From the NCBI GenBank assembly GCA_016213895.1, contig JACQZJ010000009.1:10246-74245 (forward strand): 64,000 bases of DNA. Direction: 5' to 3'. The notes beneath the pieces were generated by a model that saw only the letters and a program-made list of their open reading frames with translations, was not told the DNA's origin and ran no database searches. This document shows positions 1 to 64,000 of this stretch, one piece after another; position 1 is the first letter of the stretch; the number at the start of each line of letters is the position of its first letter. The stretch is from Planctomycetota bacterium (GTDB taxonomy: Bacteria > Planctomycetota > B15-G4 > JADJEK01). A program made the position numbers and the translations under genes.

Positions 1-831
1 GAGCAGCTCGCCGCCCCCGAGGACGCGGCGCGCCTGCGCGAGCTGGGGGACCTGCTCTCAGCTGGATTCGCCGCGATCCGCTCCGGCCTGGACGCGCTCG
101 AGGTGGACGACCTCTACCGCGGCGGGCGCGTGCGCATTCCCCTCGACCCGGCCCTCGCTCCTCGCGCCAACGTCGAAGCCTACTACCGGCGCGCCCGGCG
201 GCTCGAGCGCGCCCAGACCGTGGCGCGCGCGCGCCTGCGTCAGGCCCGCGAGCGGCTCACCCTGCTCGAGAGCCTCGCCGCCCAGCTCGAGCAGGCGCGC
301 GCCGCGGGCAGCCTGCCGCAGGCGCTCGCTGGCGCGTTGGCGCGCGCCGGCCTCCTCTCGCCGCGATCCGAGCAGAAAGCGCCGGCAGGACAGGCGCAGG
401 GCGCGCGCGCGCCGCTCCCCGGGATCAGGCGCTTCCGGCTGGGGAGCGGCCTCGAGGTCCTGGTCGGCAAGAGCAACGCCGACAACGACCGGCTGACGCT
501 CAGCATCGCGCGCGGCAACGACCTCTGGCTGCACGTGCACGGAGGAGCGGGCTCGCACGTGGTCATCCGCCTGCCGCGCGGGCGCACCGCCTCGCTCGAG
601 GACCTGCTGGACGCGGCCGCCCTGGCCGTGCACTTCTCCAAGCGCAGGGGCGCCGCCGGCGCGGAGGTGATCTACACGCAGCGCAAGCACGTCCGCAAGG
701 AACGCGGCGCCAAGCCGGGGGCCGTGAGCGTCGCACGCAGCAAGACGCTGTTCGTGACGGGCGCCGCCGAGCGCGCGCGCCGGCTCGTGGCGGCCCAGGA
801 TGACGCGACGCCCCCCGGATCGTTACCATGA
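1..831 (+). CDS. NFACT-family protein (RqcH / fibronectin-binding protein A-like), C-terminal part; 5' end lies outside the window
   Basis: Frame 1 is open from base 1 to TGA 829-831. The C-terminal block GLEVLVGKSNADNDRLT..DLWLHVHGGAGSHVVIR..AALAVHFSK is the NFACT-R/DUF814-type module. Confidence 0.7.
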   Translation, partial: EQLAAPEDAARLRELGDLLSAGFAAIRSGLDALEVDDLYRGGRVRIPLDPALAPRANVEAYYRRARRLERAQTVARARLRQARERLTLLESLAAQLEQARAAGSLPQALAGALARAGLLSPRSEQKAPAGQAQGARAPLPGIRRFRLGSGLEVLVGKSNADNDRLTLSIARGNDLWLHVHGGAGSHVVIRLPRGRTASLEDLLDAAALAVHFSKRRGAAGAEVIYTQRKHVRKERGAKPGAVSVARSKTLFVTGAAERARRLVAAQDDATPPGSLP

Positions 832-887
832 GGGTGCCGCGTTCTATGGCACGGGAACGCGCCGGCCCGCGGCGAGAGAGGATGGAC

Positions 888-1895
888 ATGCGCATCACTG
901 GACTTCGGACCCCCGCCGCCGCGCTGCTCCTGGCGCTGGCCGCGTGCACCAGCCCGGTCGGCGAGGTCGAGTCGGGGCGCCTCGTCACGTTCAAGCAGAA
1001 CAGCAAGCGGTTCTACGATGCCGGGCTGTTCCGGCGCGCCGAGGACCAGTGCCGCAAGGGGCTGCTCATTGTTCCGGACGACCTCTCCCTCAACCAGGTG
1101 CTCGGCTTCTCGCTGCTCCGCCAGGGCGGGGCGGCCCAGGTCCACGAGGCGTCCCAGGTCTTCCAGAAGTGCGTCGACATCGAGAGCGACTTCGACTTCC
1201 GTTCCCGGCTCGGCCTGGGCGAGGCGCAGTACCAGCTCGGCCTGCTCTGGAGCAACCAAATCGGCGCGATCGAGGCCGACGAGAAGCTGACGCGCGAGGA
1301 GCGCGAGGAGAGGCTGGCGCAGGCCCGCGAGCAGATGGACGCGTGCTACGCGCAGTCGGAGAGCGCGCTGCTCGCTGTCCTCGCCTCGCCGCGCGGGCGC
1401 GACGACGTGCAGGCGCGCTCCACCCTGGCGCGGCTCTACGCCGTGCTCAAGCGCTACGAGGAGGCCGCCGAGGTGGCCCGGGCGATGATCGCGACCTTGT
1501 CCAACAGCATTCGCCTGCGCTCGGAGAACATGAGCCTGGAGACCCTGCCGGAGGAACGCCGCGAGCTGTACGAGGAGATGCTCGCGCGCCTCGGCGAGCG
1601 CCGCATCGAGGGCCTGAAGCTCCTCGCCACCATCGCCGACAAGCTCAAGCGCTACGAGGAGGTCACCTCCGTCTACGCGCAGATCGAGGCGCTCGCGGCC
1701 ATGGAGCCCGCCGACTACTACAACCGCGCGCGCGCCTACGAGGCCCTCAGGTCGCGCGAGGCGGCGATCCAGGACTACGAGACCTTCGTCCATCAGGCCG
1801 CGAGCCGCGGCGCCTACTTCGTGGACGCCGTGGCCGACGCCATGCGGCGCAAGGCGGACCTCGCGGGCGGCGGCGAGTTCCGGGGCGAACTCTGA
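888..1895 (+). CDS. TPR-repeat lipoprotein
   Basis: MRITGLRTPAAALLLALAAC|TSP is a signal peptide with lipobox. GAGAGG lies 6 nt upstream of ATG 888. In-frame ATG 828, overlapping the upstream stop as ATGA, is an alternative start. The rest is helical TPR-like repeats. Confidence 0.6.
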   Translation: MRITGLRTPAAALLLALAACTSPVGEVESGRLVTFKQNSKRFYDAGLFRRAEDQCRKGLLIVPDDLSLNQVLGFSLLRQGGAAQVHEASQVFQKCVDIESDFDFRSRLGLGEAQYQLGLLWSNQIGAIEADEKLTREEREERLAQAREQMDACYAQSESALLAVLASPRGRDDVQARSTLARLYAVLKRYEEAAEVARAMIATLSNSIRLRSENMSLETLPEERRELYEEMLARLGERRIEGLKLLATIADKLKRYEEVTSVYAQIEALAAMEPADYYNRARAYEALRSREAAIQDYETFVHQAASRGAYFVDAVADAMRRKADLAGGGEFRGEL

Positions 1896-1921
1896 GGGCA
1901 GCGTGACAAGAAAGCGCCCGC

Positions 1922-2347
1922 ATGTGCGCACGCGCCCGCGCTGACGGCGGCGCGCCGGCCGGAGCGCAGAGCGGCCCGAGCGGCGCGCGCCTGCCGCGCC
2001 TCCTGCGCTTGCGCGGCGGCGCGCGCTTCGACGCGGCCTTCGGCGGCGCGCGTGCTTCCTCGGCTGCGCTCCTGGTCGTGGGAGTGAGGAACGGCCTCGG
2101 GTTCTCCCGCCTCGGCATCTCCACCGGCCGGCGCTTCGGCCCGGCCCATCGCCGCAACCGCGCGCGGCGCCTGCTGCGCGAGGCGTTCCGCCTGGACCGC
2201 CCCCTCCTGCCCGCGGGGTTCGACTTCGTCGCCGTGCCGCGCTCCCCGGCCTTCCCGGACCGCCTCGACCAAGTGCGCCCGCTGCTCCTGCGCCTGGCGA
2301 CCGCGGCCGCGCGCAAGCCCGGCGCGCGTCCGGCGAGCGAGCCTTGA
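1922..2347 (+). CDS. rnpA: Ribonuclease P protein component
   Basis: [31 protein letters not shown] matches the conserved RnpA basic core (RNRxKRxxRE-type). yidD follows 4 nt downstream, as is usual. The true start may be downstream of ATG 1922. Confidence 0.75.
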
Positions 2348-2351
2348 CCCC

Positions 2352-2567
2352 ATGGACCCGGTCAAGCCCCTGATCGCCCTGATTCGCGGCTACCAGCGCT
2401 TCATCTCGCCGTTTCGCGCACCGTCCTGCAAGTTCACGCCGACCTGCTCCCAGTACATGATCGAGGCGATCAGGAAGCGCGGCGTCATCGCCGGGACGGC
2501 CAAGGGGGTATGGCGCATCCTGCGCTGCCACCCCTTCTCGCGCGGCGGCTACGATCCGGTCGACTGA
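2352..2567 (+). CDS. yidD: Membrane protein insertion efficiency factor YidD
   Basis: 71 aa. [45 protein letters not shown] is the hallmark YidD sequence. Confidence 0.9.
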
Positions 2568-2576
2568 AGGCGCCCC

Positions 2577-4664
2577 CTACCCCCCGGGCTCCCGCGGTTC
2601 CTGCGCCGGCGCCTCCTGCTCCACGACCTTCAGGCGCAGCTTCTGCCTCAGGGCCGGATACTCGAACTCCGGGTTGCCCCTCTGCCCGCGATAGCGCATG
2701 CGCAGCATCATGTTCGGGTCGCTCTCGCTCAAGCAGGTCCACTGGGCCTCCTGGCGGTCGTAGAGGCGCATCTCCCCCACGCCCGGGAAGCGGCGCTCGA
2801 CCACCAGGGCGACGATGCTGCACTTGTCCGCTGAGTCGCGCAGCGGTCCGAGGACGCCGTTCACCGGCACCTCGAAGAGCGGCGCGTGCCCCTTGAGGAA
2901 CTTCTCGGGCGACTGCTCCTCGTCCCGGTAGAACTCGGTCTGCAGGTACGACTTGCGGAAGAAGTCGATGGTGCGAGGCGCGAGACCCTGCTCCTTGGCA
3001 ACGGCGGCGAAGCATTCGCCCTCGTACGGCCGCGCCAGGTCCTCGATGCGCGTGCGCACGCCCTCCAGCTCCGCGGCCACGATCTTCTCGCGCTCCGCCT
3101 CGTCGCTGACGCCCTCCTTGTCGATGCGCTCCTGCGCGAAGGCACGCGCCTGTTCCTCGAGCTTCGCGATCTCGTCCGCGACCGGCTGGCGCGCGGCCGT
3201 GCGGATCGCGTCGCAGAGCTTCTGCGCCTTCTCCTCGGCCTGCTTCTGCGCGGTCTCCTCCAGCCAGGCGGCGGGCAGCTCCGCCCGCACCTCCTCGAAC
3301 GACTTGAGCTGCGCCGCCGTCTTGCCCTTCAGCCTGAGCAGGAAGCCCCAGGGCAGATCCGCGGTCGGGTAGCCGCTGCGCGCCTGGTCCAGGCCGAGGA
3401 AGGGCACGGCGCGCACGAGCTCCTCGCTGCCGATGCGCTCGAGCTTGGCGATCTCCTGCGCTTCCTTGGCCGCGCCGAAGTCGACCAGCTCCAGGCCGTA
3501 CTTCCCCGCGATCGCGGCGAGCAGATCCGCCGGCGGCTCCCCGCCCGCGGCCTCCTCCTCGGCGCCGGCCGCCGGCGCCGCGGTCTCGTCCGGGCTCTCG
3601 GCCGCTCCCTCGCCTTGCGGCGGAGCCGGCGCTTCAGCCTTCCTCCTGTCGAGCCCGCTCCGGTACTCGGCCGCCGCCTGATCGATCACTCGCCGCACGA
3701 GGATCTCGCGTTCGATGACGTCCCGCACCTCCGCCAGCGGCCGCGTGCGCGGCTTCTCGGCCTCTTCCTCGCCCGCGTTCGCCGCCTCCTCCGCGCCGCC
3801 GTCCTCTCCTCCCTCCGCCGCCGCTCCCTCCGGCGCCGGCTCCGCGGCCTGCGCCGGGAAGCGCTCGGCGTTCTCGTCCAGGAAGGCCTGGAGCTCCTCG
3901 TCGCTGACCTGGCGCTTGCCCTCGTCCAGGACCTCGCGCAGCTTCGCCGCGTCGGCGCCTTCCACGCCCAGCAGGGCCGCGTCCAGGGTGTACTTCTCGG
4001 GCGAGCTGAACTTGTTCCCCCTGGCGACCCGGTTCATGTCCTTGTCGTAGAACTCCCTGAGCTGCTCCTCGCTCAGGCTGTCCTGGTCCAGGAGCGCGGC
4101 CTCGGCGGCGTCGCTGAACTCCACGTAATCGACCTTGAACTGCTCGTGCGCCTTCTGGAAGTGGCTCACGATCCTCTCGGAGAGCAGGCGCGGCGCCTCG
4201 TCCACGAGCGCCTTGTACATCTCCTGGCGCGTCGTCTGCCGCACGTACTCCTCGAGGTCGCGCGGCTCCATCTGCGCGTTCCGCAGCCACTGCCGGTACT
4301 GGTCATCCGACTTGAACGGGAAGGTCTGGCGCATCGCCTCCGCGAGCAGATCGTCTCCGGCCACGATGCCGGCCTCGTCCGCCAGGGCGTCGAGCATGAG
4401 GAACTCCCAGACGCGCTCGTCCTTGACCCTGCTCGACTCCAGACGCGCGAGCTGGCGCGCGAGGCGCCCGTACTCCTCCGCCCTGACCATGACGGTGCGG
4501 CCGCCGGGCGTCTCGAACGAGCCCACCACGACCTCGTCGGACTCGTCGGACAGGCCCTGGAGCATGGCGCCGGTCACCGTGAACGTCACCATCACGAAGA
4601 CGGTGACCAGGATGTACATCCAGCGCGTGAACTGCTTGTTCTTGCGGAACCAGCGAAAGACCAT
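2577..4664 (-). CDS. Membrane-anchored PpiD/SurA-N-like periplasmic chaperone
   Basis: ATG 4664. Basic N-terminus plus TM helix WMYILVTVFVMVTFTVTG, a long helical SurA_N-like region and an Ala/Glu-rich linker. I saw no clear catalytic parvulin motif by eye. Confidence 0.55.
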   Translation of the reverse strand: MVFRWFRKNKQFTRWMYILVTVFVMVTFTVTGAMLQGLSDESDEVVVGSFETPGGRTVMVRAEEYGRLARQLARLESSRVKDERVWEFLMLDALADEAGIVAGDDLLAEAMRQTFPFKSDDQYRQWLRNAQMEPRDLEEYVRQTTRQEMYKALVDEAPRLLSERIVSHFQKAHEQFKVDYVEFSDAAEAALLDQDSLSEEQLREFYDKDMNRVARGNKFSSPEKYTLDAALLGVEGADAAKLREVLDEGKRQVSDEELQAFLDENAERFPAQAAEPAPEGAAAEGGEDGGAEEAANAGEEEAEKPRTRPLAEVRDVIEREILVRRVIDQAAAEYRSGLDRRKAEAPAPPQGEGAAESPDETAAPAAGAEEEAAGGEPPADLLAAIAGKYGLELVDFGAAKEAQEIAKLERIGSEELVRAVPFLGLDQARSGYPTADLPWGFLLRLKGKTAAQLKSFEEVRAELPAAWLEETAQKQAEEKAQKLCDAIRTAARQPVADEIAKLEEQARAFAQERIDKEGVSDEAEREKIVAAELEGVRTRIEDLARPYEGECFAAVAKEQGLAPRTIDFFRKSYLQTEFYRDEEQSPEKFLKGHAPLFEVPVNGVLGPLRDSADKCSIVALVVERRFPGVGEMRLYDRQEAQWTCLSESDPNMMLRMRYRGQRGNPEFEYPALRQKLRLKVVEQEAPAQEPREPGG

Positions 4665-4674
4665 TGTTGCCTCG

Positions 4675-5328
4675 TCAGGGCGCCTTCAGCTCCTCGACGC
4701 GCGGCAGGTCCTTGACGGACGCCAGGCCGAAATGGTCGAGGAACCTCTTGGTTGTGCCGTAAAGAAGGGGGCGGCCCGGCTGATCGGACCTGCCGACCAC
4801 CCGGATCAACTTGCGATCGATCAGACTGCGCAGGACCGGGCCGCACTGCACGCCGCGGATGGCGTCGATCTCGGCCCGCACCAGGGGTTGGCGGTAGGCG
4901 ACGATCGCCAGGGTCTCGAGCGCGGCGGCCGAGAGCTTCTCCGGCGCGCGCACCCTCTCCAGCCGGCTCACGTGCTCCTGGAACTCCGGCCGGCTGTAGA
5001 GGCGATAGCCTCCCGCGATCTCGTGGATGTCGAATGCCCGCAGCGTGGCCGCGTAGTGCGCGCGCAGGCGCTCGATCGCGCACTGCACGCGCCGCGGCGA
5101 GACTCCGCCCGCCGCCTCGGCGAGGCGCGCGGCGCTGAGCGCGTCGGCCGTGGAGAAGAGCAGCGCCTCGACGACGCGGTCGAGCTCGCCATCCGCCAGC
5201 GCGGCGCTCGCCTCCGCGGCCGCCGCGCCGCAGGCGAAAGAGCCCTCCGCCGCGCCGCAGGCGGAAGAGTCCTCCGCCGCGCCCTCGCCGGGCGGGATGG
5301 GCGGTTCGTTTTCCGGAGCTTCCTTCAT
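4675..5328 (-). CDS. scpB: Segregation and condensation protein B
   Basis: LDRVVEALLF..GGYRLYSRPEF..LSAAALETLAIVAYRQPLVRAEIDAIRGV..VLRSLIDRKLIRVVGR.DQPGRPLLYGTTKRFLDHFGL is a full ScpB winged-helix signature. The first ~45 aa are a low-complexity extension. Confidence 0.85.
   Translation of the reverse strand: MKEAPENEPPIPPGEGAAEDSSACGAAEGSFACGAAAAEASAALADGELDRVVEALLFSTADALSAARLAEAAGGVSPRRVQCAIERLRAHYAATLRAFDIHEIAGGYRLYSRPEFQEHVSRLERVRAPEKLSAAALETLAIVAYRQPLVRAEIDAIRGVQCGPVLRSLIDRKLIRVVGRSDQPGRPLLYGTTKRFLDHFGLASVKDLPRVEELKAP
5221..5285. repeat. 27-bp tandem repeat (~2.4 copies), in-frame within scpB
   Basis: cgccgcgccgcaggcgaaagagccctc / cgccgcgccgcaggcggaagagtcctc / cgccgcgccctcgcc. It encodes the duplicated ..AAEDSSACGAAEGSFACGAA.. 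segment. Confidence 0.7.
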
Positions 5329-5414
5329 GCACCACGCAATGCAAAGGCTTTCGAGGCGGCCAGCCGCGGCCCCGTCTCACAAACCAGAGACCTTATCAGC
5401 GCCGGGCGCGGCCT

Positions 5415-6395
5415 TCAAGCGCGGCCCATGCGCACCTCGATGCGGTAGCGCTCCCGCGCGCGCCGATCCCACTCCGTCAGCTCGAAGGGATCGATCACGC
5501 GCGTCTCGAGCTCCTGCTCGATGTCCGCGGCCTGCTCGCTGTACGGCCTGGCGTCGGCCGGAAGCTCCTTCTCCAGGCGCAGGATCCGGAACAGCTCTCC
5601 GCTCTTGCCCGGAATGGAGGAAAGCTCGGCCCGCTCTCCCGGCTTCAGGCTTGCCGCCCCTTGTAGCAGGGGGTGCGGGCAGTCGCGCGCCACCGGCGGC
5701 AAAAGCCCCCCCTGCGCGGCGCTGCGGTCGATGGACTGGGCCCGCGCCAGGGCGGCGAAGTTCGCTCCCTCGTCGAGCTTGCCGGCGATCTCGCACGCCG
5801 CGTCCATCCCCTCGACCACGATCACCCGCACCTGGATGCGCTCCTCGAGCCGCGCCTGGTAGCGGATCACGCGCGCCAGGAACAACTCCTCCATCACCTG
5901 ATCTCGCACCGCCGCCCGATACGCCGCCGACGTGGTGCCGTAGCGCTCCAGGATGTACTGCTCGAAGTCGCGCCCCGGACCCGCGGCCAGCTCGAACTCG
6001 TCGCTCTGCGCCTTGAGCACCGCGGCCACGCTCTTCTCCACCTGGTCGGCCCCGATGCGCACGCAAAGGCGCCGCGCCTCCTTGATCATCAGCCGCCGCC
6101 GCACCGCCTGCTCGAGCGCGGCGTACACCAGCTCGGTGTGCGTCAGGAAGAGGAGCGGCAGCACCTCGGCCGCGCGGATCTCCTCGCCGTCGGCGATCGC
6201 CAGCACGCTGCCGCCCGCGGCTCCCTGCGCGGCGCAGGTCAGGTCGTCCACGGCGAGCAGCTCGACCGGCGCGCCGCGGGCGGCGCCCGCGGGAGCGGCC
6301 GCGCCCGCCTCCTGGCCAGACGCGCCCGAAGGAAGGCCATCCCCGGCCGCCAGGCCCGCGGCCAGCGCGCCCAGGAGGAGCCAGCGCCTCCCCAT
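5415..6395 (-). CDS. Secreted SurA/PrsA-like parvulin-type peptidyl-prolyl isomerase
   Basis: ATG 6395 shares one base with the upstream TGA (TGATG). Signal peptide MGRRWLLLGALAAGLAAG. VRVIVVEGMDAACEIAGKLDEGANFAALARAQSIDRSAAQGGLL..LKPGERAELSSIP..GELFRILRLEK aligns to the PpiC/parvulin pattern. Confidence 0.6.
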   Translation of the reverse strand: MGRRWLLLGALAAGLAAGDGLPSGASGQEAGAAAPAGAARGAPVELLAVDDLTCAAQGAAGGSVLAIADGEEIRAAEVLPLLFLTHTELVYAALEQAVRRRLMIKEARRLCVRIGADQVEKSVAAVLKAQSDEFELAAGPGRDFEQYILERYGTTSAAYRAAVRDQVMEELFLARVIRYQARLEERIQVRVIVVEGMDAACEIAGKLDEGANFAALARAQSIDRSAAQGGLLPPVARDCPHPLLQGAASLKPGERAELSSIPGKSGELFRILRLEKELPADARPYSEQAADIEQELETRVIDPFELTEWDRRARERYRIEVRMGRA

Positions 6396-7909
6396 CACTT
6401 GAAGACCACGATGCGGTCGAAGGTGAGCGTCTTGCACCGCGGGCAGGGCACGTCCCCCTCTTCCCCCTCCTGGTTGGGGTCGTTCCGGGCGAAGAACTCC
6501 TGGATCCCCTTGCCGTAGCACGTCGAGCAGTCGCGAATGCGCCGCGCCACCACGTTCACCTTGCCCGAGTTCTCGGCGAAGAACGCCAGCAGGAAGGCGG
6601 TCCGGTCCTTGGGCAGGGCGGTGGTCCACCATTCCTCGGGAGAGGGCGGCACGTCCACGATGTCCCCGACCTGCTTCACCTCCTCCTTCTTCTTGGCCTG
6701 CTGGTCCCGCTTCTCCTTGAGCCGCTGCTGGATCCTGCCCTGCAGGTCGACCGGGTCGTCCTCCTTCTTCTCCTCGCCCTTGGCCTCCTCTTCCTTGCCG
6801 CTGCCCTTCTCCAGGTTCTCCTTGGCCTTCTCGCCCAGGATGAAGGTGCCGCCGCCGTAGGAGGACTCGCGCGGCGAGGCGGCGATGCCGCGGCTCTCCC
6901 ACAGCTCGTCCACTTTCTCGGGAGTGATGCCGTAGAGGGCCGCCAGCTTCTCCTGTACGTCCAGGTAGGCCTGGTCCTTCGCCCAGGTCATCGCCTCCCC
7001 GAGGATGACCTCGCGGTCCAGGCCCTTCTCCTCGGCCAGGCGCCGCAGGATGGAGAAGAAATCGGTGCGGATCGCTTCCTGGTGAGCGCGCTGCTGCGCC
7101 TGCGCGATCTGGGCCTTCTCCTTCTGCACGTCCGCGAGCTGCAGCGAGTCCGGCCACTTCTCCTCGAACTCCTCGGCCAGCGCCAGGGCCTCGGCCAACG
7201 CCCCGCGGTACTTCAGGGAACGGACCCGCGCCAAGACGTCGGTCTGCTCCGTTTCGCGCTCCTTGACGTCCAGGTTGAGGAGCTTCTGCTCCAGGACGCT
7301 GCGCCGCGGGAAGTTGGGATCCAGCTCGAGTACGGTGGCGAAGCAGGTGCGCGCCTGCTCCCACAAGGTCAAGGTCTCGGCGATGAGCCCGAGGTTGTAC
7401 CAATCGACCGGCCGCTCCAGGTCCGCCTCGCGCTTCTTGTGTTCGAAGACCTGCGCCGGGTTCTCCACGGTGAGCGCGTCGACCTGGACCGTCTTGATCG
7501 ACAGGATCGACTCCTGCGGCACGCGCACGACGTTGTCCTTCTTGCGCAGCAGCAGGAAGCCCTCCTCCCGGCCCGCGTCCAGCCCGAGCAGGCTGCCCGT
7601 CGCCGTCCTCACCTCGAGCGCCTGCATCTGGATGGGCGGGAGCTCGTCCCCCTCGTAGCCGTACATGCGCTTGATCTTGACCACGTCCTCGTCGCGGATC
7701 TGGTCCCAGCGCAGGCGCAGCACGCCGCCGTTGTCGTCGCGGCGCAGCGTGACGCCGCGCGACTCGTCGAACCCGTCCGCCGGGATCACGCCCGAGACCT
7801 CCGCGCCCGTGGTCAGGCGCAGGATCACCGGCCGTTCCTCGCGGGCGAGCGCGCCGCCCGGCGCCAGGCCGAGCAGCAGCGCCCCCGCCAGCAGCATGCG
7901 CTTCATCAT
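6395..7909 (-). CDS. Secreted hypothetical protein with C-terminal CxxCxGxG / CxxC zinc-ribbon-like motif
   Basis: ATG 7909 is preceded by GGAGGTGGAG. Signal peptide MMKRMLLAGALLLGLAPGGALA. Lys/Glu-rich linker. The C-terminus carries CSTCYGKG...CPRCK. GTG 7933, overlapping the upstream stop, is an alternative start. Confidence 0.6.
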   Translation of the reverse strand: MMKRMLLAGALLLGLAPGGALAREERPVILRLTTGAEVSGVIPADGFDESRGVTLRRDDNGGVLRLRWDQIRDEDVVKIKRMYGYEGDELPPIQMQALEVRTATGSLLGLDAGREEGFLLLRKKDNVVRVPQESILSIKTVQVDALTVENPAQVFEHKKREADLERPVDWYNLGLIAETLTLWEQARTCFATVLELDPNFPRRSVLEQKLLNLDVKERETEQTDVLARVRSLKYRGALAEALALAEEFEEKWPDSLQLADVQKEKAQIAQAQQRAHQEAIRTDFFSILRRLAEEKGLDREVILGEAMTWAKDQAYLDVQEKLAALYGITPEKVDELWESRGIAASPRESSYGGGTFILGEKAKENLEKGSGKEEEAKGEEKKEDDPVDLQGRIQQRLKEKRDQQAKKKEEVKQVGDIVDVPPSPEEWWTTALPKDRTAFLLAFFAENSGKVNVVARRIRDCSTCYGKGIQEFFARNDPNQEGEEGDVPCPRCKTLTFDRIVVFK

Positions 7910-7929
7910 CGTTCGCTCCACCTCCGGCT

Positions 7930-8436
7930 TCACCCGCCGGTCTCCTCGGTCGTCTCCGGCTCCGGGCGCGGCGCAGGCCCGCCCGCGCGCGCCCGCCGGA
8001 TGAGCGCCTGCGGGTCCGCGCGCGGCCGCACGAACAACAGGAAGCTCTCGCCCTTCTTCCTGCCGGCGTCCACAGTGTACACGCGCACCGTGGCGAGCAC
8101 GCCCCCTTCCGTGCCGGTCTCGGGATCGCTCTCCATCTTCTCGATCGCGTAGAAGTAGCCCGGGTACTCCTCGATCGGCACCTCCCGCACCGGCGCCAGC
8201 TCCTCGCCCGGCCCGGCCGCCGCGCCCTCAGCGAGCAGGCGCTCCACGCGCTCCTGCACCAAGCCGCTCAGGTTCGCGACCATCGCGCGCTGCGTCGCCC
8301 CGCGATGCAGGGCCAGACCGCCGGCGAAGAGCGCCAGCACGCCGACGATCCCGGTGAGGAAGATCAAGAGCGCGGCCATCACCTCGAGCAGGGTGAAGCC
8401 GCCGGCGCGGCCGCGCGGCGTCATGCATCCTCTCAT
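7930..8436 (-). CDS. Prepilin-type minor pseudopilin, GspI-like (second set)
   Basis: ATGA overlap with the upstream stop. RAGGFTLLEVMAALLIFLTGIVGV is a prepilin cleavage/N-methylation motif plus hydrophobic helix. 168 aa. Confidence 0.75.
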   Translation of the reverse strand: MRGCMTPRGRAGGFTLLEVMAALLIFLTGIVGVLALFAGGLALHRGATQRAMVANLSGLVQERVERLLAEGAAAGPGEELAPVREVPIEEYPGYFYAIEKMESDPETGTEGGVLATVRVYTVDAGRKKGESFLLFVRPRADPQALIRRARAGGPAPRPEPETTEETGG

Positions 8437-9575
8437 GGGTCGTTCCAGTCCTCGCGAAACACTGGAAGCTCCACGACCCGCTGGAAGGTCTGCCCGAAGC
8501 GCAGGCGCGCTCCCGCGGCGTGCGCCCGGCGGCCCGTGTTGCGCGCGCCGCGCAGCACGCGCACATCTCCCTCCGCGGCCTGGCTCCATTCCATCCACTC
8601 TCCCTCGACCTTGAGGAAGGGGTGCGGCGGCCGCGCACCCGCGAAGGGCTTGAACGTATCCGGGCGCAGGGTGTTCGAGGTCGAGGTCATGGCCGCCGCG
8701 AGCCGCACCGTGGCCGCCTCGTCCTCGTCCCGCTCCAGCACCAGGGTGACGCGCACTCTCCGCGGGAACACGTCGTCGGAGCCGTCCTCCAGCGAGGCGG
8801 CGCCCTTCCCGAGCAGGAAGCGGTTGAACCCCTCCACGTCGAGCAGGAGCGCCCGGGTCGAGTCCCAGACCGTGAGCCGGCCGCCGGCGCTGTCGGGCGC
8901 GTCCTTCCAGGAGAGGGTGTCGCGCGACCAGAACTCGAACCCGAGGTAGAGCACGTTGTCCGCGAGCGGCACGGCCGCGCCGCACAGCCGCCGCGGATCG
9001 TCGAACAGGCGTCCCTGAAAAAGCGATCCCTCGCCGCCGATGGGCGCGCGGAAGAGGCGGTAGAGCGTGAGCGGAGCCGGGTCGCGTCCGACCTGCGGCA
9101 GGGCGAGGGTGGCGTAGGCGATCTCCGCCAGGCCGCCCGGGGCGAGCTCGGCTTGACCGCCGCCCTGCTCGGTGTCGCTGACCGCGGCCGTGCCTCCGGG
9201 GTGGTCGCCAGCCAGGCGCACCCGGCTGTCGAAGCGCTCCTCCGGACAGGAGCGCACGAAACGCAGCCGCTGCAGCACGCTCTCCTCGGCCTGGTCCAGG
9301 TCGAGATCGTAGAAGCCGTGATCGGCGATCAGCCTGACCGGCGCCTCGCCCGCCCCGGGCGCGGAATCGGCGCGCAGCATGCGCAGGTCGGCCGCGATGA
9401 ACTCCAGCAGGGACGAGGCGCGCTCCAGCGCCTCGCGCCCGCCCTCGCCCATGCGCCACACGTCGAGGGCGCCCTTGATCATCTGCGAGAGCATGCCCAC
9501 GAGGATCCCGAAGATCGCGATCGCCGTCACCAGCTCGATGAGCGTGAAGCCCTGAGTCAGCCGCGGGCGGCGCAT
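8433..9575 (-). CDS. Prepilin-type minor pseudopilin, GspJ-like (second set), 380 aa
   Basis: ATG 9575 shares a base with the upstream TGA. RLTQGFTLIELVTAIAIFGILVGML is a prepilin motif. Size and position next to the K-like gene suggest a J-type protein. Confidence 0.7.
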   Translation of the reverse strand: MRRPRLTQGFTLIELVTAIAIFGILVGMLSQMIKGALDVWRMGEGGREALERASSLLEFIAADLRMLRADSAPGAGEAPVRLIADHGFYDLDLDQAEESVLQRLRFVRSCPEERFDSRVRLAGDHPGGTAAVSDTEQGGGQAELAPGGLAEIAYATLALPQVGRDPAPLTLYRLFRAPIGGEGSLFQGRLFDDPRRLCGAAVPLADNVLYLGFEFWSRDTLSWKDAPDSAGGRLTVWDSTRALLLDVEGFNRFLLGKGAASLEDGSDDVFPRRVRVTLVLERDEDEAATVRLAAAMTSTSNTLRPDTFKPFAGARPPHPFLKVEGEWMEWSQAAEGDVRVLRGARNTGRRAHAAGARLRFGQTFQRVVELPVFREDWNDP

Positions 9576-12500
9576 CAGTTCCACTCCTCGTAGGCCAGGC
9601 GCGCGGGCGCGGCCAGCCACTCGACGCCGAGGGCGCGCAGGCGCGGGGCGCGCTTCCACTCGTTCGAGCCGCCGCGCGCGGCGCCCGGATCGGGCTCGAA
9701 CACCGCCGCGTCGAAAGCGCCTTCCTTGAAGCGCGTGAAAACGCGCAGCTCCAGGCTGTCGCCCTGGCGCAGGATGTTGCTCGGCCCGGGCGCGCCCGCG
9801 GCCGCCTCGAAGAAGAAGACGTCGGGCGCCTGCGCCGGGTCCTCGGTGAAGCGGCCGCGCCCGCCCACGCGCGCCTCGACCACGAGGTCGGCCAGCTCGG
9901 ACGCGTTCTCCGCCTGCCAGGAGAGCTCCTGGTAGAAGCCGCCCTTGGCCTTGAGGAAGAAACCGAGGTAGGCCAGCTCCGGGTCGTCGGCGCGCGGCCG
10001 GTAGCGGTCCTCGTAGCGCGCCGGGAAGAGCAGCACGAGCGTGCCCTCGACGTGCGCCTCCGGCCGAGTGCCGAAGCGGCCGCGCAGCAAACCGACGTCG
10101 CCGCGCCGCTCCGGGTCGCGCCACAGCGGCATGACCAGCTTGTTGTCCTCCTTGCGCGTGTAGCCGAGCAGCTCGCGGCCGATCTGCACCAGGCCGCCGC
10201 GCGTGGGGAAGTCGCCCGCGTCCTTCAGGACCAGCTCGTGATCGTCCGGGCCGATCGACTTCTCCAGGCGCGACACGCGCAGGAAGGTCAGCTCGCGCGC
10301 GGCCGCGCTGCCGCGGTGCATCTGGATCGGCGTGCCGAGGAAGCCGCGGCCGTTCACGGCCACGGTCAGCTCGGCCTCGCGCCCCTCGTCCGGCATGTCC
10401 ACGTCGGAGAAGGCAATGAACTCGTCGTCGATGAGCAGCACGAAGCCGTCGTCCGGCAGGTTGCCCACCGGATCGATGGCCTCGATGACCGGGCCGCCGC
10501 GGTCCCAGAGGTTGTAGCGCAGCACGTCGCGCCGCAGGTAGAGGGGCTCGTCCGGCTCGAGCTTGTCGTCGCGGCCGAGGACGTAGCGCGGATGCCGCGG
10601 CAGCACCTTGGACGGCGTGTCCGGGGCGAAGAACTCCGCCTCGTCCAGCAGGCCGCCGCCCGGGGACGGCGCGCCGTACATGTCGCCGCCCAGGTAGAGG
10701 TTCTCGCCGATCCTGCTCGGCAGCTCGCCCGAGGGGAACTTCAGCAGGCGCGTCAGGTCGCGCGACTCGATGTTCTGGTTGGCGAGCGCGTCCATGGCCG
10801 CGCCCGGATCATCGGGATCGACGCGCGAGAACAGGTCGTAGAAGTTGGAGCGGTACTCGCCGAGCACGCCGACCTCGAAGGCGAGATGACAGGCGAATGC
10901 CCCCCAGCCCTCCACGTCGGTCTCGCAGTAGCCGTAGTTGACGCGCTGCTCCTCCTGCGAGTGCGTCAGCGGATCGACCAGCGTGACGAAGTCGCGCGCG
11001 CCCGGGCGCGCGGTGTAGATGCTCTCGTTGCGGAAGGTGCGGAACACCGGCAGGACGCGCGCCTCCTGGGGGTGCCGCTTGGCTCCGGTGCCGAGCACGC
11101 CGCGGAAGGCCAGCACGCCGCCGTCCAGACGCGTGGACTGGAGCTTCGCCTCCTGCGCGATCTCGTTCTTGTCCTTCTGCGTGCCGGCGATCTCCTCGTA
11201 GTTGAGCGCCTTGGCGATGGCCGCGGCCGTGGGCATGTCCGAGGACCCCGCGTTCTTCTTGGTGAAGAACACGGTCAGGTCGCGCGCCAGGATGTCGACC
11301 ACGGAGCGCACGCGCGTGGGCTCGTCGCGCACGAAGCAGCCCGCGCCGATGTCGTCGTAGCGCACCCACTCGGTGCCGCCGCCTTCCTCGCGGCCGGCGA
11401 AGCCCGTGCCGATCTGCACCATCTCCGGCCGCGTCAGGCCCTGCTGGCCGCGCCGCGGCACCGGGTAGTCCTGCACCACCTTCTCGTGGCCGAGCCCGAT
11501 CTTCACCGACAGCGGCACCACGAAGATCGGCTGCTTTTGTTCGTAGCCGCTCTCCGACGGCTCGAGCGCCCACTCGGCCACGTGCGCGTGCGCCCAGGTG
11601 GCGCTCTTGTCCGCGTCCACCGCCGAATCCTCGACCTGCAGCAGGTTGCACGTATCCCCGGCCCACTCGGCGTTCTCCGCCGCGCCCGGCGCCCGCTCCA
11701 CCGCCATGAGCGTGTTGTTGGCGAAGCCGCCGTAGCGGATCAGCTCGCCCAGGCCGATGATCTCGCCGTTGGTGGACCTCAGCACGTTCGTCCACGAGAA
11801 CTGGGCCTGCCTGTCTCCCATCTGCACCGTCTCGTTCCCGCCGGTCGAGGGCGGCCGGCGCGGGCAGGAGACGACGAGCGCGAAGCCGCCGTCCTCGTCG
11901 AACAGGCTCTCCAGGCTTGCGCTCGCCGCGGTCGAGCTGCTCGAGGCGTTGGGGTTGCCGAGGGCCACGAGCGGCAGGGACGTCACCGTGGAGTCGATGC
12001 CGGTGCCCACGGGCAGGGACGCGGCGCCGCCCCCGGTTTCGGTGAACTCCACGTTGATGCTCTTCGAGGCCTCGTCCGCGTCCGGATCGACCATCGCGAT
12101 CCCGAACTCGCCGAGCGCGTTCTTCAGTCCCGTGTTGCCGTGCGGCACGTACTCGGAGAGCAGGACCGCGGCGTAGCCGAACAGCTCGACCGCCTCGGAC
12201 TCCTCGGACTCCTCGTGATCCTGGCCGCGCGAGCCGCGGCGCGCGCGGCCGCCGAAAGCGTCGCCGGCCACGCGCGAGACGATGAGCTCCTTGTCCGTGC
12301 GGTCGAGGTACTCGATCAGCTCCCAGCCGATGCGCACGATGCCCCAGGGCGGGAAGAGGCTGGCGTCCTCGACCTTGATCTTGAAGTCCTGCCCGGCGGT
12401 GTAGCCCGGGATGTTGGCGAAGGGCCCGGCGTCGCCCGGCGGATCGAGCGGCTCGGCCAGGCGCGTCTGGAAGGCCCGCCGCCCGCGCGGCACGCCGTCC

Positions 12501-14752
12501 ACGAGGAGCACCAGGTCCGAGGGCTTCGTGCCCCGGGCGTAGAACGAGAGGTGATACGGCACGGTCGGATCGAACTCGAGCCCGTCGTCGAAGGCGTAGC
12601 GGATGTGCCCGATCTGCGCCGGGAAGCGCGCCGGATCGAGGTCGTCGCGCTGGCCCGGGAACTCGTCGCCGATCGGGTCGGGCACGGCGGCGTCGGCCAC
12701 GCGGAAGACCAGCTCGCCGCCCGCGCCGTCGTACGATGCGAAGATGCGGTTGGTCAGCTCGGCGTGCTCTTCGCTGCCGGCGTAGCCGCTGTCGAAGAGG
12801 ATCGACTCGCGCGTGCCGCTCTCTTCCCCGGGCTGCCACCACATCTCCAGGCAGAACGGCTTGGGCCAGCCCTTGCCGTCGAGCAGCTCGAGCAGGTCGG
12901 ACTCGACGCCGAGCGCCAGCGGCCCGCGCGCGGCCATGTCGTAGCCGTCGACCCGATCCGAGCCCGTATCGGTCTCGTCCAGGGGCGTGCCGTCGAAATG
13001 CAGGACGCGCAGCTGCGCTTCCTCCACCTGGCCGGGCTCCAAGCCCGGGTCCTCGGGCGAAGGAACGCGCAGCCCCTCCTTGCGCACCGGCGCCAGGCGC
13101 GCGTACGCGGGCTCTTCGCTCTCCTGGCGCGCGTGCCGCCCCGCCAGAGCCGAGCGCAGCCGCGAGGGCGGCTCGTGGAAGGCGTCGAAGTCCTGGACGT
13201 TCTCCGGGAAGGTGGCCCAGTACTTGCCGGTGCGCGACAGGCGGATCGCTTCCTCGAAATCGAGCTGCGAGGCGAACAGGGTGAGGGCCGCGCCGGCGGG
13301 GAACACCTGGCTCACCACGCGCGCGAAGGAGCGGGACTGCTCCCGCCCGAGCGGCAGGTTCTCGCTCGCCGCCGCGTCGATGGTGAACACGCCGTAGGAG
13401 CGGTAGACGAAGGGCGCGGTGGAGACGGCGAGCGACGCGCAGAGGGCGTTCTCCGCGTTCAGGAGCAAAGCAGTCTGGTCGTCGGCGCTGATCGCGTCGC
13501 CTTCCCGCAGCGCCGCCAGCAGGACGGCGAACGCCTCCGGGCCGGCGAGCGGCCGCGCTTCGAGCACGCGCTCGGCGATGAGCTCGGCCTCCTTGCGGTC
13601 GACCTGCTCGAACGAGCCCCTGAGCCTCACGCCCTCCATGAGGGCCACGAGCACGCGGCGCGAGCAGGAGTTGACGTTGACCGGCGCCCGCGCCAGCGCG
13701 TCGACCAGCGCCAGGTCGGCCTCGTACTCCCGCTCGACCGGCTCCTGCAGCACGAGGCGGAAAAGGTCCCCGCCGGCCTCGTCCACCGCCACCACCAGGT
13801 TGTATTCCTCGGCGTCTTCCTGGCGGATGCGCACCACCGTGCCCGGTCCCAGGCTGGCGCCGCCGGCCACGATCAGCTCGCGCGCCTCGTCCCCAGGACC
13901 GGCCGCGAGCACCAGGCGCGCGGTCGCCAGGAAGCGCTCCGAGCCCGGCAGCACGGAGTGGACGGTGAGGTCCGCCTCGAGGCCGTCGATCTCGTCCGCG
14001 CTGAAGGCCGCCTCGCCGAAGCGCGCGATGTCCTTCAGGGCGCGCACCGTCGCGCAGCCGCGGAACGTGCCGGGCGCGATCTTCCAGGGATACACGGCCG
14101 CGAGCAGGGCGCGGTAGTCGAGGACCGGGGCGCCCGCCGCATGGTCTCCCGGCGGCAGGCTGGCGACGACCGAGGTGCTGAAGCCGCGCGTGATGCCGGA
14201 GAGCGTGCGCCCGCTCCGCGAGCGGTAGAGGATCAGCTCGCCGTCCACCCAGACGACGCCCTGCTCGGGCAGACCCTCTGCCCCGGCCAGCCGCACCTCC
14301 AGCTCCTCCTCCGGCTTGAGGCGCTCGGCGAGGCGCGTGCCGCCGAGCAGGTTGCCGAGCAGGTGGAGGGAGGCGTGGTTGACGTTCACCTTGCCCTGCT
14401 CGTCCGCGGAGATGGCCGACCAGATCGTGCCGCGCGGATCGCTCGCCGGCTGGCCGAAGCGCTCCGCCCCGGCGCCGAGCCGCACGGCCAGCTCCTCCGG
14501 CGAGTCGTAGTGCGGCGTCTCGTCCCGGTCCGGGTCGGTGGCGGCCAGCATCTCCTCGGCCAAGGAGAGCGCCGAGCGCGCCGTGACCTGCGACTTCTCG
14601 CGAAAGACCTGGATGGTGGCCGACTTGTCCTGGCTGCGCATGGACAGCGCGAACGGCAGGGCGATGGTGATGAGCGCCATGAGCACGAGGATGACCGCCA
14701 TCAGGGCGGCGCCCCGCTCCTTGCCTGAGCCCCTGGCCGCGCGCTTTCTCAT
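9575..14752 (-). CDS. Giant GspK-like minor pseudopilin (1725 aa)
   Basis: ATG 14752 shares a base with the upstream TGA. N-terminus KERGAALMAVILVLMALITIALPF. SADEQGKVNVNHAS and RAPVNVNSCSRRVLVAL resemble the two GspK xGK(I/V)N(V/L)N segments within the first ~490 aa. A ~1230-aa extension of unknown family follows. Confidence 0.75.
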   Translation of the reverse strand: MRKRAARGSGKERGAALMAVILVLMALITIALPFALSMRSQDKSATIQVFREKSQVTARSALSLAEEMLAATDPDRDETPHYDSPEELAVRLGAGAERFGQPASDPRGTIWSAISADEQGKVNVNHASLHLLGNLLGGTRLAERLKPEEELEVRLAGAEGLPEQGVVWVDGELILYRSRSGRTLSGITRGFSTSVVASLPPGDHAAGAPVLDYRALLAAVYPWKIAPGTFRGCATVRALKDIARFGEAAFSADEIDGLEADLTVHSVLPGSERFLATARLVLAAGPGDEARELIVAGGASLGPGTVVRIRQEDAEEYNLVVAVDEAGGDLFRLVLQEPVEREYEADLALVDALARAPVNVNSCSRRVLVALMEGVRLRGSFEQVDRKEAELIAERVLEARPLAGPEAFAVLLAALREGDAISADDQTALLLNAENALCASLAVSTAPFVYRSYGVFTIDAAASENLPLGREQSRSFARVVSQVFPAGAALTLFASQLDFEEAIRLSRTGKYWATFPENVQDFDAFHEPPSRLRSALAGRHARQESEEPAYARLAPVRKEGLRVPSPEDPGLEPGQVEEAQLRVLHFDGTPLDETDTGSDRVDGYDMAARGPLALGVESDLLELLDGKGWPKPFCLEMWWQPGEESGTRESILFDSGYAGSEEHAELTNRIFASYDGAGGELVFRVADAAVPDPIGDEFPGQRDDLDPARFPAQIGHIRYAFDDGLEFDPTVPYHLSFYARGTKPSDLVLLVDGVPRGRRAFQTRLAEPLDPPGDAGPFANIPGYTAGQDFKIKVEDASLFPPWGIVRIGWELIEYLDRTDKELIVSRVAGDAFGGRARRGSRGQDHEESEESEAVELFGYAAVLLSEYVPHGNTGLKNALGEFGIAMVDPDADEASKSINVEFTETGGGAASLPVGTGIDSTVTSLPLVALGNPNASSSSTAASASLESLFDEDGGFALVVSCPRRPPSTGGNETVQMGDRQAQFSWTNVLRSTNGEIIGLGELIRYGGFANNTLMAVERAPGAAENAEWAGDTCNLLQVEDSAVDADKSATWAHAHVAEWALEPSESGYEQKQPIFVVPLSVKIGLGHEKVVQDYPVPRRGQQGLTRPEMVQIGTGFAGREEGGGTEWVRYDDIGAGCFVRDEPTRVRSVVDILARDLTVFFTKKNAGSSDMPTAAAIAKALNYEEIAGTQKDKNEIAQEAKLQSTRLDGGVLAFRGVLGTGAKRHPQEARVLPVFRTFRNESIYTARPGARDFVTLVDPLTHSQEEQRVNYGYCETDVEGWGAFACHLAFEVGVLGEYRSNFYDLFSRVDPDDPGAAMDALANQNIESRDLTRLLKFPSGELPSRIGENLYLGGDMYGAPSPGGGLLDEAEFFAPDTPSKVLPRHPRYVLGRDDKLEPDEPLYLRRDVLRYNLWDRGGPVIEAIDPVGNLPDDGFVLLIDDEFIAFSDVDMPDEGREAELTVAVNGRGFLGTPIQMHRGSAAARELTFLRVSRLEKSIGPDDHELVLKDAGDFPTRGGLVQIGRELLGYTRKEDNKLVMPLWRDPERRGDVGLLRGRFGTRPEAHVEGTLVLLFPARYEDRYRPRADDPELAYLGFFLKAKGGFYQELSWQAENASELADLVVEARVGGRGRFTEDPAQAPDVFFFEAAAGAPGPSNILRQGDSLELRVFTRFKEGAFDAAVFEPDPGAARGGSNEWKRAPRLRALGVEWLAAPARLAYEEWN

Positions 14753-15759
14753 CAGCGGATCTCCCCCAGCATGCCGACCACGATGTCGCGCGTGCGCTGC
14801 CCCTCGTCCTGGTCGTAGCGCAGCGTGATGACCGCCGGCCGGTCGTGGCGCGCGGCGTCGAGCCGCCCGCGGCCGTCGAAGAAGACGCTCCCGGCGGCGG
14901 CCAGGGTCACGCCGTGCGGCAGCGGCGGCGCGTCGCGCGTGACGATGCTCGCCAGGCGCACCTCGTCGACCAGGCCGGAGAAGGGCGGCGACCCGCCCCC
15001 GATCACGAGCGGCGCCTGCGGATCGGGGTGCGCCGGCAGGCGCACGTCGTTCGCCAGGCAGGCGCGCTCGCGGCCGTCGATCGCCAGGCGCAGGCTCTGG
15101 CCGTCGTAGGACAGCGCGACCGCGACCCAGCGCTCGCACGGCACCCGGTCCGCGGTGTCGAGGCGCAAAAAGCCGCCCGCGGCGCGGCTCTCCAGCACGC
15201 CTTCCTTGACGCGCACGCGCGCGGCGAGGGTGCGCTGCTCGGTCACCTCCAGGCGGAAGGCCTCTCCCTTGGCGATCAGCACGCCCGCGCAGTCCGGCTC
15301 GATCTGCACGTACGCCTCGACGCGCAGGCCGATGTCGCTGTCGAACGAGGGGGAGGTCCCGAGCACGGCGCTGCCCGGCGCCGCGCTCTCGAGGAGAAGC
15401 GCGTTGCCGATGGCGCCGCCCGGCTCGATCACGGCGCCGCCCGCGAGCTCGGCGTTGGTCGGCCAGCCGAACGACGTCGAGTCCTCGAAGTGCCAGTTGC
15501 CGGTGCTGACGAAGCCGCTGGCGAGCACGCGGTTGCCGGCGCCGTCGAAGTCCACGCGCGCCGCCGTGGACTGCTCCACGGCGAAGAGGCGCGCCGCGCG
15601 CAGCGCGTCCTTGACCTGCGCCACGGCCAGGCCGCGTCCCATGTTCATCCGGGAGAAGGCGCCGGCGCCGATCCCCAGGAGGATGGCGAAGAGGCCGAGA
15701 ACCGCCAGCAGCTCCAGGAGCGTGAAGCCAGCGTCACTCCAGGTAGGAGGCGATGTCAT
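14752..15759 (-). CDS. Prepilin-type pseudopilin (GspH-like N-terminus) fused to a LamG-type jelly-roll domain
   Basis: ATG 15759. WSDAGFTLLELLAVLGLFAILLGIG is a prepilin motif. WVAVALSYDGQSLRLAIDG..PLVIGGG..FSGLVDEVRLAS is the Laminin_G_3-type pattern. The gene overlaps the upstream gene by 26 nt. Confidence 0.75.
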   Translation of the reverse strand: MTSPPTWSDAGFTLLELLAVLGLFAILLGIGAGAFSRMNMGRGLAVAQVKDALRAARLFAVEQSTAARVDFDGAGNRVLASGFVSTGNWHFEDSTSFGWPTNAELAGGAVIEPGGAIGNALLLESAAPGSAVLGTSPSFDSDIGLRVEAYVQIEPDCAGVLIAKGEAFRLEVTEQRTLAARVRVKEGVLESRAAGGFLRLDTADRVPCERWVAVALSYDGQSLRLAIDGRERACLANDVRLPAHPDPQAPLVIGGGSPPFSGLVDEVRLASIVTRDAPPLPHGVTLAAAGSVFFDGRGRLDAARHDRPAVITLRYDQDEGQRTRDIVVGMLGEIR

Positions 15760-16363
15760 CGGCCGTGCCGTAGACGCCGTCCTCGCCCACCGATAGGAGC
15801 TGGTACGACTCTTTCGCATAGAAACCGCCGGTCAACTCGCTCACGGCGCCGGTCACGACCTTGGCCACCCACTCGGCCGTGTCGGCATCCAGGAACTCGT
15901 AGCACGACTCCTTGCCGTAGTCGTCGTAGCGGATGTAGACGAAGGGGTTGTCCCAGGCGTCGACCACCTCGAGCAGGACCGGCATCCCGTGGATGGTGAC
16001 GTTCTTGTCCGCGACGTCCTCGCCGTCCTGGTTCTTGAGGTACTTCTCCGGGATGCGCTCGCCGTCGTAGTCCTTGTGGAAGAAGCCCACGACCAGCGCC
16101 TCGTTGCCCTCGTCGACGTCGTTCTTCGCCTTCAAGCCGTAGCGCGCCAGCTGGCTGTACGGGTAGTCCCCGGTGCGGTTCCGGTACTGCTCGAGCAGCC
16201 CGCTGAGCTGCTGCAGGCGCGAGCGCGTGTCCGCCTCCTTGCCCGTCGCCAGGAACTTGGGGTACTGCGTGGCCCCGATCCCGAGGAGCAGAGCCAGGAT
16301 CGAGATCACGACCAGGAGCTCGATCAACGTGAAGGCGCGTCGTGTTCGCATTGGTGCCGCCAT
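15734..16363 (-). CDS. GspG-like major pseudopilin (second copy, 209 aa)
   Basis: RRAFTLIELLVVISILALLLGI is a prepilin motif. DAWDNPFVYIRY and LLSVGEDGVYGTADDI resemble the GspG core motifs. ATG 16351 is an alternative start. Confidence 0.85.
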   Translation of the reverse strand: MAAPMRTRRAFTLIELLVVISILALLLGIGATQYPKFLATGKEADTRSRLQQLSGLLEQYRNRTGDYPYSQLARYGLKAKNDVDEGNEALVVGFFHKDYDGERIPEKYLKNQDGEDVADKNVTIHGMPVLLEVVDAWDNPFVYIRYDDYGKESCYEFLDADTAEWVAKVVTGAVSELTGGFYAKESYQLLSVGEDGVYGTADDIASYLE

Positions 16364-16405
16364 TCTATCCCGTGGAACCCTCCGCGGTAACGAACGCGGC
16401 GCGCC

Positions 16406-19144
16406 TCACCCCTGGTAGCGCACGACGCGCACGAAGCCGCTGGTGACGGCCACGTTCTGGCGGGCGTCGGCCTCGACGAAGAGCGCGCCCACCACCTCGC
16501 GCCTGAGCTTCTTCAGGCCGCTCACCTCGATCCCGTCCAGGACCACGCGCTCGTCGACCAGGATGCGGAAGACCCCCCTTTCGGCGTCCGTGCGCTCGAT
16601 GCCCAGCTGGAACTCCTGGCCGGCCGGCAGGCGCACGTCCGGCACCTCGAGCCAGTCCGCCTCCGCCTCCTCCCTGCTCCTCGCCAGGACGCGCAGCGAC
16701 CCGTCCGCGCAGCGCGCCACCGCGATCTCGCCCATGATCTGCGGCCCGGAGTCCTTGCCTGGGCGCTCGTAGGCGAAACGCAGGCCGGCCTTGCCCTCGC
16801 AGGAGGCCGCCACGCCGAACCGCGCCTCGAGCAGCACGAAGGCGGCGCCCGCGATCACGCGGCTCAGCTCGCTGCGCTCCCCCGCGCTCTCCTGGCGCTG
16901 CACGCCGCTGATCTCGAGCTGGCCGTCGCCGTTCAGGCGGATCTGCGGTCCGTGCGGCTCGGTCAACGTCCAGTCGTTCTTGATCTGCTTGCGGTTGAAG
17001 CGGTCGACCCACTGCTCCTTGCCGCGATGGTCGTCGACGAGCGCCTGGTTGCGGTCGGCGTAGAGGCGGTGCGGGTCGGACTCCGCCGGGCACGCGGCGC
17101 GGGCCGCGGCAAACTGCTGCAGCGCCTGATCGACGTTCCCCTCGCGGTACTCGCACCAGGCGACGCCGCACAGGGCCGCGGCGGCCGGCAGCTGCGGGTC
17201 GCCCGCGCCCATCTTGAACTCCTCCCGCGCCGCCGCCACCTGGTTCATGCGCAGGAGCGCCGCGCCGAGCAGCACCCGCACCTCGCGGTTGTCCGGCTCG
17301 CGCCGCAGCGACTCGCGCAAATACCGCTCCGCCGTCTCCGGCTCGTCCTGGAGGAGCGCCGTGTAGCCCAGCTCGTTCAGCACGTCGGTGATGCGTCCGT
17401 CCCGCTCCAGGGACTCGCGCAGGCGCGCCTCGGCCGACTCCAGGTCGCCGCTCAGGCGCGCGATGCGGCCGGCGCGGTACAGGCCGAAGGGCTCGCCCGG
17501 CTCGAAGAGCAGCGCCTCCTCGAACCAGAAGGCCGCCTTCTCCAGGTTCCCGGCCGACTCCTCCAGCGCGCCGAGAGCCACCGCGGAGTCGAACGCCGCC
17601 AGCGGGTCCAGGTCGGCCGCCTCCTGGAAGCGGGCGCGCGCCTGCTCCAGGGCCGCGGGCTCGCCCGCGCCGCGCGCCAGGGCCACGCCCAGGTCGTAGA
17701 CCGCGGCCCGGTGGCGCGGATTCTCCTCCAGCGCCGTGCGGAACTCGCCGATCGCGTTGGCCGTGTCTCCGCTCATCAGGTCGAGCACGCCCTTGAGCAC
17801 TCGCGCCTCGCTCTGCTCGCCTCCGAGCCTCAGGACGCGGTCGACCTCGCTCAGCGCCTCCTGCGCGCGGTTGACGCGGATCAGGGCGCGCACCAACTCC
17901 ACGCGCAGCTGCTGGCGCGCCTCGGCGCTCAGCCCGCTGACCTTGAGCGCGCTCTCCAGCGCCGCCACCGCCTCGGCGCCGCGCTCCGCGGCGAGGAGCA
18001 CCCGTCCCAGCTCCGCCCACGCCGCCTGGTCGTTGGGGTTGAGCCTCAGCCCCGCCCGCAGGATCGACTCCGCCGCCTGCGCCAAGCCAAGCCGCCGCAG
18101 GATGCGCGCGCGCCGCGTCTCCAGGCGCGAGTCCGCGACCCCGGCCGCGCGCGCCTCGTCGCACACGCCGATCTCGGCCTCCGTGTCGCCGGCCAGCTCC
18201 TGCACCCGGCCGAGCAGCTCCCAGGCGTCCGCTTCCAGCGGGTTGAAGGACAGGGCGGAACGCAGGAACTGCTCCGCGCCCTCGAGCGCGGCGCCGGCGT
18301 CCTCGCTCGCCCAGCCCAGGCACTTGCGCGCCGCCTCGAGCTGCGAGCGCACGCTGCCGGCGCTCGGCTTGACCAGGCGCCGCTCGAGCACCACGCGGTT
18401 GCGCACCGTGTCGGCGAAGCCGAAGCCCTGGCCGAATGCGCCGTCGCCCTCCAGGTCCGCGCGTTGGAACGTCGCCGTGCCCGAGTCCTTGCCCGTGACG
18501 ACGTTAACCGCCTTGAACTGCAGCGCCAGCGAGGGATTGTCCAGGAGCGCGAACTTGTCCGGATTCAGCACGTAGCCGTAGACGCGCGGGCGCCCCTTGC
18601 GCTTGAACCAGTCGTAGCTCTTCTCGAGAGCGGCCTCGGCCGGGGCCGGCGCGGCTGCCTCTGCCCCCGCCGCGGGAGGGAAGTCGATGCCGCCGAAGCG
18701 CTCGTCCTCGGCCGCGCCCTCCTCCGCGCTGGCGTCATCTTCCTCCCCGGCAGGCGCGGGCTGTTCCGGCTCGGCGCCCGCGGCCGCGGGGGCCGCGGGG
18801 GGCGGCGCCAGGCGGAAGAAGCGCAGGTGCGCGGACTCGACCGAAGGCTCGGGCAGCAGGCCCACGGCGCCGATCGGCGGGAGCGGCGGAGGATCGAGGA
18901 TGAGGGGCGGCAGCGGGTTCCAATCCCGCGGCGGCATGAAGACGTCGCGCCCGCCCCGTTGCGTGCGCGGCTCGTCCGTGTCCGGGAAGCGCACCTCCGG
19001 CACGCGCGGCGCCTCGACCAGCGGGAACGCGCGCTCGCGCGGCAAGGGCGGCGACTGGTAGGCGCCCGAGTGGCGCAGATAGATGAGGAGCCCGGCGATG
19101 ACCAGCACCAGCAGGAACAGGGCCTGCTCCCGATTGGTCTTCAT
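16406..19144 (-). CDS. Membrane-anchored proline-rich TPR-repeat protein with C-terminal beta-sandwich-like domain (912 aa)
   Basis: ATGA overlap with the upstream stop. TM helix ALFLLVLVIAGLLIYL. Pro/Ala-rich spacer. Many TPR-like helical repeats (..AWAELGRVLLAAERGAEAVAALESALK..). The last ~200 aa are beta-rich. Confidence 0.7.
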   Translation of the reverse strand: MKTNREQALFLLVLVIAGLLIYLRHSGAYQSPPLPRERAFPLVEAPRVPEVRFPDTDEPRTQRGGRDVFMPPRDWNPLPPLILDPPPLPPIGAVGLLPEPSVESAHLRFFRLAPPPAAPAAAGAEPEQPAPAGEEDDASAEEGAAEDERFGGIDFPPAAGAEAAAPAPAEAALEKSYDWFKRKGRPRVYGYVLNPDKFALLDNPSLALQFKAVNVVTGKDSGTATFQRADLEGDGAFGQGFGFADTVRNRVVLERRLVKPSAGSVRSQLEAARKCLGWASEDAGAALEGAEQFLRSALSFNPLEADAWELLGRVQELAGDTEAEIGVCDEARAAGVADSRLETRRARILRRLGLAQAAESILRAGLRLNPNDQAAWAELGRVLLAAERGAEAVAALESALKVSGLSAEARQQLRVELVRALIRVNRAQEALSEVDRVLRLGGEQSEARVLKGVLDLMSGDTANAIGEFRTALEENPRHRAAVYDLGVALARGAGEPAALEQARARFQEAADLDPLAAFDSAVALGALEESAGNLEKAAFWFEEALLFEPGEPFGLYRAGRIARLSGDLESAEARLRESLERDGRITDVLNELGYTALLQDEPETAERYLRESLRREPDNREVRVLLGAALLRMNQVAAAREEFKMGAGDPQLPAAAALCGVAWCEYREGNVDQALQQFAAARAACPAESDPHRLYADRNQALVDDHRGKEQWVDRFNRKQIKNDWTLTEPHGPQIRLNGDGQLEISGVQRQESAGERSELSRVIAGAAFVLLEARFGVAASCEGKAGLRFAYERPGKDSGPQIMGEIAVARCADGSLRVLARSREEAEADWLEVPDVRLPAGQEFQLGIERTDAERGVFRILVDERVVLDGIEVSGLKKLRREVVGALFVEADARQNVAVTSGFVRVVRYQG

Positions 19145-19920
19145 CGCTTCGCTCCCGTGACCTGGACCGCGGGATCGATGGTGAGCGCCGACACCGTCAG
19201 CTTCAGCACGGTCAAGCCGGAGGACTTGCCCTGGTCGGGCTCGATCATGAAGTCCTCGACGCACAGGAACTGCTCGCCGCCCCGCACCAGGCTGTCGATC
19301 AACTCGGCGATGGCAGCCGTCGTGCCCGCGATCTCGAAGCGCACTTCCAACGGCTCGACGAAAACCTCGCTCTTCTGGCGCGCGCGCCCCTTCTTCTCCA
19401 CGATCTCGATTCCGTCCACGGCGCGCACCTCGGCCACGATCGCCGCGCTCACGACCTGTTCGACGACGCACAGGCCGCGCAGGTAGCGCTGGATCGCCTC
19501 CTTGCCGTCGGGCGTGTAGTCCGGCAGCCCGAGCGTGTCCTTGACGCGGATGTTGCGGCGCGCGGCAAACTCGACCAGGTCCTCGCGGGCCTGCCCGCGT
19601 ATCGCGTTGTAGAGCAGATCGGGATTCGGCTCGTTCTTCGGCAGCAGGTAGCGTTCCTCGGTGACGAAGGCCAGGCGCGCGTACAGCTCCTCGAGCCGCG
19701 CGGCGAGCGCCGAGCTCTCCCCCGTCACCGCCGCCACCTCCGCGGCGCGCGGCGCCTCCTCCCGGCGCAGGCCCGAGGCATGCCGCTCCACGCCCCGCGC
19801 CGCGGCCGGCGCGTCCCAGATCGAGCCCACGACGCCCTTGCCGATGAGGACCAGCACGACCGCGCAGCCGACCCCGAGGATGAACCTCCGGTTGCCCTGC
19901 CAAACGTCGTTCAGGTCCAT
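19141..19920 (-). CDS. GspM / PilO-like inner-membrane assembly protein
   Basis: ATG 19920 shares a base with the upstream TGA. Short cytoplasmic N-terminus, TM helix FILGVGCAVVLVLIG and a coiled coil. The C-terminal EVRFEIAGTTAAIAELIDSL..LTVLKLTVSALTI is the typical PilO/GspM ferredoxin-like end. Confidence 0.55.
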   Translation of the reverse strand: MDLNDVWQGNRRFILGVGCAVVLVLIGKGVVGSIWDAPAAARGVERHASGLRREEAPRAAEVAAVTGESSALAARLEELYARLAFVTEERYLLPKNEPNPDLLYNAIRGQAREDLVEFAARRNIRVKDTLGLPDYTPDGKEAIQRYLRGLCVVEQVVSAAIVAEVRAVDGIEIVEKKGRARQKSEVFVEPLEVRFEIAGTTAAIAELIDSLVRGGEQFLCVEDFMIEPDQGKSSGLTVLKLTVSALTIDPAVQVTGAKR

Positions 19921-21608
19921 CACTTCCGCTCCTCGCCGCCCGCCTCGTCCTCGCCGGCCTCCTCGCCGCCGGCAGGCGCCTCCGAGAAGTTCATGGTGAT
20001 CGTCCACTGGAACGGCTTGTTCGCGCCGCCCGGGAAGATCGCCGTCTTCGGCGTGCGCGGCAGGAGCGCGTCGCGGTCGAGGTCCTGCGCGAAGCGGTTG
20101 AAGAGCTGCTCCAGCGCCTCCGCCCCCTCCCTCCCCTCGCCGCGCACCTCGACCACCGGCTTGGCCTCGCCCACGATGCCGAGGTCCAGGTCGGTGGTGC
20201 GCTTGTGCGCGATCGAGGTCACGTAGAAGTCCTCCGGCAAGTAGCGCTGCAGGAGGGCGAGAGTGCGCTCGAGGCCGGTGCCGCCGACGACTCGCTCCTC
20301 CAGGAGCTCCACGCGGCGCGCGTACTCGGCGCGCTCCGCGACCGCCTTCTCGTAGTCGCGGCGCCGCCCCTGGCGCGTCTCCAGCTCGCGCCGGAACCTG
20401 GTCTCGTCGCGCGCCGCAGCGGCCTCGTCCGTGGCGCTCCTGTAGGCGTCATGCGCCACGAAGAGCACGGCGAGCACCCCGGCGGCGATGGCGAAGGCCG
20501 TCTTCTCCTTGAAGGTGCGCGCCTTCTTCAAGGCCGGCGGCAGGATCTCGATGGAGTAGAGGTCCGGGTACAGGGCCGAGACGGCCAGGCCGAGCGCCAC
20601 CACGGCGGTCGTCCGGCTCTTCTCGTCGAGCTGCGGGTCCACGCCCGAGGTGTCCACCTGCCCAAACGGGTCGAAGCGCTCCACCGGCACGCCCAGGTTG
20701 GACGAGAGGTAGCGGTCCAGCCCCTTGAGCAGCGCGCCGCCGCCGCACAGCAGCACGCGGTCGAGCGCCAGCTCGCGCACGCCGGTCTGCGAACGGGCGA
20801 AGGTCACCGAGGACTGCACCATGGAGAAGATCTGCCCGGTGGCTCCGGACAGGGCGCGCGCGACCTTCTCCTCCTGCGGCGAGCGCCGCGTCGCCTGGTC
20901 GAACGGCGACACGTCGGCCAGCTCCTCCTTGAGGCGCCGCGCCTTGTGGGCGCTGACGTTGAAGGAGGCGATCAGGGCTTCGTCGAAGAGGTCGCCGCCT
21001 CCCGAGAGGTTGCGCGCGAAGACCAGGTCGCCGTTCTGCACCACGGCCATGTCCGTGTTGCGCGCGCCGATGTTCATCAAGAGCGCCGTCCCCTCGGCGT
21101 TTCCGGCCTTGCGGTAGGCGTTGTACAGGGCGATCGCGTTCGGCCGGAAGGAACGCGCCTTCAGGCCGGCGGCGCCGAGCACGGCCGCGTGCGCGTCGAG
21201 CACCCCGCGCTTCGCCAGGGCGAGCAGCACGGTGTCGTCCGAGGACACGTCCGAGGCTACCGGCACCAAGTTGAAGTCGGCGGCCAGCTCCTCGCCGGAC
21301 TGGCCGGTCATCTCCTTGATCTCGAACTCCATGAGCTGCCGCAGCTGCCAGTCCGGAACGGGCGGCACCTGGCTGTAGCGGATGACCACGTCGCGCCCGG
21401 TGAGGCCGCAGTCGACCGCGCCCTTCACGTTCGCCGCGGCCAGGGCCTCGCGCAGCAGCAGGCCGACGTGGTCCAGGTCCTCACGCCGCTCCCGCGGCAG
21501 CGGCACCACGACCAGCTGGCGCACCTGGAAGGCGCCCTTGCGGTCGACGCCGGCCACCAGCCGAACCGCATCCGTCCCGATGTCGATGCCGATCGCGCCG
21601 CGCGCCAT
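19920..21608 (-). CDS. GspL-like protein: PilM actin-like ATPase-fold domain fused to a TM + PilN-like domain
   Basis: The N-terminus GAIGIDIGTDAVRLV is PilM-like. TM helix AFAIAAGVLAVLFVA lies mid-protein, followed by a coiled coil plus a periplasmic domain. ATG 21608 shares a base with the upstream TGA; GTG 21611 is an alternative start. Confidence 0.7.
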   Translation of the reverse strand: MARGAIGIDIGTDAVRLVAGVDRKGAFQVRQLVVVPLPRERREDLDHVGLLLREALAAANVKGAVDCGLTGRDVVIRYSQVPPVPDWQLRQLMEFEIKEMTGQSGEELAADFNLVPVASDVSSDDTVLLALAKRGVLDAHAAVLGAAGLKARSFRPNAIALYNAYRKAGNAEGTALLMNIGARNTDMAVVQNGDLVFARNLSGGGDLFDEALIASFNVSAHKARRLKEELADVSPFDQATRRSPQEEKVARALSGATGQIFSMVQSSVTFARSQTGVRELALDRVLLCGGGALLKGLDRYLSSNLGVPVERFDPFGQVDTSGVDPQLDEKSRTTAVVALGLAVSALYPDLYSIEILPPALKKARTFKEKTAFAIAAGVLAVLFVAHDAYRSATDEAAAARDETRFRRELETRQGRRRDYEKAVAERAEYARRVELLEERVVGGTGLERTLALLQRYLPEDFYVTSIAHKRTTDLDLGIVGEAKPVVEVRGEGREGAEALEQLFNRFAQDLDRDALLPRTPKTAIFPGGANKPFQWTITMNFSEAPAGGEEAGEDEAGGEERK

Positions 21609-23962
21609 CACCGCTCCTCGATCCTCTCCTGAGCCCGCCGCGCCGGCTCCGATCCGGGGTAGAACTCGCGCAGGAACGCGGCGATCTCGCGCGCCACGCG
21701 CTCGCGCGCCGGCTGCTCCGCGAGGGCCGTCTCCAACCGGCGCAGAAGCAGCTCCGCCTCGCGCTCGCGCGCGCTCTGGACCAGCGTCTGGCGCTCGCTG
21801 GCCAGCTCGACCTCCGTGCCCTGGAACTCGCCCGCGGACGCGGTTCCGGCCAGAGCCGCGGCCGCGGCCCGCGCGTCCTCCTCCGCCTCCAGGTACGCAG
21901 CCGGGCTCCGGAGGAATCGCGCGCGCTCCACGGCCGCGTCCAGACGCGCCGCGTAGCGCTCGCGCTCGCGGATGATCTCTTTCCGCCTGTTGTCCGCCTC
22001 GGCCAGGATCCCCTCGTCGAACGGGAACTCGTTGGTGACGCGGTCGAGGATGGTCAGCGCCTCACCCAGCCGCCCGGCCTGCTGCGCCGCGCGCGCCTTG
22101 CCCGCCAGCTCGGTCGCCTGGGTCTTTTCCTCGACGAAATCGACCTGCATGCGGACCACGACCCTTTCCGCCGCCGGCCGCAGCACCAGCTGGTAGACCT
22201 CCGCGCCCCGCGCCGCCTCGACCTGCACCTCGGGTTCGAAGGCGAGCCGCATGCGCGTCGTCCCCTTGCCCAGCACCAGGCCGGTCACCGCGTCCGCCTC
22301 GAACGAGTCGCGGTACGGCTCGAGCCGGCCGCCGGCCACGACGCCCACCGGCTCCTCGGTCAGCGCCGGCAGGAGCGTGATCGGCAAGCGCGCCGTCGCG
22401 CCCGGAGCCTGCCACTCGACGCGCCAGCTGGCCGACCGCGCATCCGTGGCGAAGGCCGAGGCGTAAGCGGCCGCCGCGCCGCCGGGGAGAAGCAGCGCGC
22501 CGTTGTGCAGGAACCTGTCGGCGGCGCGCGCGCTCCCCCCCTCGGCCACCTCCAAGAGCAGCGCGCCCATGCGCAGCAGGTCGGCGCCGCGCCGCACCAG
22601 CAGGTGCTCGCCGGCGCGCTCGAACTCGAACTGGTTGATCGACGCGACCGTCGCGCGCCCGGGACCGCCCTCCTCGACCACGAGGTCGTCGAACACGACC
22701 TCGCCGGAGCTGCCGGAAGCGACCAGGACCAGCGCGAGCTGCGTCGCGCCCGCGGGCGGCGCCAGCTCGGCGGAGATCTGCCGCCAGTCCGCGACGGCCG
22801 ACGAGCCGACCTGCACCAGCACGCGGTAGCTCTCGTCCGCGGCGCTCGAGAACTGCGCCGCGAGCACGGCCACCGCCTCGTCGCTCGTCCTGGCGTAGCC
22901 GCTGATCCTGAGCGTGCGCCCGCTCACGCGCATGCCGTCCCGCAGGAGCGCCACCGCCTCGCTCCCCGAGGGACGGGCGAGCAGCGCCTGCTGCCCGGAA
23001 CGCACCGCGGTCGTAGTCAACTGGAACGCCGCGCCCGAGGCGTCGCCGCCGCCCAGATCCCACGCCGTGCCCGGCGCCGGCGCGCTCTCGGAGATCTCGA
23101 ACGACCAGCGCTCGCCGAGCAGGTTGCCCGCGGCCGCCGGCGCCGCCGGCGCTTCGGACGAGGCGCGCCGCACGTGCCAGTAGAACCAGCCGGCGCCGCC
23201 CAGGGCGGCGAGCAGCAGCAGCAGCCCCACGAGGGCCAGCGGCCCGCGCCGCTCCGCGCCCGCCACGTTCTGCACGACGCGCACCGTCGGCACGTTGATC
23301 AGCGTGTGCGCGCCCTCGTCCGGCTCGGCCGCCGGCAGCGGGGGATCGCCTTGCGCCGCGTCGGCCAGCACGAACTCGCTCTCCCCCATGACCACGCGGT
23401 CGCCGTGGTCGAGCACGATCTCGTCGATGCGCTTCCCCTCGAGGAACGTCCCGTTGGTCGAACCCAGGTCCTTGAGCACCGGCCGGCCCTGCTCCAGGAC
23501 GAGCTCCGCGTGCACCCCCGACACCTTGGCGTCCTTGAGCACCACCGTGTTGCTCGACCTGCGGCCGAAGGTCAGCCGCTCGCCCGCGAAGCGCACGCGC
23601 TCGCCGGCGCGCTCGCCGCGGCAGAAGATCAGCACGTACTGCGCCTGCCCGGCGCGCGCCGCCTCTCCGCCCGCGGCCGCCTCGGCCGCGCTCGCGAAGA
23701 GCAGCTCGGTCCGACCCACGCGGATGCGGTCGCCGTCCGCGAGCTTCACGCGGTCGATGCGCTCCTCGCCGCGGAACGTGCCGTTCGCCGACTTCAGGTC
23801 CTCGAGGATGTAGTCCTCGCCCTCGCGCGTGATGCGGCAGTGGCGGCGCGAGACTCCCGCGTCGTCGAGGATGATCTCGTTCCCCTCGTCGCGCCCGATG
23901 CGGCACAGATCCTGGAACGGGGTCTCGCGCGGCTCTCCGCCGAGGTTGATAAGCTTCGCCAT
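21608..23962 (-). CDS. Transmembrane protein with two N-terminal FHA domains
   Basis: FHA 1: CRIGRDEGNEIILDDAGVSRRHCRI..LEDLKSANGTF. FHA 2: LTFGRRSSNTVVLKDAKVSGVHAEL..LKDLGSTNGTF. TM helix LALVGLLLLLAALGGAGWFYW. About 500 aa follow outside the membrane. Confidence 0.8.
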   Translation of the reverse strand: MAKLINLGGEPRETPFQDLCRIGRDEGNEIILDDAGVSRRHCRITREGEDYILEDLKSANGTFRGEERIDRVKLADGDRIRVGRTELLFASAAEAAAGGEAARAGQAQYVLIFCRGERAGERVRFAGERLTFGRRSSNTVVLKDAKVSGVHAELVLEQGRPVLKDLGSTNGTFLEGKRIDEIVLDHGDRVVMGESEFVLADAAQGDPPLPAAEPDEGAHTLINVPTVRVVQNVAGAERRGPLALVGLLLLLAALGGAGWFYWHVRRASSEAPAAPAAAGNLLGERWSFEISESAPAPGTAWDLGGGDASGAAFQLTTTAVRSGQQALLARPSGSEAVALLRDGMRVSGRTLRISGYARTSDEAVAVLAAQFSSAADESYRVLVQVGSSAVADWRQISAELAPPAGATQLALVLVASGSSGEVVFDDLVVEEGGPGRATVASINQFEFERAGEHLLVRRGADLLRMGALLLEVAEGGSARAADRFLHNGALLLPGGAAAAYASAFATDARSASWRVEWQAPGATARLPITLLPALTEEPVGVVAGGRLEPYRDSFEADAVTGLVLGKGTTRMRLAFEPEVQVEAARGAEVYQLVLRPAAERVVVRMQVDFVEEKTQATELAGKARAAQQAGRLGEALTILDRVTNEFPFDEGILAEADNRRKEIIRERERYAARLDAAVERARFLRSPAAYLEAEEDARAAAAALAGTASAGEFQGTEVELASERQTLVQSAREREAELLLRRLETALAEQPARERVAREIAAFLREFYPGSEPARRAQERIEER

Positions 23963-24168
23963 ACTTCCGGCTCAGGAAGGAGGAGGACGAGGGGATCTTC
24001 TACCACCCGGCAACACCTGACACAACGCTGCGCGCCGGCGGCGCAGAACCTCCTCGCCGCGCAGAGGATCTCGGTCCGCTTCCTCGACGCCGCGGCCAGG
24101 GCGGCCGCTCGCTCTAGCCCGGCGCGCCCCCCGGGTAACGCGCGCCGGCCCGCTCGCGCGGAGCGAGC

Positions 24169-25041
24169 TCATTCGCCGTCAGGCGCCGCGCCCGCTCCCT
24201 CCGGCGCCGGCGGCTGCAGCGCGCCGGCAGCCTCGAACTCGTTCGTCAGGGTGCGCTCGATCCGCTCGCAGCTCGCCTGATCGAGGGCTCCGCCCGCGAC
24301 GAAGCCCCGCATGGTCGCGAGGTAGGTTTCGAGCAAGTCGGTGCGGTAGGCGCCGATCGCCGCCGGCAGCGGGACCTTCGCCCCCCCCGGCAGCCTCCCC
24401 CCGCCAGAGAAGCCGAGGGTGATGATGCCGAGCAGCACCGCGACTCCCACGATGATCATGGCGTTGATGCCGCGCACCCGGTCGCCCGCCCGGCGGTTGC
24501 GGGCGATGACGTAGGCGATCGCCAGGAAGACCACCACGACGCCGCTGAACACCAGGAGCGCGTCGAGCCAGGCGCGCCCGAACACGCGCGAGACATCCTG
24601 CTGCAGTCCCAGGGAGCTGACATGCACGCTCTTGTCCACGCCGCGCCAGAAGCGCCGCCGCTTCTTCTGATCGATGTTGGTGGGTGACGCCTTGAAGGCC
24701 CCCGGCGGCGCGCCCTCGCGATTCTCGTACACGTAGGGGATGCCGTGGATGGTGCGGATGCCGCTGCTCTTCTCGAGGAACGGCGCGGCGGGCGCGAACT
24801 CCTCGGCGAGCAGCGCGCGCCGCAGCCCGGGAACCGCTTCCAGTCCCTCGGCGGTGGACGGATACTTCCCGTTCCGCTCGTGGTATGCCTGCAGGCTCTT
24901 CTCGATGACGTCCAGCTGCGCCTGCTGGAAGCGCACCAGCGCCCGGTGCTGGCGCCGCTCAGGGCCCCAGCGGTGGTCGTCGATCAGTCCGGTGGCGAAC
25001 AGGATCGAGATCAGGATGAGAAGGATGTCCAGGGGTCTCAT
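24169..25041 (-). CDS. Membrane protein with GspG-fold-like domain but no prepilin motif
   Basis: ATG 25041 is preceded by GGAG. N-terminal TM helix LDILLILISILFATGL. LQAYHERNGKYPSTAEGLEAV..IHGIPYVYEN resembles the GspG globular domain. Two further TM helices lie near the C-terminus. Confidence 0.5.
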   Translation of the reverse strand: MRPLDILLILISILFATGLIDDHRWGPERRQHRALVRFQQAQLDVIEKSLQAYHERNGKYPSTAEGLEAVPGLRRALLAEEFAPAAPFLEKSSGIRTIHGIPYVYENREGAPPGAFKASPTNIDQKKRRRFWRGVDKSVHVSSLGLQQDVSRVFGRAWLDALLVFSGVVVVFLAIAYVIARNRRAGDRVRGINAMIIVGVAVLLGIITLGFSGGGRLPGGAKVPLPAAIGAYRTDLLETYLATMRGFVAGGALDQASCERIERTLTNEFEAAGALQPPAPEGAGAAPDGE

Positions 25042-25062
25042 GGCGGCCCGCTCCAACGCATC

Positions 25063-25091
25063 AACATACTGCACCGTACGGTTCTCCTCAA
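25063..25091 (-). promoter_or_regulatory. Candidate sigma-70-type promoter for the 24169-25041 gene
   Basis: The minus strand reads TTGAGG-N17-TATGTT, about 20 nt upstream of ATG 25041, in the least GC-rich part of a 120-bp divergent intergenic region. Confidence 0.3.
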
Positions 25092-25161
25092 TCGCGGCGC
25101 CGCGGTACAGTGCCCCCCCGGACGGGCGCTCGCGCGGCGCCCGCCGCGCAAGAGGACGCAT

Positions 25162-26964
25162 TTGACGGCACCGAGGCTGAGGATCGAGCAAGGCGACGGC
25201 CAGGGCAGGGAGCTGGATCTCAACCGCCCGCTGGTCATCGGCAGGTCATCGAGCTGCGATCTCGTCCTGAACGACGAGTCCTGCTCGCGCACGCACGCGC
25301 GCATCACGCCGGACGGCGCCCGCGCGCGCGTCGAGGACCTAGGCTCCACGAACGGCACGCTCGTGAACGGCGAGCGCGTCACGGACGCCTTCATCGAGGA
25401 CGGGGACCGCGTCATGATCGGCGGCACGGTGCTGCGCTTCCTGCGCGGCCCGGCGGACGGCGGCGCCACGGTCATCCTCTCGGGCGCGGCCCGGGAGGAC
25501 GCCAACGTCCGGGCGGAGGTGTCCACGGAGCGCGCGCCCGCGGCCTTGAAGTCGCCGCAGTCCGTGCTCGACGCGGTCACCAACCTGATCGAGGCGACGC
25601 GCGGGCTCCTCGACCGCCAAGTCGCGGCGCGCGCCCTGCTGAACGCGCTCATCGGGCTGCTCGGCGCCGAGCGCTGCGCCGTGCTCCTGTTCCGCCCGGG
25701 CTCGCTCGACCCCCTGGACGCGCAGCTCGTGTCCATTCCGGAGATGCGCCTCGACCCGCGCCGGCCCTGGGTGCGCCAGGCGCTGACCACGCGCCAGGCG
25801 CTCATCCTCGAGGACGCGAAAACCTCGAAGCGGCCCCTGCACGGCATCGTGATCCCGGTGCACCACGGCGTCGCCCCGCAGCTGCTGGTGTACGCCGACC
25901 GCCGCAAGAACCCGTTCTCCGAGGAGGACATGGCCGCCGCGCTGCGCCTGGTGCGCATCGCCTCCGCGCTCGACCAGTCGGCCCTGGTGCACCAGCAGAT
26001 GCGGGACGAGCTGATCGAGCACCGCTCGCGCATTCACCGCAGCCGCCGCATCGTCGGCGAGAGCCGCGCGCACCAGGAGGTGATCAACGCCGTGCGGCGC
26101 GTCGCCCTGGGGAACCAGCCGGTCCTGTTCGTGGGCGAGACGGGCACGGGCAAGGAGCTGTGCGCGCGCCTGCTGCACGACCTCTCCCCGCGCTCCGCCG
26201 GGCGCTTCGTCGCGGTCAACTGCTCGGCGACCCCGGAGGAGCAGCTCGAGGCGGAGGTCTTCGGCACGGACCAGGCCGAGGGCGCGGCCGCGCTCGCCGA
26301 GCAGAGCGGCGCCCTGGAGCGGGCGCACGGCGGCAGCATCTTCCTCGACGAGGTCGACGCCATGGACCTTCCCAGCCAGGCGCGCCTCGCCAGCGCCCTG
26401 CGCGAGCGCCGCCTGGTGCGCGAGGCCGGCGGGCGCGAGGTGCCGATCGACGCGCGGCTGGTCGCGGCCTCGGACCGCGACCTCTCCTCCCTGGCGCAGT
26501 CGGGCGCCTTCCACGAGGACCTGCTCGCGTTCCTCGCCCTCGGCACGATCCCCGTCCCGCCCCTGCGCGATCGCCGCGAGGACATCCCGCTGCTCGCCGA
26601 CCACTTCCTCAAGACGCACGCGCGCAACATGAACCGCCAGGCGCGCCGCCTGTCCGCGGACGCCCTGAAGATCCTGGCGTCGTACCCCTGGCCGGGCAAC
26701 GTGCGCGAGCTGTCGAACGTGCTGGAGCGCGCGGTGATGCTCTCGCAGGGTGAGGAGATCGCGCCCGAGCTCCTGCCCTTCGCGCCGAGCGGCCCGCTCG
26801 ACCCCGCCACCCTGGCGCTCTGCCACGTGGAGAAGGCAGCCATCGAGCGCGCCCTCGAGTATTGCAGGTACCGCAAGGGGCTGGCGGCGAGGACGCTCGG
26901 CATCTCCTGGCCGACGCTGAACAAGAAGATCAGCGACTACGGCATCGTGCTCCCCGAGAGGTGA
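25162..26964 (+). CDS. NtrC-family (enhancer-binding-type) AAA+ transcription regulator, FHA-GAF-AAA+-HTH architecture
   Basis: There is no in-frame ATG. TTG 25162 gives MTAPRLRIEQGDGQGRELDL (AGAGGA upstream). FHA: VIGRSSSCDLVLNDESCSRTHARI..VEDLGSTNGT. Walker A GETGTGKE and Walker B GGSIFLDEVD. C-terminal Fis-type HTH LAARTLGISWPTLNKKI. The GAFTGA position reads GAAALA. Confidence 0.85.
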   Translation: MTAPRLRIEQGDGQGRELDLNRPLVIGRSSSCDLVLNDESCSRTHARITPDGARARVEDLGSTNGTLVNGERVTDAFIEDGDRVMIGGTVLRFLRGPADGGATVILSGAAREDANVRAEVSTERAPAALKSPQSVLDAVTNLIEATRGLLDRQVAARALLNALIGLLGAERCAVLLFRPGSLDPLDAQLVSIPEMRLDPRRPWVRQALTTRQALILEDAKTSKRPLHGIVIPVHHGVAPQLLVYADRRKNPFSEEDMAAALRLVRIASALDQSALVHQQMRDELIEHRSRIHRSRRIVGESRAHQEVINAVRRVALGNQPVLFVGETGTGKELCARLLHDLSPRSAGRFVAVNCSATPEEQLEAEVFGTDQAEGAAALAEQSGALERAHGGSIFLDEVDAMDLPSQARLASALRERRLVREAGGREVPIDARLVAASDRDLSSLAQSGAFHEDLLAFLALGTIPVPPLRDRREDIPLLADHFLKTHARNMNRQARRLSADALKILASYPWPGNVRELSNVLERAVMLSQGEEIAPELLPFAPSGPLDPATLALCHVEKAAIERALEYCRYRKGLAARTLGISWPTLNKKISDYGIVLPER

Positions 26965-26988
26965 GGGCGCGCCGCGCGCCCGGCCGCT

Positions 26989-27480
26989 TCACTCGACCGG
27001 TTCCTCGAAGACCGGCTTGCGGTTCTCGAACTCCTCGGAGGGCCGTCCCCTGACCAGGGCCGAGCGGATGCGCTGGAACACCATCGCGGCGCGCTCCTCG
27101 TCGTCCTCGGCGTCGCTCCAGCCCACGTCCGATTGATCGTCCGGCGCCAGGAGCCCGGTCCTCTCGCGCACCTGCGTGCGCACGCGCACCACCAGCTCGA
27201 TGCCCTCTGCCACGGGCAGCACGCGCGCGATCACTTTCTCGCGCCGCAGCAGGCGCGACCCAGGGGCGACCGAGTCGAAGTCCCAGGCGCTCTCGATCAC
27301 GCCCGCCTCCGCGTCCGCCTTGGCGATCTCGTAGTCGCGGTCGATCTGCGTCACGGCGATGTCGAACACGTCGCTGAAGAGGACGTTCTGGTAGACGTCG
27401 CCGTAACCGCGCTGGCCGAGCAGCGACTCGCAGGCGGCGCAGGCGAGGAGCGGCAGGAGGAGCAGGATCGTTCGCATCAT
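26989..27480 (-). CDS. Hypothetical lipoprotein
   Basis: MMRTILLLLPLLACAAC|ES is a lipobox. 163 aa. No recognisable family. Confidence 0.6.
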   Translation of the reverse strand: MMRTILLLLPLLACAACESLLGQRGYGDVYQNVLFSDVFDIAVTQIDRDYEIAKADAEAGVIESAWDFDSVAPGSRLLRREKVIARVLPVAEGIELVVRVRTQVRERTGLLAPDDQSDVGWSDAEDDEERAAMVFQRIRSALVRGRPSEEFENRKPVFEEPVE

Positions 27481-27561
27481 CGTCGACCTCGGTGTTCTCG
27501 GCGCGCGCCCAGCCTACCACGTGCGGCGCGCGGCGGGAGACGCGCTGGTATCATCCGCGCG

Positions 27562-29088
27562 ATGACGATCCTCGACCGCCTGCGCCGCGCCGCGGCCACG
27601 CGCCCGGCGCGCGGCGGGCTCAGCGCCGGCGGCCGCAGGCATTCCTTCGCCGACCTCGACGCCGCCTCCAACGCGGCGGCGCGCGTGCTGCGCGCCCGCG
27701 GCGTCGCCGCCGGCGCGCGCGTCCTCCTCTACGCCGGCTCCTCCCTGGAGTTCGTGCTCGCCTACCTCGGAGCGCTCAAGCTCGGCGCGGTCTGCGTGCC
27801 GGCCAATCCCGCCTATCAGCGCGCCGAGCTGGCCTGGATCCTGGCGGACGCGGAGCCGCTGGTCGTGGTCGGCGAGCGCGCGGGCCTGGAGCGCGTGCGC
27901 GCCCTGGGCGCGCCGAGCGTGCGCGCCCTCCTCGAGATCGACGCGGCCGCGGCGGCGCCCTGCCCGAGCGCCGCGCCCGCCGGCCCGCCCAGCGAGCCCT
28001 TCCTGCGCGCCGTGCAGGCCGCCTCGACGCGCCGCCTGCCGGCCAGCACCGCCCCGGACGACCTGGCGCTCATCGTCTACACCTCCGGCACGACGGGCCG
28101 CGCCAAGGGGGCGATGCTCCGCCACGCCAACCTCGAGGCGAACAGCGACGCGCTCTGCGCCGCCTGGCGCTGGACGGCGGACGACCGCCTGGTCCACGCC
28201 CTGCCCCTCTTCCACGTGCACGGCCTGTGCGTAGGGCTGCACGGCGCGCTCGCCAGCGCCTGCGAGACCCTCCTGCTGCCGCGCTTCGAGGCCGCGGCCG
28301 TGCTCGCCGCGCTCGCCTGCGAGCGCGCCACCCTCTTCCTCGGCGTGCCGACCATGTATGCCCGCTTCTTGGAATGCGCCGGCGCCGCGCCTCCCGCCTT
28401 GCCCGCCATGCGCCTCTTCGTCTGTGGATCGGCTCCGCTGGCGCCGTTGCTGGCGCGGCGCTTTCGCGCCGCGTTCGGCCACGAGATCCTCGAGCGCTAC
28501 GGCATGACCGAGACCCTGATCACGCTGGCGCAGCCCCTCGACGGCCCGCGCCGGCCCGGCACCGTGGGCCTGCCCGTGGCCGGCGTGGAGGTCCGCATCG
28601 CCGGCGCCGCGGGGCAGGACGCGGCCGAGGGCGAGGAAGGCGAACTGCTCGTGCGCGGGCCGTGCGTCGGTCCGGGCTATTGGCGCGACACGGCGGCCAC
28701 CGGGGCGGCGTTCGCCGCTGGCTGGTTCCGCACCGGCGACCTGGCGCGCCGCGACGCGCGCGACGGGCTGATCTCGATCGTCGGCCGCGCGCGCGAGCTG
28801 ATCATCAGCGGCGCCTTCAAGGTCCATCCGCGCGAGGTCGAGGAGGCCCTGGCGGAGCATCCGGACGTGGTCGAGGCCGCCGTCTTCGGCCTGCCGGACG
28901 CCGACCTGGGCGAGGCGGTGGCAGCCGCGGTCGTGCTGCGGCCGGGCGCGCCGCGAGACGCCGGCGCGCTGACCGCCTTCTGCCGCGAGCGCCTGGCTTC
29001 CTACAAGAAGCCGCGCAGCATCCGCTTCGTCGCCAGCCTGCCGCGCAACGCCATGGGCAAGGTCCTCAAGGACCGGCTGGCGCGTTGA
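27562..29088 (+). CDS. AMP-dependent synthetase/ligase (acyl- or malonyl-CoA synthetase-like)
   Basis: IVYTSGTTGRAKGAML is the AMP-binding motif I. YGMTE, WFRTGDLARRD and the terminal PRNAMGKVLK are typical of adenylate-forming enzymes. Confidence 0.85.
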   Translation: MTILDRLRRAAATRPARGGLSAGGRRHSFADLDAASNAAARVLRARGVAAGARVLLYAGSSLEFVLAYLGALKLGAVCVPANPAYQRAELAWILADAEPLVVVGERAGLERVRALGAPSVRALLEIDAAAAAPCPSAAPAGPPSEPFLRAVQAASTRRLPASTAPDDLALIVYTSGTTGRAKGAMLRHANLEANSDALCAAWRWTADDRLVHALPLFHVHGLCVGLHGALASACETLLLPRFEAAAVLAALACERATLFLGVPTMYARFLECAGAAPPALPAMRLFVCGSAPLAPLLARRFRAAFGHEILERYGMTETLITLAQPLDGPRRPGTVGLPVAGVEVRIAGAAGQDAAEGEEGELLVRGPCVGPGYWRDTAATGAAFAAGWFRTGDLARRDARDGLISIVGRARELIISGAFKVHPREVEEALAEHPDVVEAAVFGLPDADLGEAVAAAVVLRPGAPRDAGALTAFCRERLASYKKPRSIRFVASLPRNAMGKVLKDRLAR

Positions 29089-29093
29089 CGGCT

Positions 29094-30425
29094 TCAGGCC
29101 TCCGGCCGCCGCCGGTCGCGGAAGTGGATGCGCAGCGGCACCTCGTTGAACGGCAGCTGCTCGCGCAGGCGGTTGGCGAGATAGCGCGCGTACTCGTCGC
29201 CGAACAGCTTGCGGTCGTTCACGAAGACGATGATCGTGGGCGGGCGCACCGCGGTCTGCGTGACGTAGAGGATCTTCGGCACCCGGCTCTTCTTCACGCG
29301 CGGGAAGCGGCGCGTCTCCGCCTCCTCGATGATGCGGTTGAGGGGGCCGGTCGGCGCGCGGTACCCCGCCTGGGCATACACCGCCGCCACCGCGTCCAGG
29401 GCGGCGTCGACGTTGAAATCCTCGACGGCCGAGAGGAAGACGACGGGCGCGAAGTCCAGCATCGGCAGCTGCTGCGCCAGGTAGGCCCGGTAGTCCTCCG
29501 GGATCTTGCCCGCGTCCCGCGCCAGGTCCCACTTGGTCACGCCGATCACCACCGGCTTGCCGCTCCGTCCCACCTCGCTCGCGATCCCCTTGTCGATCTG
29601 TGAGAACTTGCGCGCCGCGTCGATCAGCAGGAGCACGACGTCGGAGCGGCGGATCGCCTCGCTGGCGCGCGCCTGGGCGTAGAAGTCGGCGGTGCCCTCC
29701 ACGACGCGGCGTTTGCGGATGCCGGCGGTGTCCACCGCGATGAAGCGGCGCCCGCCGCGCGCGAAGGGCACGTCCACCGCGTCGCGCGTCGTTCCCGGCA
29801 TCTCCGAGACGATGACGCGCTGCTCCCCCACTAGCAGGTTCACCAGCGTCGACTTGCCGGAGTTGACCTTGCCGACCACGGCCAGGCGGATGGGGGCGTC
29901 GCCCTCCTCGTGCTGCGGCTCCTCGCGGCAGGGCAGGCGCTCGAGGATGTCCTCGACCAGGGCCTCGACGCCGAAGCGCTCGAGCGCGGACACGGCGCGC
30001 GGCTCGCCCAGCCCCAGGGAGTAGAACGGCCCGAGCACGCGCTCGTTCGCCGCGCCGTCGCACTTGTTCACGACCAGCAGGATCGGCTTGCCGAGGATGC
30101 GCAGCTCGCGCGCGATGGCCTCGTCGGCGGGCAGCACACCGTCCCGCACGTCCACCACCAGCAGGACCAGGTCGGCGCTGCAGAGCGCCGCCTCGATCTG
30201 GCTCTCGACCTCGTCCTTGAGCGCGACGTCGTCGAACAGGCCGATGCCGCCGGTGTCCACCAGCAGGAAGGCGCCGCTGGTGCGCTCCACGCGCGCCGCG
30301 ACGCGGTCGCGCGTCACGCCCGCGGTCGGGTCGACGATGGCCACCCGCCTCCGGAGCATGGCGTTGAAGAGCGACGACTTGCCCACGTTGGGGCGCCCGC
30401 AGATGACGGCGACCGGCTCGTTCAT
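29094..30425 (-). CDS. der: Ribosome-associated GTPase Der (EngA)
   Basis: Two tandem G domains (GRPNVGKSSLFN..DTGG and GKVNSGKSTLVN..DTAG) plus a KH-like C-terminus. ATGA overlap with the upstream gene. Confidence 0.9.
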   Translation of the reverse strand: MNEPVAVICGRPNVGKSSLFNAMLRRRVAIVDPTAGVTRDRVAARVERTSGAFLLVDTGGIGLFDDVALKDEVESQIEAALCSADLVLLVVDVRDGVLPADEAIARELRILGKPILLVVNKCDGAANERVLGPFYSLGLGEPRAVSALERFGVEALVEDILERLPCREEPQHEEGDAPIRLAVVGKVNSGKSTLVNLLVGEQRVIVSEMPGTTRDAVDVPFARGGRRFIAVDTAGIRKRRVVEGTADFYAQARASEAIRRSDVVLLLIDAARKFSQIDKGIASEVGRSGKPVVIGVTKWDLARDAGKIPEDYRAYLAQQLPMLDFAPVVFLSAVEDFNVDAALDAVAAVYAQAGYRAPTGPLNRIIEEAETRRFPRVKKSRVPKILYVTQTAVRPPTIIVFVNDRKLFGDEYARYLANRLREQLPFNEVPLRIHFRDRRRPEA

Positions 30426-31134
30426 GGCGCCCCCAGGATCTTGTGGACCTGCGGCAGAACGCGCACGTCGGCGAGGCCGGCCGCGGAGGCCTCGGCCGCC
30501 AGAGCGAAAAGACGCGCGAAGTCGGGCCGGCAGCGGCCGCGGCGGTCGGTCTCCGGCTGCACGATGAACGGGATGGCCGGGGCGACCGCGGCCACCAGGT
30601 GCGCCGCCTCGCGCCACTCCGCCGCGTCGACCTGTTCGTTGACCACGACCTTGACGTACACCACGCGCGCCAGCGCGATCTCCAGAAAGCGCCGGTGCAG
30701 GTCGAAGCAGGGTGCGATCCTCGCCACCGACGGCAGCTTCAGGTCCATCGACACCACGCTCACCCGGTCGATCACGCCGGCCAGGGCCTCCGGCAGGGTG
30801 CCCGCGGTCTCGAGCAGCACGGGCAGGCTCAGGCGCGGCAGCAGCGCCGCGAGAAACGCCTCCTGCTCGAGCGGCTCCCCGCCCGTGATGGCAACGGCGT
30901 GGAACGGACCGCAGCGCGCCGCGAGGTCCGCGATCACCTGCGCCGCCCGTGGCGGAGGCAGCGGGTTGGCGAGGGTCTGGGAGACGCCGCCGGGCGCGCG
31001 CACCGAGCACGCCGGCAGCCGGACAGGCGCACGAAGAGGTGCCTGCGGCCGGCGTGGATCCCCTCGCCCTGGAAGGAGGGGAAGATCTCGTCTAGCCAGC
31101 CGGCCGCTGGATCCACCGCGTCGTTGGGCGCCAT
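30422..31134 (-). pseudogene. queE: 7-carboxy-7-deazaguanine synthase (QueE)-like radical-SAM gene, apparently frameshifted
   Basis: The N-terminal MAPNDAVDPAAGWLDEIFPSFQGEGIHAGRRHLFVRLSGC (from ATG 31134) is in one frame and stops at 30934. The rest (..AVAITGGEPL..VSMDLKLPS..VKVVV..) is in the frame ending at 30422. The switch lies near 31000-31015. Confidence 0.55.
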
Positions 31135-31202
31135 GACCGCCAAACCTAACCAAAAAGGGCGCGCCGCCGTCCCGCCAGGCGCCGCAAGGCGGCGCGCGCG
31201 GA

Positions 31203-32321
31203 TCAGGGCCGCCGCGGCCCGCGCCGGCCCTGTTCCCGCAGCAGCGCCAGCCCGCGCTCGAGCACGTCGTCGCGCGCCGCGAAGGACAGGCGGAAATGGG
31301 TGTCGTGCCGGGAGAACGCGGTTCCGGGAACGACCAGGACCTTGTCCTGGAGAGCGCGCTTGACGAAGTCCGCGCCCGCGATGCCGTCCGGCAGCCTCGG
31401 GTAGGCGTAGAACGAGCCTTCCGGAGGGATGAGGTCGTAGACGTCCCCGAGCATCGAGACCACCAGGTCGCGCTTGCCCCGGTACGCCTTGACCTGGTCC
31501 GAGCAGTCGTTCTCCAGGGCGTAGAGCGCCGCCTTCTGCGCCGGCGTGTTGGCGCAGACGAACGTGAACTGCTGCAGCGTCTTCATGGCTTCCAGCGCCT
31601 CGGGCGGGCCCACGGCGTAGCCGATGCGCCAGCCCGGCATGCCGTAGGTCTTCGAGAACCCGGAGAGCAGGATGGTCTTCTCGTGGAACTCCGAGACGCT
31701 GTGGTACTCGACCTCGTAGACGAAGGCGTCGTAGATCTCGTCGCTGATGACCCACAGGCCGTGGGCGCGCGCGAAGTCCGCCACCATGCGCAGCTCGGCG
31801 CCGCTGAACACGCGCCCGGTCGGGTTGGCGGGTGAGTTCAGCAGGATCGCCTTGGTGCGGGCGGTGACCAGGTGCTCCAAGACCTCGCGCCGGATGCGGA
31901 AATCCGGGTGCGTGTCGTAGCAGAGCGCGGTCGCGCCCAGGAGGTCGGCGAGCACCTTGTACATGATGAAGTAGGGGTCGGGGATCAGGATCTCGTCGCC
32001 CGGGTCGAGCAGGACCAGGTAGGAGAGCAGGAGCCCGCCGGAGACGCCCGCCGTGATGAGGCTGGCGCCTGGAGCGAACCCATGGCGCTCGCGCACGTAC
32101 GCCATCACGCGCTCGTTCAGCTCGGGGATGCCCTGGGTCACCGTGTACTTGTTGAAGCCCTCCCGGATCGCGCGGACGGCGGCCTCCTTGACCTCCTCCG
32201 GCACGTCGAAGTCCGCCTGCCCGATCGAGAAGTCGATCGGGTCCTTCATGGCGGCGACGAGCTCGAAGATCTTGCGGATACCGCTGGGCTGGATGCGTCT
32301 GGTTCTGTCAGCGAGCATCAT
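31203..32321 (-). CDS. Pyridoxal-phosphate-dependent aminotransferase, class I/II (aspartate aminotransferase-like)
   Basis: IQPSGIRKIFEL.., NSPANPTG and SGFSKTYGMPGWRIGY (PLP-lysine motif). Start at the MMLADR ATG 32321. Confidence 0.85.
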   Translation of the reverse strand: MMLADRTRRIQPSGIRKIFELVAAMKDPIDFSIGQADFDVPEEVKEAAVRAIREGFNKYTVTQGIPELNERVMAYVRERHGFAPGASLITAGVSGGLLLSYLVLLDPGDEILIPDPYFIMYKVLADLLGATALCYDTHPDFRIRREVLEHLVTARTKAILLNSPANPTGRVFSGAELRMVADFARAHGLWVISDEIYDAFVYEVEYHSVSEFHEKTILLSGFSKTYGMPGWRIGYAVGPPEALEAMKTLQQFTFVCANTPAQKAALYALENDCSDQVKAYRGKRDLVVSMLGDVYDLIPPEGSFYAYPRLPDGIAGADFVKRALQDKVLVVPGTAFSRHDTHFRLSFAARDDVLERGLALLREQGRRGPRRP

Positions 32322-32481
32322 GCACCGCCATTCGGCGGCCCGGGCGCTGGGCCGCTGCTGGATTCGCCTGGCCAGAAAGGCCGCCTCCGGCGCCGCCTGC
32401 CCGCGGCCGGTCTCGTCGCGCGAACTCGCTCGAGCAGCGGAGGTCCTGCACCGTGCTTCCGGAGGGATCGGAGCCAAACAG

Positions 32482-32498
32482 CCCTGGCCGCGCCAGGG
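32482..32498 (-). terminator. Candidate intrinsic terminator hairpin after the small basic protein gene
   Basis: CCCTGGC-cgc-GCCAGGG lies immediately 3' of the TAG (32499-32501). On the minus strand it is followed by CTGTTTGG. Confidence 0.35.
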
Positions 32499-32783
32499 CT
32501 ACTCCTTCTTCCTGTCCTTCTTGTCCTTCTTGTCCTTCTTCTCAGGCTTCTCCTGCGCCTCCGCGGCCACGGCCGGGACAGCCGCGGCCTCCTCGGGCTT
32601 GGGCGCAGCCTTCTTCTTGGCCGCGACCTTGAATCTGGTGCGGACCTTCGGCAGGCCGAAGACGGAGTCCCCGGCCTCGCGGCGCCCGTCCTTGGCCAGG
32701 ATCTCCAGGCGCTCGATGCGGCGGAACACGTTGCGCGAACGGACCAGCGTGTTCTTCAGCCTGAGACTCGTGTGAATGGACAT
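32499..32783 (-). CDS. Small basic protein (94 aa)
   Basis: MSIHTSLRLKNTLVRSRNVFRRIERLEILAKDGRREAGDSVFGLPKV followed by a Lys-rich tail (KKDKKDKKDRKKE). From memory this resembles the 'small basic protein' family of PVC-group bacteria. Confidence 0.65.
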   Translation of the reverse strand: MSIHTSLRLKNTLVRSRNVFRRIERLEILAKDGRREAGDSVFGLPKVRTRFKVAAKKKAAPKPEEAAAVPAVAAEAQEKPEKKDKKDKKDRKKE

Positions 32784-32803
32784 TCTCTTGCTCCGTGTCG
32801 ACT

Positions 32804-33475
32804 TCAGTTGCCGGACCGCGCCGCCTTCCTGGGGTCGGCCGGATGCATCTTGATCATCGCCGTGGCGAAGGGGCGCTTGCCCCCCATCGGGTAGTCGTCG
32901 ATCGCGCGCAGGCGCGCCTCGAGCTGCAGCAGAGCCGGATCGTCCCGCCGCTCGAACACGCCGGCGTAGACCTCGATCATCCCGGTGGTGGGATCCTTCC
33001 ACGGCAGAATGAGCTTGTCCTCGATCTGGTAGCGCTCTCGCAGGATCCGCTTCAGGTCGCCGATCTGCTTCTCTTGTGCCTTGTCATACGTGATGAGGAG
33101 CACGCCGTACGGAAACGACGACTCCTCGGGCGGAGCGTTCCCGGCGGCCTCGTCCGGGCGCGCGGCGCCCTCCTCGATCTGCCGTCCCTTGGCCAGGGCG
33201 GCGCTGCCCACCGCGTCGTGCTCCGCATCTCGGCCGCGGGAGTGGCCATACATGTACGCCGCCCCCATCAGGACGATCCAGACGAAGAGCACGACCAGCC
33301 CCCCGGGAAGGGTCAGGCGCAGCTCGAAGTCCGCGAACGGACTCTGCCCCGCCGCCTTGGGAGGCGGCGGCTCGGGCCGTTTCTCGGCTCGTTCAGCCGC
33401 GGGCGGCATATGCTCGCCGAGAGGACGACCACTCGCCTTGAACACCTCCAGAGGGTGCTTCTTGTGGCCGCTCAT
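32804..33475 (-). CDS. Hypothetical single-pass membrane protein, possible SPOR-like C-terminal domain
   Basis: ATG 33475 (MSGHKKHPLEVF). TM helix GGLVVLFVWIVLMGAAYMY. The C-terminal YGVLLITYDKAQEKQIGDLKRIL..IEVYAGVFERRDDPALLQLEARLRAI is SPOR-like by eye. Confidence 0.45.
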   Translation of the reverse strand: MSGHKKHPLEVFKASGRPLGEHMPPAAERAEKRPEPPPPKAAGQSPFADFELRLTLPGGLVVLFVWIVLMGAAYMYGHSRGRDAEHDAVGSAALAKGRQIEEGAARPDEAAGNAPPEESSFPYGVLLITYDKAQEKQIGDLKRILRERYQIEDKLILPWKDPTTGMIEVYAGVFERRDDPALLQLEARLRAIDDYPMGGKRPFATAMIKMHPADPRKAARSGN

Positions 33476-33526
33476 GGTAACCCCTGCCGCGAGACGCACC
33501 GGCCGGCCGCTGGAAAAGCGCATGAT

Positions 33527-34519
33527 TCAAGCGTCTCGCGCTCCCCGTTTCAAGGCAGAACGCCGGTGGCGCACGGCGCGGATCCCGAGACGGATCGCCG
33601 CAAGCAGGGAAGACTCGCTCGCAATCCCTTTGCCCGCAATATCGTAGGCGGTTCCGTGGTCCGGCGACGTGCGGATAAAAGGCAAGCCGAGCGTCACGTT
33701 CACGCCACGGCCGAAAGAGAGGAGCTTCACCGGCACGAGGCCCTGGTCGTGGTACATGGCCAGGACCGCGTCGAACTCGCCGGCGCGATGCTTCGGAAAG
33801 AGGGTGTCGGCCGGAAGCGGTCCGGCGACGAGCAGCCCCTCCGCGCGCGCCTGGGCGAGCGCGGGCGCGAGCACGGTCTGCTCCTCGGATCCGAACAGCC
33901 CCGCTTCTCCGGCGTGGGGATTCAGCCCGGCCACGGCGATGCGCGGAGCGCGAAGGCCGAAGTCCTGGCGCAAGGAAGAGGCCAGCAGGCGCAGGTCGGC
34001 GGCGATCTCCTCGGTCCTGAGCCGAGTCGCCACCTCGGCGAGCGGGACGTGGCGCGTGGCCAGAGCCACCCTCAGGCCTCCGCCCACGAAGAGCATGACG
34101 CCGCGCGCAGCCCCCGAGCGCTCGATCAGGGCCTCGGTCTGGCCAGGCCACGAGCGGCCGGCGAGGCGCAGCGCCTCCTTCGACACGGGCGCGGTGACGA
34201 CGAGGTCGACCTCACCCGCCAGGGCGAGATCGATGGCGCGCAGCAGGGCCGCGGCGGCCGCAGCGCCCGAGGCCGCGCTCGGCCGGCCCGCGGGCTCCCG
34301 CGCCGCGTAAAACGCCCCGGCGGCCTCCACGCGCTCGAGATCCTCCGCGCTTGCGCCGGCCGCGGCGAAGACGCGCGCGTCGCCCACGAGCCTCAGCCGC
34401 AACCCCGCCCTCTCGGCGGCGGCGAGCGCGCGCAGCGCCTTGACGGCGATCTCCGGGCCGATGCCGGCCGGATCGCCGCAGGTCAGGGCCAGGCCGATCG
34501 TGGCGCCTCTGGCCTTCAC
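33527..34519 (-). CDS. pdxA: 4-hydroxythreonine-4-phosphate dehydrogenase
   Basis: LTCGDPAGIGPEI, GLNPHAGEAG and SPDHGTAYDIAGKG motifs. GTG 34519 overlaps the upstream TGA (GTGA). The track start at 34576 would overlap the upstream gene by 61 nt. Confidence 0.85.
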   Translation of the reverse strand: MKARGATIGLALTCGDPAGIGPEIAVKALRALAAAERAGLRLRLVGDARVFAAAGASAEDLERVEAAGAFYAAREPAGRPSAASGAAAAAALLRAIDLALAGEVDLVVTAPVSKEALRLAGRSWPGQTEALIERSGAARGVMLFVGGGLRVALATRHVPLAEVATRLRTEEIAADLRLLASSLRQDFGLRAPRIAVAGLNPHAGEAGLFGSEEQTVLAPALAQARAEGLLVAGPLPADTLFPKHRAGEFDAVLAMYHDQGLVPVKLLSFGRGVNVTLGLPFIRTSPDHGTAYDIAGKGIASESSLLAAIRLGIRAVRHRRSALKRGARDA

Positions 34520-35727
34520 CGCAGGATCTCGCGGCGCCAGAGCGCCTCCAGCTCCTCCAGGTCGCTGCCGCAGCAACGCCTCAGGGAGGCGTCGACGTCG
34601 TCGCCACGGCCCAGACCCTGCAGCAGGGAACGCAGCGCGCCCAGCCCGAAGCGCTCGCGCAAGAAGGCGACGAAGGAGCGCGCCGCCGCGTACTGCACCT
34701 GGACGACGACCGCGTCCTCCTGAGCGGCGAGGGACTTGGGCAGCGACGCGAAGCTCTGCGCCTCATGCCCGCTCGCGGCCAGCAGGCGGATCTGCCGGTG
34801 CGAGTCCCGGCCGCCCTCCTCGAACCACTCCGCGATCCCCTCGTTCAACCAGATCGGACAGCTCGGCGCCAGGTCGGCGATGACCCGGTGGGTGTACTCG
34901 TGGCGCGCCGTCCTGCCCAGGCTCTCCTGCTGGCGCTCGAAGTCGTTGAGCGGCAGGCGGATCTTGCCGTCGTACAGGCCTCCCACCCAGCTGTGCGCGC
35001 CGGTCGCCTTGCGGAAGTCGGCCGCGCTGTAGAGCAGCACGGTGGTCCGCTCGCGCGGGAAGTGCCCCAGGTCGGAGCCGACGCGCGCGCGTGCGTCGTC
35101 CAGGATGCCGAGGACGCGGTCGGCCAGGGCGTGGTTGGCCGCGGTTTCCATGAACTTGAGGGTGAAGTCGTTGCAGGAGCGGTCCACGAAGTCGCCGGAC
35201 ACGGCGAACTCGCGGCGCGCCCGCTCGAGCTGCTCGAGCGCCCAGTCGTCCGGCGCCAGCTCGAGCCGCGCCTCGAACGCCTCCACCGCGGACGCCAGCT
35301 CGTCCTTGCTGTAGTGCAGGAAGCCGAGGAAGTCGTATACCTTCGGCTCCTCGGGAAAGCGCGTGCGCGCGTCCCTGAGCACGACCTCGGCGCGGGCGAA
35401 GTCGCGAGCCAGGAGGTGGGCGTAGCCCAGGTTCACCCAGAAGAGCGGCACGTCGCCGGCGCCGCGGATCGCCGCCTCGAAATCGACGACGGCCGCGCCG
35501 AAGCGCGCCTCGCGCAGGTGGAAGAGCCCGCGGTTGTTCTGCGCCACGGCCAGGTTCTTGACGATCACCGCGTCGCCGCCGGCCTTCACGGCCTGCTCGA
35601 GCAGCGCCACGGCCTGGTCGTACTCCCCGCGCTCGAGCAGGGCGAGCGCCTGCTCGTTCAAGCGGAACGGCGTCGCCGCGCCTTCCGCCGGCGCCAGCGC
35701 CAGCAGCAACAGCAGGAAGAGGCTCAT
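34516..35727 (-). CDS. Secreted TPR + MA-clan metallopeptidase-like protein
   Basis: Signal peptide MSLFLLLLLALAPAEGA. N-terminal TPRs. HEYTHRV (HExxH) followed by NEGIAEWFE. ATGA overlap with the upstream gene. Confidence 0.6.
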   Translation of the reverse strand: MSLFLLLLLALAPAEGAATPFRLNEQALALLERGEYDQAVALLEQAVKAGGDAVIVKNLAVAQNNRGLFHLREARFGAAVVDFEAAIRGAGDVPLFWVNLGYAHLLARDFARAEVVLRDARTRFPEEPKVYDFLGFLHYSKDELASAVEAFEARLELAPDDWALEQLERARREFAVSGDFVDRSCNDFTLKFMETAANHALADRVLGILDDARARVGSDLGHFPRERTTVLLYSAADFRKATGAHSWVGGLYDGKIRLPLNDFERQQESLGRTARHEYTHRVIADLAPSCPIWLNEGIAEWFEEGGRDSHRQIRLLAASGHEAQSFASLPKSLAAQEDAVVVQVQYAAARSFVAFLRERFGLGALRSLLQGLGRGDDVDASLRRCCGSDLEELEALWRREILR

Positions 35728-36179
35728 CCGATCGCTCCTCGCGCGCGCGGCGGCCGGCGGATCATCTCCACGAAGCGGCCGTACTCGTACGAGATGCCGT
35801 GCTCCTCGTGGATGCGCGCCACCCGGTCATGATAGCGCGCGGCCAGCTCGTGCATCCTTTCGGCGAAGTCCGGGTCGCAGAAGTAGACCCGGCAGCCGAG
35901 CGGGCGCCCCGCGCGCAACAGACACCTGTCCTGGACGTGGAAGGGGCAGGCCGAGGGAGCGGCCGGCGCGGGCGCCGCGCCGCCGTTCCTGCGCGCGTGC
36001 TCGACCTCGAGAGAAGTGGCGAAGAGGACGTGCGCGGCGCTGGCGAAGTCGCAGCACGCGCCGCGCAGCGCGCAGCGCACTCCCGCCCGCTCGATCTCGA
36101 GCGCGAGTTCGGCGTACAGGGCGCGCAGGTCGGCGAGCGCCCGCTCCAGGGAATCGTCCCCGTCGCCGCTCCCCGTCAT
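35724..36179 (-). CDS. YkgJ-family cysteine-cluster protein
   Basis: Cys-rich pattern RCALRGACCDF..CPFH..RCLL..GCRVYFCDP, typical of the zinc/iron-chelating CxxCxxCC family. ATGA overlap with the kinase gene. Confidence 0.55.
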   Translation of the reverse strand: MTGSGDGDDSLERALADLRALYAELALEIERAGVRCALRGACCDFASAAHVLFATSLEVEHARRNGGAAPAPAAPSACPFHVQDRCLLRAGRPLGCRVYFCDPDFAERMHELAARYHDRVARIHEEHGISYEYGRFVEMIRRPPRARGAIG

Positions 36180-37324
36180 CGGCGGCGGCGGCGCGTCGGG
36201 AACTTGGGCGGCGGCGGCTCCGGGCCGTCCCCGCCGCGCTGCGGCTCGTCGGGCGCGCGGTCGAGCGGGCCGCCTTCCGCTCCCTTGTCCACGTCGAAGC
36301 TGAGCGTCTTCTTGCCGCGCACCTGCTCGCCGATGTCCTTGACCAGCTCGGCCATGTCCCCATAGCGGAAGTCGCGGTCCTGCTCCATCATCTTGCGGAT
36401 GAAGTAGTTCATGTGCGGCGAAATGCGCCGCGACTGCAGCTCCGCCGAGGAAAGCGCCGCGAGGATGCGCGCCGCGAGCTGCTCCTGCGTCCCCTCCCCC
36501 GCGAACGGCAGCTCGCCCACCACGATCTGGTATAGGGTCGCGCCCAATGAGTAGATGTCGGCGCGCGCATCGAGGTCGGCCGTGCCCTTGGCCTGCTCGG
36601 GCGACATGTAGGCGGCCGTGCCGACCGTGGTGTCGTCCGCGCCTGCGCCCGCCTCGCTCTGCATGGTCGCGAAGCCGAGGTCGATCAGCTTCGCCGCGTT
36701 CTCGGCCGTGAGCAGGATGTTGTCCGGCTTGACGTCTCGGTGCAGGATGCCCTTGCCGTGCAGGTACTGCAGGGCCTCGGCCGTCTGCAGGATGATGTAC
36801 AGGGCGAGGTCCTCCTGGAACTGCTTGCCCTCGCGCAGGAGCTGCAGCAGGGTCTTGGCCGGGACCCACTCCATGATGAAGACCAGGCGCTCCTGACCGT
36901 CCCGCGCGCGCACGTGCCCGACCCGGTAGCCCTTGACGATGCTGCGCTGCTCGAGCTGCATGAGCAGCTTCGCCTCGTGAACGAAGCGCCTGCGCTGCAG
37001 CGCGTCCTGCTGCAGCTCGCGGTGCATGATCTTGAGGGCGACGGCCCGCCCCGAGGACTTCTCCCGTCCCTCGAACACGAGCGCGGTGCCGCCGAACCCG
37101 GCGTACGCGACGTACTCGTATCCCGGGATCGCCGGGACGTCCTCGCCGCCCGTGCGGCGCAGGAAGTCGACGCGCTCGCGCTCCAGGAGACCGAGGCGCA
37201 CGAGCAGCTCGGCGAGACTGCCGCCGCCGGTGGACGCCTGCAGGACCTTCTCGGCCGCCGGCTTCTGGACGTGCCCCTTCTGCACAAGGATCGCGAGGAA
37301 CTTGACCTCGTCCTGGCTCAGCAT
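36176..37324 (-). CDS. Serine/threonine protein kinase (Hanks type)
   Basis: VALKIMH (catalytic Lys), HRDVKPDNILL, DLGFA and GTAAYMSPEQ. Start at the MLSQDEVKFL ATG 37324. A ~90-aa helical N-domain precedes the kinase. Confidence 0.85.
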   Translation of the reverse strand: MLSQDEVKFLAILVQKGHVQKPAAEKVLQASTGGGSLAELLVRLGLLERERVDFLRRTGGEDVPAIPGYEYVAYAGFGGTALVFEGREKSSGRAVALKIMHRELQQDALQRRRFVHEAKLLMQLEQRSIVKGYRVGHVRARDGQERLVFIMEWVPAKTLLQLLREGKQFQEDLALYIILQTAEALQYLHGKGILHRDVKPDNILLTAENAAKLIDLGFATMQSEAGAGADDTTVGTAAYMSPEQAKGTADLDARADIYSLGATLYQIVVGELPFAGEGTQEQLAARILAALSSAELQSRRISPHMNYFIRKMMEQDRDFRYGDMAELVKDIGEQVRGKKTLSFDVDKGAEGGPLDRAPDEPQRGGDGPEPPPPKFPTRRRRR

Positions 37325-37508
37325 CGACCCTCTCACGGCGAAGCACGCGCTGGCGGAGGATACTCCCCTCTCCCGACCACGGTCAAGCTCCACGCTCGGG
37401 ACACGCGCCGCGCCTGCCGCGGAATCCGGCAAAGACGGCTCAAGGGCCTTCTCGGGTCGCGCCGATCCTCTGAGAACCGCCCCCGAGCCCGCGCGAGGTG
37501 AGAGGCCG

Positions 37509-38879
37509 ATGCCGAGCCGCAACGAGACGCAGGTCGTCCTGAAGTACTGCGAGGTGATCGACGAGTTCATCAAGATTCGCGTCTTCGCGGACGACGACCT
37601 CGGCGCGCTGCTGCGTCTGCAGGAAGTGACCAACCGCCGCGGCTACCAGCGCTCCGTGGTCGAGCGCTGCGTCCTCGACTACCAGGAAGCCGTCCTGCCG
37701 CTCTTTCGCAAGTTCAACCGCATCTACAAGCCCGAAGCCCTCGAGGACGTCCTCTACCAGATCTGCGTCGAGGTCAATCCGCACCTCGAGATCCACCAGG
37801 TGAGCCTGCCGCTCGACGGCGCCGCCGAGGCGCAGGCCGACGACGTCGCCATGCTGCGCCGCCAGCTCGCCGCCAAGGTGCTCGGCATCGAGCGCGACCT
37901 CATGGCGCGCGTCATCGGCCAGAGGAAGGCGATCCAGGCCGTGGCCAAGGCGGTCAAGAAGGCGGCCGTGGGACTCAAGGACCCGCGCAAGCCGATCGGC
38001 GTGTTCCTCATGGTCGGGTCCACGGGCAGCGGCAAGACCGAGCTGGCCAAGGTCGTGGCGGAGCGCGTCTTCGACCGCATCGGCAACCTGGTGCGCGTCG
38101 ACTGCTCAGAGTTCGCCCTGCCGCACGAGTACGCCAAGCTCATCGGCGCGCCGCCGGGCTACATCGGCCACAACGAGGGCGGCTTCCTCACCGAGGCCGT
38201 GCGCACCAAGCGCTCCTGCGTCGTGCTCTTCGACGAGGTGGAGAAGGCGCACCACAAGATCCACAACCTGCTGCTGCAGCTCATGGACGAGGGCACGCTC
38301 ACCGACGGCAAGGGCAACGTGGTGCGCTTCGACAGCACCCTGGTTCTGCTCACCTCGAACCTCGGCGTCAAGGAGATCGAGGCGGTGCGCAACCGCTGCG
38401 GCTTCGGCAGCGCCAAGCGCGAGGGACGTATCACCAAGGGCGAGCAGATCGAGGCGATCCAGGCCGCGATGAAGTCCACCTTCCGGCCGGAGTTCCTGAA
38501 CCGCCTCGACGACGTGCTGGTCTTCAACACGCTCACCGAGAAGGACTGCGAGCGCATCGCCCGCCTGCAGCTCAACGAGGTGCGCAGCTACCTCGGGAAC
38601 GTCGGCGTGGACCTGAAGTTCTCGCCGCGCGTGGAGGTGCACGTCGCCGCCGCCGGCTACAGCGAGGAATACGGGGCGCGCGAGCTCCGGCGCATCATCA
38701 AGGCCCAGGTCGAGAACCCGCTGGCCGAGCTGCTCCTCTCCGGGCGCTACGGCCAGGGCGACGCCCTCCAGATCAGCGTGCGCCGCGGCCGGCTGCACTT
38801 CGTCGGCGCGCGCACGCGCCGCCCGCGCCGCCCGCGCTCCGCGGAGACGCCGGTCACGAGCGAGAACGAGAGCGGCTGA
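37509..38879 (+). CDS. Single-ring ClpA/ClpB D2-type AAA+ ATPase with unrecognised N-terminal domain
   Basis: GAGGTGAGAGG lies upstream of ATG 37509. VIGQRKAIQAVAKAVKKAAVGLKDPRKPIGVFLMVGSTGSGKTELAK, VLFDEVEKAH and the sensor-2 region GARELRRII. The first ~140 aa have no match I recognise. Confidence 0.8.
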   Translation: MPSRNETQVVLKYCEVIDEFIKIRVFADDDLGALLRLQEVTNRRGYQRSVVERCVLDYQEAVLPLFRKFNRIYKPEALEDVLYQICVEVNPHLEIHQVSLPLDGAAEAQADDVAMLRRQLAAKVLGIERDLMARVIGQRKAIQAVAKAVKKAAVGLKDPRKPIGVFLMVGSTGSGKTELAKVVAERVFDRIGNLVRVDCSEFALPHEYAKLIGAPPGYIGHNEGGFLTEAVRTKRSCVVLFDEVEKAHHKIHNLLLQLMDEGTLTDGKGNVVRFDSTLVLLTSNLGVKEIEAVRNRCGFGSAKREGRITKGEQIEAIQAAMKSTFRPEFLNRLDDVLVFNTLTEKDCERIARLQLNEVRSYLGNVGVDLKFSPRVEVHVAAAGYSEEYGARELRRIIKAQVENPLAELLLSGRYGQGDALQISVRRGRLHFVGARTRRPRRPRSAETPVTSENESG

Positions 38880-39036
38880 GCCGCTCCGCGGGATTCTCGC
38901 GCCTCCCATCCCCCCGCCGGCGGTTTCATGCCTAGAACGCCGCCCCGGGTGCGCCCTTGTCTCTCAGGATTCCATGGAAAGCCCCTTACGATTGGCCGGT
39001 GGTGCACGCTGTTTCGCACGTGGAGGGTCCAGGCAG

Positions 39037-40407
39037 ATGACGCCGATCCGTTTCTTCGCACCCTTCGCGGCGCTCCTCATCTTGACCGCCCAGGCGGCGG
39101 GCGCCGGGGACGCCATCCCGTGGCAGCCGAGCGCGGAGGGAGCACTTGCCCTCGCCGCCAGCGAGCGGCGCCCGGTGTTCATCGCCGTCAACATGGACGG
39201 CGAGCGCGCCAACGACCAAATGGTGGCCGTGCACTACCAGGACCCGGTCATCGCCAAGCTGGCGCAGAAGACCGTCAACCTCTTCGCCTCGCGCTTCGAT
39301 CACGGCTCGGGCGAGGGGCCCTGCCCGCGCTGCGGCGTGATCCCCTGCGCGCGCCACATGGAGGTGGAGCGCGCCGTGCGCGGCAAGTGGGTGGCCGAAG
39401 CGGCCGACGGCACGGTCGTGGCGCCGCAGCACGTCTTCCTCGACGCGGCGGGCAAAGTGATCCTCTCCGTGCCCTACCAGGTGACGGTCGGCGAGCTGGA
39501 GTGGTGCTTCGTCACCGCCATCCGCAAGCTCGATCCCGAGTTCCCCTGGACCCTCTCGCAGAAGGCGCGGGCGCCGCGCCGCCTGGTCATGGAGGGCGTG
39601 GCCGAAGAGGAGGCCGCGGCGCAGCCGCTCCCGCCCGACAAGAAGGAGCTGGCGGAGATCTTCGAGCGCCTGCGCACCACGGGCCGCGGCGAGGTCGACC
39701 GCGGCACGATCGAGGACGTGTCGCGCCTGCTGCTCTCCGAGGACAAGAAGGCCATCGAGTACGTGCAGAGCTGGATGAACTCGCGCTTCCTCGGCGGCAA
39801 CCGGCCCGGCCGGCTCACCGAGGTCATCCACGCCATCGGCCGCACCTCTCCTCCCGTGTGGTGGGAGGTGGTGGAGCCCTTCCTCGGAGACCACCGCATC
39901 GAGGTGCGCCGCGAGGCCGCGGTCGCGCTCGAGCAGCTGGCCGAGCCCAAGTCGCTCGGCGCGCTCACCAAGCAGTGGAAGAAGGAGAAGGAGGTCGACG
40001 CGCAGAAGGAGCTGATCCGCGCGATCGCGGCCGTCGGTTGCGCCGAGCAGAAGGCCATCAAGCTCGCGACCGACCAGGCGCGCAAGGCGGATGAGCAAGT
40101 CCTGCGCGTCAACGCCCTGATCGGCTGCGCCGCCCTCGAGGACCGGGAGACCGTCTTGCCCCTGCTGCGGGACTCGCTCGCGGACGAGGGAGGCGGCGTG
40201 CGCGCCGCCGCGGCCTACGTCATCGCCGTGCGCCGCGAGGAGGAGCTGAAGAAGCTCCTCGAGGACACCGCGCTCATGGAAGCGGACGCCGCCGTCAAGG
40301 AGGCGCTGGAGCGGGCCCTCGAGGTCCTGGGCGGCGGGCGCGAGGAGCGGCTGCGCCCCATCCTCGCCAAGTTCGCGCACAGCGACATTCCGCGCGACCG
40401 CCTGTAG
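39037..40407 (+). CDS. Secreted thioredoxin-fold-like + HEAT-repeat protein
   Basis: GGAGGG lies upstream of ATG 39037. Signal peptide MTPIRFFAPFAALLILTAQAAGAG. The N-domain has CPRCGVIPC. The C-terminal half has HEAT-like repeats (EVRREAAVALEQL.., VRAAAAYVIAV..). Confidence 0.5.
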   Translation: MTPIRFFAPFAALLILTAQAAGAGDAIPWQPSAEGALALAASERRPVFIAVNMDGERANDQMVAVHYQDPVIAKLAQKTVNLFASRFDHGSGEGPCPRCGVIPCARHMEVERAVRGKWVAEAADGTVVAPQHVFLDAAGKVILSVPYQVTVGELEWCFVTAIRKLDPEFPWTLSQKARAPRRLVMEGVAEEEAAAQPLPPDKKELAEIFERLRTTGRGEVDRGTIEDVSRLLLSEDKKAIEYVQSWMNSRFLGGNRPGRLTEVIHAIGRTSPPVWWEVVEPFLGDHRIEVRREAAVALEQLAEPKSLGALTKQWKKEKEVDAQKELIRAIAAVGCAEQKAIKLATDQARKADEQVLRVNALIGCAALEDRETVLPLLRDSLADEGGGVRAAAAYVIAVRREEELKKLLEDTALMEADAAVKEALERALEVLGGGREERLRPILAKFAHSDIPRDRL

Positions 40408-40418
40408 CCGCCGCCTGC

Positions 40419-40535
40419 CCCGGCGCGGGCATCGCCGCTGCCAGAAGCGAGCCCCATCGCGTTCCTCGCGCACGGCCTGCACCGGAAGTCGCGCTGCCGC
40501 TCCCGGAGGCCAGGGAAACGGCCGCGACGTTCCTC
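40419..40535. repeat. Direct repeat copy 1 (~117 bp)
   Basis: Aligns base for base with 40742-40858 (offset 323), with about 4 mismatches by eye. It starts 12 nt after the stop of the upstream plus-strand gene. Confidence 0.85.
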
Positions 40536-40741
40536 ACCGCGCGCTTCGCGCGGTGCACAGATTCTGGGGCGGTCGCGGGCTCCTGCACGCGGCCGCCGTC
40601 CTCACGTAACTCGCCTCGAGCAACCCCGCCTTGACCGGGAGGATCGAGGCAAGCCGTGAGCGGAGCGGAGCGACCGAGTTCCCTGGCGCAGGGGGCGGCC
40701 GCGACGGCGTACCACCTCGCACCCGCCGTGCCTCATCCAGA

Positions 40742-40858
40742 CCCGGCGCCCGCATCGCCTCTGCCAGAAGCGAGCCCCATCGCGTTCCTCGCGCACGGCC
40801 TGCACCGGAAGTCGCGCTGCCGCTCCCGGAGGCCAGGGAAACGGCCGCGACGCTCCTC
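40742..40858. repeat. Direct repeat copy 2 (~117 bp)
   Basis: Near-identical to 40419-40535. It ends 15 nt before the stop (40874) of the convergent minus-strand gene. A degenerate partial copy of the repeat's 3' end lies at ~40697-40733. Confidence 0.85.
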
Positions 40859-40873
40859 CCTCCGCTCTTCTCC

Positions 40874-42100
40874 CTATTCCCGTTCCCTCAACCTCTCGAT
40901 CTGCCTTCTGACCCTCTCCCGCACCTCCTCTGCCCTGCTTCCCGCTTGCGCCTCGAGCCTGCCCAGCGCTCGCCGCGCGCAGTCCAGAGCGGTGTCCCGC
41001 TCGCGCAGATGGCGCTCCGCGATCCGCGCCGCCCTGAGCAGCGGCTCGGCATCGAGCGGCAGCGCGGCCGCCAACCTCTCCAGCAGCAGCACGGCCGCTC
41101 GCCCCTCGCCCCTTCGCTGGCGGTCGGCCGCGAGTTCGAGCGCCGCCCGCCGCAGATCCGGGTCCACGCCCGCGGCATCCGCCTCGAGCCCCGCGACCGC
41201 GCGCTCGAGGACCGCCACGGCGCGCTCCTCGTCCCCCGCGTCGAGCAGCAAGAGCCCGGACGCGGCGGCCTCCCTGCCCGGCGCGGGCGCGGCGAGCGCG
41301 GCGCTGACCCGCACCGAGAGCGCGAGCAGGGACAGGACGTCGATGAGGTTGTGCTGGAAGACGCGCTCCATGCGGCCGTTGTCCACGCCGTCCAGCCAGT
41401 CGAAGTACGCGTCCGGGCACTCGGCGCCGTCCAGGTCGGCGACGCGCTCGACCCCGAGGAGCGCGCGCTCGAAGGTCCTGAGGCGCGTGTCCGGCATGAC
41501 CGCGCGGAACAGCCTGCGCCCGACGTGATAGAGGTCGAGGTGCGGCAGGAGCGTTAGCGGCCGGCGGCCCGTATGCAGGGCGAACCGATCGTCGAGCCGG
41601 TGGCGGTCGAAGGCCTTGCCGAAGAACGTGACCAGGTGGCCGCGCCGAACGAGCGTTTGCTCCACTCTCTCGAGGAAGGCCGGCTCCACGTGCGGCCCCC
41701 TGAGCAGGAGCTGCTCCACGGCCGCCGTCCCCTCCTCCACCACGAGCGTCCCCACGAGGAACACGTACACGCCGGCGCCGCCGCCGAGCGAGGTGGTCTC
41801 CGTGTCGAGGAACAGGGCGTCGCGCGGAGGGAGCGGGCCGCCGTGCCGCGCCGCCCAGCCGAGCAGCTCCGCGTCCACGTCGAGGATCTCGCCGAGGCGG
41901 AAGCGGCCGTGCCTCTCCTCCAGGGAGAAGCGCGAGACCCGCGCCACGACACCCTCCTCCTCGGACTCGCGCACCTCGAGCGCGGCGGGCAGCAGCCCGC
42001 GCGCCGCGGCTCCTTCAGGCGGCGCGCCTGCCTCCTTGCCCGCGCGCGGCGTTCGCGCCGCGCGCGCCTCCAACCGGCGCAGGCGGTCGCGCAGGCTCAC
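40874..42100 (-). CDS. RNase H-like (YprB/MrfB-type) exonuclease with helical-repeat C-terminus
   Basis: ALFLDTETTSLGGGAGVYVFLVG..FFGKAFDRHRL..HNLIDVLSL is a DnaQ/RNase H-like fold with DxE. The C-terminal ~130 aa are helical repeats. GTG 42100 overlaps the helicase stop (GTGA); the track start at 42172 is an alternative. Confidence 0.65.
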   Translation of the reverse strand: MSLRDRLRRLEARAARTPRAGKEAGAPPEGAAARGLLPAALEVRESEEEGVVARVSRFSLEERHGRFRLGEILDVDAELLGWAARHGGPLPPRDALFLDTETTSLGGGAGVYVFLVGTLVVEEGTAAVEQLLLRGPHVEPAFLERVEQTLVRRGHLVTFFGKAFDRHRLDDRFALHTGRRPLTLLPHLDLYHVGRRLFRAVMPDTRLRTFERALLGVERVADLDGAECPDAYFDWLDGVDNGRMERVFQHNLIDVLSLLALSVRVSAALAAPAPGREAAASGLLLLDAGDEERAVAVLERAVAGLEADAAGVDPDLRRAALELAADRQRRGEGRAAVLLLERLAAALPLDAEPLLRAARIAERHLRERDTALDCARRALGRLEAQAGSRAEEVRERVRRQIERLRERE

Positions 42101-44283
42101 GGCGCCAGTACTCGCAGGATCGCGCGCGCCACGCGCTTGGCGTCCGCGCCCTCGGCGAGCGGCCCCACGCACGAGGGGCAGCCGTCCGGACAGGGACAGC
42201 CCTCCACCACTTCGCGGCAGGCGCGCAGGATCTCGTCCAGGCCCTCGAACACGCGCTCCACCAGGCCCACGCCGCCCGGGTGGTCATCGAACAGGTAGAG
42301 CGCCGGCCGCCGGAAGCGCGGCGAGGCCAGACCGGGAAGAGCCGCTCCGCTGCCGCCGGCGTACAGGCCGCTCTTCTCGGCCAGATCCTCGTCCAGGCAG
42401 AGGATCAGGGCGTCGGTCTCGAGTTCCTCCGCCGGCAGGTGTACCGGCCCGGTGCCCACGTCCTCGCCGGTGTAGAAGCGCAGCTTCTGGAACATGGTCA
42501 CGGTCTTGCGCACGCTGACGTCGCCCATCAGCGCCGTGGCGGCCGCGAGGCGCTGCTCGCGGTCCTCGCTGAGCACGCTCACGTCGACTTCCACGTTCGC
42601 CTCGGTGAAGTAGTCGACGTCAACCTTCTTCAAGTCCGCGCGCCGTCCTTCCCAGTCGAGCGCCAGCACCTGGTACTGCTCGCCCTGGTGCTGGTAGATC
42701 GCTCCCTCGTGCACCATGAGCTGCGCGCTCGGCCGGTCGATCTCGGCCAGCGTGCGGCCCGACTCCACGTCGTGGATGACCACGTTGTCGAGGTCGCTCG
42801 CGTCCAGGCTGACCTCCTCCGCCGGGAAGCCGCGCGCCGCCCAGTAGTACTGGTCCCCGGCCTTCCGCAGGATCCCGGCCTCGCTGGCGAAGAAGTCCAG
42901 CACCTCCGCCGTGTCGCCGCCGCCGAACTCCTCCCCGGCGCGAAACGGCAGCTCGAAGGCCGCACACTTCATCTGGTTGGCGCGGATGACCAGGTTGTCC
43001 GGGTCGATCGCCGCCGCCTCGGGCGCGCCCGCGAGCAGGTACTCCGGGTGAGTGACGACGTACTGGTCGAGCGGGTCGGAGCGGCCGATGAGGATCACCG
43101 CCGAGGTGGCGCTGCGGCGTCCGGCGCGCCCCGCCTGCTGGAAGAACGAGGCGCGCGAGCGCGGATAGCCCGCGAGCACGCACAGGTCGAGCTGGCCGAT
43201 GTCGATGCCGAGTTCGAGGGCGTTCGTGGACACCACCACCTCGATCGCGGCCTCGCGCAGCTCGCGCTCGATGGTGCGGCGCAGCTCGGGCAAGTAGCCG
43301 CCGCGGTAGCCGCGCACCAGCAGGGGATCGCGCCCGCCGCGTGCGTAGTGGTCCTTCAGGTACTTGACCAAAAGCTCCACGCCGTTCCTCGAGCCGCCGA
43401 AGACGATGGTCTTGACGCCAAAAGGCGCGAAGTGCGCCACCACGCGGCGCGTCTGCTCGAGCACGTTGCGCCGCAGCCCCAGCTCGCGGTTGACCAGCGG
43501 CGGATTGACGTAGAGGAAGTGCCGCTCCCCGTGCGGCGAGGCGTCCTCGGCGACCACGACGACCGGCCGGCCGCCGAGCGCCTGCGCCAGCTCGCCCGGG
43601 TTCCGGAGCGTCGCCGAGCAGAAGACGAAGACCGGCCGCGAGCCGTAGTGCGCGCAGATGCGCAGCAGGCGGCGCATGAGGTTCGCGACGTGGCTGCCGA
43701 AGACCCCGGTGTAGCCGTGCATCTCGTCGATGACCACGAAGCGCAGGCCGCGGAAGAAGCGCACCCACTTCGGGTGGTTCGGCAGGATGCCGGTGTGCAG
43801 CATGTAGGGGTTGGTGGCGACGATGTCCCCCGCCTCGCGCAGCGCGCGCCGCGCCTGGGGCGGCGTGTCACCGTCGTAGGTGCCGGCGCGGATCCCGCCG
43901 CCGAGCGCGGCGATGAGACGGTCCGCGGCCGCGATCTGATCCTGCGTCAGCGCCTTGGTGGGGAAGAGGTAGAGCGCCGTGGCCGCGCCGTCCCGCAGGC
44001 GCGCGTCCAGCACCGGCAGGTTGTAGCACAGCGTCTTCCCCGAGGCCGTCCCGGTCACCACCGCCACGTCTTGCGAGGCGAGCGCCGCGTCGATCGCGCG
44101 GCGCTGGTGCTGGTACAGCTCCTCGATCCCGCACTGCCGGCAGGCCTGCGCCAGGCGCTCGTCCACCCGCTCCGGCAGCCGGGCGCCGGCCGCCTCGCGT
44201 CTGGCCTGCACGCGATGCGCGACGACGCTCTGGCCGAGGTCCGGATCGCTGAGGAACAGGGCGAGCCGCTCGGCGACGGTCAT
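42097..44283 (-). CDS. DEAD/DEAH-box helicase with C-terminal four-Cys MZB/DUF1998 domain (YprA/MrfA-like)
   Basis: VVTGTASGKTLCY (Walker A), VIDEMHGY (motif II), SATL, and the C-terminal CPCPDGCPSCV. Start at the MTVAERL ATG 44283. Confidence 0.85.
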   Translation of the reverse strand: MTVAERLALFLSDPDLGQSVVAHRVQARREAAGARLPERVDERLAQACRQCGIEELYQHQRRAIDAALASQDVAVVTGTASGKTLCYNLPVLDARLRDGAATALYLFPTKALTQDQIAAADRLIAALGGGIRAGTYDGDTPPQARRALREAGDIVATNPYMLHTGILPNHPKWVRFFRGLRFVVIDEMHGYTGVFGSHVANLMRRLLRICAHYGSRPVFVFCSATLRNPGELAQALGGRPVVVVAEDASPHGERHFLYVNPPLVNRELGLRRNVLEQTRRVVAHFAPFGVKTIVFGGSRNGVELLVKYLKDHYARGGRDPLLVRGYRGGYLPELRRTIERELREAAIEVVVSTNALELGIDIGQLDLCVLAGYPRSRASFFQQAGRAGRRSATSAVILIGRSDPLDQYVVTHPEYLLAGAPEAAAIDPDNLVIRANQMKCAAFELPFRAGEEFGGGDTAEVLDFFASEAGILRKAGDQYYWAARGFPAEEVSLDASDLDNVVIHDVESGRTLAEIDRPSAQLMVHEGAIYQHQGEQYQVLALDWEGRRADLKKVDVDYFTEANVEVDVSVLSEDREQRLAAATALMGDVSVRKTVTMFQKLRFYTGEDVGTGPVHLPAEELETDALILCLDEDLAEKSGLYAGGSGAALPGLASPRFRRPALYLFDDHPGGVGLVERVFEGLDEILRACREVVEGCPCPDGCPSCVGPLAEGADAKRVARAILRVLAP

Positions 44284-44291
44284 CGCCCGCC

Positions 44292-44900
44292 TCACGGCGC
44301 GCCGGGCGCCGCTCCTCCGAGGTCCAGCCGCTCGAGGTCGACGAGCAGCTCGTCGGTCGTGTTCCTGAGGGCCTCGCAGGCGAGCGCCAGCGTGTCGGGC
44401 GGATCGAAGAACATCTGCGTCTCCTCGGCGTGGTAGCAGTAGCGCCGCTCGAGCAGCACCGCGCCGTCCGCGCGCCGCGTGACGCGCGCCACGAAGGCGA
44501 CGCTCCCCAGGCCGCAGGGCTTGAGCGGGGAGCCCTCGGTCCAGCCGGAAAACGCCTCGAGGCGCACCAGCATCTCCAGGTCCGTGTTGGAGCGGCTCTG
44601 CGCGCGCACGTCCGCGAAGGACCCGGCGCGGCGGATCTCGCGCTCCAGGTAGGCGAGCACCAGGTCCACGGTGGCGATCGACATGTCTCGCTCCGCGGCG
44701 CTCGGCGACAAGGCGCTCAAGCCACGCTCGTCCTGCAGCGGCAGGATGTTGAGCGTGGCGTCGTTGTTCACGGCGGCCTGGAACGTCGCCGGCGCCAGCA
44801 GCTTGGCATCCTGCAGGGGATTGCGCTGCGGCGGCGTGGTGGTGCAGGAAAGGAGCGGGCACAGCAGGGAGAAGGAAGCCAGGGCTCGAAGGAGAAACAT
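44292..44900 (-). CDS. Hypothetical lipoprotein (possibly YmbA/PqiC-like auxiliary lipoprotein)
   Basis: MFLLRALASFSLLCPLLSC|TT is a lipobox. 202 aa. It ends 8 nt before the helicase start. Confidence 0.55.
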   Translation of the reverse strand: MFLLRALASFSLLCPLLSCTTTPPQRNPLQDAKLLAPATFQAAVNNDATLNILPLQDERGLSALSPSAAERDMSIATVDLVLAYLEREIRRAGSFADVRAQSRSNTDLEMLVRLEAFSGWTEGSPLKPCGLGSVAFVARVTRRADGAVLLERRYCYHAEETQMFFDPPDTLALACEALRNTTDELLVDLERLDLGGAAPGAP

Positions 44901-45005
44901 GCGCGGCCGCGCCTCCGGTCTGACGGTCTGAGGACGGACTCCGGCCGGCCGCCCCTTGCGCCAGGCCGCGGGCGGCGCGCCGGATGCTGCAAGATCCAGT
45001 TCTTG

Positions 45006-45044
45006 CGGCGCGGATACAAGCTCCTGCGCGCGATATCCGCGCCG
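45006..45044. other. Perfect 11-bp inverted repeat with 17-nt spacer (terminator or operator candidate)
   Basis: CGGCGCGGATA-N17-TATCCGCGCCG, 4 nt beyond the stop of the DUF4340-like gene and upstream of the lipoprotein-helicase operon. There is no U-tract on either strand. Confidence 0.3.
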
Positions 45045-45048
45045 GCGC

Positions 45049-46905
45049 TCAGCCCCCGGCCCGGTCGAACAGCTCGAGCAGCTTGTCCTTCACCCACGCC
45101 TCGAGCGTGAACACGGTGCGCGGCGGGAAGCAATCGGCGGTCGCGATCACCGTGGTGCCGGTGGCGTCCTTGCTGCCCAGCGTCACGAGGATCGTGCCGC
45201 GGCGCTCCTCTTCGTCGAGCAGCGCGATCTCCAGTATCACCGCGTCCGCGCCGGAGAGCCCGTCCGCGTCCTCGGGGTCGCGCGCGTGGAACTCGAGCGC
45301 CTTGGCGGCCGGCAAGGCCGCAACGTACGCCTGGAAGTCCGAGGTGTTCCGCTCGCGGTCCGCCGGATCGCGCCAGAACTCCGCGGCCTGGGTGCGGTCG
45401 CGCTCGATCGTCAGGCTCTTCCCGCCGGCGCGGACCGTGACCCGCTTCATGCGCAGGATGTCCTCGGGGAGGAACTCCGGCAGCATGAACTGGCGCGGGT
45501 CGGCCGAGATCACGCGTTCGACCAGGTCCTCGGGCACGAGGTAGGCGGTGTCCGGGGCGCGGTCCGGGCGCCGCACCGGGACCGTGCCGGCGCCGTCCGG
45601 GTCGGCGAACTCGAGGCGCACGTGCTCGACGATTCCGGCGTTGTCCACCAGCTCGAACTCGAGGACGGCGCGCGGCGCGTCGAATCCCACGTGGCTCCAG
45701 GGGTCTCCGCCCGGGGCGGGCGGCAGCTCCTCCACGTCCAGGAAGTCTTGCGCCTGCAGGGAGGAGACGGCGAGCAGCCAGCCGTAGAGGAAGCTGCTGC
45801 GCTGGTCGTCGGCCGGCCACGCGAACGGCTCGATGATCTCGAAGCGTCGCGCCGCTTCCTTGAACTTCAGCTCCAGCGCGGGCGCGTCGCGGCGGCGCAG
45901 GCTGATGCGGCGCGCGGCGCTGGCCGTGACGCGGCAGAGCTTCGGGTCGCGGTACTGCTTCGCGTCCAGATCGAGGCACTCGAGCCCCCGCCCGCTTACC
46001 GTGAAGACGTGGCCGCGCTCCGAGTCGATGGCGCGCCGCGCGGCCGCCGGGTCGCCGCCCGGCGGCGCCGGGCCGAAGCGCGCCGTGACGCTCCGCCCGC
46101 CGCCCCAGTCGAGGACCACGCGCGTCTCGGTCGCGGGAACGAGCCCGACCGCATCGAGGTCCTCCTGCTGGGGATTGGCCTTGTCGAACGAGTCGACCTT
46201 GAGCAGGAACAGCCCGCTGACCAGCTGCCGCACCACCGCGCTGTCGGCGGCAAACGACCGGGGCTCCGCCAGCATCCAGTCGGTCGATGGCCGCTCGCAG
46301 ACGATGCGCTCGCCGCCCGGACGCACGACTTCCACTCTTCGCACCAGGTTGGCGTCGCCCTGCAGGAAGCGCGTGTCGCGCCACTCCTGGCGCCCCTTCT
46401 CCAGCAGGTTCGAGAGGTTCGCGCCCGTGCGGTAGAGGGTCTTGTCCCCCTCGATCATCACGTAGACGTAGTTGTACCCGGGGTCGCGCTCGCCGATGCG
46501 CAGGCGGCAGCCGCCGCCCTTCGGCCCGACGAAAGCGACGCGCGCCCGCGGCGGCTCGAGGCCGAGCTTCTTCAGCACGTCGAGCACCGGCGCGCGGTCC
46601 ACTTCGAGACGCGCATTGGCGCGCAGCACGTCGTGCAGCTGGTTCAGGACGCCCTGCTCCGCCCGATCGACGAACGGCTCCTTCCCCTCTACCACGACCC
46701 ACCAGACGCCGTTACGCACCTCGAGCGCCATCATCTCGCCGGTGGCGAGCGTGACGTCCAGGCGGTGTACACCCTCCTCCGGCCAGACCGGGACGAGCGG
46801 CGGCGGGCCCTCCTCGAGCGGCGCCTTGTCCTTCCGGAGGAACAGCAGGAGCAGCGCCAACAGCACGACCGCGGCCAGCAGCCAGAGTGTGGTCTTCAGG
46901 CTCAT
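45049..46905 (-). CDS. DUF4340-like membrane-anchored protein (ABC-2/GldG accessory)
   Basis: MSLKTTLWLLAAVVLLALLLLFL anchor. 618 aa of repeated beta-rich modules. The position directly after a GldG-like gene is the usual DUF4340 context. Confidence 0.55.
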   Translation of the reverse strand: MSLKTTLWLLAAVVLLALLLLFLRKDKAPLEEGPPPLVPVWPEEGVHRLDVTLATGEMMALEVRNGVWWVVVEGKEPFVDRAEQGVLNQLHDVLRANARLEVDRAPVLDVLKKLGLEPPRARVAFVGPKGGGCRLRIGERDPGYNYVYVMIEGDKTLYRTGANLSNLLEKGRQEWRDTRFLQGDANLVRRVEVVRPGGERIVCERPSTDWMLAEPRSFAADSAVVRQLVSGLFLLKVDSFDKANPQQEDLDAVGLVPATETRVVLDWGGGRSVTARFGPAPPGGDPAAARRAIDSERGHVFTVSGRGLECLDLDAKQYRDPKLCRVTASAARRISLRRRDAPALELKFKEAARRFEIIEPFAWPADDQRSSFLYGWLLAVSSLQAQDFLDVEELPPAPGGDPWSHVGFDAPRAVLEFELVDNAGIVEHVRLEFADPDGAGTVPVRRPDRAPDTAYLVPEDLVERVISADPRQFMLPEFLPEDILRMKRVTVRAGGKSLTIERDRTQAAEFWRDPADRERNTSDFQAYVAALPAAKALEFHARDPEDADGLSGADAVILEIALLDEEERRGTILVTLGSKDATGTTVIATADCFPPRTVFTLEAWVKDKLLELFDRAGG

Positions 46906-46907
46906 GG

Positions 46908-48434
46908 CTACCTCCGCCGCGCGAGCCAGACCAGAAAGGCCAGGACCAGGGCGCCGGCCGGCAGGTACACGGCCGTGTAGCGGAAGATCTCGTCCTCTTC
47001 TCCCGGCTTCAGGTCCGCGACGATGGCGCGCGGCCGGCGCGGCGGCAGTTGGATCGAGCGCTTCCTGCCGATGAGCCAGGCCGCGGAGCGCCGCAGGAAC
47101 GTGTCGTTGCCCGGGAAGTTGTAGAGCGCCCGGTTCGTCACCCAGGCGACGCTCGGCACGAACACCAGACGCGCGCCGGCGTAGGCGCCGCCCGGCTCGA
47201 ACGCGGCCCCGAGGCAGCGCTGGCCCGCGTTCTCGAGGCGCGGGTCCTGCTGGTAGTTGCCGGCCTTGGTCTGGCCGTCCGGGATGTCGCCGAAGGTGTC
47301 GGGATGGGAGGACAGAAGCGACGTGAACCAGGGGATGGCTTCGTCCGCGGGCGAGACGGCGGCGGAGCGGATGACCACGAAAACGACTCCGTCCTCGGCC
47401 AGCGTGTTCGTGATCTCGTGGCTGCCGTAGGTGCCGGGCGTGCCCAGGCGCGCCGGCCCGACCCACATTTCGGTCACGGACGCGCCGCGCAGCACGCCCT
47501 TCTGGTCGTAGCACATGATGTTGCGCTCGAGGCGCAGGCCGAGCCGCTCGAACAGCGGATCCAGCGAGCGATCGCCGAGCGGGTCCACGGCCACGAGCAT
47601 CTTCCCGCCGCCCCGCAGGTAGGCGTCGAGCGCCACGATCTCCTCGTCCAGGAACGCCGTCTGCGGTCCGAGCAGGAGCAGCGCACCCGCGTCCTCGGGC
47701 ACCTTGCGCTCCGCGATCAGAGAGAGCGGCCGCACGTCGAAGTTGTCGCGCGTCAGGGTCGAGCCGATGTAGCTCCCCCCCATCTCCGAGGCGTCGGAGA
47801 GCGACAACTCGCCGTGCCCGCTGATCACGTGGACCACCGGCTGCGCAGCCTGGGTCACCTCGAACAGGGCCGAGGACAGTGCTTCCTCGGCCGTGTAGGC
47901 CAGGAGGCGCGTGGGCTGGAACACGGGACTGGCCGCGCCGAAGTCGAACTCGGCGAGATCGGTCTCCAGGCCGAGGAATCGCCGGCTCTTCCCGGAGCGC
48001 ACGATGACCACGTTCGCCTGGCTCAGGCCGTGTTCCGTGAACAGGTCCCTGACCCGGTCGAAGTCGATGCGCGGGTCGAGGTTCTCCACGCTGATGCGGC
48101 CGCGCGCGCGCACGCGGTACTCCTGCAGCAGGTCGACCACGTACTCCATCGCCTTGGGGCGCACCTGGTCCACGTCCCAGTGCCAGGTGAGGCGGTCGAA
48201 GATGGTGATGATCTCGACGTCCTCCTCCAGGCCCTCCAGCAGGCGCGTGGTGTCGAGCCGCAGGGTGTAGGTCTCGGCCTGCGTCAGGTCGAAGCGCCGG
48301 CGCAGGTCGGTGAACCCGGTCAGCCAGATGCCGATCGCGGCGGCGGCCACGGCCAGCCCCATCATGACCAGGACGTTCAGGAGGATGCCCAGCCGCCGGC
48401 CACGGCCGAAGGTGCGCGCGCCCGGCCGCCTCAT
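46908..48434 (-). CDS. GldG-like ABC-transporter auxiliary protein
   Basis: ATG 48434 overlaps the upstream TGA (ATGA). N- and C-terminal TM helices flank a large extracytoplasmic domain. It follows ABC-2 ATPase and permease genes. Confidence 0.65.
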   Translation of the reverse strand: MRRPGARTFGRGRRLGILLNVLVMMGLAVAAAAIGIWLTGFTDLRRRFDLTQAETYTLRLDTTRLLEGLEEDVEIITIFDRLTWHWDVDQVRPKAMEYVVDLLQEYRVRARGRISVENLDPRIDFDRVRDLFTEHGLSQANVVIVRSGKSRRFLGLETDLAEFDFGAASPVFQPTRLLAYTAEEALSSALFEVTQAAQPVVHVISGHGELSLSDASEMGGSYIGSTLTRDNFDVRPLSLIAERKVPEDAGALLLLGPQTAFLDEEIVALDAYLRGGGKMLVAVDPLGDRSLDPLFERLGLRLERNIMCYDQKGVLRGASVTEMWVGPARLGTPGTYGSHEITNTLAEDGVVFVVIRSAAVSPADEAIPWFTSLLSSHPDTFGDIPDGQTKAGNYQQDPRLENAGQRCLGAAFEPGGAYAGARLVFVPSVAWVTNRALYNFPGNDTFLRRSAAWLIGRKRSIQLPPRRPRAIVADLKPGEEDEIFRYTAVYLPAGALVLAFLVWLARRR

Positions 48435-49177
48435 GACCACCTCCGCGACTCCAAGGCCCTGACCGCCAGGAACAGGCTGATCGCCGCGCCGATCAAGTAG
48501 ACCGCCACGAGCCCTGTGTCGAGGATCCCCTTGGCGAAGCTGTTCTGGAAATGGAAGAGGATCGACACGTGCTCGAGGGCCAGGCGCAGCCGGCCGCGCG
48601 GCATCTGCAGGGAGAGGAGCGGAGCGAAGAACAGGAGCAGGTTGAAAACCATGCCGAGGATGGCGGCGACGATCTGGTTCGGGCTCACGGCCGAGGCGAA
48701 CACGCCGATCGCCAGGAGCAGGGCGCCCAGCAGGAGGATGCCGGCATACGAGGTCGCGAGGATGCCGCCGTCCGGCAGCGCCCCGTAGGACTTGAGGACC
48801 AGCAGGTAGACGATCGACGGGGCCCAGAGCGCGACGTAGAAGGTCAGGGCGCCGAGGTACTTCGCCACGACCACGGCCACGTCGGTCACGGGCGCGGTCA
48901 TCAGACCCTCGAGCGTGCCCGAACGGCGCTCCTCGGCGATGAGCCGCATGGTGAGCAGGGGCGGCACGAAGAGGATGTTGATCCAGAAGAGGATCGAGCC
49001 GCCGAGGAAGCTGCGCACCGTCGCGTCGACGTTCCCCTGCATGTCGATCAGGCTGTAGCTGAACGCCAGTCCGTTGAGCACCAGGAAGACGGCGAGCACG
49101 AGGTACATGAGCGGCGCGAAGAAGTAGGACTCCACCTCGCGGCCGGTCAGGATCAGCAGGGTACGGATCCCCCTCAT
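48431..49177 (-). CDS. ABC-2 type transporter permease
   Basis: Six predicted TM helices. The ..LIAEERRSGTLEGLMTAPV.. motif is typical of ABC-2 permeases. ATGA overlap with the ATPase gene. Confidence 0.8.
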   Translation of the reverse strand: MRGIRTLLILTGREVESYFFAPLMYLVLAVFLVLNGLAFSYSLIDMQGNVDATVRSFLGGSILFWINILFVPPLLTMRLIAEERRSGTLEGLMTAPVTDVAVVVAKYLGALTFYVALWAPSIVYLLVLKSYGALPDGGILATSYAGILLLGALLLAIGVFASAVSPNQIVAAILGMVFNLLLFFAPLLSLQMPRGRLRLALEHVSILFHFQNSFAKGILDTGLVAVYLIGAAISLFLAVRALESRRWS

Positions 49178-50124
49178 CGCGCCCCTCCCGGCTCCTCGTC
49201 GTCGGCAGCCGTCAGACTGCGGAACACGTCCTCGAGGCTGGAAGAAGGCGCGCAGAGCTCGCGCAGCGCCGCGCCCGCGTCGAGCACCGCGCGCGCGACG
49301 CGCTCGCGCTGGTCGCCGGGCTCGGAGAACTCGATCTCGCAGCGCAGCCACCCCTCGCCCAGCTCGAAGCGCTCCACGCTGCGCGCGCCCGGCAGGCGGG
49401 CGAGCGCGCCGGCCGCGGCCTCCCCCTTCAGCTCGACGCGCACGCGCCGCCCCACGCCCGCGCCCTTCAGGAGCTGGCCGGGAGCGCCGTCGGCGACCAC
49501 CTCGCCTCGCCGGATGATGATGACCCGTTCCGCCACTGCCTCGACCTCGGGGATGATGTGCGAGGAGAGCAGCACCGTCTTGTTCTCGCCGAGCGAGGCG
49601 ATCAGGCGGCGCACCTCGATGCGCTGGTTGGGATCGAGCCCGGAGGTCGGCTCGTCGAGGATGAGGATGGGCGGGTCGTGGACGATGGCGTCCGCCAGCC
49701 CGACGCGCTGGCGATAGCCCTTGGACAGCTTGCCGATCATGCGCCGCCGCACGTCCAGGCAGCCGCAGCGCTCGAGGGCGCTCAGCACGCGGGCGCGCGC
49801 GTCGCGCCGCAAGACCCCCTTCAAGGCGGCGCGGAAGCGCAGGTACTCCTCGACGCGCATCTCCGGGTAGAGGGGGACGCTCTCCGGCAGGTAGCCGAGC
49901 TGCGCCCTCACCTCGACCGAGCGGCTCAACACGTCGCGCCCGGCGACCCGCACCGCGCCCTGCGTGGCGGGGAGAAAGGCGGTCAAGATGCGCAGCGTCG
50001 TGGTCTTGCCCGCGCCGTTCGGCCCGAGGAAGCCCACCACCTCGCCCTCGCCCACGCGGAACGAGACGTCCTTCACCGCGAGCACGTCGCCGTAGCGTTT
50101 GGTGAGGTGTTCGACCTCGATCAT
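49174..50124 (-). CDS. ABC transporter ATP-binding protein
   Basis: GPNGAGKTTT (Walker A), LSKGYRQRVGLA (signature), ILILDEPTSGLD (Walker B). Confidence 0.9.
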   Translation of the reverse strand: MIEVEHLTKRYGDVLAVKDVSFRVGEGEVVGFLGPNGAGKTTTLRILTAFLPATQGAVRVAGRDVLSRSVEVRAQLGYLPESVPLYPEMRVEEYLRFRAALKGVLRRDARARVLSALERCGCLDVRRRMIGKLSKGYRQRVGLADAIVHDPPILILDEPTSGLDPNQRIEVRRLIASLGENKTVLLSSHIIPEVEAVAERVIIIRRGEVVADGAPGQLLKGAGVGRRVRVELKGEAAAGALARLPGARSVERFELGEGWLRCEIEFSEPGDQRERVARAVLDAGAALRELCAPSSSLEDVFRSLTAADDEEPGGAR

Positions 50125-50204
50125 GCCGCGCCGTTATAGAGATCGGCAGGGCGCAGGTAATGGCGCGGAACGGGTTTTCGGCTGGGCGAACCCTGCCGGC
50201 CGCC

Positions 50205-52145
<1,941 letters not shown>

Positions 52146-52461
52146 CCACTCATCCTCCTGAGGACGACCCACCCGCGTGGTCGCGCCGTCCTCTGGTTTC
52201 TTGTTCCGGGTAGCTCTTGCGCTCAGGCTCTTCGATCCCGCACTTGGATCCGCCATTCTGACCAGCGCGATCCGCCTACGAGTAGCAACTGATACACCAA
52301 TCGCCGGTCAATGCAGCAGACTGCCTGACCGCGCCCATGGTGTTTTCTTCCAGTATCTTAGGTCGTTTTGCATGCGGTCGCCCGCGCTTCCTGAAGGAGT
52401 CCGGGTCAACCTGCCGCGCGTCAGTCTGTCGCGATCGGCCCCCAGCCCCTGCCCGCCGCCG

Positions 52462-53160
52462 TCACTCGGACGGTTCCTTCTCGGGCGGGTTCAAGGGCAG
52501 CGTGAGGGTGAAGGAGCTGCCCTTGTCCACCTCGGACTCGACCGTGACCGTGCCGCCATGCTCCTCGACGATGCGCCGGCAGGTCGGCAGCCCGAGTCCC
52601 GTCCCGCCCTTCTTGGTCGAGAAGTAGGCGTCGAAGATGCGCGGCAGCACGTCCGGGGCGATGCCCGGGCCGGTGTCGGTCACGGCAATGACCGCCTCGT
52701 CGCCCGCGCGCCGCGTGGTGACGAACAGCTCTCCCGGCCGCCCCGACTCCTCGATCGCCTGGCGCGCGTTGAGAAAGAGGTTCAGCAGGGCCTGCTGCAG
52801 GTACTTGCGGTCCACGCGCACGCGGGGAAGCGAGCGGTCGTACGCGGTCCTGAGGTCGATGCGCGCCTCGCGCGCCTCGGGCTCCACGAAGACCACGACC
52901 TCCTCGACCAGCAGGTTCAGGTCGGCGGCCTCGAAGGTCAGGTCGAAGCCGCGCGCGAACTTGAGGAAGTCGTTGACGATCGCTTCCAACCGGTGGATCG
53001 CCTTCTCCAGCACCTCGGCGCGGCGCGCCGCCCGCGCCACCGCGTCCGCTCCCTTGCGCTCCAGGTCCTCGCGCAGGAGCTGCAGGTTCACCTTCATGGC
53101 CGAGAGGGGGTTCCGGATCTCGTGCGCCAGCCCGCCGGCGAGCGTGCCGAGGTAGGCCAT
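52462..53160 (-). CDS. Histidine kinase core (HisKA + HATPase_c) without sensor or TM domain
   Basis: H-box GGLAHEIRNPL, N-box LLNLFLNARQA, G1 DTGPGI, G2 GGTGLGL. ATG 53160 is chosen because the track start at 53262 would overlap the divergent tsaC-like start. Confidence 0.7.
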   Translation of the reverse strand: MAYLGTLAGGLAHEIRNPLSAMKVNLQLLREDLERKGADAVARAARRAEVLEKAIHRLEAIVNDFLKFARGFDLTFEAADLNLLVEEVVVFVEPEAREARIDLRTAYDRSLPRVRVDRKYLQQALLNLFLNARQAIEESGRPGELFVTTRRAGDEAVIAVTDTGPGIAPDVLPRIFDAYFSTKKGGTGLGLPTCRRIVEEHGGTVTVESEVDKGSSFTLTLPLNPPEKEPSE

Positions 53161-53254
53161 GCGCTGGTGCTGTCTGCGGCGCGTCACGGAGCAGGTCCGC
53201 CTTTCGGTCCTCGCCCCTTCTAAACCATCGCCCCGGCCGGCACAATCGGCGCCC

Positions 53255-54313
53255 ATGATCACCGAGCTCCTGGAGGCCGGCGGCGAAGAAGCGCGCGCGC
53301 GCGCCGTCTCCCGGGCCGCGGAGATCCTGGCGCGGGACGGGGTGGTCGGGCTGCCGACCGAGACCGTCTACGGCCTGGGCGCGGCCGAGGGCCGGAGCAC
53401 GGCCCTCGCGCGCCTGCGCGAGCTGAAGGAGCGCCCGCCGGAGAAGCCGTTCTCCGTGGCGTTCTCCTCGGCCGAGGCGGCGCTGGCGCGCTTCCCCTCG
53501 CTCACCAGCCCTTTGCGCCGGCTGATCGGGCGCTTCTGGCCCGGCCCGCTGACCCTGGTCCTCTGCGACGGCGCGGGCGGCACGCTCGGCGCGCGCGTGC
53601 CAGGCAGCGAAGTGACGCGCGCGATCATCGCGGCCGCGGGCGCTCCCCTCTACCTGCCGAGCGCCAACCCCGCCGGGCGCGAGCCCGCGCGCGAGGCGCG
53701 TCAGGTGCTCGCCGGTTTCTCCGGCAGGATCGAAGCCGTGGTCGACGGCGGCAGGACGCCGCTCGGGCACGCTTCCACGGTGGTGCGCTGCGGCAGGGAA
53801 GGCCTCGAGGTGCTGCGCGCCGGCATTCTGAGCGAGGCGGAGATCCGGCAAGCCGCGGCCGTGCGCGTGCTCTTCGTGTGCATGGGCAACACCTGCCGCA
53901 GCCCCATGGCCGCGGCCCTGCTGAAAGCCGCGCTCGCGCGCCGCCTGGGGCTGCCTGCCGAACGCCTCGAACGCGCCGGCTTCGCCGTGGAATCGGCCGG
54001 GCTGCGCGCGGACGAGGGAGAGCCGGCCTCCGCCGGAGCGCTGCGCGCCATGGCCGCGCGCTCGATCGCGCTCGCCGGGCACCGCGCGCGCGCGGTGAGC
54101 GCGGCGCTCCTGGACGCCCAGGAGCGGGTGTTCGTCATGACGCCGGCCATGCTCGCGGAGGTGCGCGCCCTGACGCGGCGGCCGCAGCGCGTGCTGCTCA
54201 TCGATCCCGCGGGCGCGGCGGTCACCGACCCCTTCGGCGGTTCGGACCAGGTCTACGAGGAATGCGCGCGGCAGCTCGAGCGTTGCGCGGCCGCGCTGGC
54301 GGAGAAGCTATGA
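53255..54313 (+). CDS. Fusion: L-threonylcarbamoyladenylate synthase (TsaC/YrdC domain) + low-molecular-weight protein phosphatase
   Basis: YrdC part: [41 protein letters not shown] part: [18 protein letters not shown] (CxGNxCRS P-loop) and VTDPFGG. It is one uninterrupted ORF. Confidence 0.8.
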
Positions 54314-54747
54314 AGATCGCGGTTGGGGCGGATCACGCGGGCGCCGGGCTGAAGGACCGCCTGTGCGCTTTCCTGCGCGAGCTGGGGCACGAGGCGCTCG
54401 ACCTCGGCACGCGGGGCGGCGCGTCGGTCGACTACCCGGACTTCGCCCACGCCGTGGCCGGGGCCGTGGCCGCCGGCCAGGCCGAGCGCGGCATCCTGGT
54501 GTGCGGCACGGGGCAGGGCATGGCCATGGCGGCCAACCGCCACCAAGGGGTGCGCGCCGCGGTCTGCCGCGACCTCTTCGATACGGGCCTGGCGCGCCGC
54601 CACAACGACGCCAACGTGCTGTGCGTGGGCGCGCGCGTGGTCGGCGAGGGGCTCGCGGAAGAGATGACCCGGGTGTTCCTGGAAACCGGGTTCGAAGGGG
54701 GAAGGCATCAGCGGCGGGTGGACAAGATCGGCCCGAACCCGCCATGA
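54310..54747 (+). CDS. rpiB: Ribose-5-phosphate isomerase B
   Basis: [46 protein letters not shown] overlap with the upstream gene. Confidence 0.9.
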
Positions 54748-54757
54748 GGCCAGCGCC

Positions 54758-54949
54758 TCAGCGGTTGCGCACCGAGAGGCGGATGGTCTTCAGGCGCTCG
54801 CGGTTCTTGCGGCGGCGCCTCTCGCTCGGCTTCTCGTAGTAGCTCTTGCGCTTGATCCCGCGCGTCACGCCCTCGTTGTTGCAGATCTTGCGCAGCCGCC
54901 GGAGCGTCTTGTCGAGGGGCTCGCCCTCTTTGACCTGGACTCGAATCAA
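54758..54949 (-). CDS. rpsU: 30S ribosomal protein S21
   Basis: IRVQVKEGEPLDKTLRRLRKICNNEGVTRGIKRKSYYEKPSERRRRK. TTG start at 54949 with GGAGG 8 nt upstream. Confidence 0.9.
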   Translation of the reverse strand: MIRVQVKEGEPLDKTLRRLRKICNNEGVTRGIKRKSYYEKPSERRRRKNRERLKTIRLSVRNR

Positions 54950-54981
54950 ACCTCAACCTCCGTCGTCGCCCTGTTGGGCGA

Positions 54982-55458
54982 CTATCCAAGGCCCTCCGCG
55001 GACTCGCGCCGGCGGATCAGATCGAGAACCTCCTGGGGCGTTTCCGCCGCAACCAGGCGGCCGCGGAAGTCCGCGTCGTTCAGCAGCTTGGCGATCTCGG
55101 CCAGCGTGCGGATGTGGACCTTTGTCTTGTTCTTGGGCGTGACCAGCAGCAGGATGAGGCGCGCCGGCTTCTCGTCGATCGACTCGAAGTCGATGCCCTC
55201 GCGGGAGACGCCCAGGCTCACGAGGGTGTCGTTCACCTGCTCCATGGAGCAGTGCGGGATGGCCACCCCGTTCTCCATGCCGGTGCTCATCGAACGCTCG
55301 CGCGCGACCAGAGCCTCGAGCACTGAAGGGCATTCCGCGCCAGGGAGTCGTCCGGCCGCGACCAGCAAGCGGGTGAGATGGTCGATCACCTGCCACTTGT
55401 CGACGTCCCGGACTCCGAGCAGCACCGCCTCGGGCCGGAGCAGCTCCGATAACAGCAT
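54982..55458 (-). CDS. ptsN: PTS IIA-like nitrogen regulatory protein PtsN
   Basis: LSELL..ERERSMSTGMENGVAIPHC (phospho-His region)..LILLLVTP is the EIIA-Ntr fold. ATG 55458. Confidence 0.8.
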   Translation of the reverse strand: MLLSELLRPEAVLLGVRDVDKWQVIDHLTRLLVAAGRLPGAECPSVLEALVARERSMSTGMENGVAIPHCSMEQVNDTLVSLGVSREGIDFESIDEKPARLILLLVTPKNKTKVHIRTLAEIAKLLNDADFRGRLVAAETPQEVLDLIRRRESAEGLG

Positions 55459-55695
55459 CTTGGCTCCGTCCACTGCCGGGCGGACTTGCGCCCGCCCGCG
55501 GAAACCGTGGATCCTACGCCCTCGCTCGCCGCGGGGCAAGAGGAGGCGGGCGCGGCCGCCGCAAATCCAGGCATTTCCCCGGGAAGGAAGCGCTCGGCCC
55601 CTCGTCCCATCCATGCGGACGCCGGGCGGCGGCGCGCCAGTTCTCATGGCAAGCGGCCCGGGCCTCTCGAGGCTGTTCTAACATGCGCAGTCGCG

Positions 55696-55724
55696 TTGAC
55701 TTGGGAAGACCGTGCTCATAGGAT
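55696..55724 (+). promoter_or_regulatory. Candidate sigma-70-type promoter for the gspD operon
   Basis: TTGACT-N17-TAGGAT, about 75 nt upstream of ATG 55799. GGGAGGG lies 7 nt before the start. Confidence 0.35.
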
Positions 55725-55798
55725 CCGTGAAAACCGCGGTCGCTCAAGAATCCTGCCGCAGAGCCGGCAGAAACCACAGCGTAGGGAGGGGTTTTCGC

Positions 55799-58075
55799 AT
55801 GACGGACCACCTGCGGCGGCTCGCAGCCTGGAAGGCCAGTGCGCTGGTCGCGGCCTTGCTCCTCGCCGCGCAAGCGGCAGCCCAGGACGTCGAGTTCAAG
55901 GGCGACAAGATCTCCATCCAGTTCGACGAGGTCGAGGGCACGCCGCTTGCCGACTTCATCTCCTTGTGCAAGGAGATCACGGGCAAGCAGCTCACCTACA
56001 CCACCGCGGACGCCAAGGAAGTAGCCCTGCGCTTCATCGGCAAGAAGGAACTGGATCGCGAGCAGTTCTGGCCGTACTTCCAGGCCGTGCTCAAGGCGCA
56101 CGACTTCCTCGTGGTCCCGTACGGCAACAGCGGCGCGCCCAACCGGCCGCTCGAGGGTCCGGACACGGGCTTCTTCGCCATCCGCCGCGCCTCGGGCGGA
56201 ACGGCCACGGCCAAGCCGGGCTACATCAAGTCGCAGGCGCCCGTGGTCTCGCTCGAGCAGCTCGAGGCCTTCAAGTACGACCCGGGCATCGTCCTGACCA
56301 CGTCCTTCACCCTGAAGTACGTGAACGTCCAGGACGCCATGAACATGCTGCAGTCGTACTTCATGGACCCGATGCTCGAGAGCGTGCGCGCCGTGGGAAC
56401 TTCCAGCTCCCTGGTCGCGACCGGCTTCGCGCAGACCCTCTACGGCATCAAGCAGCTCATCGAGCTGATCGACACCAAGCCCGACGAGCTGACCCCGCAG
56501 TTCGCCAAGGTCGAACTCGATTTCGCCGTGGCCGAGGAGATCCAGCCGATCATCAAGGAGCTGATCGACGCCGAGCGCGGCCTTGGCCCCTCCGGCCAGC
56601 GCGTGCAGCAGGGCGGCGCCGGCGTGCTGCCGCCCGGCATGCAGGAGATCGAGCCGCAGGTCTCGGCCGACCCGCGCACCAACTCGCTCCTGGTCATCGC
56701 CGCGGCCACGACCATGGACAGGATCCTGAACTTCATCCGCGCGCTCGACGTGGACGTCGACCCGCGCGGCGACACGCACGTCTACCGGCTGAAGAACAGC
56801 GCCGCCAAGGACCTGGAGGAGATCCTGAGCGAATGGGCGCAGAACAGCGGCAGCTCCACGACCGGCGGCGGCGGCACGGCCGCGGGCGGCCAGGCCGGGA
56901 CCACCCAGGGCACGCTCGAGCAGCCGGTCACCGTGGTCGCGGACGAGTTCTCCAACTCCCTGATCATCAGCGCCTCCAAGAGCCGCTACGCCCAGATCCT
57001 GGAGATCGTGAAGACGCTCGACATGCGCCGCCGCCAGGTGCTGATCGAGACCGCCCTGGTGGAGATCAGCGGCACCATGGCCGAGCGGCTCGGCGTGGAG
57101 CTGGGCTATGTCTCGGTGGACGAGACACCGACTAGCGGCACGAACCGCGGCTTCGGAGTCAGCTCGTTCGGCCTCTCGGATCTGATCGACACGGACGCGG
57201 ACAACATCGTCGACACCCGGGTCCCGCTCGGCTGGGGAGAGGAGGGCAGTCCCCTGCCCGGCATCCAGACCGGCATCTTCTCGGGCGAGGACTTCGCCTT
57301 GCCGGCGCTCCTCCACGCGCTCAAGCCCACGAGCGACGTCAACGTGCTGTCCATGCCCTCCATCCTGGTGAACGACAACGAGGAGGCGGTCATCAGCTCG
57401 ACCGACGAGCGCCCGACCTTCAACGTCAGCCAAGGCCAGAACTCGGATCAGACCTCGTTCAACGACTTCGAGGAGGCGGGCATCACGCTCAACATCTCGC
57501 CCTCCATCAGCGCCGGCAACTACCTCAGGCTGATGGTCAAGCTCGAGGTCTCGACCTTCACCGATCCCGAGGGCAACCCGCCGCCCAAGGCCACGCGCAT
57601 GATGGATACGAGCGTCACCCTGCCGGACGGCCACACCATGGTGGTCGGCGGCATCGTGGCGGACGACGAGCGGGACAGCGAGGACATGATCCCCTGGCTC
57701 GGCGAGCTGCCGCTCTTCGGCTGGCTGTTCAAGAGCAGCTCCAACCAGGGCAACACCACCAACCTGTACGTGTTCATCACCCCGCACATCATCAGCGACG
57801 ACTTTGCAACGCTCGACGAGCTCTCCTATCTGAAGAAGAAGGAGATGGAGGCCCTGAACGGCAAGATCCAGATCGTGGACTCCGATTGGGACCGCGACAA
57901 CGCCGATACCAGGGTGCTGGACGCGGGCGTGTCCGGCGTGTTCGACCTGCCCGCGTACGCCAGCCCGCCGGGCGGCGAGGCGCCCGACCAGGCGGCGCCC
58001 GCCGAGGTCGAGGAGAACAAGATCCCCAGCCAGTACGGCGAGCTGCCGCCGGCCGGGGCGGAGGACGGAGGCTAG
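55799..58075 (+). CDS. gspD: Type II secretion system secretin GspD
   Basis: Signal peptide ..ALVAALLLAAQAAAQD. N-domains. C-terminal secretin block VLSMPSILVNDNEEA..GHTMVVGGIV..IPWLGELPLFGWLFKS..TNLYVFITPHII. Confidence 0.9.
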   Translation: MTDHLRRLAAWKASALVAALLLAAQAAAQDVEFKGDKISIQFDEVEGTPLADFISLCKEITGKQLTYTTADAKEVALRFIGKKELDREQFWPYFQAVLKAHDFLVVPYGNSGAPNRPLEGPDTGFFAIRRASGGTATAKPGYIKSQAPVVSLEQLEAFKYDPGIVLTTSFTLKYVNVQDAMNMLQSYFMDPMLESVRAVGTSSSLVATGFAQTLYGIKQLIELIDTKPDELTPQFAKVELDFAVAEEIQPIIKELIDAERGLGPSGQRVQQGGAGVLPPGMQEIEPQVSADPRTNSLLVIAAATTMDRILNFIRALDVDVDPRGDTHVYRLKNSAAKDLEEILSEWAQNSGSSTTGGGGTAAGGQAGTTQGTLEQPVTVVADEFSNSLIISASKSRYAQILEIVKTLDMRRRQVLIETALVEISGTMAERLGVELGYVSVDETPTSGTNRGFGVSSFGLSDLIDTDADNIVDTRVPLGWGEEGSPLPGIQTGIFSGEDFALPALLHALKPTSDVNVLSMPSILVNDNEEAVISSTDERPTFNVSQGQNSDQTSFNDFEEAGITLNISPSISAGNYLRLMVKLEVSTFTDPEGNPPPKATRMMDTSVTLPDGHTMVVGGIVADDERDSEDMIPWLGELPLFGWLFKSSSNQGNTTNLYVFITPHIISDDFATLDELSYLKKKEMEALNGKIQIVDSDWDRDNADTRVLDAGVSGVFDLPAYASPPGGEAPDQAAPAEVEENKIPSQYGELPPAGAEDGG

Positions 58076-59787
58076 TGCGCGACCTCATCGTGCAGAAGCT
58101 GGCCGAGGCCGGCGACCTGAGCGAGGACCGGATCCGCGAGCTGGAGAAGCTCGAGAAGGAGACCGGCCAGACCATCGACCGCCTGGTCCTGCAGAAGGGG
58201 TACGTGCACGAGGCGGAGATCCTCAAGGTCCTGGGCGAGGTCATGGGATTCGAGGTGCGCGCCGACCTGCGCGACGAGACGGTCCCCAAGGCCTTCGTCG
58301 ATCGCGTTCCGGTGCAGTTCGCGCGCAACTACAACCTGGTCGCCCTGGGGGACATGAACGGCACCATGACGGTGGCCACCTGCGCCCCGCTCGACGTTCA
58401 CCCCATGGACGACCTGGCCTCGATGCTCGGGGTGGACGTCGAGCCCGTGCTCTCTCCCAAGGCGGAGATCACCTCGCTCATCAACCGCGCCTACAAGGCC
58501 AAGTCGGACGTGGTCGGCGAGGCGCTCGACAACCTCACGGAGGAGGACATCTCGTCTCTGGCGGCCGAGGTGCAGGAAGGCGAGGACATCCTCAACGTCG
58601 CCAACAAGGCCCCGATCATCAAGCTGGTGAACATGATCCTGTTCAACGCGCTGAAGATGCGGGTGTCCGACGTCCACCTCCAGCCCTACCCCGACCGCCT
58701 GCAGATCCGCTACCGCGTGGACGGCATCCTCTACGACATGGAGTCGGCGCCGAAGAAGGTCCAGGAGGCGATCATCTCGCGCGTCAAGATCATGGGCAAG
58801 ATGGACATCGCCGAGCGGCGCCTGCCCCAGGACGGCCGCGCCTCCCTGAAGCTCGGCGAGGGCGAGGTGGACGTGCGCATCTCGTCCATCCCCAGCTCCT
58901 ACGGCGAGCGCGTGGTCCTGCGCCTCCTCGACAAGACCTCCAAGGTCTACAAGCTCGAGGAGATCGGCATGGACGCCGAGAACCTCAAGACCTTCCGGCG
59001 CTACATCAGCTACACGCACGGCATCATCCTCGTGACCGGGCCGACCGGCTCGGGCAAGACCACGACGCTCTACGCCGCCATGGCCGAGATGAACGGCCAC
59101 GAGAAGAACATCCTGACCATCGAGGACCCGATCGAGTACAACCTCGACGGCATCTCCCAGGTCCAGGTGAACGTCAAGAAGGGGCTGACCTTCGCCGCCG
59201 GCCTGCGCTCCTTCCTGCGCCAGGACCCGGACGTCATGTTCGTGGGCGAGGTGCGCGACAAGGAGACCGCGGAGATCTCGATCCGCGCCGCCCTCACCGG
59301 CCACCTGGTGTTCTCGACGGTGCACACCAACGACTCCGCCTCGTCGGTGACGCGCCTCCTCGACATCGGCATCGAGCCGTACCTCGTCGCCTCCTCCGTG
59401 CTGGTTGTGATCGCCCAGCGCCTGGTGCGCCTGATCTGCCCCAAGTGCCGCGAGCAGGTCGTGCCCGACCAGCCGACGCGCATGAAGCTCGAGGAGGCCG
59501 GCCTGCCGCTCGACCGCTTCCCGGACGGCAAGATCTGGACCGGCCGCGGCTGCGACTACTGCTTCAACTCCGGCTACGTCGACCGCACCGCCATCTACGA
59601 GGTGCTGCCGATCGACGACGCCATGAAGGAGCAGATCATGGAGCACGAGTCCGCCACCACGATCAAGCGCACGGCCATGGAGCGCGGCGCAATGACCACG
59701 CTGCGCGCCGACGGCCTGCAGAAGGTCCTGCGCGGGCGGACGACCATCGACGAGGTCATGCGCGTCACCCAGCTCGACGTGGGATAG
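58075..59787 (+). CDS. gspE: Type II secretion ATPase GspE
   Basis: GTG 58075 shares a base with the gspD TAG. GPTGSGKTTTLYA (Walker A), DPDVMFVGEVRD, tetra-Cys CPKC..GCDYC. Confidence 0.9.
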   Translation: MRDLIVQKLAEAGDLSEDRIRELEKLEKETGQTIDRLVLQKGYVHEAEILKVLGEVMGFEVRADLRDETVPKAFVDRVPVQFARNYNLVALGDMNGTMTVATCAPLDVHPMDDLASMLGVDVEPVLSPKAEITSLINRAYKAKSDVVGEALDNLTEEDISSLAAEVQEGEDILNVANKAPIIKLVNMILFNALKMRVSDVHLQPYPDRLQIRYRVDGILYDMESAPKKVQEAIISRVKIMGKMDIAERRLPQDGRASLKLGEGEVDVRISSIPSSYGERVVLRLLDKTSKVYKLEEIGMDAENLKTFRRYISYTHGIILVTGPTGSGKTTTLYAAMAEMNGHEKNILTIEDPIEYNLDGISQVQVNVKKGLTFAAGLRSFLRQDPDVMFVGEVRDKETAEISIRAALTGHLVFSTVHTNDSASSVTRLLDIGIEPYLVASSVLVVIAQRLVRLICPKCREQVVPDQPTRMKLEEAGLPLDRFPDGKIWTGRGCDYCFNSGYVDRTAIYEVLPIDDAMKEQIMEHESATTIKRTAMERGAMTTLRADGLQKVLRGRTTIDEVMRVTQLDVG

Positions 59788-59793
59788 CGAGCG

Positions 59794-61008
59794 ATGCCCG
59801 TCTACGAATACAAGGCGTTCAACGAGGCGGGCCAGAGCAAGACCGGCATCTGCGACGCCGACACCGCGCGCGAGGCGCGCGAGAGGCTCCGGCGCGACAA
59901 GTTCCACGTCGTCGCGCTGAAGCAGGTCAAGCAGGCCGAGGAAGGCTCGCGCTTCTCGGTCGGCGCCTTCTTCAAGCGCAAGAAGAGGACCGGCGAGCTG
60001 GCCATGGTGACGCGCCAGTTCGCCACCCTGCTCGAGTCGGGCATCCCCATGGCCGAGGCGCTGCGCGCGCTCACCGAGCAGATCCACGCGCGCGGCCTCG
60101 AGACCACCTTCCGCAACATCCGCGAGAAGATCACCGGCGGCGCCTCGCTGGCCGAGGCGCTCGGCCACTACCCGGCCTACTTCGACGACCTCTACGTGAA
60201 CATGGTCAAGGCCGGCGAGGCGGCGGGCAACGTCGACCTGGTGCTCAAGCGCCTCTCCGAGTACCTGCTCAAGCAGAACCAGCTGCGCAACAAGGTGGGC
60301 GCGGCCCTCATGTACCCCATGGTCATGGTCGGCGTGGGCGTGACCGTGGTGTCCGTGCTCATGGCCTTCGTCGTGCCGAAGATCGTCGAGCTGGTCAAGG
60401 CGCGCGGCGAGGACCTGCCGCTCCCCACGCAGATCCTGATCTTCAGCTCGAGCTTCCTGCGCAGCTACTGGTACCTGCTGGTGCTCGCCGCCATCGCCCT
60501 CTCGGCGGCGTTCGGCGCCGTGCGCCGCACGCCGGGCGGGCGCCTGGCCGTGGACCGCTTCCTGCTCGGCATGCCGATCTTCGGCGACCTCTTCACCAAG
60601 CAGGCTGTCTCGCGCTTCGCCACGACCTTCTCCACGTTGCTCGCGTCCGGCGTGACCGTGCTCGAGTGCCTGCTCATCGTCAAGAACGTGGTCAACAACG
60701 CGGTCATCGCCAACGTGCTGGACGACGTACATGACCGCATCATGGAGGGCGCCGACATCTCGACGCCCATCAAGAACAGCAAGGTCTTCCCGCCGGCCGT
60801 GGGCTACATGGTGTCCGTCGGCGAGCAGTCCGGCCAGCTCGAGGAGATCCTCTCGCGCCTGGCCGCGACCTACGACGAGGAGATCGACATCGCGGTGCAG
60901 AAGATGACGGCGGTGCTGGAGCCGGTCCTGATCCTGAGCATGGCGGTCGTGGTGGCGTTCATCGTCATCTCGATCCTGCTGCCCATGCTCCAGCTCTCCA
61001 ACATCTGA
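59794..61008 (+). CDS. gspF: Type II secretion inner-membrane platform protein GspF
   Basis: Two T2SS-F repeats (..FATLLESGIPMAEAL.. and ..FSTLLASGVTVLECL..) and three TM segments. 404 aa. Confidence 0.9.
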   Translation: MPVYEYKAFNEAGQSKTGICDADTAREARERLRRDKFHVVALKQVKQAEEGSRFSVGAFFKRKKRTGELAMVTRQFATLLESGIPMAEALRALTEQIHARGLETTFRNIREKITGGASLAEALGHYPAYFDDLYVNMVKAGEAAGNVDLVLKRLSEYLLKQNQLRNKVGAALMYPMVMVGVGVTVVSVLMAFVVPKIVELVKARGEDLPLPTQILIFSSSFLRSYWYLLVLAAIALSAAFGAVRRTPGGRLAVDRFLLGMPIFGDLFTKQAVSRFATTFSTLLASGVTVLECLLIVKNVVNNAVIANVLDDVHDRIMEGADISTPIKNSKVFPPAVGYMVSVGEQSGQLEEILSRLAATYDEEIDIAVQKMTAVLEPVLILSMAVVVAFIVISILLPMLQLSNI

Positions 61009-61074
61009 AAGGCCGCATGGGATATGATAGTGTTGCACAGTGGGGAAGATGGAGCGAAGTTGCCGGAGGCAGTC

Positions 61075-61503
61075 ATGCCAAGAGAACCAGTTCGAAGCCG
61101 CGGCTTCTCCCTCATGGAGCTGATGGTGGTGATCGCGATCCTGGGGATCCTCTCCACGATCGTCGTCAGGAACGTCATGCCCCTGCTCGACAAGGGGAAG
61201 ATCAACGCCACCAGGGCCAGCATCGAGGCCCTGAAGAGCGCCGTGAACAACTACTACATGAACAACAATCGGCTGCCCGACACGATCGAGCTCGTGACCC
61301 AGCCCGATCCCAAGAACCTGGACGAGCCCTACATCGAAGACACGGGCGCGCTCTTCGATTCCTGGGAGAACCCCTTTGACTACAAGGTCGAAGGGGGGCG
61401 CAAGTTCGTGATCACGTCGTTCGGCGCCGACGGCATGCCGGGCGGCGAGGGCGTGGACGGGGACATCTCCTCCAAGGACATGAAGGACCCGACACCCAAG
61501 TAG
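61075..61503 (+). CDS. gspG: Type II secretion major pseudopilin GspG
   Basis: GGAGG lies 6 nt upstream of ATG 61075. SRGFSLMELMVVIAILGIL is a prepilin motif. DSWENPFDYKV and ITSFGADGMPGGEGVDGDI are the GspG core. Confidence 0.9.
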   Translation: MPREPVRSRGFSLMELMVVIAILGILSTIVVRNVMPLLDKGKINATRASIEALKSAVNNYYMNNNRLPDTIELVTQPDPKNLDEPYIEDTGALFDSWENPFDYKVEGGRKFVITSFGADGMPGGEGVDGDISSKDMKDPTPK

Positions 61504-61507
61504 CGCC

Positions 61508-62080
61508 GTGGATAGCGCGGAAACGACATCGTCCTCGGCCGCGCGGCGCGGCATGACCCTCGTCGAACTGGTGGTCGTCGTGGGCCTGATCGGCGTCATG
61601 TTCGGCGTGGTCTTTCTGCGCCTGGACACGCTGCTTCCCACGAGCCGGCTGAAGAGCAGCGCGCGCAAGCTCGGCAGCCACGTGGAGCAGGCCTTCAACC
61701 ACGCGGTGGTCTCCGGGCGCCAGATCCGCTTCGAGTACGACATCGGCGCGGGCGCCTACCGCTTCTTCTTCCCCTTCGAGCTGGAAGAGGACGGGATCAC
61801 CATCAAGGGCGAGGGCGAGACGCCGCTCCTCGACTGGGAGTACCTGGCGGACACGATCCGCATCCAGGACGTGCGCCTCGGCGAGGGGGACCTGATCACC
61901 TCGGGCCAGGTCTTCGTCACCTTCGAGCCGCGCGGCATCGCCACCGGCCACGTCGTGCATCTCACCAAGGAGGGTTCGGAGAGCTTCTATTCGGTGCTGG
62001 TCAGTCCGCTGCTCGGCTACGTCGACGTGGCCAGCGGCTACGTGGACACGGACGTCCTCGAAGATGAAAACGCCTTCTGA
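61508..62080 (+). CDS. Minor pseudopilin, GspH-like
   Basis: GTG 61508. RRGMTLVELVVVVGLIGVMFGVV is a prepilin-type N-terminus. 190 aa. It lies directly after gspG. Confidence 0.7.
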   Translation: MDSAETTSSSAARRGMTLVELVVVVGLIGVMFGVVFLRLDTLLPTSRLKSSARKLGSHVEQAFNHAVVSGRQIRFEYDIGAGAYRFFFPFELEEDGITIKGEGETPLLDWEYLADTIRIQDVRLGEGDLITSGQVFVTFEPRGIATGHVVHLTKEGSESFYSVLVSPLLGYVDVASGYVDTDVLEDENAF

Positions 62081-62600
62081 GCGCGCGTTCACGCTCCTGG
62101 AGATCATGCTGACCATCGCCCTGGTCGCGGTGGCCATCGTCCCGATGCTGCGCATCCGCGAACAGTGCACGCGCCAGTCCTACCAGGCGCGCAACGCCAA
62201 CCTGGCGCGCATGCTGGCGCGCGAGCTGATGTCGGAGATCGAGTTCCACGGCCTCGATCAGATCAGCGGCCAGATCGACGGCTATCCCGGCTTCTCCTAC
62301 GAGGCGGAGATCCAAGAGGTCGACCTCATCACCGGCAAGGACGAGCAAGAGGACGAGGAGAAGGACGACCCGTTCAACTCGTCGCGCGACTCGACCTACC
62401 AGCCGGCCGACGCGGTCTGGGCCGCGGATCGCGAAGAGGAGAAGGAGAACCAGGAATACCCCGCGCGGCGCGTGCGGCTGACGCTCTTCTATCCGAACGT
62501 CGCCCGAGACGCCTCCGAGGAGCCGCTCAAGCTCGTGATCGAGACCCTGTTCGCGCCCCTCCCCGAGGAGGACAGCGCCTTCGCCAACAGGAACACCTGA
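62064..62600 (+). CDS. Minor pseudopilin, GspI-like
   Basis: ERAFTLLEIMLTIALVAVAIVPML is a prepilin motif. 178 aa with an acidic insert. It overlaps the preceding gene by 17 nt. Confidence 0.7.
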   Translation: MKTPSERAFTLLEIMLTIALVAVAIVPMLRIREQCTRQSYQARNANLARMLARELMSEIEFHGLDQISGQIDGYPGFSYEAEIQEVDLITGKDEQEDEEKDDPFNSSRDSTYQPADAVWAADREEEKENQEYPARRVRLTLFYPNVARDASEEPLKLVIETLFAPLPEEDSAFANRNT

Positions 62601-62611
62601 CGAGGACCGCC

Positions 62612-63562
62612 ATGCGCCGTTTCCCTGCTCTTTCCTCCCGCGGCTTCACCCTCCTCGAGGTGACCGTCACCCTCGCCCTCATCGGGGCGATCATGGCGAC
62701 CATTTACGCGGTGCTCTACGGCACGCTCAACCAGAAGCGCACCATCGAGGTCAAGGTGCAGAGCTCGCGCATCGGCCCGCTGCTGCTCGACCAGATCGAG
62801 CGCGACCTGCGCCAGACCTTCGCCTACAACCTGGCGCACGGCGCGGTCTTCAAGGGCGAGGACAACCGCATCGCCGGCCAGGACGCCGACAAGTTCTCCC
62901 TGGTCGCGCAGACGCCTTCCACGTCCGCGCTGGTGGAAGGCGAGAAGCCGGTCTTCTCCGCGGTGAACGAGGTCGGCTACGCGCTGACGCAGAGCCCGGA
63001 GAACGCCGACTTCCTCATCCTCTGGCGCCGCGAGGACTACTTCGTCGACGACGAGCCGCTCGAGGGCGGCAAGGGCACGCCGCTCTACCGCCAGATCCGG
63101 GGCCTCGACGTCACCTACTACGAGTCGCTCGAGGAGGACGCCGACAAGCTCGAGAGCTGGGACTCCGAGGTCAAGGGGCGCCTGCCCGCGGCCATGGAGA
63201 TCCTGCTCAAGCTCGAAGTGGAGCCCAGAAGCAGCGGCGCGGCCCTGACGGCGCAGGAGCTGGAGCGCCGCGAGTACACCTACCGCCGCTGGATCACCTT
63301 TCCGACCGACCTGGAGCTGACCATGGCGGTCCGGCCCGCGCTGCCGGTGCCGCCGGGCGAGGAAGAGGATGACGGCGCGGGCGGCGCGGGGAGCGGCGAC
63401 GACGACGGCGGGGATGACGGAGACGGGGGCGACGGCACGGGCGGCCACGGCACGGGCGGCCATGGCACGGGCGGCGGGGGCTCGAGCACCACCACTATCG
63501 GCGGTCCGACGGGCGGATCGGGCGGCGGCGGCAGCTCGAGGCCCAAGGGCGGCAAGAAGTAG
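62612..63562 (+). CDS. Minor pseudopilin, GspJ-like, with Asp/Gly-rich C-terminal tail
   Basis: SSRGFTLLEVTVTLALIGAIMATIYAVL is a prepilin motif. 316 aa. The last ~70 aa are D/G/T low complexity. Confidence 0.7.
   Translation: MRRFPALSSRGFTLLEVTVTLALIGAIMATIYAVLYGTLNQKRTIEVKVQSSRIGPLLLDQIERDLRQTFAYNLAHGAVFKGEDNRIAGQDADKFSLVAQTPSTSALVEGEKPVFSAVNEVGYALTQSPENADFLILWRREDYFVDDEPLEGGKGTPLYRQIRGLDVTYYESLEEDADKLESWDSEVKGRLPAAMEILLKLEVEPRSSGAALTAQELERREYTYRRWITFPTDLELTMAVRPALPVPPGEEEDDGAGGAGSGDDDGGDDGDGGDGTGGHGTGGHGTGGGGSSTTTIGGPTGGSGGGGSSRPKGGKK
63434..63478. repeat. 15-bp tandem repeat x3 within the GspJ-like tail
   Basis: ggcacgggcggccac / ggcacgggcggccat / ggcacgggcggcggg. It encodes GTGGH-GTGGH-GTGGG. 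Confidence 0.7.
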
Positions 63563-63825
63563 GCCTGTCCTGACGTTTCTGTGGGTGCCGCCTTCGCGAG
63601 AATCGAGGATTCGAGAGGCACTCCGCTCCTCGGCGAGGCAGCCGAGGTGATGGGCTCCCGCGCACAGGGCGGCGGTCGGCGACGGATCCCAGAGCAGATC
63701 ACGCTCCGCCCGCGCAGGGGCGGACACTTCGACGCGGCCGGCGCCACCGCGCGGCGGTCCTCGCTGCCAACGCCGCGTCCATGCCCAAGCTCAAGCAATC
63801 CGCCTGAGAATCGTGGATTGCAGAT

Positions 63826-63848
63826 GAGCCTCTCCTGCCGAGAGGCTC
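63826..63848. terminator. Hairpin overlapping the serS stop (possible terminator between convergent gspJ-like and serS genes)
   Basis: GAGCCTCTC-ctgcc-GAGAGGCTC is a perfect 9-bp stem. There is no clear U-tract. Confidence 0.3.
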
Positions 63849-64000
63849 AGGGCCCCAGGCTCGCCCTGCCCCCGAGGTAGGGCCGGAGCGCCGCGGGCAG
63901 GTGCACCGAGCCGTCCTTCCGCTGGTGGCACTCGAGCAACGGGATGAGGATGCGCGGCGAGGCCGCGACCGTGTTGTTCAGCGTGAAGCAGAAGCGGTTC
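63847..64000 (-). CDS. serS: Seryl-tRNA synthetase, C-terminal end; 5' part lies outside the window
   Basis: The minus-strand translation NRFCFTLNNTVAASPRILIPLLECHQRKDGSVHLPAALRPYLGG matches the conserved SerRS C-terminus. Stop at 63847-63849. Confidence 0.8.
   Translation of the reverse strand, partial: NRFCFTLNNTVAASPRILIPLLECHQRKDGSVHLPAALRPYLGGRASLGP

Follow-up and report, generated by a model that had tools for sequence, protein, structure and literature searches.

The window analysed here, the whole 64-kb stretch of DNA, carries an eleven-gene block (g1 to g11) that raises a simple question: which machine do its products belong to? Five of them have prepilin-type N-termini, four with a cleavage motif and Glu5 and one Glu5-less like a cap subunit, and, as the first-pass annotation had noted, no ATPase, platform protein, secretin or prepilin peptidase was found in the block by Pfam and NCBIfam profile searches. 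That annotation took the block for a T2SS-derived complex using a gspDEF locus elsewhere in the window, an interpretation that is, as a whole, partly supported. We see a slightly better than even chance that the block and the gspDEF locus, separated by 32 kb, each encode half of a single filament machine derived from type II secretion, equipped with two sets of pilins and one giant K cap. If so, the block appears to contribute the missing platform parts and a giant-tipped second pilin set to an incomplete T2SS locus.

The eleven genes form a conserved, tightly coupled operon. All eleven ORFs described earlier are present on the minus strand from 23962 down to 5415, and their coordinates and junction overlaps could be re-derived (Table 1); the 26-nt g5/g6 overlap is uncertain because the g6 start codon is uncertain. 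Conservation in relatives was observed: all 78 related loci fetched (78/78) share gene order and tight spacing, down to 25% identity (K'), with identical order in every related locus that has enough flank for comparison. Median gaps in related loci range from -4 to +26 nt at each junction from g1 to g11, whereas g11 and scpB are about 250 nt apart, indicating that the tight spacing is not due to chance and that scpB is a separate unit. Terminator-like sites above shuffled expectation were not detected within the block. All carriers found are uncultured Planctomycetota MAGs, hundreds of which keep the block; they include the complete chromosomes OZ245838.1, OZ245006.1 and CBDFJQ010000002.1. Its neighbourhood, consisting of scpB, a second SurA_N-like gene, yidD and rnpA, is likewise kept, and a distant variant (L086) retains g1-g9 in a different neighbourhood, without g10 and g11.

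Table 1. Coordinates of the eleven-gene block, its junctions and the second locus
Feature	Coordinates	Strand	Description
g1	21608..23962	-	784 aa; two cytoplasmic FHA domains, membrane helix aa 242-260, periplasmic ~520 aa
g2	19920..21611	-	563 aa; PilM and PilN fused: cytoplasmic actin-like domain, membrane helix aa 371-389, PilN-like periplasmic part
g3	19141..19920	-	259-aa bitopic protein, membrane helix aa 13-31, PilO/GspM position (candidate)
g4	16406..19144	-	912 aa; N-terminal membrane helix aa 8-26, Pro-rich segment, long TPR array, C-terminal beta-rich domain
g5 (G')	15734..16363	-	209-aa prepilin-type protein; N_methyl 2.1e-7, T2SSG 5.4e-4
g6 (H')	14752..15759	-	335-aa modular prepilin, LamG/ConA-like head; Laminin_G_3 1.3e-9, N_methyl 6.7e-5
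g7 (K')	9575..14752	-	1,725 aa; GspK/PilK-type N-terminal hydrophobic helix without Glu5
g8 (J')	8433..9575	-	380-aa prepilin-type protein; N_methyl 4.8e-7
g9 (I')	7930..8436	-	164-168 aa, prepilin-type, GspI/PilV-like; N_methyl 1.2e-4
g10	6395..7909	-	504 aa; signal-peptide-like N-terminus, one TPR, C-terminal CxxC...CxxC knuckle
g11	5415..6395	-	326-aa exported SurA/PpiD/PrsA-like chaperone, parvulin-type PPIase region
g1/g2 junction	21608-21611	-	GTGA, overlap 4 nt
g2/g3 junction	19920	-	TGATG
g3/g4 junction	19141-19144	-	ATGA
g4/g5 junction		-	gap 42 nt
g5/g6 junction		-	overlap 26 nt, provided g6 starts at ATG 15759
g6/g7 junction	14752	-	TGATG
g7/g8 junction	9575	-	TGATG
g8/g9 junction	8433-8436	-	ATGA; alternatively 8-nt gap with g9 start 8424
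g9/g10 junction		-	gap 20 nt
g10/g11 junction	6395	-	TGATG
GspD-type secretin	55712..58075	+	Secretin 1.2e-39, Secretin_N x3
GspE ATPase	58075-59787	+	T2SSE 1.5e-133; GTG start overlaps secretin stop codon
GspF platform protein	59794-61008	+	T2SSF 5.1e-60
GspG	61024-61503	+	T2SSG 5.4e-18; gspG 88.1 bits vs cut-off 88.85
GspH	61508-62080	+	GspH 1.2e-4; gspH model 5.9e-9
GspI	62064-62600	+	gspI 2.2e-5
GspJ	62612-63562	+	L087 orthologue matches Pfam T2SSJ

The second locus (55.7-63.6 kb) had been described as 'DEF' machinery at 55.8-63.6 kb; D, E and F are found there, but the locus in fact reads D-E-F-G-H-I-J. GspE passes its curated cut-off (TIGR02533 gspE, 631.7 bits vs 630.25), GspF (TIGR02120, 423.5 bits vs 424) and GspG each fall at most 1 bit short of theirs, and the best model for the secretin is TIGR02517 gspD (296 bits vs cut-off 351). 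No K, L, M or C was found at this locus in the window or in the relatives L084, L085 and L087, where J is the last gene of the cluster and is followed by a convergent serS; in the window, J has no further ORF behind it. Across both loci, all K-, L- and M-type candidates are located in the eleven-gene block. Complementarity, which the first-pass annotation could not see, lends real support to the idea that the block uses GspDEF: the second locus lacks K, L, M and C, and candidates for K, L and M are found in the block. Since the gspDEF locus has its own G-H-I-J set, the block is a second pilin set and not the sole one. Both loci are also present on contig JAEUIC010000005.1 (544 kb) of another MAG, where they lie about 226 kb apart.

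The platform components of the block are of mixed clarity. The g2 protein, previously called a GspL-like PilM/PilN fusion, is clearly PilM-PilN (Pfam PilM_2 1.3e-27; TIGR01175 pilM 8.7e-38), and its orthologue profile retrieved Myxococcus xanthus PilM (3jc8, 1.3e-37, positions 3-341) and PilN (3jc8, 2.4e-6, positions 347-477) from the PDB; GspL was not among the PDB matches of this profile. Though PilM/PilN-type and thus type IVa pilus-like, g2 may be the functional equivalent of GspL. For g3, the proposed GspM/PilO-like identity found no confirmation by sequence, with no match in Pfam, NCBIfam or the PDB and T2SSM_b matched by only 1 of 20 orthologues (E 0.071). Only two features of g3 fit PilO/GspM, its topology and a weak resemblance of its profile to the PilN-like part of g2 (hhalign against the g2 membrane helix and coiled-coil region, probability 56%, E 1e-4); its position in the block is conserved across related loci.

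Conserved and complementary in gene content, the two loci also contain paralogous pilins. A check with N-methylation-motif profiles bore out the prepilin-type assignment of g5, g6, g8 and g9, all of which match N_methyl, as did Laminin_G_3 for the LamG head of g6. In hhalign comparisons each of these four finds its best match in the second-locus pilin of the same letter: G' with GspG (probability 99.6%, 103 columns), J' with GspJ (97.2% across 198 columns), I' with GspI (96.9%, 81 columns) and H' with GspH (96.7%, GspG being nearly equal at 96.3%). The candidate major subunit is g5, a paralogue of GspG, which matches TIGR01710 gspG at 3.9e-11, under the cut-off; a [GA]FTLxE motif is found in 58 of 65 g5 orthologues, the window protein having Ala at -1. 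The N-terminus of g8 matches the gspJ model (E 0.004) and its C-terminus contains a small beta-barrel motif, with positions 297-368 weakly matching the phage tip attachment protein J (8rk3, E 0.01). The g9 gene, starting at 8436 (ATGA overlap) or 8424, matches TIGR02523 PilV (1.9e-5). Together with K', we read G', H', I' and J' as a putative complete G/H/I/J/K set. LamG/CBM-like modules are present in g1, g6 and g7.

The giant g7 protein, K', has a GspK-like module at ~aa 1-525 and a LamG-like one at ~aa 620-770, in addition to about 900 aa of beta-rich domains in which small beta-barrel motifs recur. Its earlier designation as K-like received several weak, concordant GspK matches and no strong one: NCBIfam T2SS_GspK at aa 12-83 (9.2e-6, N-terminal helix), XcpX/GspK (5vtm) as the best, albeit weak, PDB match (E 0.11, at a PVNVNT motif) and Pfam T2SSK in family members (4.9e-4 and 0.009), which also match Laminin_G_3 (4e-9 to 6.5e-5). 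The GFxxxE motif is found in 0 of 72 extracted K' orthologue sequences, a few of them N-terminally truncated; PilK homologues are invariably without Glu5 (PMC13533445). These matches support the assignment of g7 as a probable K-type cap. A profile of the K' C-terminus matches 459 cluster representatives at E<=1e-30, the full-length ones being almost all 1,600-1,850 aa long. AF2 models of K' parts reached pLDDT values of 54 (K module, poor) and 65; a fold search with the K-module model did not retrieve GspK and the K' models gave no match to PDB folds at E<=1e-3. K' weakly matches phage structural and tail proteins, and no known relatives of its ~900-aa beta-rich part were found. In some K homologues, e.g. 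the ~600-aa CpaL, a large insertion separates the pilin module from the C-terminal strand (PMC13533445). A CpaL/GspK-like C-terminal donor strand in K' so far lacks support because conservation of its last 12 residues is average.

The remaining genes encode envelope proteins and exported helpers. For g1, Pfam FHA matches in two stretches (7.5e-40) and a membrane helix placed by hydropathy agree with its description as a double-FHA transmembrane protein; its profile retrieves FHA proteins from the PDB (E down to 7.5e-21), and positions 247-346 give weak CBM22/phage fibre matches (8.6e-6 to 0.019), a weak CBM-like beta-sandwich match in the periplasmic part. It is the first gene of the block across related loci, with FHA domain number differing between relatives. 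The TPR character ascribed to g4 is evident from numerous Pfam matches (e.g. TPR_16 9.7e-21), those to PilW/Tgl/PrsT-type TPR proteins being sub-threshold only; its Pro-rich motif is conserved in the orthologue alignment, and 23 of 56 orthologues have an R[DN]xF motif around aa 65. We read g1 and g4 as two lineage-specific envelope proteins, FHA-membrane and membrane-anchored TPR, respectively. The Zn-ribbon claimed for g10 corresponds to four Cys (C461, C464, C489, C492) that are invariant in 24 orthologues; PDB matches of g10 are to TPR proteins only. In g11 (SurA_N_3 1.4e-4; PPIase models 1.9e-8, aa 185-297) the reported parvulin-like PPIase signal is weak in the window protein but clear in the L003/L004 orthologue, which matches Rotamase, Rotamase_2 and Rotamase_3.

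From these sequences we infer a partnership with GspDEF, filament formation, a ligand and regulation. The gspDEF locus would provide the secretin GspD, the ATPase GspE, the platform protein GspF and the pilins G, H, I and J, while the block would provide an inner-membrane alignment pair (g2 for GspL, bitopic g3 in the PilO/GspM position), the K cap, the second pilin set, the envelope proteins g1 and g4 and the exported helpers g10 and g11. Pilins with the [GA]FTLxE motif would be cleaved by a prepilin peptidase encoded elsewhere. I', J' and Glu5-less K' may then assemble, on the PilMN/g3/GspF platform, into the tip complex that starts the filament, linked by H' to a stem of G', with polymerisation powered by GspE and proceeding through the GspD secretin. 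The resulting filament would be capped by K', whose pilin module and C-terminus are separated by ~1,200 residues of LamG-like and other beta-rich modules; these would form a large head that probably binds glycans. Regulation through Ser/Thr phosphorylation is suggested by the FHA domains of g1.

Several observations count against a single machine split over two loci: the platform resembles type IVa pilus PilM/PilN instead of GspL, g3 has no detectable PilO/GspM similarity, two G-H-I-J sets face one K, the K-type matches of g7 are weak (9e-6; 0.11; 5e-4 in a relative), the AF2 K module is poor and the K' C-terminus is averagely conserved. The two loci could instead be an ordinary T2SS whose periplasmic pseudopilus piston serves protein secretion instead of adhesion or capture, with no surface fibre; K' would then be an outsized periplasmic tip contacting substrates or the secretin, the mechanics being otherwise those outlined above. 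Similar to canonical systems (gspC-O, with GspIJK tips in Escherichia coli and XcpVWX in Pseudomonas aeruginosa), secretin, GspE, GspF and GspG score at or near curated cut-offs, G/H/I/J/K minor pilins include a Glu5-less K presumed to be the cap, an L-equivalent is paired with a candidate M-equivalent membrane protein, and no retraction ATPase PilT is encoded in the window. T2SS loci also vary, some T2SS-like systems being classed just as 'generic' (PMC6668835). Described systems, however, have one G-H-I-J-K set with a K of about 300 aa (NCBIfam GspK model length 307), whereas here two unlinked loci encode two G-H-I-J sets and one 1,725-aa K with lectin-type modules, in the block order G-H-K-J-I. 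No GspC is seen, the platform is PilM/PilN-type with a fused L-equivalent, the block adds a Zn-knuckle gene as well as FHA, TPR, LamG-pilin and PPIase genes foreign to T2SS, and its K-like family has no curated model or name in the sources. We consider this explanation unlikely, though not to the point of neglect.

Alternatively, the block might be independent of gspDEF and serve a separate machine resembling type IVa pili, with PilB/PilC/PilQ and the peptidase encoded at other sites in the genome. The nearest relatives of g2 are M. xanthus PilM and PilN, components of PilMNOPQ, g9 matches PilV, g4 weakly recalls PilW/Tgl-type TPR proteins and motor genes lie within 10 kb in 0 of 78 related loci; moreover, the genes of type IVa pilus systems are usually distributed among multiple loci (PMC6668835), and a type IVa minor-pilin operon gives rise to a priming tip bearing a very large adhesin (PMC7541494, PMC13533445), as in the FimU-PilVWX-PilY1 tip of M. 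xanthus and P. aeruginosa. Yet the gspDEFGHIJ locus would then have no K, L or M at all, its G, H, I and J have specific paralogues in the block pilins, g5 matches GspG and not PilA, and no PilB/T/C/Q genes are found in the 64-kb window. Unlike in type IVa systems, PilM and PilN are fused, motor genes are T2SS-type and the large head is within the K pilin itself with no separate PilY1; PilP, PilT and PilY1 were not found, nor PilQ in the operon. An independent pilus machine thus seems distinctly unlikely. Because the block sits fixed beside scpB, yidD and rnpA and is apparently vertically inherited, it could also be an envelope-biogenesis or housekeeping complex with recruited pilin-like and PilM-like proteins and no filament, an idea agreeing with its conserved neighbourhood, including the second SurA_N-like gene, and with the PPIase chaperone inside the block. 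Set against five prepilin-type N-termini, a signature of assembling filaments, the separateness of scpB and the relocation of g1-g9 in L086, we regard it as very improbable.

That the block may be an undescribed variant, as first suggested, agrees with our searches: neither the block nor its K-like family is named in the profile libraries or sources searched, and no paper describing this system was found. In the Verru_Chthon cassette (TIGR02596/02598/02599/02600), prepilin-type proteins occur together with a single very large protein. Weak N-terminal matches link g5 and g6 to its protein D and g8 to its protein C, and g2 matches the Amuc_1101 PilM-like family (2.3e-40) of the Akkermansia Amuc_1098-1102 pilus-like cluster (PVC superphylum), yet far under that model's cut-off. 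Membership of the block in either was rejected, as scores lie far under cut-offs (19-22 bits vs 70 and 256.5; 139 vs 650) and involve mainly the N-terminal helix; K' has no match to cassette protein A at E<0.01, and no paper using the cassette name was found.

By layout, K' resembles CpaL of the Caulobacter Tad pilus, in which a K-position pilin module is followed by a large non-pilin domain; CpaL and other large-insertion PilK homologues have been proposed to sit at the filament tip (PMC13533445). CpaL, however, has ~600 aa with a ~470-aa middle, while K' has ~1,200 extra residues and a T2SS-type context. Modular minor pilins with roles in adhesion and glycan binding have been described (PMC8179133, PMC9934059). 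Streptococcus sanguinis PilB and PilC similarly join a pilin N-terminus to a functional module, comparable to the Laminin_G_3/ConA-like head of g6 and the LamG-like module of the K' family, although the streptococcal examples belong to type IV pili of monoderms, their modules being a few hundred residues long, and the modules described here are predicted ones in a diderm, T2SS-type setting.

The first-pass annotation had described an operon of eleven minus-strand genes (g1 to g11 in transcription order, from here on referred to as the block), and this description proved correct, with every junction re-derived from the sequence (see table). In a window with a G+C content of ~72%, the eleven open reading frames run from 23962 to 5415 and show high third-position G+C. 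They encode an FHA protein (g1), a PilM-PilN protein (g2), a bitopic membrane protein (g3), a TPR protein (g4), five pilin-like proteins referred to as G', H', K', J' and I' (g5 to g9), a CxxC protein (g10) and a peptidyl-prolyl isomerase (PPIase, g11). Inside the block, no terminator-like or sigma-70-like sites were found above shuffled expectation. The sigma-54 promoter pattern gave no signal (4 matches vs 18.7 expected).

Gene junctions of the block and positions of other window features
Feature	Position	Strand	Content
g1/g2 junction	21608-21611	-	GTGA
g2/g3 junction	19920	-	TGATG
g3/g4 junction	19141-19144	-	ATGA
g4/g5 junction		-	42-nt gap ahead of G-like gene
g5/g6 junction		-	26-nt overlap, given g6 start at ATG at 15759
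g6/g7 junction	14752	-	TGATG
g7/g8 junction	9575	-	TGATG
g8/g9 junction	8433-8436	-	ATGA; alternative ATG at 8424 gives 8-nt gap
g9/g10 junction		-	20-nt gap
g10/g11 junction	6395	-	TGATG
g1	21608-23962	-	two FHA domains
g5	15734-16363	-	G'
g7	9575-14752	-	K'
Conserved K' stretch	10717-10752	-	RLLKFPSGELP, K' aa 1335-1346
scpB	4675-5328	-	downstream of block
SurA_N/PpiD-like protein	2577-4664	-	695 aa, after scpB
T2SSG-like membrane protein	24169-25041	-	290 aa, upstream of g1
Sigma-54 activator	~25100-26964	+	N-terminal FHA
Ser/Thr kinase gene	36176-37642		
MrfA-like helicase	40874-45048	-	DEAD-box, MZB domain
Neighbourhood upstream of gspD-J	45049-55647		
gspD-J locus	55.7-63.6 kb	+	gspD-E-F-G-H-I-J

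In a homologue search, relatives of K' were confined to Planctomycetota MAGs, and with each species represented by a single genome, 191 genomes proved to encode such a relative. For comparison, 78 loci were kept, nearly all labelled as uncultured Planctomycetota. When all window proteins were searched against these loci by tblastn, the order FHA, PilMN, g3, TPR, G', H', K', J', I', g10, g11 and then scpB was identical in every locus with enough flank and was kept down to 25% identity of K'. Comparative genomics, which had been proposed as a check on conservation of the block, thus finds the same order across related loci with the tight spacing retained: all ten internal junctions have median gaps of -4 to +26 nt, while g11 and scpB are separated by ~250 nt, so that the unit ends at g11. 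One distant variant (locus L086) lies in a different neighbourhood and retains g1 to g9 together with one extra small gene of 122 aa ahead of the TPR gene, but is without g10, g11 and scpB; its K' protein, P0016 (10001-16009 of L086), is 2,002 aa long. The core is therefore g1 to g9, with g10 and g11 as lineage-specific additions. Downstream of the block, scpB is followed by a 695-aa SurA_N/PpiD-like protein, and most relatives encode the same pair, then yidD and rnpA on the opposite strand. Thus, scpB sits between two PPIase-like chaperone genes, g11 and the one for the 695-aa protein, and this housekeeping neighbourhood is fixed.

Four of the pilin-like proteins, namely those encoded by g5, g6, g8 and g9, carry a prepilin motif including Glu5, the outcome expected of prepilin-type N-termini under the N-methylation-motif check suggested at first pass. 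The H-like protein combines the N_methyl motif with the LamG head assigned to it earlier (Laminin_G_3, 1.3e-9) and thus has the composition of a modular pilin, a class III signal peptide with an appended non-pilin module. The best profile match of each block pilin is the pilin of the same letter in a second locus, gspD-J, with profile-profile probabilities of 99.6% for G', 97.2% for J' (198 columns), 96.9% for I' and 96.7% for H', the last being marginally above the match of H' to G. In G' of the window and of an 88%-identical relative, Ala and not Gly is found at position -1 of the cleavage site (RRA|FTLIELL); most G' orthologues have Gly.

The fifth pilin-like protein, K', begins with RGAALMAVILVL... 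and follows the pattern RG[AVI]AL[IM]AV... without GFxxxE. Glu5 is absent from all 72 extracted orthologue sequences, and its absence has been published as the hallmark of PilK/GspK, the subunit at the apex (PMC13533445); K' has the pilin-type helix without Glu5 that distinguishes GspK/PilK. Residues 12-83 match NCBIfam T2SS_GspK at 9.2e-6, and the top hit of the N-terminal profile against PDB sequences is XcpX/GspK (5vtm, E 0.11), on the stretch PVNVNT..vL.al. Pfam T2SSK, which represents the GspK globular domain and its helix-hairpin-helix α-domain, has no match in the window K' itself and was found below cut-off in two relatives (P0288, 4.9e-4; P0137, 0.009). Each of these K-type matches is weak, but they agree with one another. 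Laminin_G_3 was detected in three family members (4e-9 to 6.5e-5), in two of them just past the K module. In P0137, a 2,042-aa protein from an ENA contig, it precedes the K module (aa 142-248), an architecture explained by fusion of H' with K' or else by a miscalled start.

The other ~1,165 residues of K' constitute a separate family. A C-terminal profile recovered 1,150 cluster representatives when E<=1e-3 was required and 459 when the limit was E<=1e-30; clustered at 50% identity, the family thus numbers 459 clusters or more, and its full-length members are almost all 1,600-1,850 aa. Database names are only "hypothetical", "LamG domain-containing" or "PulG". No curated family was matched by the window K' or most members scanned, and the ~900 C-terminal residues gave no such match in any member scanned. 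The K' alignment search again returned 16 proteins, so that the alignments used for structure prediction were shallow (13 sequences). AF2 models are mostly β, with low confidence for residues 1-560 (pLDDT 54) and moderate confidence for residues 561-1725 (pLDDT 65). In Foldseek searches against the PDB, neither part had a match at E<=1e-3, and residues 1-560 gave small β-barrels only (tailspike, F1-ATPase N-terminal domains). Searching a viral structure library with residues 561-1725 gave 23 matches of low TM score, to structural, tail and fibre proteins of phages. A motif, G.E.I.Y...L...RG..GT...H..G, recurs at several sites in K' and is found again C-terminally in J' (g8, 8433-9575, aa ~297-368). 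It shows weak similarity to phage tip-attachment protein J (8rk3, E 0.01), PHROG tail/virion proteins and tailspike N-terminal barrels; the same small β-barrel-like motif can also be written GEW/GxELIxY ... RGxxGT ... HxxGxxV. We treat the phage matches of K' and g8, whether from the viral library, PHROG or phage J, as shared small modules only. The most conserved 12-residue stretch of K', RLLKFPSGELP, has a mean top-residue frequency of 0.86 among 67 orthologues, and no family or function was matched by it. The last 12 residues show average conservation only, which does not support a conserved donor strand at the extreme C-terminus; in the GspK/PilK family, a C-terminal β-strand completes the sheet of the K pilin and docks to J. 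In a recently described pattern of K homologues, exemplified by CpaL, the pilin module is separated from the C-terminus by a large insertion or adhesin (PMC13533445). K' fits this pattern and is ~3x larger than CpaL.

Among the platform and accessory proteins, g2 is a PilM-PilN fusion as first described, but the GspL-like character also given to it was not detected: searched against the PDB, the orthologue profile matched PilM (1.3e-37) and PilN (2.4e-6) of Myxococcus xanthus in 3jc8, a structure of the type IVa pilus machine, and had no match to GspL. The bitopic g3 protein occupies the PilO/GspM position. Profile searches with 20 members included gave no Pfam, NCBIfam or PDB-sequence match that would identify it as PilO/GspM, and per-member Pfam scans returned nothing usable; besides topology, the sole hint is a weak match (probability 56%) to the PilN-like part of g2 that spans its membrane helix and coiled coil. 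The double-FHA membrane protein g1 has two FHA domains, one membrane helix and a periplasmic part with weak CBM-like matches only. In g4, a membrane helix is accompanied by a Pro-rich stretch that is conserved, an extended TPR array and a β-rich domain at the C-terminus. The g10 protein, described at first pass as a secreted Zn-ribbon protein, has an N-terminus resembling a signal peptide, a single TPR and four cysteines that are invariant (CxxC...CxxC), and the parvulin-like g11 is a SurA/PpiD/PrsA-like PPIase. No GspC, PDZ or HR-domain match was found in the block or the second locus, and g1 or g4 might conceivably stand in for GspC. A profile search for a PilP/GspC-like connector in g1 gave no such match. 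The cytoplasmic part of g1 varies: FHA matches are present in a 635-aa orthologue (locus L003), and a 562-aa orthologue (locus L002, 1377-3065) has no FHA match on record.

The second locus had been annotated as DEF machinery; secretin, ATPase and platform genes are indeed present, but the locus really extends from D to J. GspE passes the curated T2SS equivalog (631.7 bits vs a cut-off of 630.25), GspF (423.5 vs 424) and GspG each fall short by <1 bit, and the secretin is best matched by the gspD model (296 vs 351). Thus, T2SS-type secretin, ATPase and platform are found in the second locus and not in the block. The block has no D, E or F; what it does encode is a K-type protein together with an L-equivalent and a candidate for the M-equivalent. 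Three relatives (GspE identity 63-79%) again show D-E-F-G-H-I-J, followed by convergent serS, and in the window no coding sequence follows J, so K, L, M and C are missing from the second locus across the clade. With the pilins paired by letter, both loci together contain one each of D, E, F, K, an L-equivalent and a candidate M-equivalent, and two G-H-I-J sets. The loci are 32 kb apart in the window; on a 544-kb MAG contig (JAEUIC010000005.1), the block is located at 189.6-214.6 kb and the D-J locus at ~441-449 kb. No prepilin peptidase (GspO/PilD) was found among the Pfam-scanned window ORFs.

The system is solidly real, unnamed and widely conserved in an uncultured lineage, and its parts can be recognised as those of type IV filaments; the block is not described in the literature searched. 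Our best reading, held with slightly better than even confidence, is that the block and gspD-J form a two-locus T2SS-derived filament machine. The gspD-J locus would provide the motor, channel and first pilin set. From the block would come the platform pair, further envelope proteins with accessory roles, the second pilin set and K', the only cap seen in either locus. The lectin-type modules of g1, g6 and K' suggest glycan binding, in keeping with modular pilins of S. sanguinis, which bind glycans (PMC9934059). A canonical T2SS is encoded in a single operon with one G-H-I-J-K set of ~120-330 aa, whereas here two G-H-I-J sets are split over two loci, with one 1,725-aa K and the order G-H-K-J-I; without GspC and detectable GspL/GspM, the system departs from a canonical T2SS operon in several defining respects. 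A purely periplasmic secretion piston built from the T2SS-type genes is unlikely.

That the block instead serves a type IVa pilus-type motor set encoded elsewhere is improbable. In related loci, the 10 kb around the block contain neither a secretin nor an ATPase or platform gene. A type IVa pilus machine has a PilM, PilN, PilO, PilP and PilQ alignment complex with PilB/PilT/PilC; here PilM and PilN are present but fused, no PilP, PilT, PilY1 or PilB-specific match was found, the second-locus ATPase scores 572 bits against a pilB cut-off of 675.65, and the motor genes are T2SS-type, so that the system also fails type IVa pilus features. A non-filament housekeeping role, to which the scpB neighbourhood of most loci might point, is very improbable. 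Membership in the Verru_Chthon cassette (TIGR02596-02600) or the Amuc_1101 family was ruled out, as scores are far under the cut-offs: cassette protein D reached 22.2 and 19.3 bits (cut-off 70), protein C 19.6 (256.5) and the Amuc_1101 PilM-like equivalog 139 (650), and proteins A and B had no match at E<0.01.

Type IV filament machines are usually assigned to a few textbook types. Read as a two-locus machine, the system would combine genes for a motor, a secretin and pilins of T2SS type with a PilM-PilN platform like that of type IVa pili, G-H-I-J being doubled and the cap single. K' would be the most extreme K-type pilin so far with its own adhesin-sized head, a case bearing on recent work on tip complexes that license filament assembly. 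Automated "incomplete system" T2SS calls in such genomes may err, since the missing parts can be unrecognisable and encoded elsewhere. The Planctomycetota group is ecologically abundant, mostly uncultured and polysaccharide-degrading, and the system is a candidate for surface fibres in it. The fullest version of this proposal is quite improbable as a whole: an undescribed filament, a T2SS-powered surface fibre in which polysaccharides would be bound by the giant K cap and by the H pilin with its LamG module, as the genetic basis of fibre-mediated macromolecule capture or uptake, with two interchangeable pilin sets, one cap and FHA/Ser-Thr-kinase control.

Several other window genes can be described. 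The 290-aa membrane protein upstream of g1 has a T2SSG-like domain (Pfam 4.2e-5; gspG 3.4e-4), three hydrophobic segments and no prepilin cleavage motif; tblastn found it in the closest relatives only (L010, L012, L014, L016), at the locus edge. Divergent from the g1 side, a sigma-54 activator carries an N-terminal FHA domain (4.2e-20), Sigma54_activat (2.8e-41) and HTH_8, and a Ser/Thr kinase gene lies further along the window. The neighbourhood upstream of gspD-J is conserved in three related loci (L084, L085, L087) and encodes an ABC transporter with a GldG-like auxiliary protein (ABC_transp_aux, DUF4340), dnaK, a histidine kinase, a Sua5/LMWPc fusion, rpsU in relatives and, immediately before the secretin, a PTS EIIA-2 protein. 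The MrfA-like DEAD-box helicase, with its C-terminal MZB zinc domain, adjoins an RNase_H_2-superfamily protein and is unrelated to the block.

Follow-up and report, generated by a model that had tools for sequence, protein, structure and literature searches.

A giant GspK-like protein conserved in uncultured Planctomycetota, probably a tip pilin fused to an adhesin-like head

Introduction

PilY1 is a protein of about 1160 aa. With dimensions of about 7.5 x 9.5 nm, it has been suggested both to act as a cork in the PilQ secretin and to traverse its channel (PMC11525922). MshQ (about 1200 aa) and CpaL (about 600 aa) have been modelled as tip-associated, the latter also on genetic evidence (PMC13533445). 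PilY1/PilC and MshQ are not pilins; each is a protein of its own that docks on PilK in trans (PMC13533445, PMC11525922). In the K-like pilins CpaL/TadG (Tad pili) and ComZ (Thermus competence pilus), a large insertion precedes the C-terminal donor strand (PMC13533445). Modular type IV pilins, such as S. sanguinis PilB, are ordinary pilins carrying one C-terminal module (PMC8179133).

Here we describe a GspK-like protein of 1725 aa, hereafter the giant, encoded in a 64-kb stretch of planctomycetotal DNA (the window). We compare its domains, family and locus with these systems.

Gene and family

Positions 9575–14752 of the minus strand hold a single intact gene, as judged from the translation, the start and stop overlaps and full-length homologues. 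The mechanical ORF spans 9575–15139 and begins with GTG, whereas the true start is the ATG at 14752, the site at which the homologue N-termini begin in the alignment; GGGGAG lies about 9 nt 5' of it. This ATG shares one base with the stop codon of the upstream pseudopilin gene (TGATG), and the same kind of overlap joins the giant's own stop (9575–9577, minus strand) to the ATG of the pseudopilin gene that follows. These overlaps couple the translation of the giant with that of both flanking genes. The longer, 1854-aa GTG reading was rejected as a high-G+C artefact.

Fifteen full-length homologues share 26–88% identity with the giant. An exhaustive profile search returned 1135 cluster representatives at E<1e-3, of which 452 reach E<1e-30; with few exceptions they are 1600–1850 aa long and have the same architecture. 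Relatives with a K homologue expanded to this size, a point raised in an earlier note on this DNA, are encoded in at least 191 GTDB species. The named species are Planctomycetota MAGs, and all members come from MAGs, labelled "hypothetical protein" or automatically PulG. A misassembly chimera, which the same note had considered, is excluded by conservation across independent assemblies rather than by read coverage: 123 full-length representatives have the same architecture, with ends within one residue. Judged by this conservation, the giant is a real, conserved gene.

The GspK-like domain

Our comparisons revealed that residues 1 to about 496 are homologous to GspK along its whole length (reference families Pfam PF21687 and PF03934, NCBIfam NF037980). 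The giant aligns with a 32-sequence GspK profile (hhalign 97.7%, E 2e-12), and removal of a beta-rich insert of about 210 aa raises the match to 98.4% (E 4.8e-15), spanning GspK 1–323 of 327. NCBIfam T2SS_GspK matches 28 of 28 diverse family members (best E 7e-13) and Pfam T2SSK matches 7 of 13 relatives. The window giant itself scores far under the curated GspK cut-offs (25 bits against 130), and a Pfam search with it gave no match. The top match of a PDB profile search was XcpX (5vtm_X), at the PVNVN motif. The K domain is among the best-conserved parts of the protein, including the motifs common to GspK, and a confident AF2 model gives the N-terminal part a pilin topology. The earlier reading of residues ~1–490 as GspK-like thus held up on alignment to GspK profiles, and the three motifs quoted for it, GAALMAVILVLMALITIALPF, SADEQGKVNVNHAS and RAPVNVNSCSRRVLVAL, lie at residues 14–34, 115–128 and 355–371.

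All features of the protein are on the minus strand. Residues 1–70 (14543–14752) comprise a basic leader, MRKRAARGSGKERG, and a hydrophobic pilin-type alpha1 helix, which AF2 places at 10–70; T2SS_GspK matches at 12–83, the family consensus is R-GFALIAVLLVL and, as in GspK, Glu is absent at +5 after G14. The first pilin-fold beta-strand and the DEQGKVNVN motif follow at residues 71–137 (14342–14542; hhalign, invariant columns), the motif aligning with the GspK invariants D99, N105 and N107. Residues 138–353 (13694–14341) form an insertion within the K domain (AF2, self-hhalign, Foldseek). This is the ~200-aa insertion reported previously; it is real and consists of a first barrel module copy (141–211), helices (213–261) and a second beta module (274–353), with pLDDT mostly 84–93 and Foldseek matches to the small N-terminal barrels of tailspikes, GH110 and F1-ATPase. 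A helical remnant of the alpha-domain with the PVNVN motif, which hhalign places on GspK N217/N219, occupies residues 354–436 (13445–13693). Residues 437–500 (13253–13444) contain the closing strands of the K pilin fold (455–465 and 471–482) and a conserved segment ending at Q496, as assigned from AF2 and conservation.

The extension

The remaining ~1230 aa are a mosaic in which a LamG-like domain and at least five copies of a beta-barrel module of about 70 aa stand beside other beta domains, and which ends in a length-fixed C-terminus. The earlier statement that no family is recognisable here is partly true, except that weak LamG-like and phage-tail-like barrel matches are detectable.

A linker at residues 501–580 (13013–13252) is conserved in its first part (FEEA.RLSR, W512, P516) and variable, with low confidence, in the remainder. 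Residues 581–770 (12443–13012) are a candidate LamG/concanavalin-like jelly roll (VLHFD ... VDGVPRG), beta-rich at moderate AF2 confidence; Pfam finds Laminin_G_3 in 4 of 13 relatives (best E 1.2e-5) and not in the window giant itself. Self-hhalign pairs residues 136–210 with 775–855 (76%) and 672–858 with 1404–1576 (93%), defining barrel copy 2 at 775–858 (12179–12430) and tandem copies at 1426–1491 and 1495–1579 within residues 1404–1579 (10016–10543). The central region between them (residues 859–1400; 10553–12178) holds a partial copy at 991–1021, a confident AF2 block at about 880–1230 with TEWVRYD and FRGVLGT..H motifs and, inside a low-confidence stretch, the invariant motif KFPSGELP (1338–1345).

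The ~70-aa barrel also occurs in phage tail, baseplate and tip-attachment proteins. The extension matches PHROG tail, virion-structural and baseplate families, the tail and virion-structural ones within 1404–1579; 24 BFVD matches at E<1e-3 are to phage tail or structural proteins, and matches to the Rcc01698_C/phage-tail module are weak. This likeness is to a small, common barrel; it points to a binding or structural module and says nothing on the ligand.

A C-terminal beta-sandwich domain (residues 1580–1715; 9608–10015) is based on AF2 strands at model positions 1057–1174, with pLDDT about 57–85 per 10-residue block; the C-terminal model is poor overall (pLDDT 64.5, pTM 0.45) and had no match in the PDB. 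The last ten residues, 1716–1725 (9578–9607; consensus xRVLxREExR), are conserved and a candidate donor beta-strand. The C-terminal end falls within one residue of the same aligned position in all 123 representatives, and W1699 lies 25–27 aa from it in every one, while other segments vary with an SD of up to 34. In a model without the K domain the tail is unplaced, with pLDDT <50. Its strongest covariation partners are K-domain residues 476–481 (z up to 4.6), a weak signal that is matched by equally high scores in 7 of 1175 control windows; a confidently modelled neighbouring hairpin reaches a z of only up to 2.9. The extreme C-terminus may therefore fold back and add a beta-strand to the K-domain sheet. 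If so, the 1230 residues would separate an acceptor sheet from its donor strand, the arrangement of CpaL and ComZ. However, residues 488–496 also show some coupling to 472–481, so the last K strand could instead come in cis, as in GspK.

The locus

The giant lies among pseudopilin genes on the same strand. Directly upstream and translationally coupled to it is H' (14752–15759), a 335-aa pseudopilin with Pfam N_methyl and Laminin_G_3 (E 1.3e-9), which adjoins the giant in 67 of 80 loci. Before it stands G' (15734–16363), a GspG-like pseudopilin of 209 aa matching TIGR01710 in its N-terminal part only (E 3.9e-11) and present in 65 of the 80. On the other side lies J' (8433–9575), a 380-aa GspJ-like pseudopilin found in 73 loci. 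It aligns with E. coli GspJ across 69 N-terminal columns (hhalign 95.1%), and its C-terminus carries the giant's barrel module (a match to giant 141–216, 86.8%). I' (7930–8436), a GspI/PilV-like pseudopilin of 164–168 aa, has N_methyl and a PilV N-terminal match (E 1.9e-5).

Farther upstream, the conserved array continues on the minus strand (16406–23962; Pfam, NCBIfam, conserved order) with a 912-aa TPR membrane protein, a 259-aa protein of GspM/PilO size, a fused PilM-PilN of GspL-like architecture and a protein with two FHA domains. On all contigs of sufficient length, the 12-gene order FHA-PilMN-M-TPR-G'-H'-giant-J'-I'-P512-SurA-ScpB is invariant. The giant's order, G-H-K-J-I, departs from the near-universal I-J-K.

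A separate T2SS core operon, GspD-E-F-G-H-I-J, lies on the plus strand (55712–63562) and has the only ATPase, platform and secretin genes of the window. No K-like ORF follows it in the 438 nt up to the window end. None of 80 loci has an ATPase, platform or secretin gene at a distance of 10 kb or less from the giant.

Discussion

The giant is moderately likely to serve a type IV filament or T2SS-like machine as its K-type, apical minor pilin, with the cap and a large ligand-binding head in one polypeptide. On this reading, which we favour, a tip pilin is fused in cis to an adhesin-like head and would work like PilX plus PilY1, MshQ, CpaL/TadG or ComZ. The N-terminal helix, uncleaved or cleaved, would anchor the protein in the inner membrane, and the K domain would nucleate a tip complex with J', bearing a barrel module, H', bearing a LamG module, and I'. 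Polymerisation of a G-type pilin beneath it, for which the GspE/GspF encoded at a distance of 41 kb are the presumed drivers, would push the ~135-kDa head up to the GspD secretin or through it. There the head would bind a ligand, for which a glycan or a surface is the most plausible candidate. At rest it may plug the secretin in the way suggested for PilY1.

The earlier note had argued that a cap five times the usual size is hard to reconcile with a secretin; PilY1, MshQ and CpaL are precedents that weaken this objection. Among the roles it suggested, a plug, an adhesin-like tip or a substrate scaffold, the module content of the head favours the adhesin-like tip, with which a plug role like that of PilY1 is compatible.

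Another possibility, which we consider rather unlikely, is that the giant caps a classical T2SS pseudopilus and is strictly periplasmic, the genes of that pseudopilus being divided between two loci: D-E-F-G-H-I-J at 55.7–63.6 kb, and the L/M-like platform genes with K at the giant's locus. The head would stay in the periplasm, recruiting or pushing folded substrates or gating the secretin from below. The only ATPase, platform and secretin of the window, GspE (631 bits, at the equivalog cut-off), GspF and GspD, are indeed in that operon, which has G, H, I and J with no K, L or M after it within the window, while the fused PilM-N and the GspM-sized protein come from the giant's cluster; nor was a PilT-type retraction ATPase seen in the window. 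However, the giant's cluster encodes a G', H', J' and I' of its own, which gives it the look of a full second pilin set and not of parts lacking from the other operon, whose K gene could sit just past the window end. Head modules of phage receptor-binding, tail and lectin type also suit an external ligand better than a transient substrate.

It is improbable that the giant is a filament-independent periplasmic scaffold or enzyme, held in the inner membrane by a degenerate K-like anchor and acting, for example, in envelope or polysaccharide processing. Many invariant polar residues and motifs of the extension (H734, E811, E1128-W1129, KFPSGELP at 1338–1345, H1479) could be catalytic or binding sites, and the SurA-like and TPR neighbours have envelope roles. 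Yet Pfam, NCBIfam, PDB sequence and fold searches found no enzyme family in the giant, the K domain retains its GspK-shared motifs among the best-conserved parts, and translationally coupled pseudopilin genes invariably flank it.

It is extremely improbable that the long ORF arose as an artefact of assembly or annotation, whether as a chimera or as a spurious frame in 72% G+C DNA, where long spurious ORFs are many and one of 1558 aa sits on the strand opposite the giant. This reading is effectively refuted by the third-position G+C of 0.89 across the giant's frame, collinear full-length homologues (down to 26% identity) in hundreds of independent assemblies, conservation along the entire length and the confident AF2 model of the N-terminal part.

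Hundreds of uncultured Planctomycetota carry an unstudied giant that is probably a ligand-binding tip subunit. Within their superphylum, PVC, Verru_Chthon cassette protein A (TIGR02600) is likewise a large uncharacterised family, encoded, according to its model description, with pilin-like cassette proteins. The relationship appears remote at best: weak TIGR02600 matches occur in 5 of 28 giant-family members (best E 0.0035, far under the cut-offs), NCBIfam gave none in the window giant, and J' and H' have weak N-terminal matches to cassette proteins C and D, far below cut-offs.

Like GspK/XcpX, the giant has a basic leader followed by G and a hydrophobic helix without Glu+5, a D..N.N motif after the first strand, a second N.N helix-hairpin motif and an inserted domain interrupting the pilin sheet, and its gene stands among G/H/I/J-type pseudopilin genes. 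It differs in size (1725 against ~330 aa), in the replacement of the first half of the alpha-domain, including the DWID.D...GAED segment, by about 210 aa of beta modules, in its further 1230-aa extension, in gene order (H-K-J-I instead of H-I-J-K) and in the absence of adjoining D/E/F genes. Modular type IV pilins share the grafting of a functional adhesive module onto a pilin moiety, whereas here the carrier is a K-type cap subunit and the graft exceeds 1200 aa and many modules.

Like CpaL/TadG and ComZ, the giant opens with a domain resembling a minor pilin and continues into a large region of non-pilin sequence; its extreme C-terminus, conserved and fixed in length, could rejoin the pilin sheet, and a role at the tip is proposed. 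The giant is roughly three times as large as CpaL or ComZ, and its ~1230 aa compare with an insertion of ~470 aa in CpaL; neither a vWA domain nor a beta-solenoid was detected in it, its machinery genes are Gsp-type rather than Tad-type, and its strand return is a proposal.

Neither Pfam nor the fold search found a beta-propeller (the PilC/PilY1 domain) or vWA in the giant. PilY1/PilC and MshQ, of type IVa and MSHA pili, are the likely functional equivalent of its head, as tip adhesin, priming factor or secretin cork: the heads are similar in size (an extension of ~1230 aa against ~1160 aa for PilY1 and ~1200 aa for MshQ) and encoded beside K/J/I-type minor pilin genes, the difference being that the giant's head is fused to its K domain.

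The gene and its family

The giant, a GspK-like protein of 1725 residues, is encoded at 9575–14752 on the minus strand. The G+C content of the window is 70–75% and mechanical ORF lists are full of spurious frames; in the frame of the giant, the third-position G+C is 0.89. The longest reading (9575–15139, GTG) starts within the upstream gene; translation actually begins with the ATG at 14752, which gives the 1725 residues. This ATG overlaps the stop codon of the upstream pseudopilin gene H' (TGATG) and is preceded by GGGGAG. Likewise, the stop codon of the giant overlaps the ATG of the downstream pseudopilin gene J', which is preceded by GAGGAG. Given these overlaps on both sides, H', the giant and J' are translationally coupled. 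An earlier note, made from the sequence alone, had described a giant GspK-like minor pseudopilin and placed its motifs correctly, at residues 14–34, 115–128 and 355–371.

A word-indexed search retrieved 15 homologues, with identities from 88% down to 26%. Most were complete (1633–1744 residues), two were partial and one was an outlier of 2002 residues; even with a profile, this search gave no more than 16 proteins. Such a search badly understates the size of the family, as compared with an exhaustive hmmsearch. With the extension alone (residues 540–1725) as the query and the representatives of 50%-identity clusters as targets, 1135 representatives were found at E<1e-3, 452 of them still at E<1e-30. 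Of the complete representatives, nearly all have 1600–1850 residues, and the extension constitutes their C-terminal ~1100 residues. Where the relatives are named at all, they are called "hypothetical protein" or, automatically, "PulG", and the sources that carry a name are almost all Planctomycetota MAGs; the present annotation thus misses a large and coherent family. In a scan of one genome per GTDB species, a relative of the giant occurred in at least 191 species. The best 80 of these 191 species are MAGs, nearly all labelled Planctomycetota, and the closest relative (88% identity) comes from a mine-water MAG deposited as Phycisphaera mikurensis.

The earlier note had also raised the possibility of a mis-assembly chimera. 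Conservation runs along the entire chain of the giant among its relatives, and a chimera is therefore excluded at the level of the family. We rejected this reading, and the chance that the ORF is an artefact is negligible.

Homology of the N-terminal domain to GspK

The first ~496 residues form the K domain. The GspK consensus QRGVALL.VL is matched both by its N-terminus, ERG|AALMAVILVL, and by the consensus of the family, R-GFALIAVLLVL. The basic leader, the conserved Gly and the hydrophobic α1 helix of GspK are all present (the AF2 helix spans residues 10–70), and position +5 counted from that Gly lacks Glu, as it does in GspK.

Scans of the single protein against Pfam and NCBIfam were near-empty, and both family-wide scans and profile–profile comparison were needed. 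The giant alone scored 25.4 bits on NCBIfam T2SS_GspK (NF037980), over residues 12–83 only and against a curated cut-off of 130 bits. In Pfam it had no match, at the gathering scores of T2SSK and T2SSK_1st. Across the family, all 28 of the diverse members examined matched NF037980 (best E 7e-13), while Pfam T2SSK (PF03934) was matched by 7 of 13 relatives (best E 1.1e-4) and HHH_3 by 5 of 13. Among PDB sequences, XcpX (5vtm_X) matched the N-terminal profile best, on the PVNVN motif, though at no better than E 0.11.

In its earlier form, the assignment was to be given up if the N-terminal region failed to align with GspK profiles; the alignment succeeded. With a canonical GspK profile built from 32 sequences, hhalign matched the N-terminal alignment at 97.7% (E 2e-12), over the helix, the first strand and the D..N.N motif. 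With residues 138–345 removed, the match rose to 98.4% (E 4.8e-15) and covered GspK 1–323 of 327. The invariant GspK residues D99, N105 and N107 align with D117, N123 and N125 of the giant, and N217 and N219 with N359 and N361. The homology therefore spans the whole GspK chain, including both N-x-N motifs.

The AF2 model of the N-terminal region, based on a 13-sequence alignment, is confident (pLDDT 82, pTM 0.79) and consists of a 60-residue N-terminal helix, a first strand, two β-rich inserted modules with helices (residues 138–353), a helical region (residues 354–434) and closing strands (residues 455–465 and 471–482). GspK columns ~120–205 have no counterpart in the giant, which has the β-modules and helices of residues 138–353 instead. 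The first half of the GspK α-domain is thus replaced, and the complete ~180-residue α-domain with its DWID.D...GAED..Y segment is not present in the giant. When the whole N-terminal model was compared with the PDB by Foldseek, GspK was not among the best 50 of 567 matches. The top matches mirror the inserted modules: they are small β-barrels from F1-ATPase and from the N-terminal ends of tailspikes, depolymerases and GH110 enzymes.

A modular extension

The ~1230 residues that follow the K domain, referred to here as the head, were predicted by AF2, with moderate confidence only (pLDDT 64.5, pTM 0.45), to be mostly β-structured, with confident blocks at roughly residues 880–1230 and 1400–1710. 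A profile search of the PDB with the sequence of the extension gave no match, and neither did Foldseek against the PDB at E<0.1 with a model of low overall confidence. Matches came instead from the viral predicted-structure library and from the PHROGs. The extension model matched 24 predicted phage proteins at E<1e-3, annotated as tail fibre, tail, baseplate or structural proteins, in some cases over ~90 residues at about 2 Å. Members of the family matched virion structural, tail and baseplate-wedge PHROG families (best E 3.8e-9), and Pfam domains were detected in the relatives (Rcc01698_C in 5 of 13; Laminin_G_3 in 4 of 13, best E 1.2e-5).

Self-comparison of the family profile revealed that a ~70-residue β-barrel module, the first copy of which lies inside the K domain (residues 141–211), recurs at 775–858, 991–1021, 1426–1491 and 1495–1579. 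Its motif is G.v.IG.E.i.Y...L....RG..GT.a.H..G. On a larger scale, segment 672–858 matches 1404–1576 at 93%. The head is thus mosaic, built from modules of kinds that typify binding or structural proteins. At residues 1338–1345 (10718–10741, minus strand), the motif KFPSGELP is invariant and is preceded by the conserved R1331 and R1335, in a stretch modelled by AF2 with pLDDT <50. This stretch may be an interaction or active-site loop.

The C-terminal tail and the K sheet

The C-termini of the 123 full-length representatives all fall at one aligned position, give or take one residue, and in all of them the invariant W1699 sits 25–27 residues before the end, whereas the other segments between landmarks vary with an SD of up to 34. 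In the model of the extension, which lacks the K domain, the last ten residues (consensus xRVLxREExR) have pLDDT <50 and are unplaced.

Previous work described three ways by which the last strand of the K-subunit sheet is supplied (PMC13533445). PilC/PilY1 provides it in trans with its last ~10 residues, as does MshQ according to modelling; GspK provides its own strand in cis; and CpaL, ComZ and others also provide it in cis, with a large insertion ahead of it. The fixed tail of the giant fits the last of these patterns. In a mutual-information analysis of 172 sequences (Neff 118), the strongest partners of the tail residues 1716–1724 were residues 476–481 of the K domain, with z up to 4.6. 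This signal is suggestive without being unique, as 7 of 1175 sliding control windows reach the same height. For comparison, the confidently modelled 455–465/471–482 hairpin reaches a maximal covariation z of 2.9. Residues 488–496 also couple with 472–481 by mutual information, and could supply a strand in cis. We hold only tentatively, at somewhat less than an even chance, the hypothesis that the extreme C-terminal strand returns to complete the K sheet.

The pilin array and the separate T2SS core operon

The giant belongs to an array of genes, all on the minus strand. The array is headed by a protein with two FHA domains, which is followed by a fused PilM–PilN protein with GspL architecture (19920–21611), a GspM/PilO-sized protein of 259 residues, a TPR protein of 912 residues, the GspG-like G' (15734–16363), and H' (14752–15759), a pseudopilin with a Laminin_G_3 domain (E 1.3e-9) directly upstream of the giant. 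Downstream of the giant are the GspJ-like J' (380 residues; 8433–9575), I' (164–168 residues; 7930–8436), a secreted 512-residue protein with a TPR and a C-terminal CxxC...CxxC zinc-ribbon-like motif (6395–7933), a SurA-like PPIase and, last, ScpB. Two contigs with distant homologues show the identical order, and so do the 80 fetched loci wherever the contigs are long enough. Among these 80 loci, the giant is accompanied by H' in 67, by J' in 73, by the 512-residue protein in 66 and by the SurA-like PPIase in 57. The latter two proteins could possibly have dedicated chaperone or pilotin functions. The fused PilM–PilN protein matches the Akkermansia Amuc_1101 PilM-like family (E 2.3e-40), which links the locus with the pilus-like clusters of the PVC superphylum.

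The N-terminal 69 columns of J' match E. coli GspJ at 95.1% (hhalign). At its C-terminus (residues 291–364, EW..Y...L..RG.R.T.A..H..G), J' carries the same barrel module as the giant, with a match of 86.8%, and its profile weakly matches a phage tip attachment protein J chain in the PDB (8rk3_o, E 0.69). With Laminin_G_3 in H' and the barrel module in J', the presumed tip partners H', K and J' are therefore all enlarged by lectin-like or phage-tail-like modules.

Near the array, a regulatory theme was observed (21608–26964 and 36176–37642), with a divergent sigma-54 activator bearing FHA and GAF domains, and a Ser/Thr protein kinase lies 12 kb from the array. Together with the FHA protein, these genes suggest phosphothreonine-dependent control. 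A 290-residue membrane protein (24169–25041, minus strand) has a T2SSG-like domain (E 3.3e-5) without the prepilin N-methylation motif, and is found nearby in just 4 of the 80 related loci.

None of the 80 loci has GspD, GspE or GspF within 10 kb of the homologue of the giant. In the window, a canonical-looking GspD-GspE-GspF-GspG-GspH-GspI-GspJ operon lies 41 kb from the giant, at 55712–63562 on the plus strand; the score of GspE reaches the equivalog cut-off, and those of GspF and GspG differ from their cut-offs by no more than one bit. After GspJ there is no GspK, L, M or C, and no K-like ORF occurs in the remaining 438 nt of the window. Both loci may be served by the giant as their sole K homologue. 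The GspJ-like protein of this core operon (62630–63562, plus strand) ends in a ~70-residue Gly/Asp-rich low-complexity tail (GAGGAGSGDDDGGDDGDGGDGTGGHGTGG...).

A possible role at the filament tip

K-type minor pilins cap type IV filaments and license the assembly of all of them. The reality of the gene, its homology to GspK, its place in a pilin operon and its modular content are shown, whereas the role proposed here is inferred. The giant is likely to be the subunit at the apex of a filament that consists of G', of the core-operon GspG, or of both. It would nucleate the filament together with J', I' and H', and the head, carried at the tip, would bind a ligand.

The earlier note considered such a mass hard to reconcile with passage through a secretin, and suggested a periplasm-spanning plug, an adhesin-like tip or a substrate-recruiting scaffold. 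While the observation itself was confirmed, this interpretation is supported only in part. PilY1, of about 7.5 × 9.5 nm, was proposed to act as an outer cork of the PilQ secretin while the machine rests, and to be carried along on the tip (PMC11525922). The objection is answered by this precedent, which is an analogy and not a datum on the giant itself. As PilY1 was proposed to be both a cork and tip-borne, the plug and adhesin roles are not exclusive.

The main rival is a purely periplasmic role for the giant in a split T2SS, with the core operon 41 kb away as the other half; we regard it as less likely. A role independent of any filament is very unlikely. An enzyme reading was also considered and rejected, as Pfam, NCBIfam and the PDB sequence and fold searches detected no enzyme family.

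Returning to the apical subunit, the most elaborate version takes the head as a ~1230-residue insertion, with the K sheet ahead of it and the last ~10 residues behind it as the donor strand. Together with the LamG-bearing H' and the barrel-bearing J', it would be a lectin-like grappling tip on an extensible filament, by which an uncultured Planctomycetota clade would capture polysaccharides or surfaces, the giant perhaps being the sole K for both pilin sets of a two-locus T2SS. Dextran-binding fibres have been seen on cultured planctomycetes (PMC5394234), and such a tip would be a molecular candidate for them; this tie is an attractive speculation, and in the records covered here the family is found in MAGs alone. 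Taken as a whole, this version is rather improbable. If true, the giant would be the largest "cis PilY1" known.

A question of current interest (PMC13533445) is whether tips gain their functions in trans, by adhesins such as PilY1, or in cis, by insertions of the kind seen in CpaL and ComZ. The present family stands at the natural extreme: its K subunit bears a modular cargo of ~135 kDa and is retained, along with H, J and I partners of its own, in at least 191 species of Planctomycetota, a phylum in which surface fibres and the capture of macromolecules are little understood. The family is a test case for how much cargo the tip and the secretin can handle, for whether a strand can return across more than 1200 residues and for what uncultured Planctomycetota bind with such filaments.

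Comparison with known systems

The giant is homologous to GspK and its cap domain would work alike, yet it departs from the GspK family in several defining respects, namely the score cut-offs, the α-domain, the size, which is five-fold larger, and the gene order. In the T2SS pseudopilus, GspK is part of the I-J-K trimer at the apex. While GspK has ~300–350 residues and its gene follows gspI-gspJ in an operon with gspD/E/F (gene order taken from E. coli), the giant has 1725 residues and lies in the order G'-H'-K-J'-I'.

At most, the family is remotely linked to Verru_Chthon cassette protein A (TIGR02600), itself uncharacterised. The giant did not match this family, and 5 of 28 relatives matched it weakly (E≥0.0035). 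Its neighbours match TIGR02599 and TIGR02596 in the N-terminal helix only, at 19.6 bits (cut-off 256.5) and 19.3 bits (cut-off 70), respectively. In the literature on Planctomycetota pseudopilins and the Verru_Chthon cassette, we found no description of the giant family.

PilY1, MshQ, CpaL and ComZ bear a large functional mass at the tip, as proposed for the giant. PilY1/PilC has a C-terminal seven-bladed β-propeller (the PilC/PilY1 domain), for which there was no Pfam match in the giant or 13 relatives, and no PDB fold match at E<0.1 with a low-confidence C-terminal model. Furthermore, PilY1/PilC is a non-pilin that docks on PilK in trans via its last ~10 residues, whereas the head of the giant is covalently fused to the K domain. 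Membership in PilY1/PilC was ruled out, with no propeller or vWA domain detected and a head fused rather than docked in trans. CpaL/TadG and ComZ share with the giant an N-terminal minor-pilin-like domain and a large non-pilin region. They operate with Tad-type (CpaF/RcpA) or competence-pilus machinery, whereas the machinery genes in the window are of the GspD/E/F type. The giant is not Tad-type.

The cargo-bearing K subunit is already an established concept. Among K-type tip pilins, the giant has by far the largest cargo noted so far, and it comes from a large, coherent and unannotated family. Its size, its conservation and the sharing of modules across the tip set are notable and directly testable.
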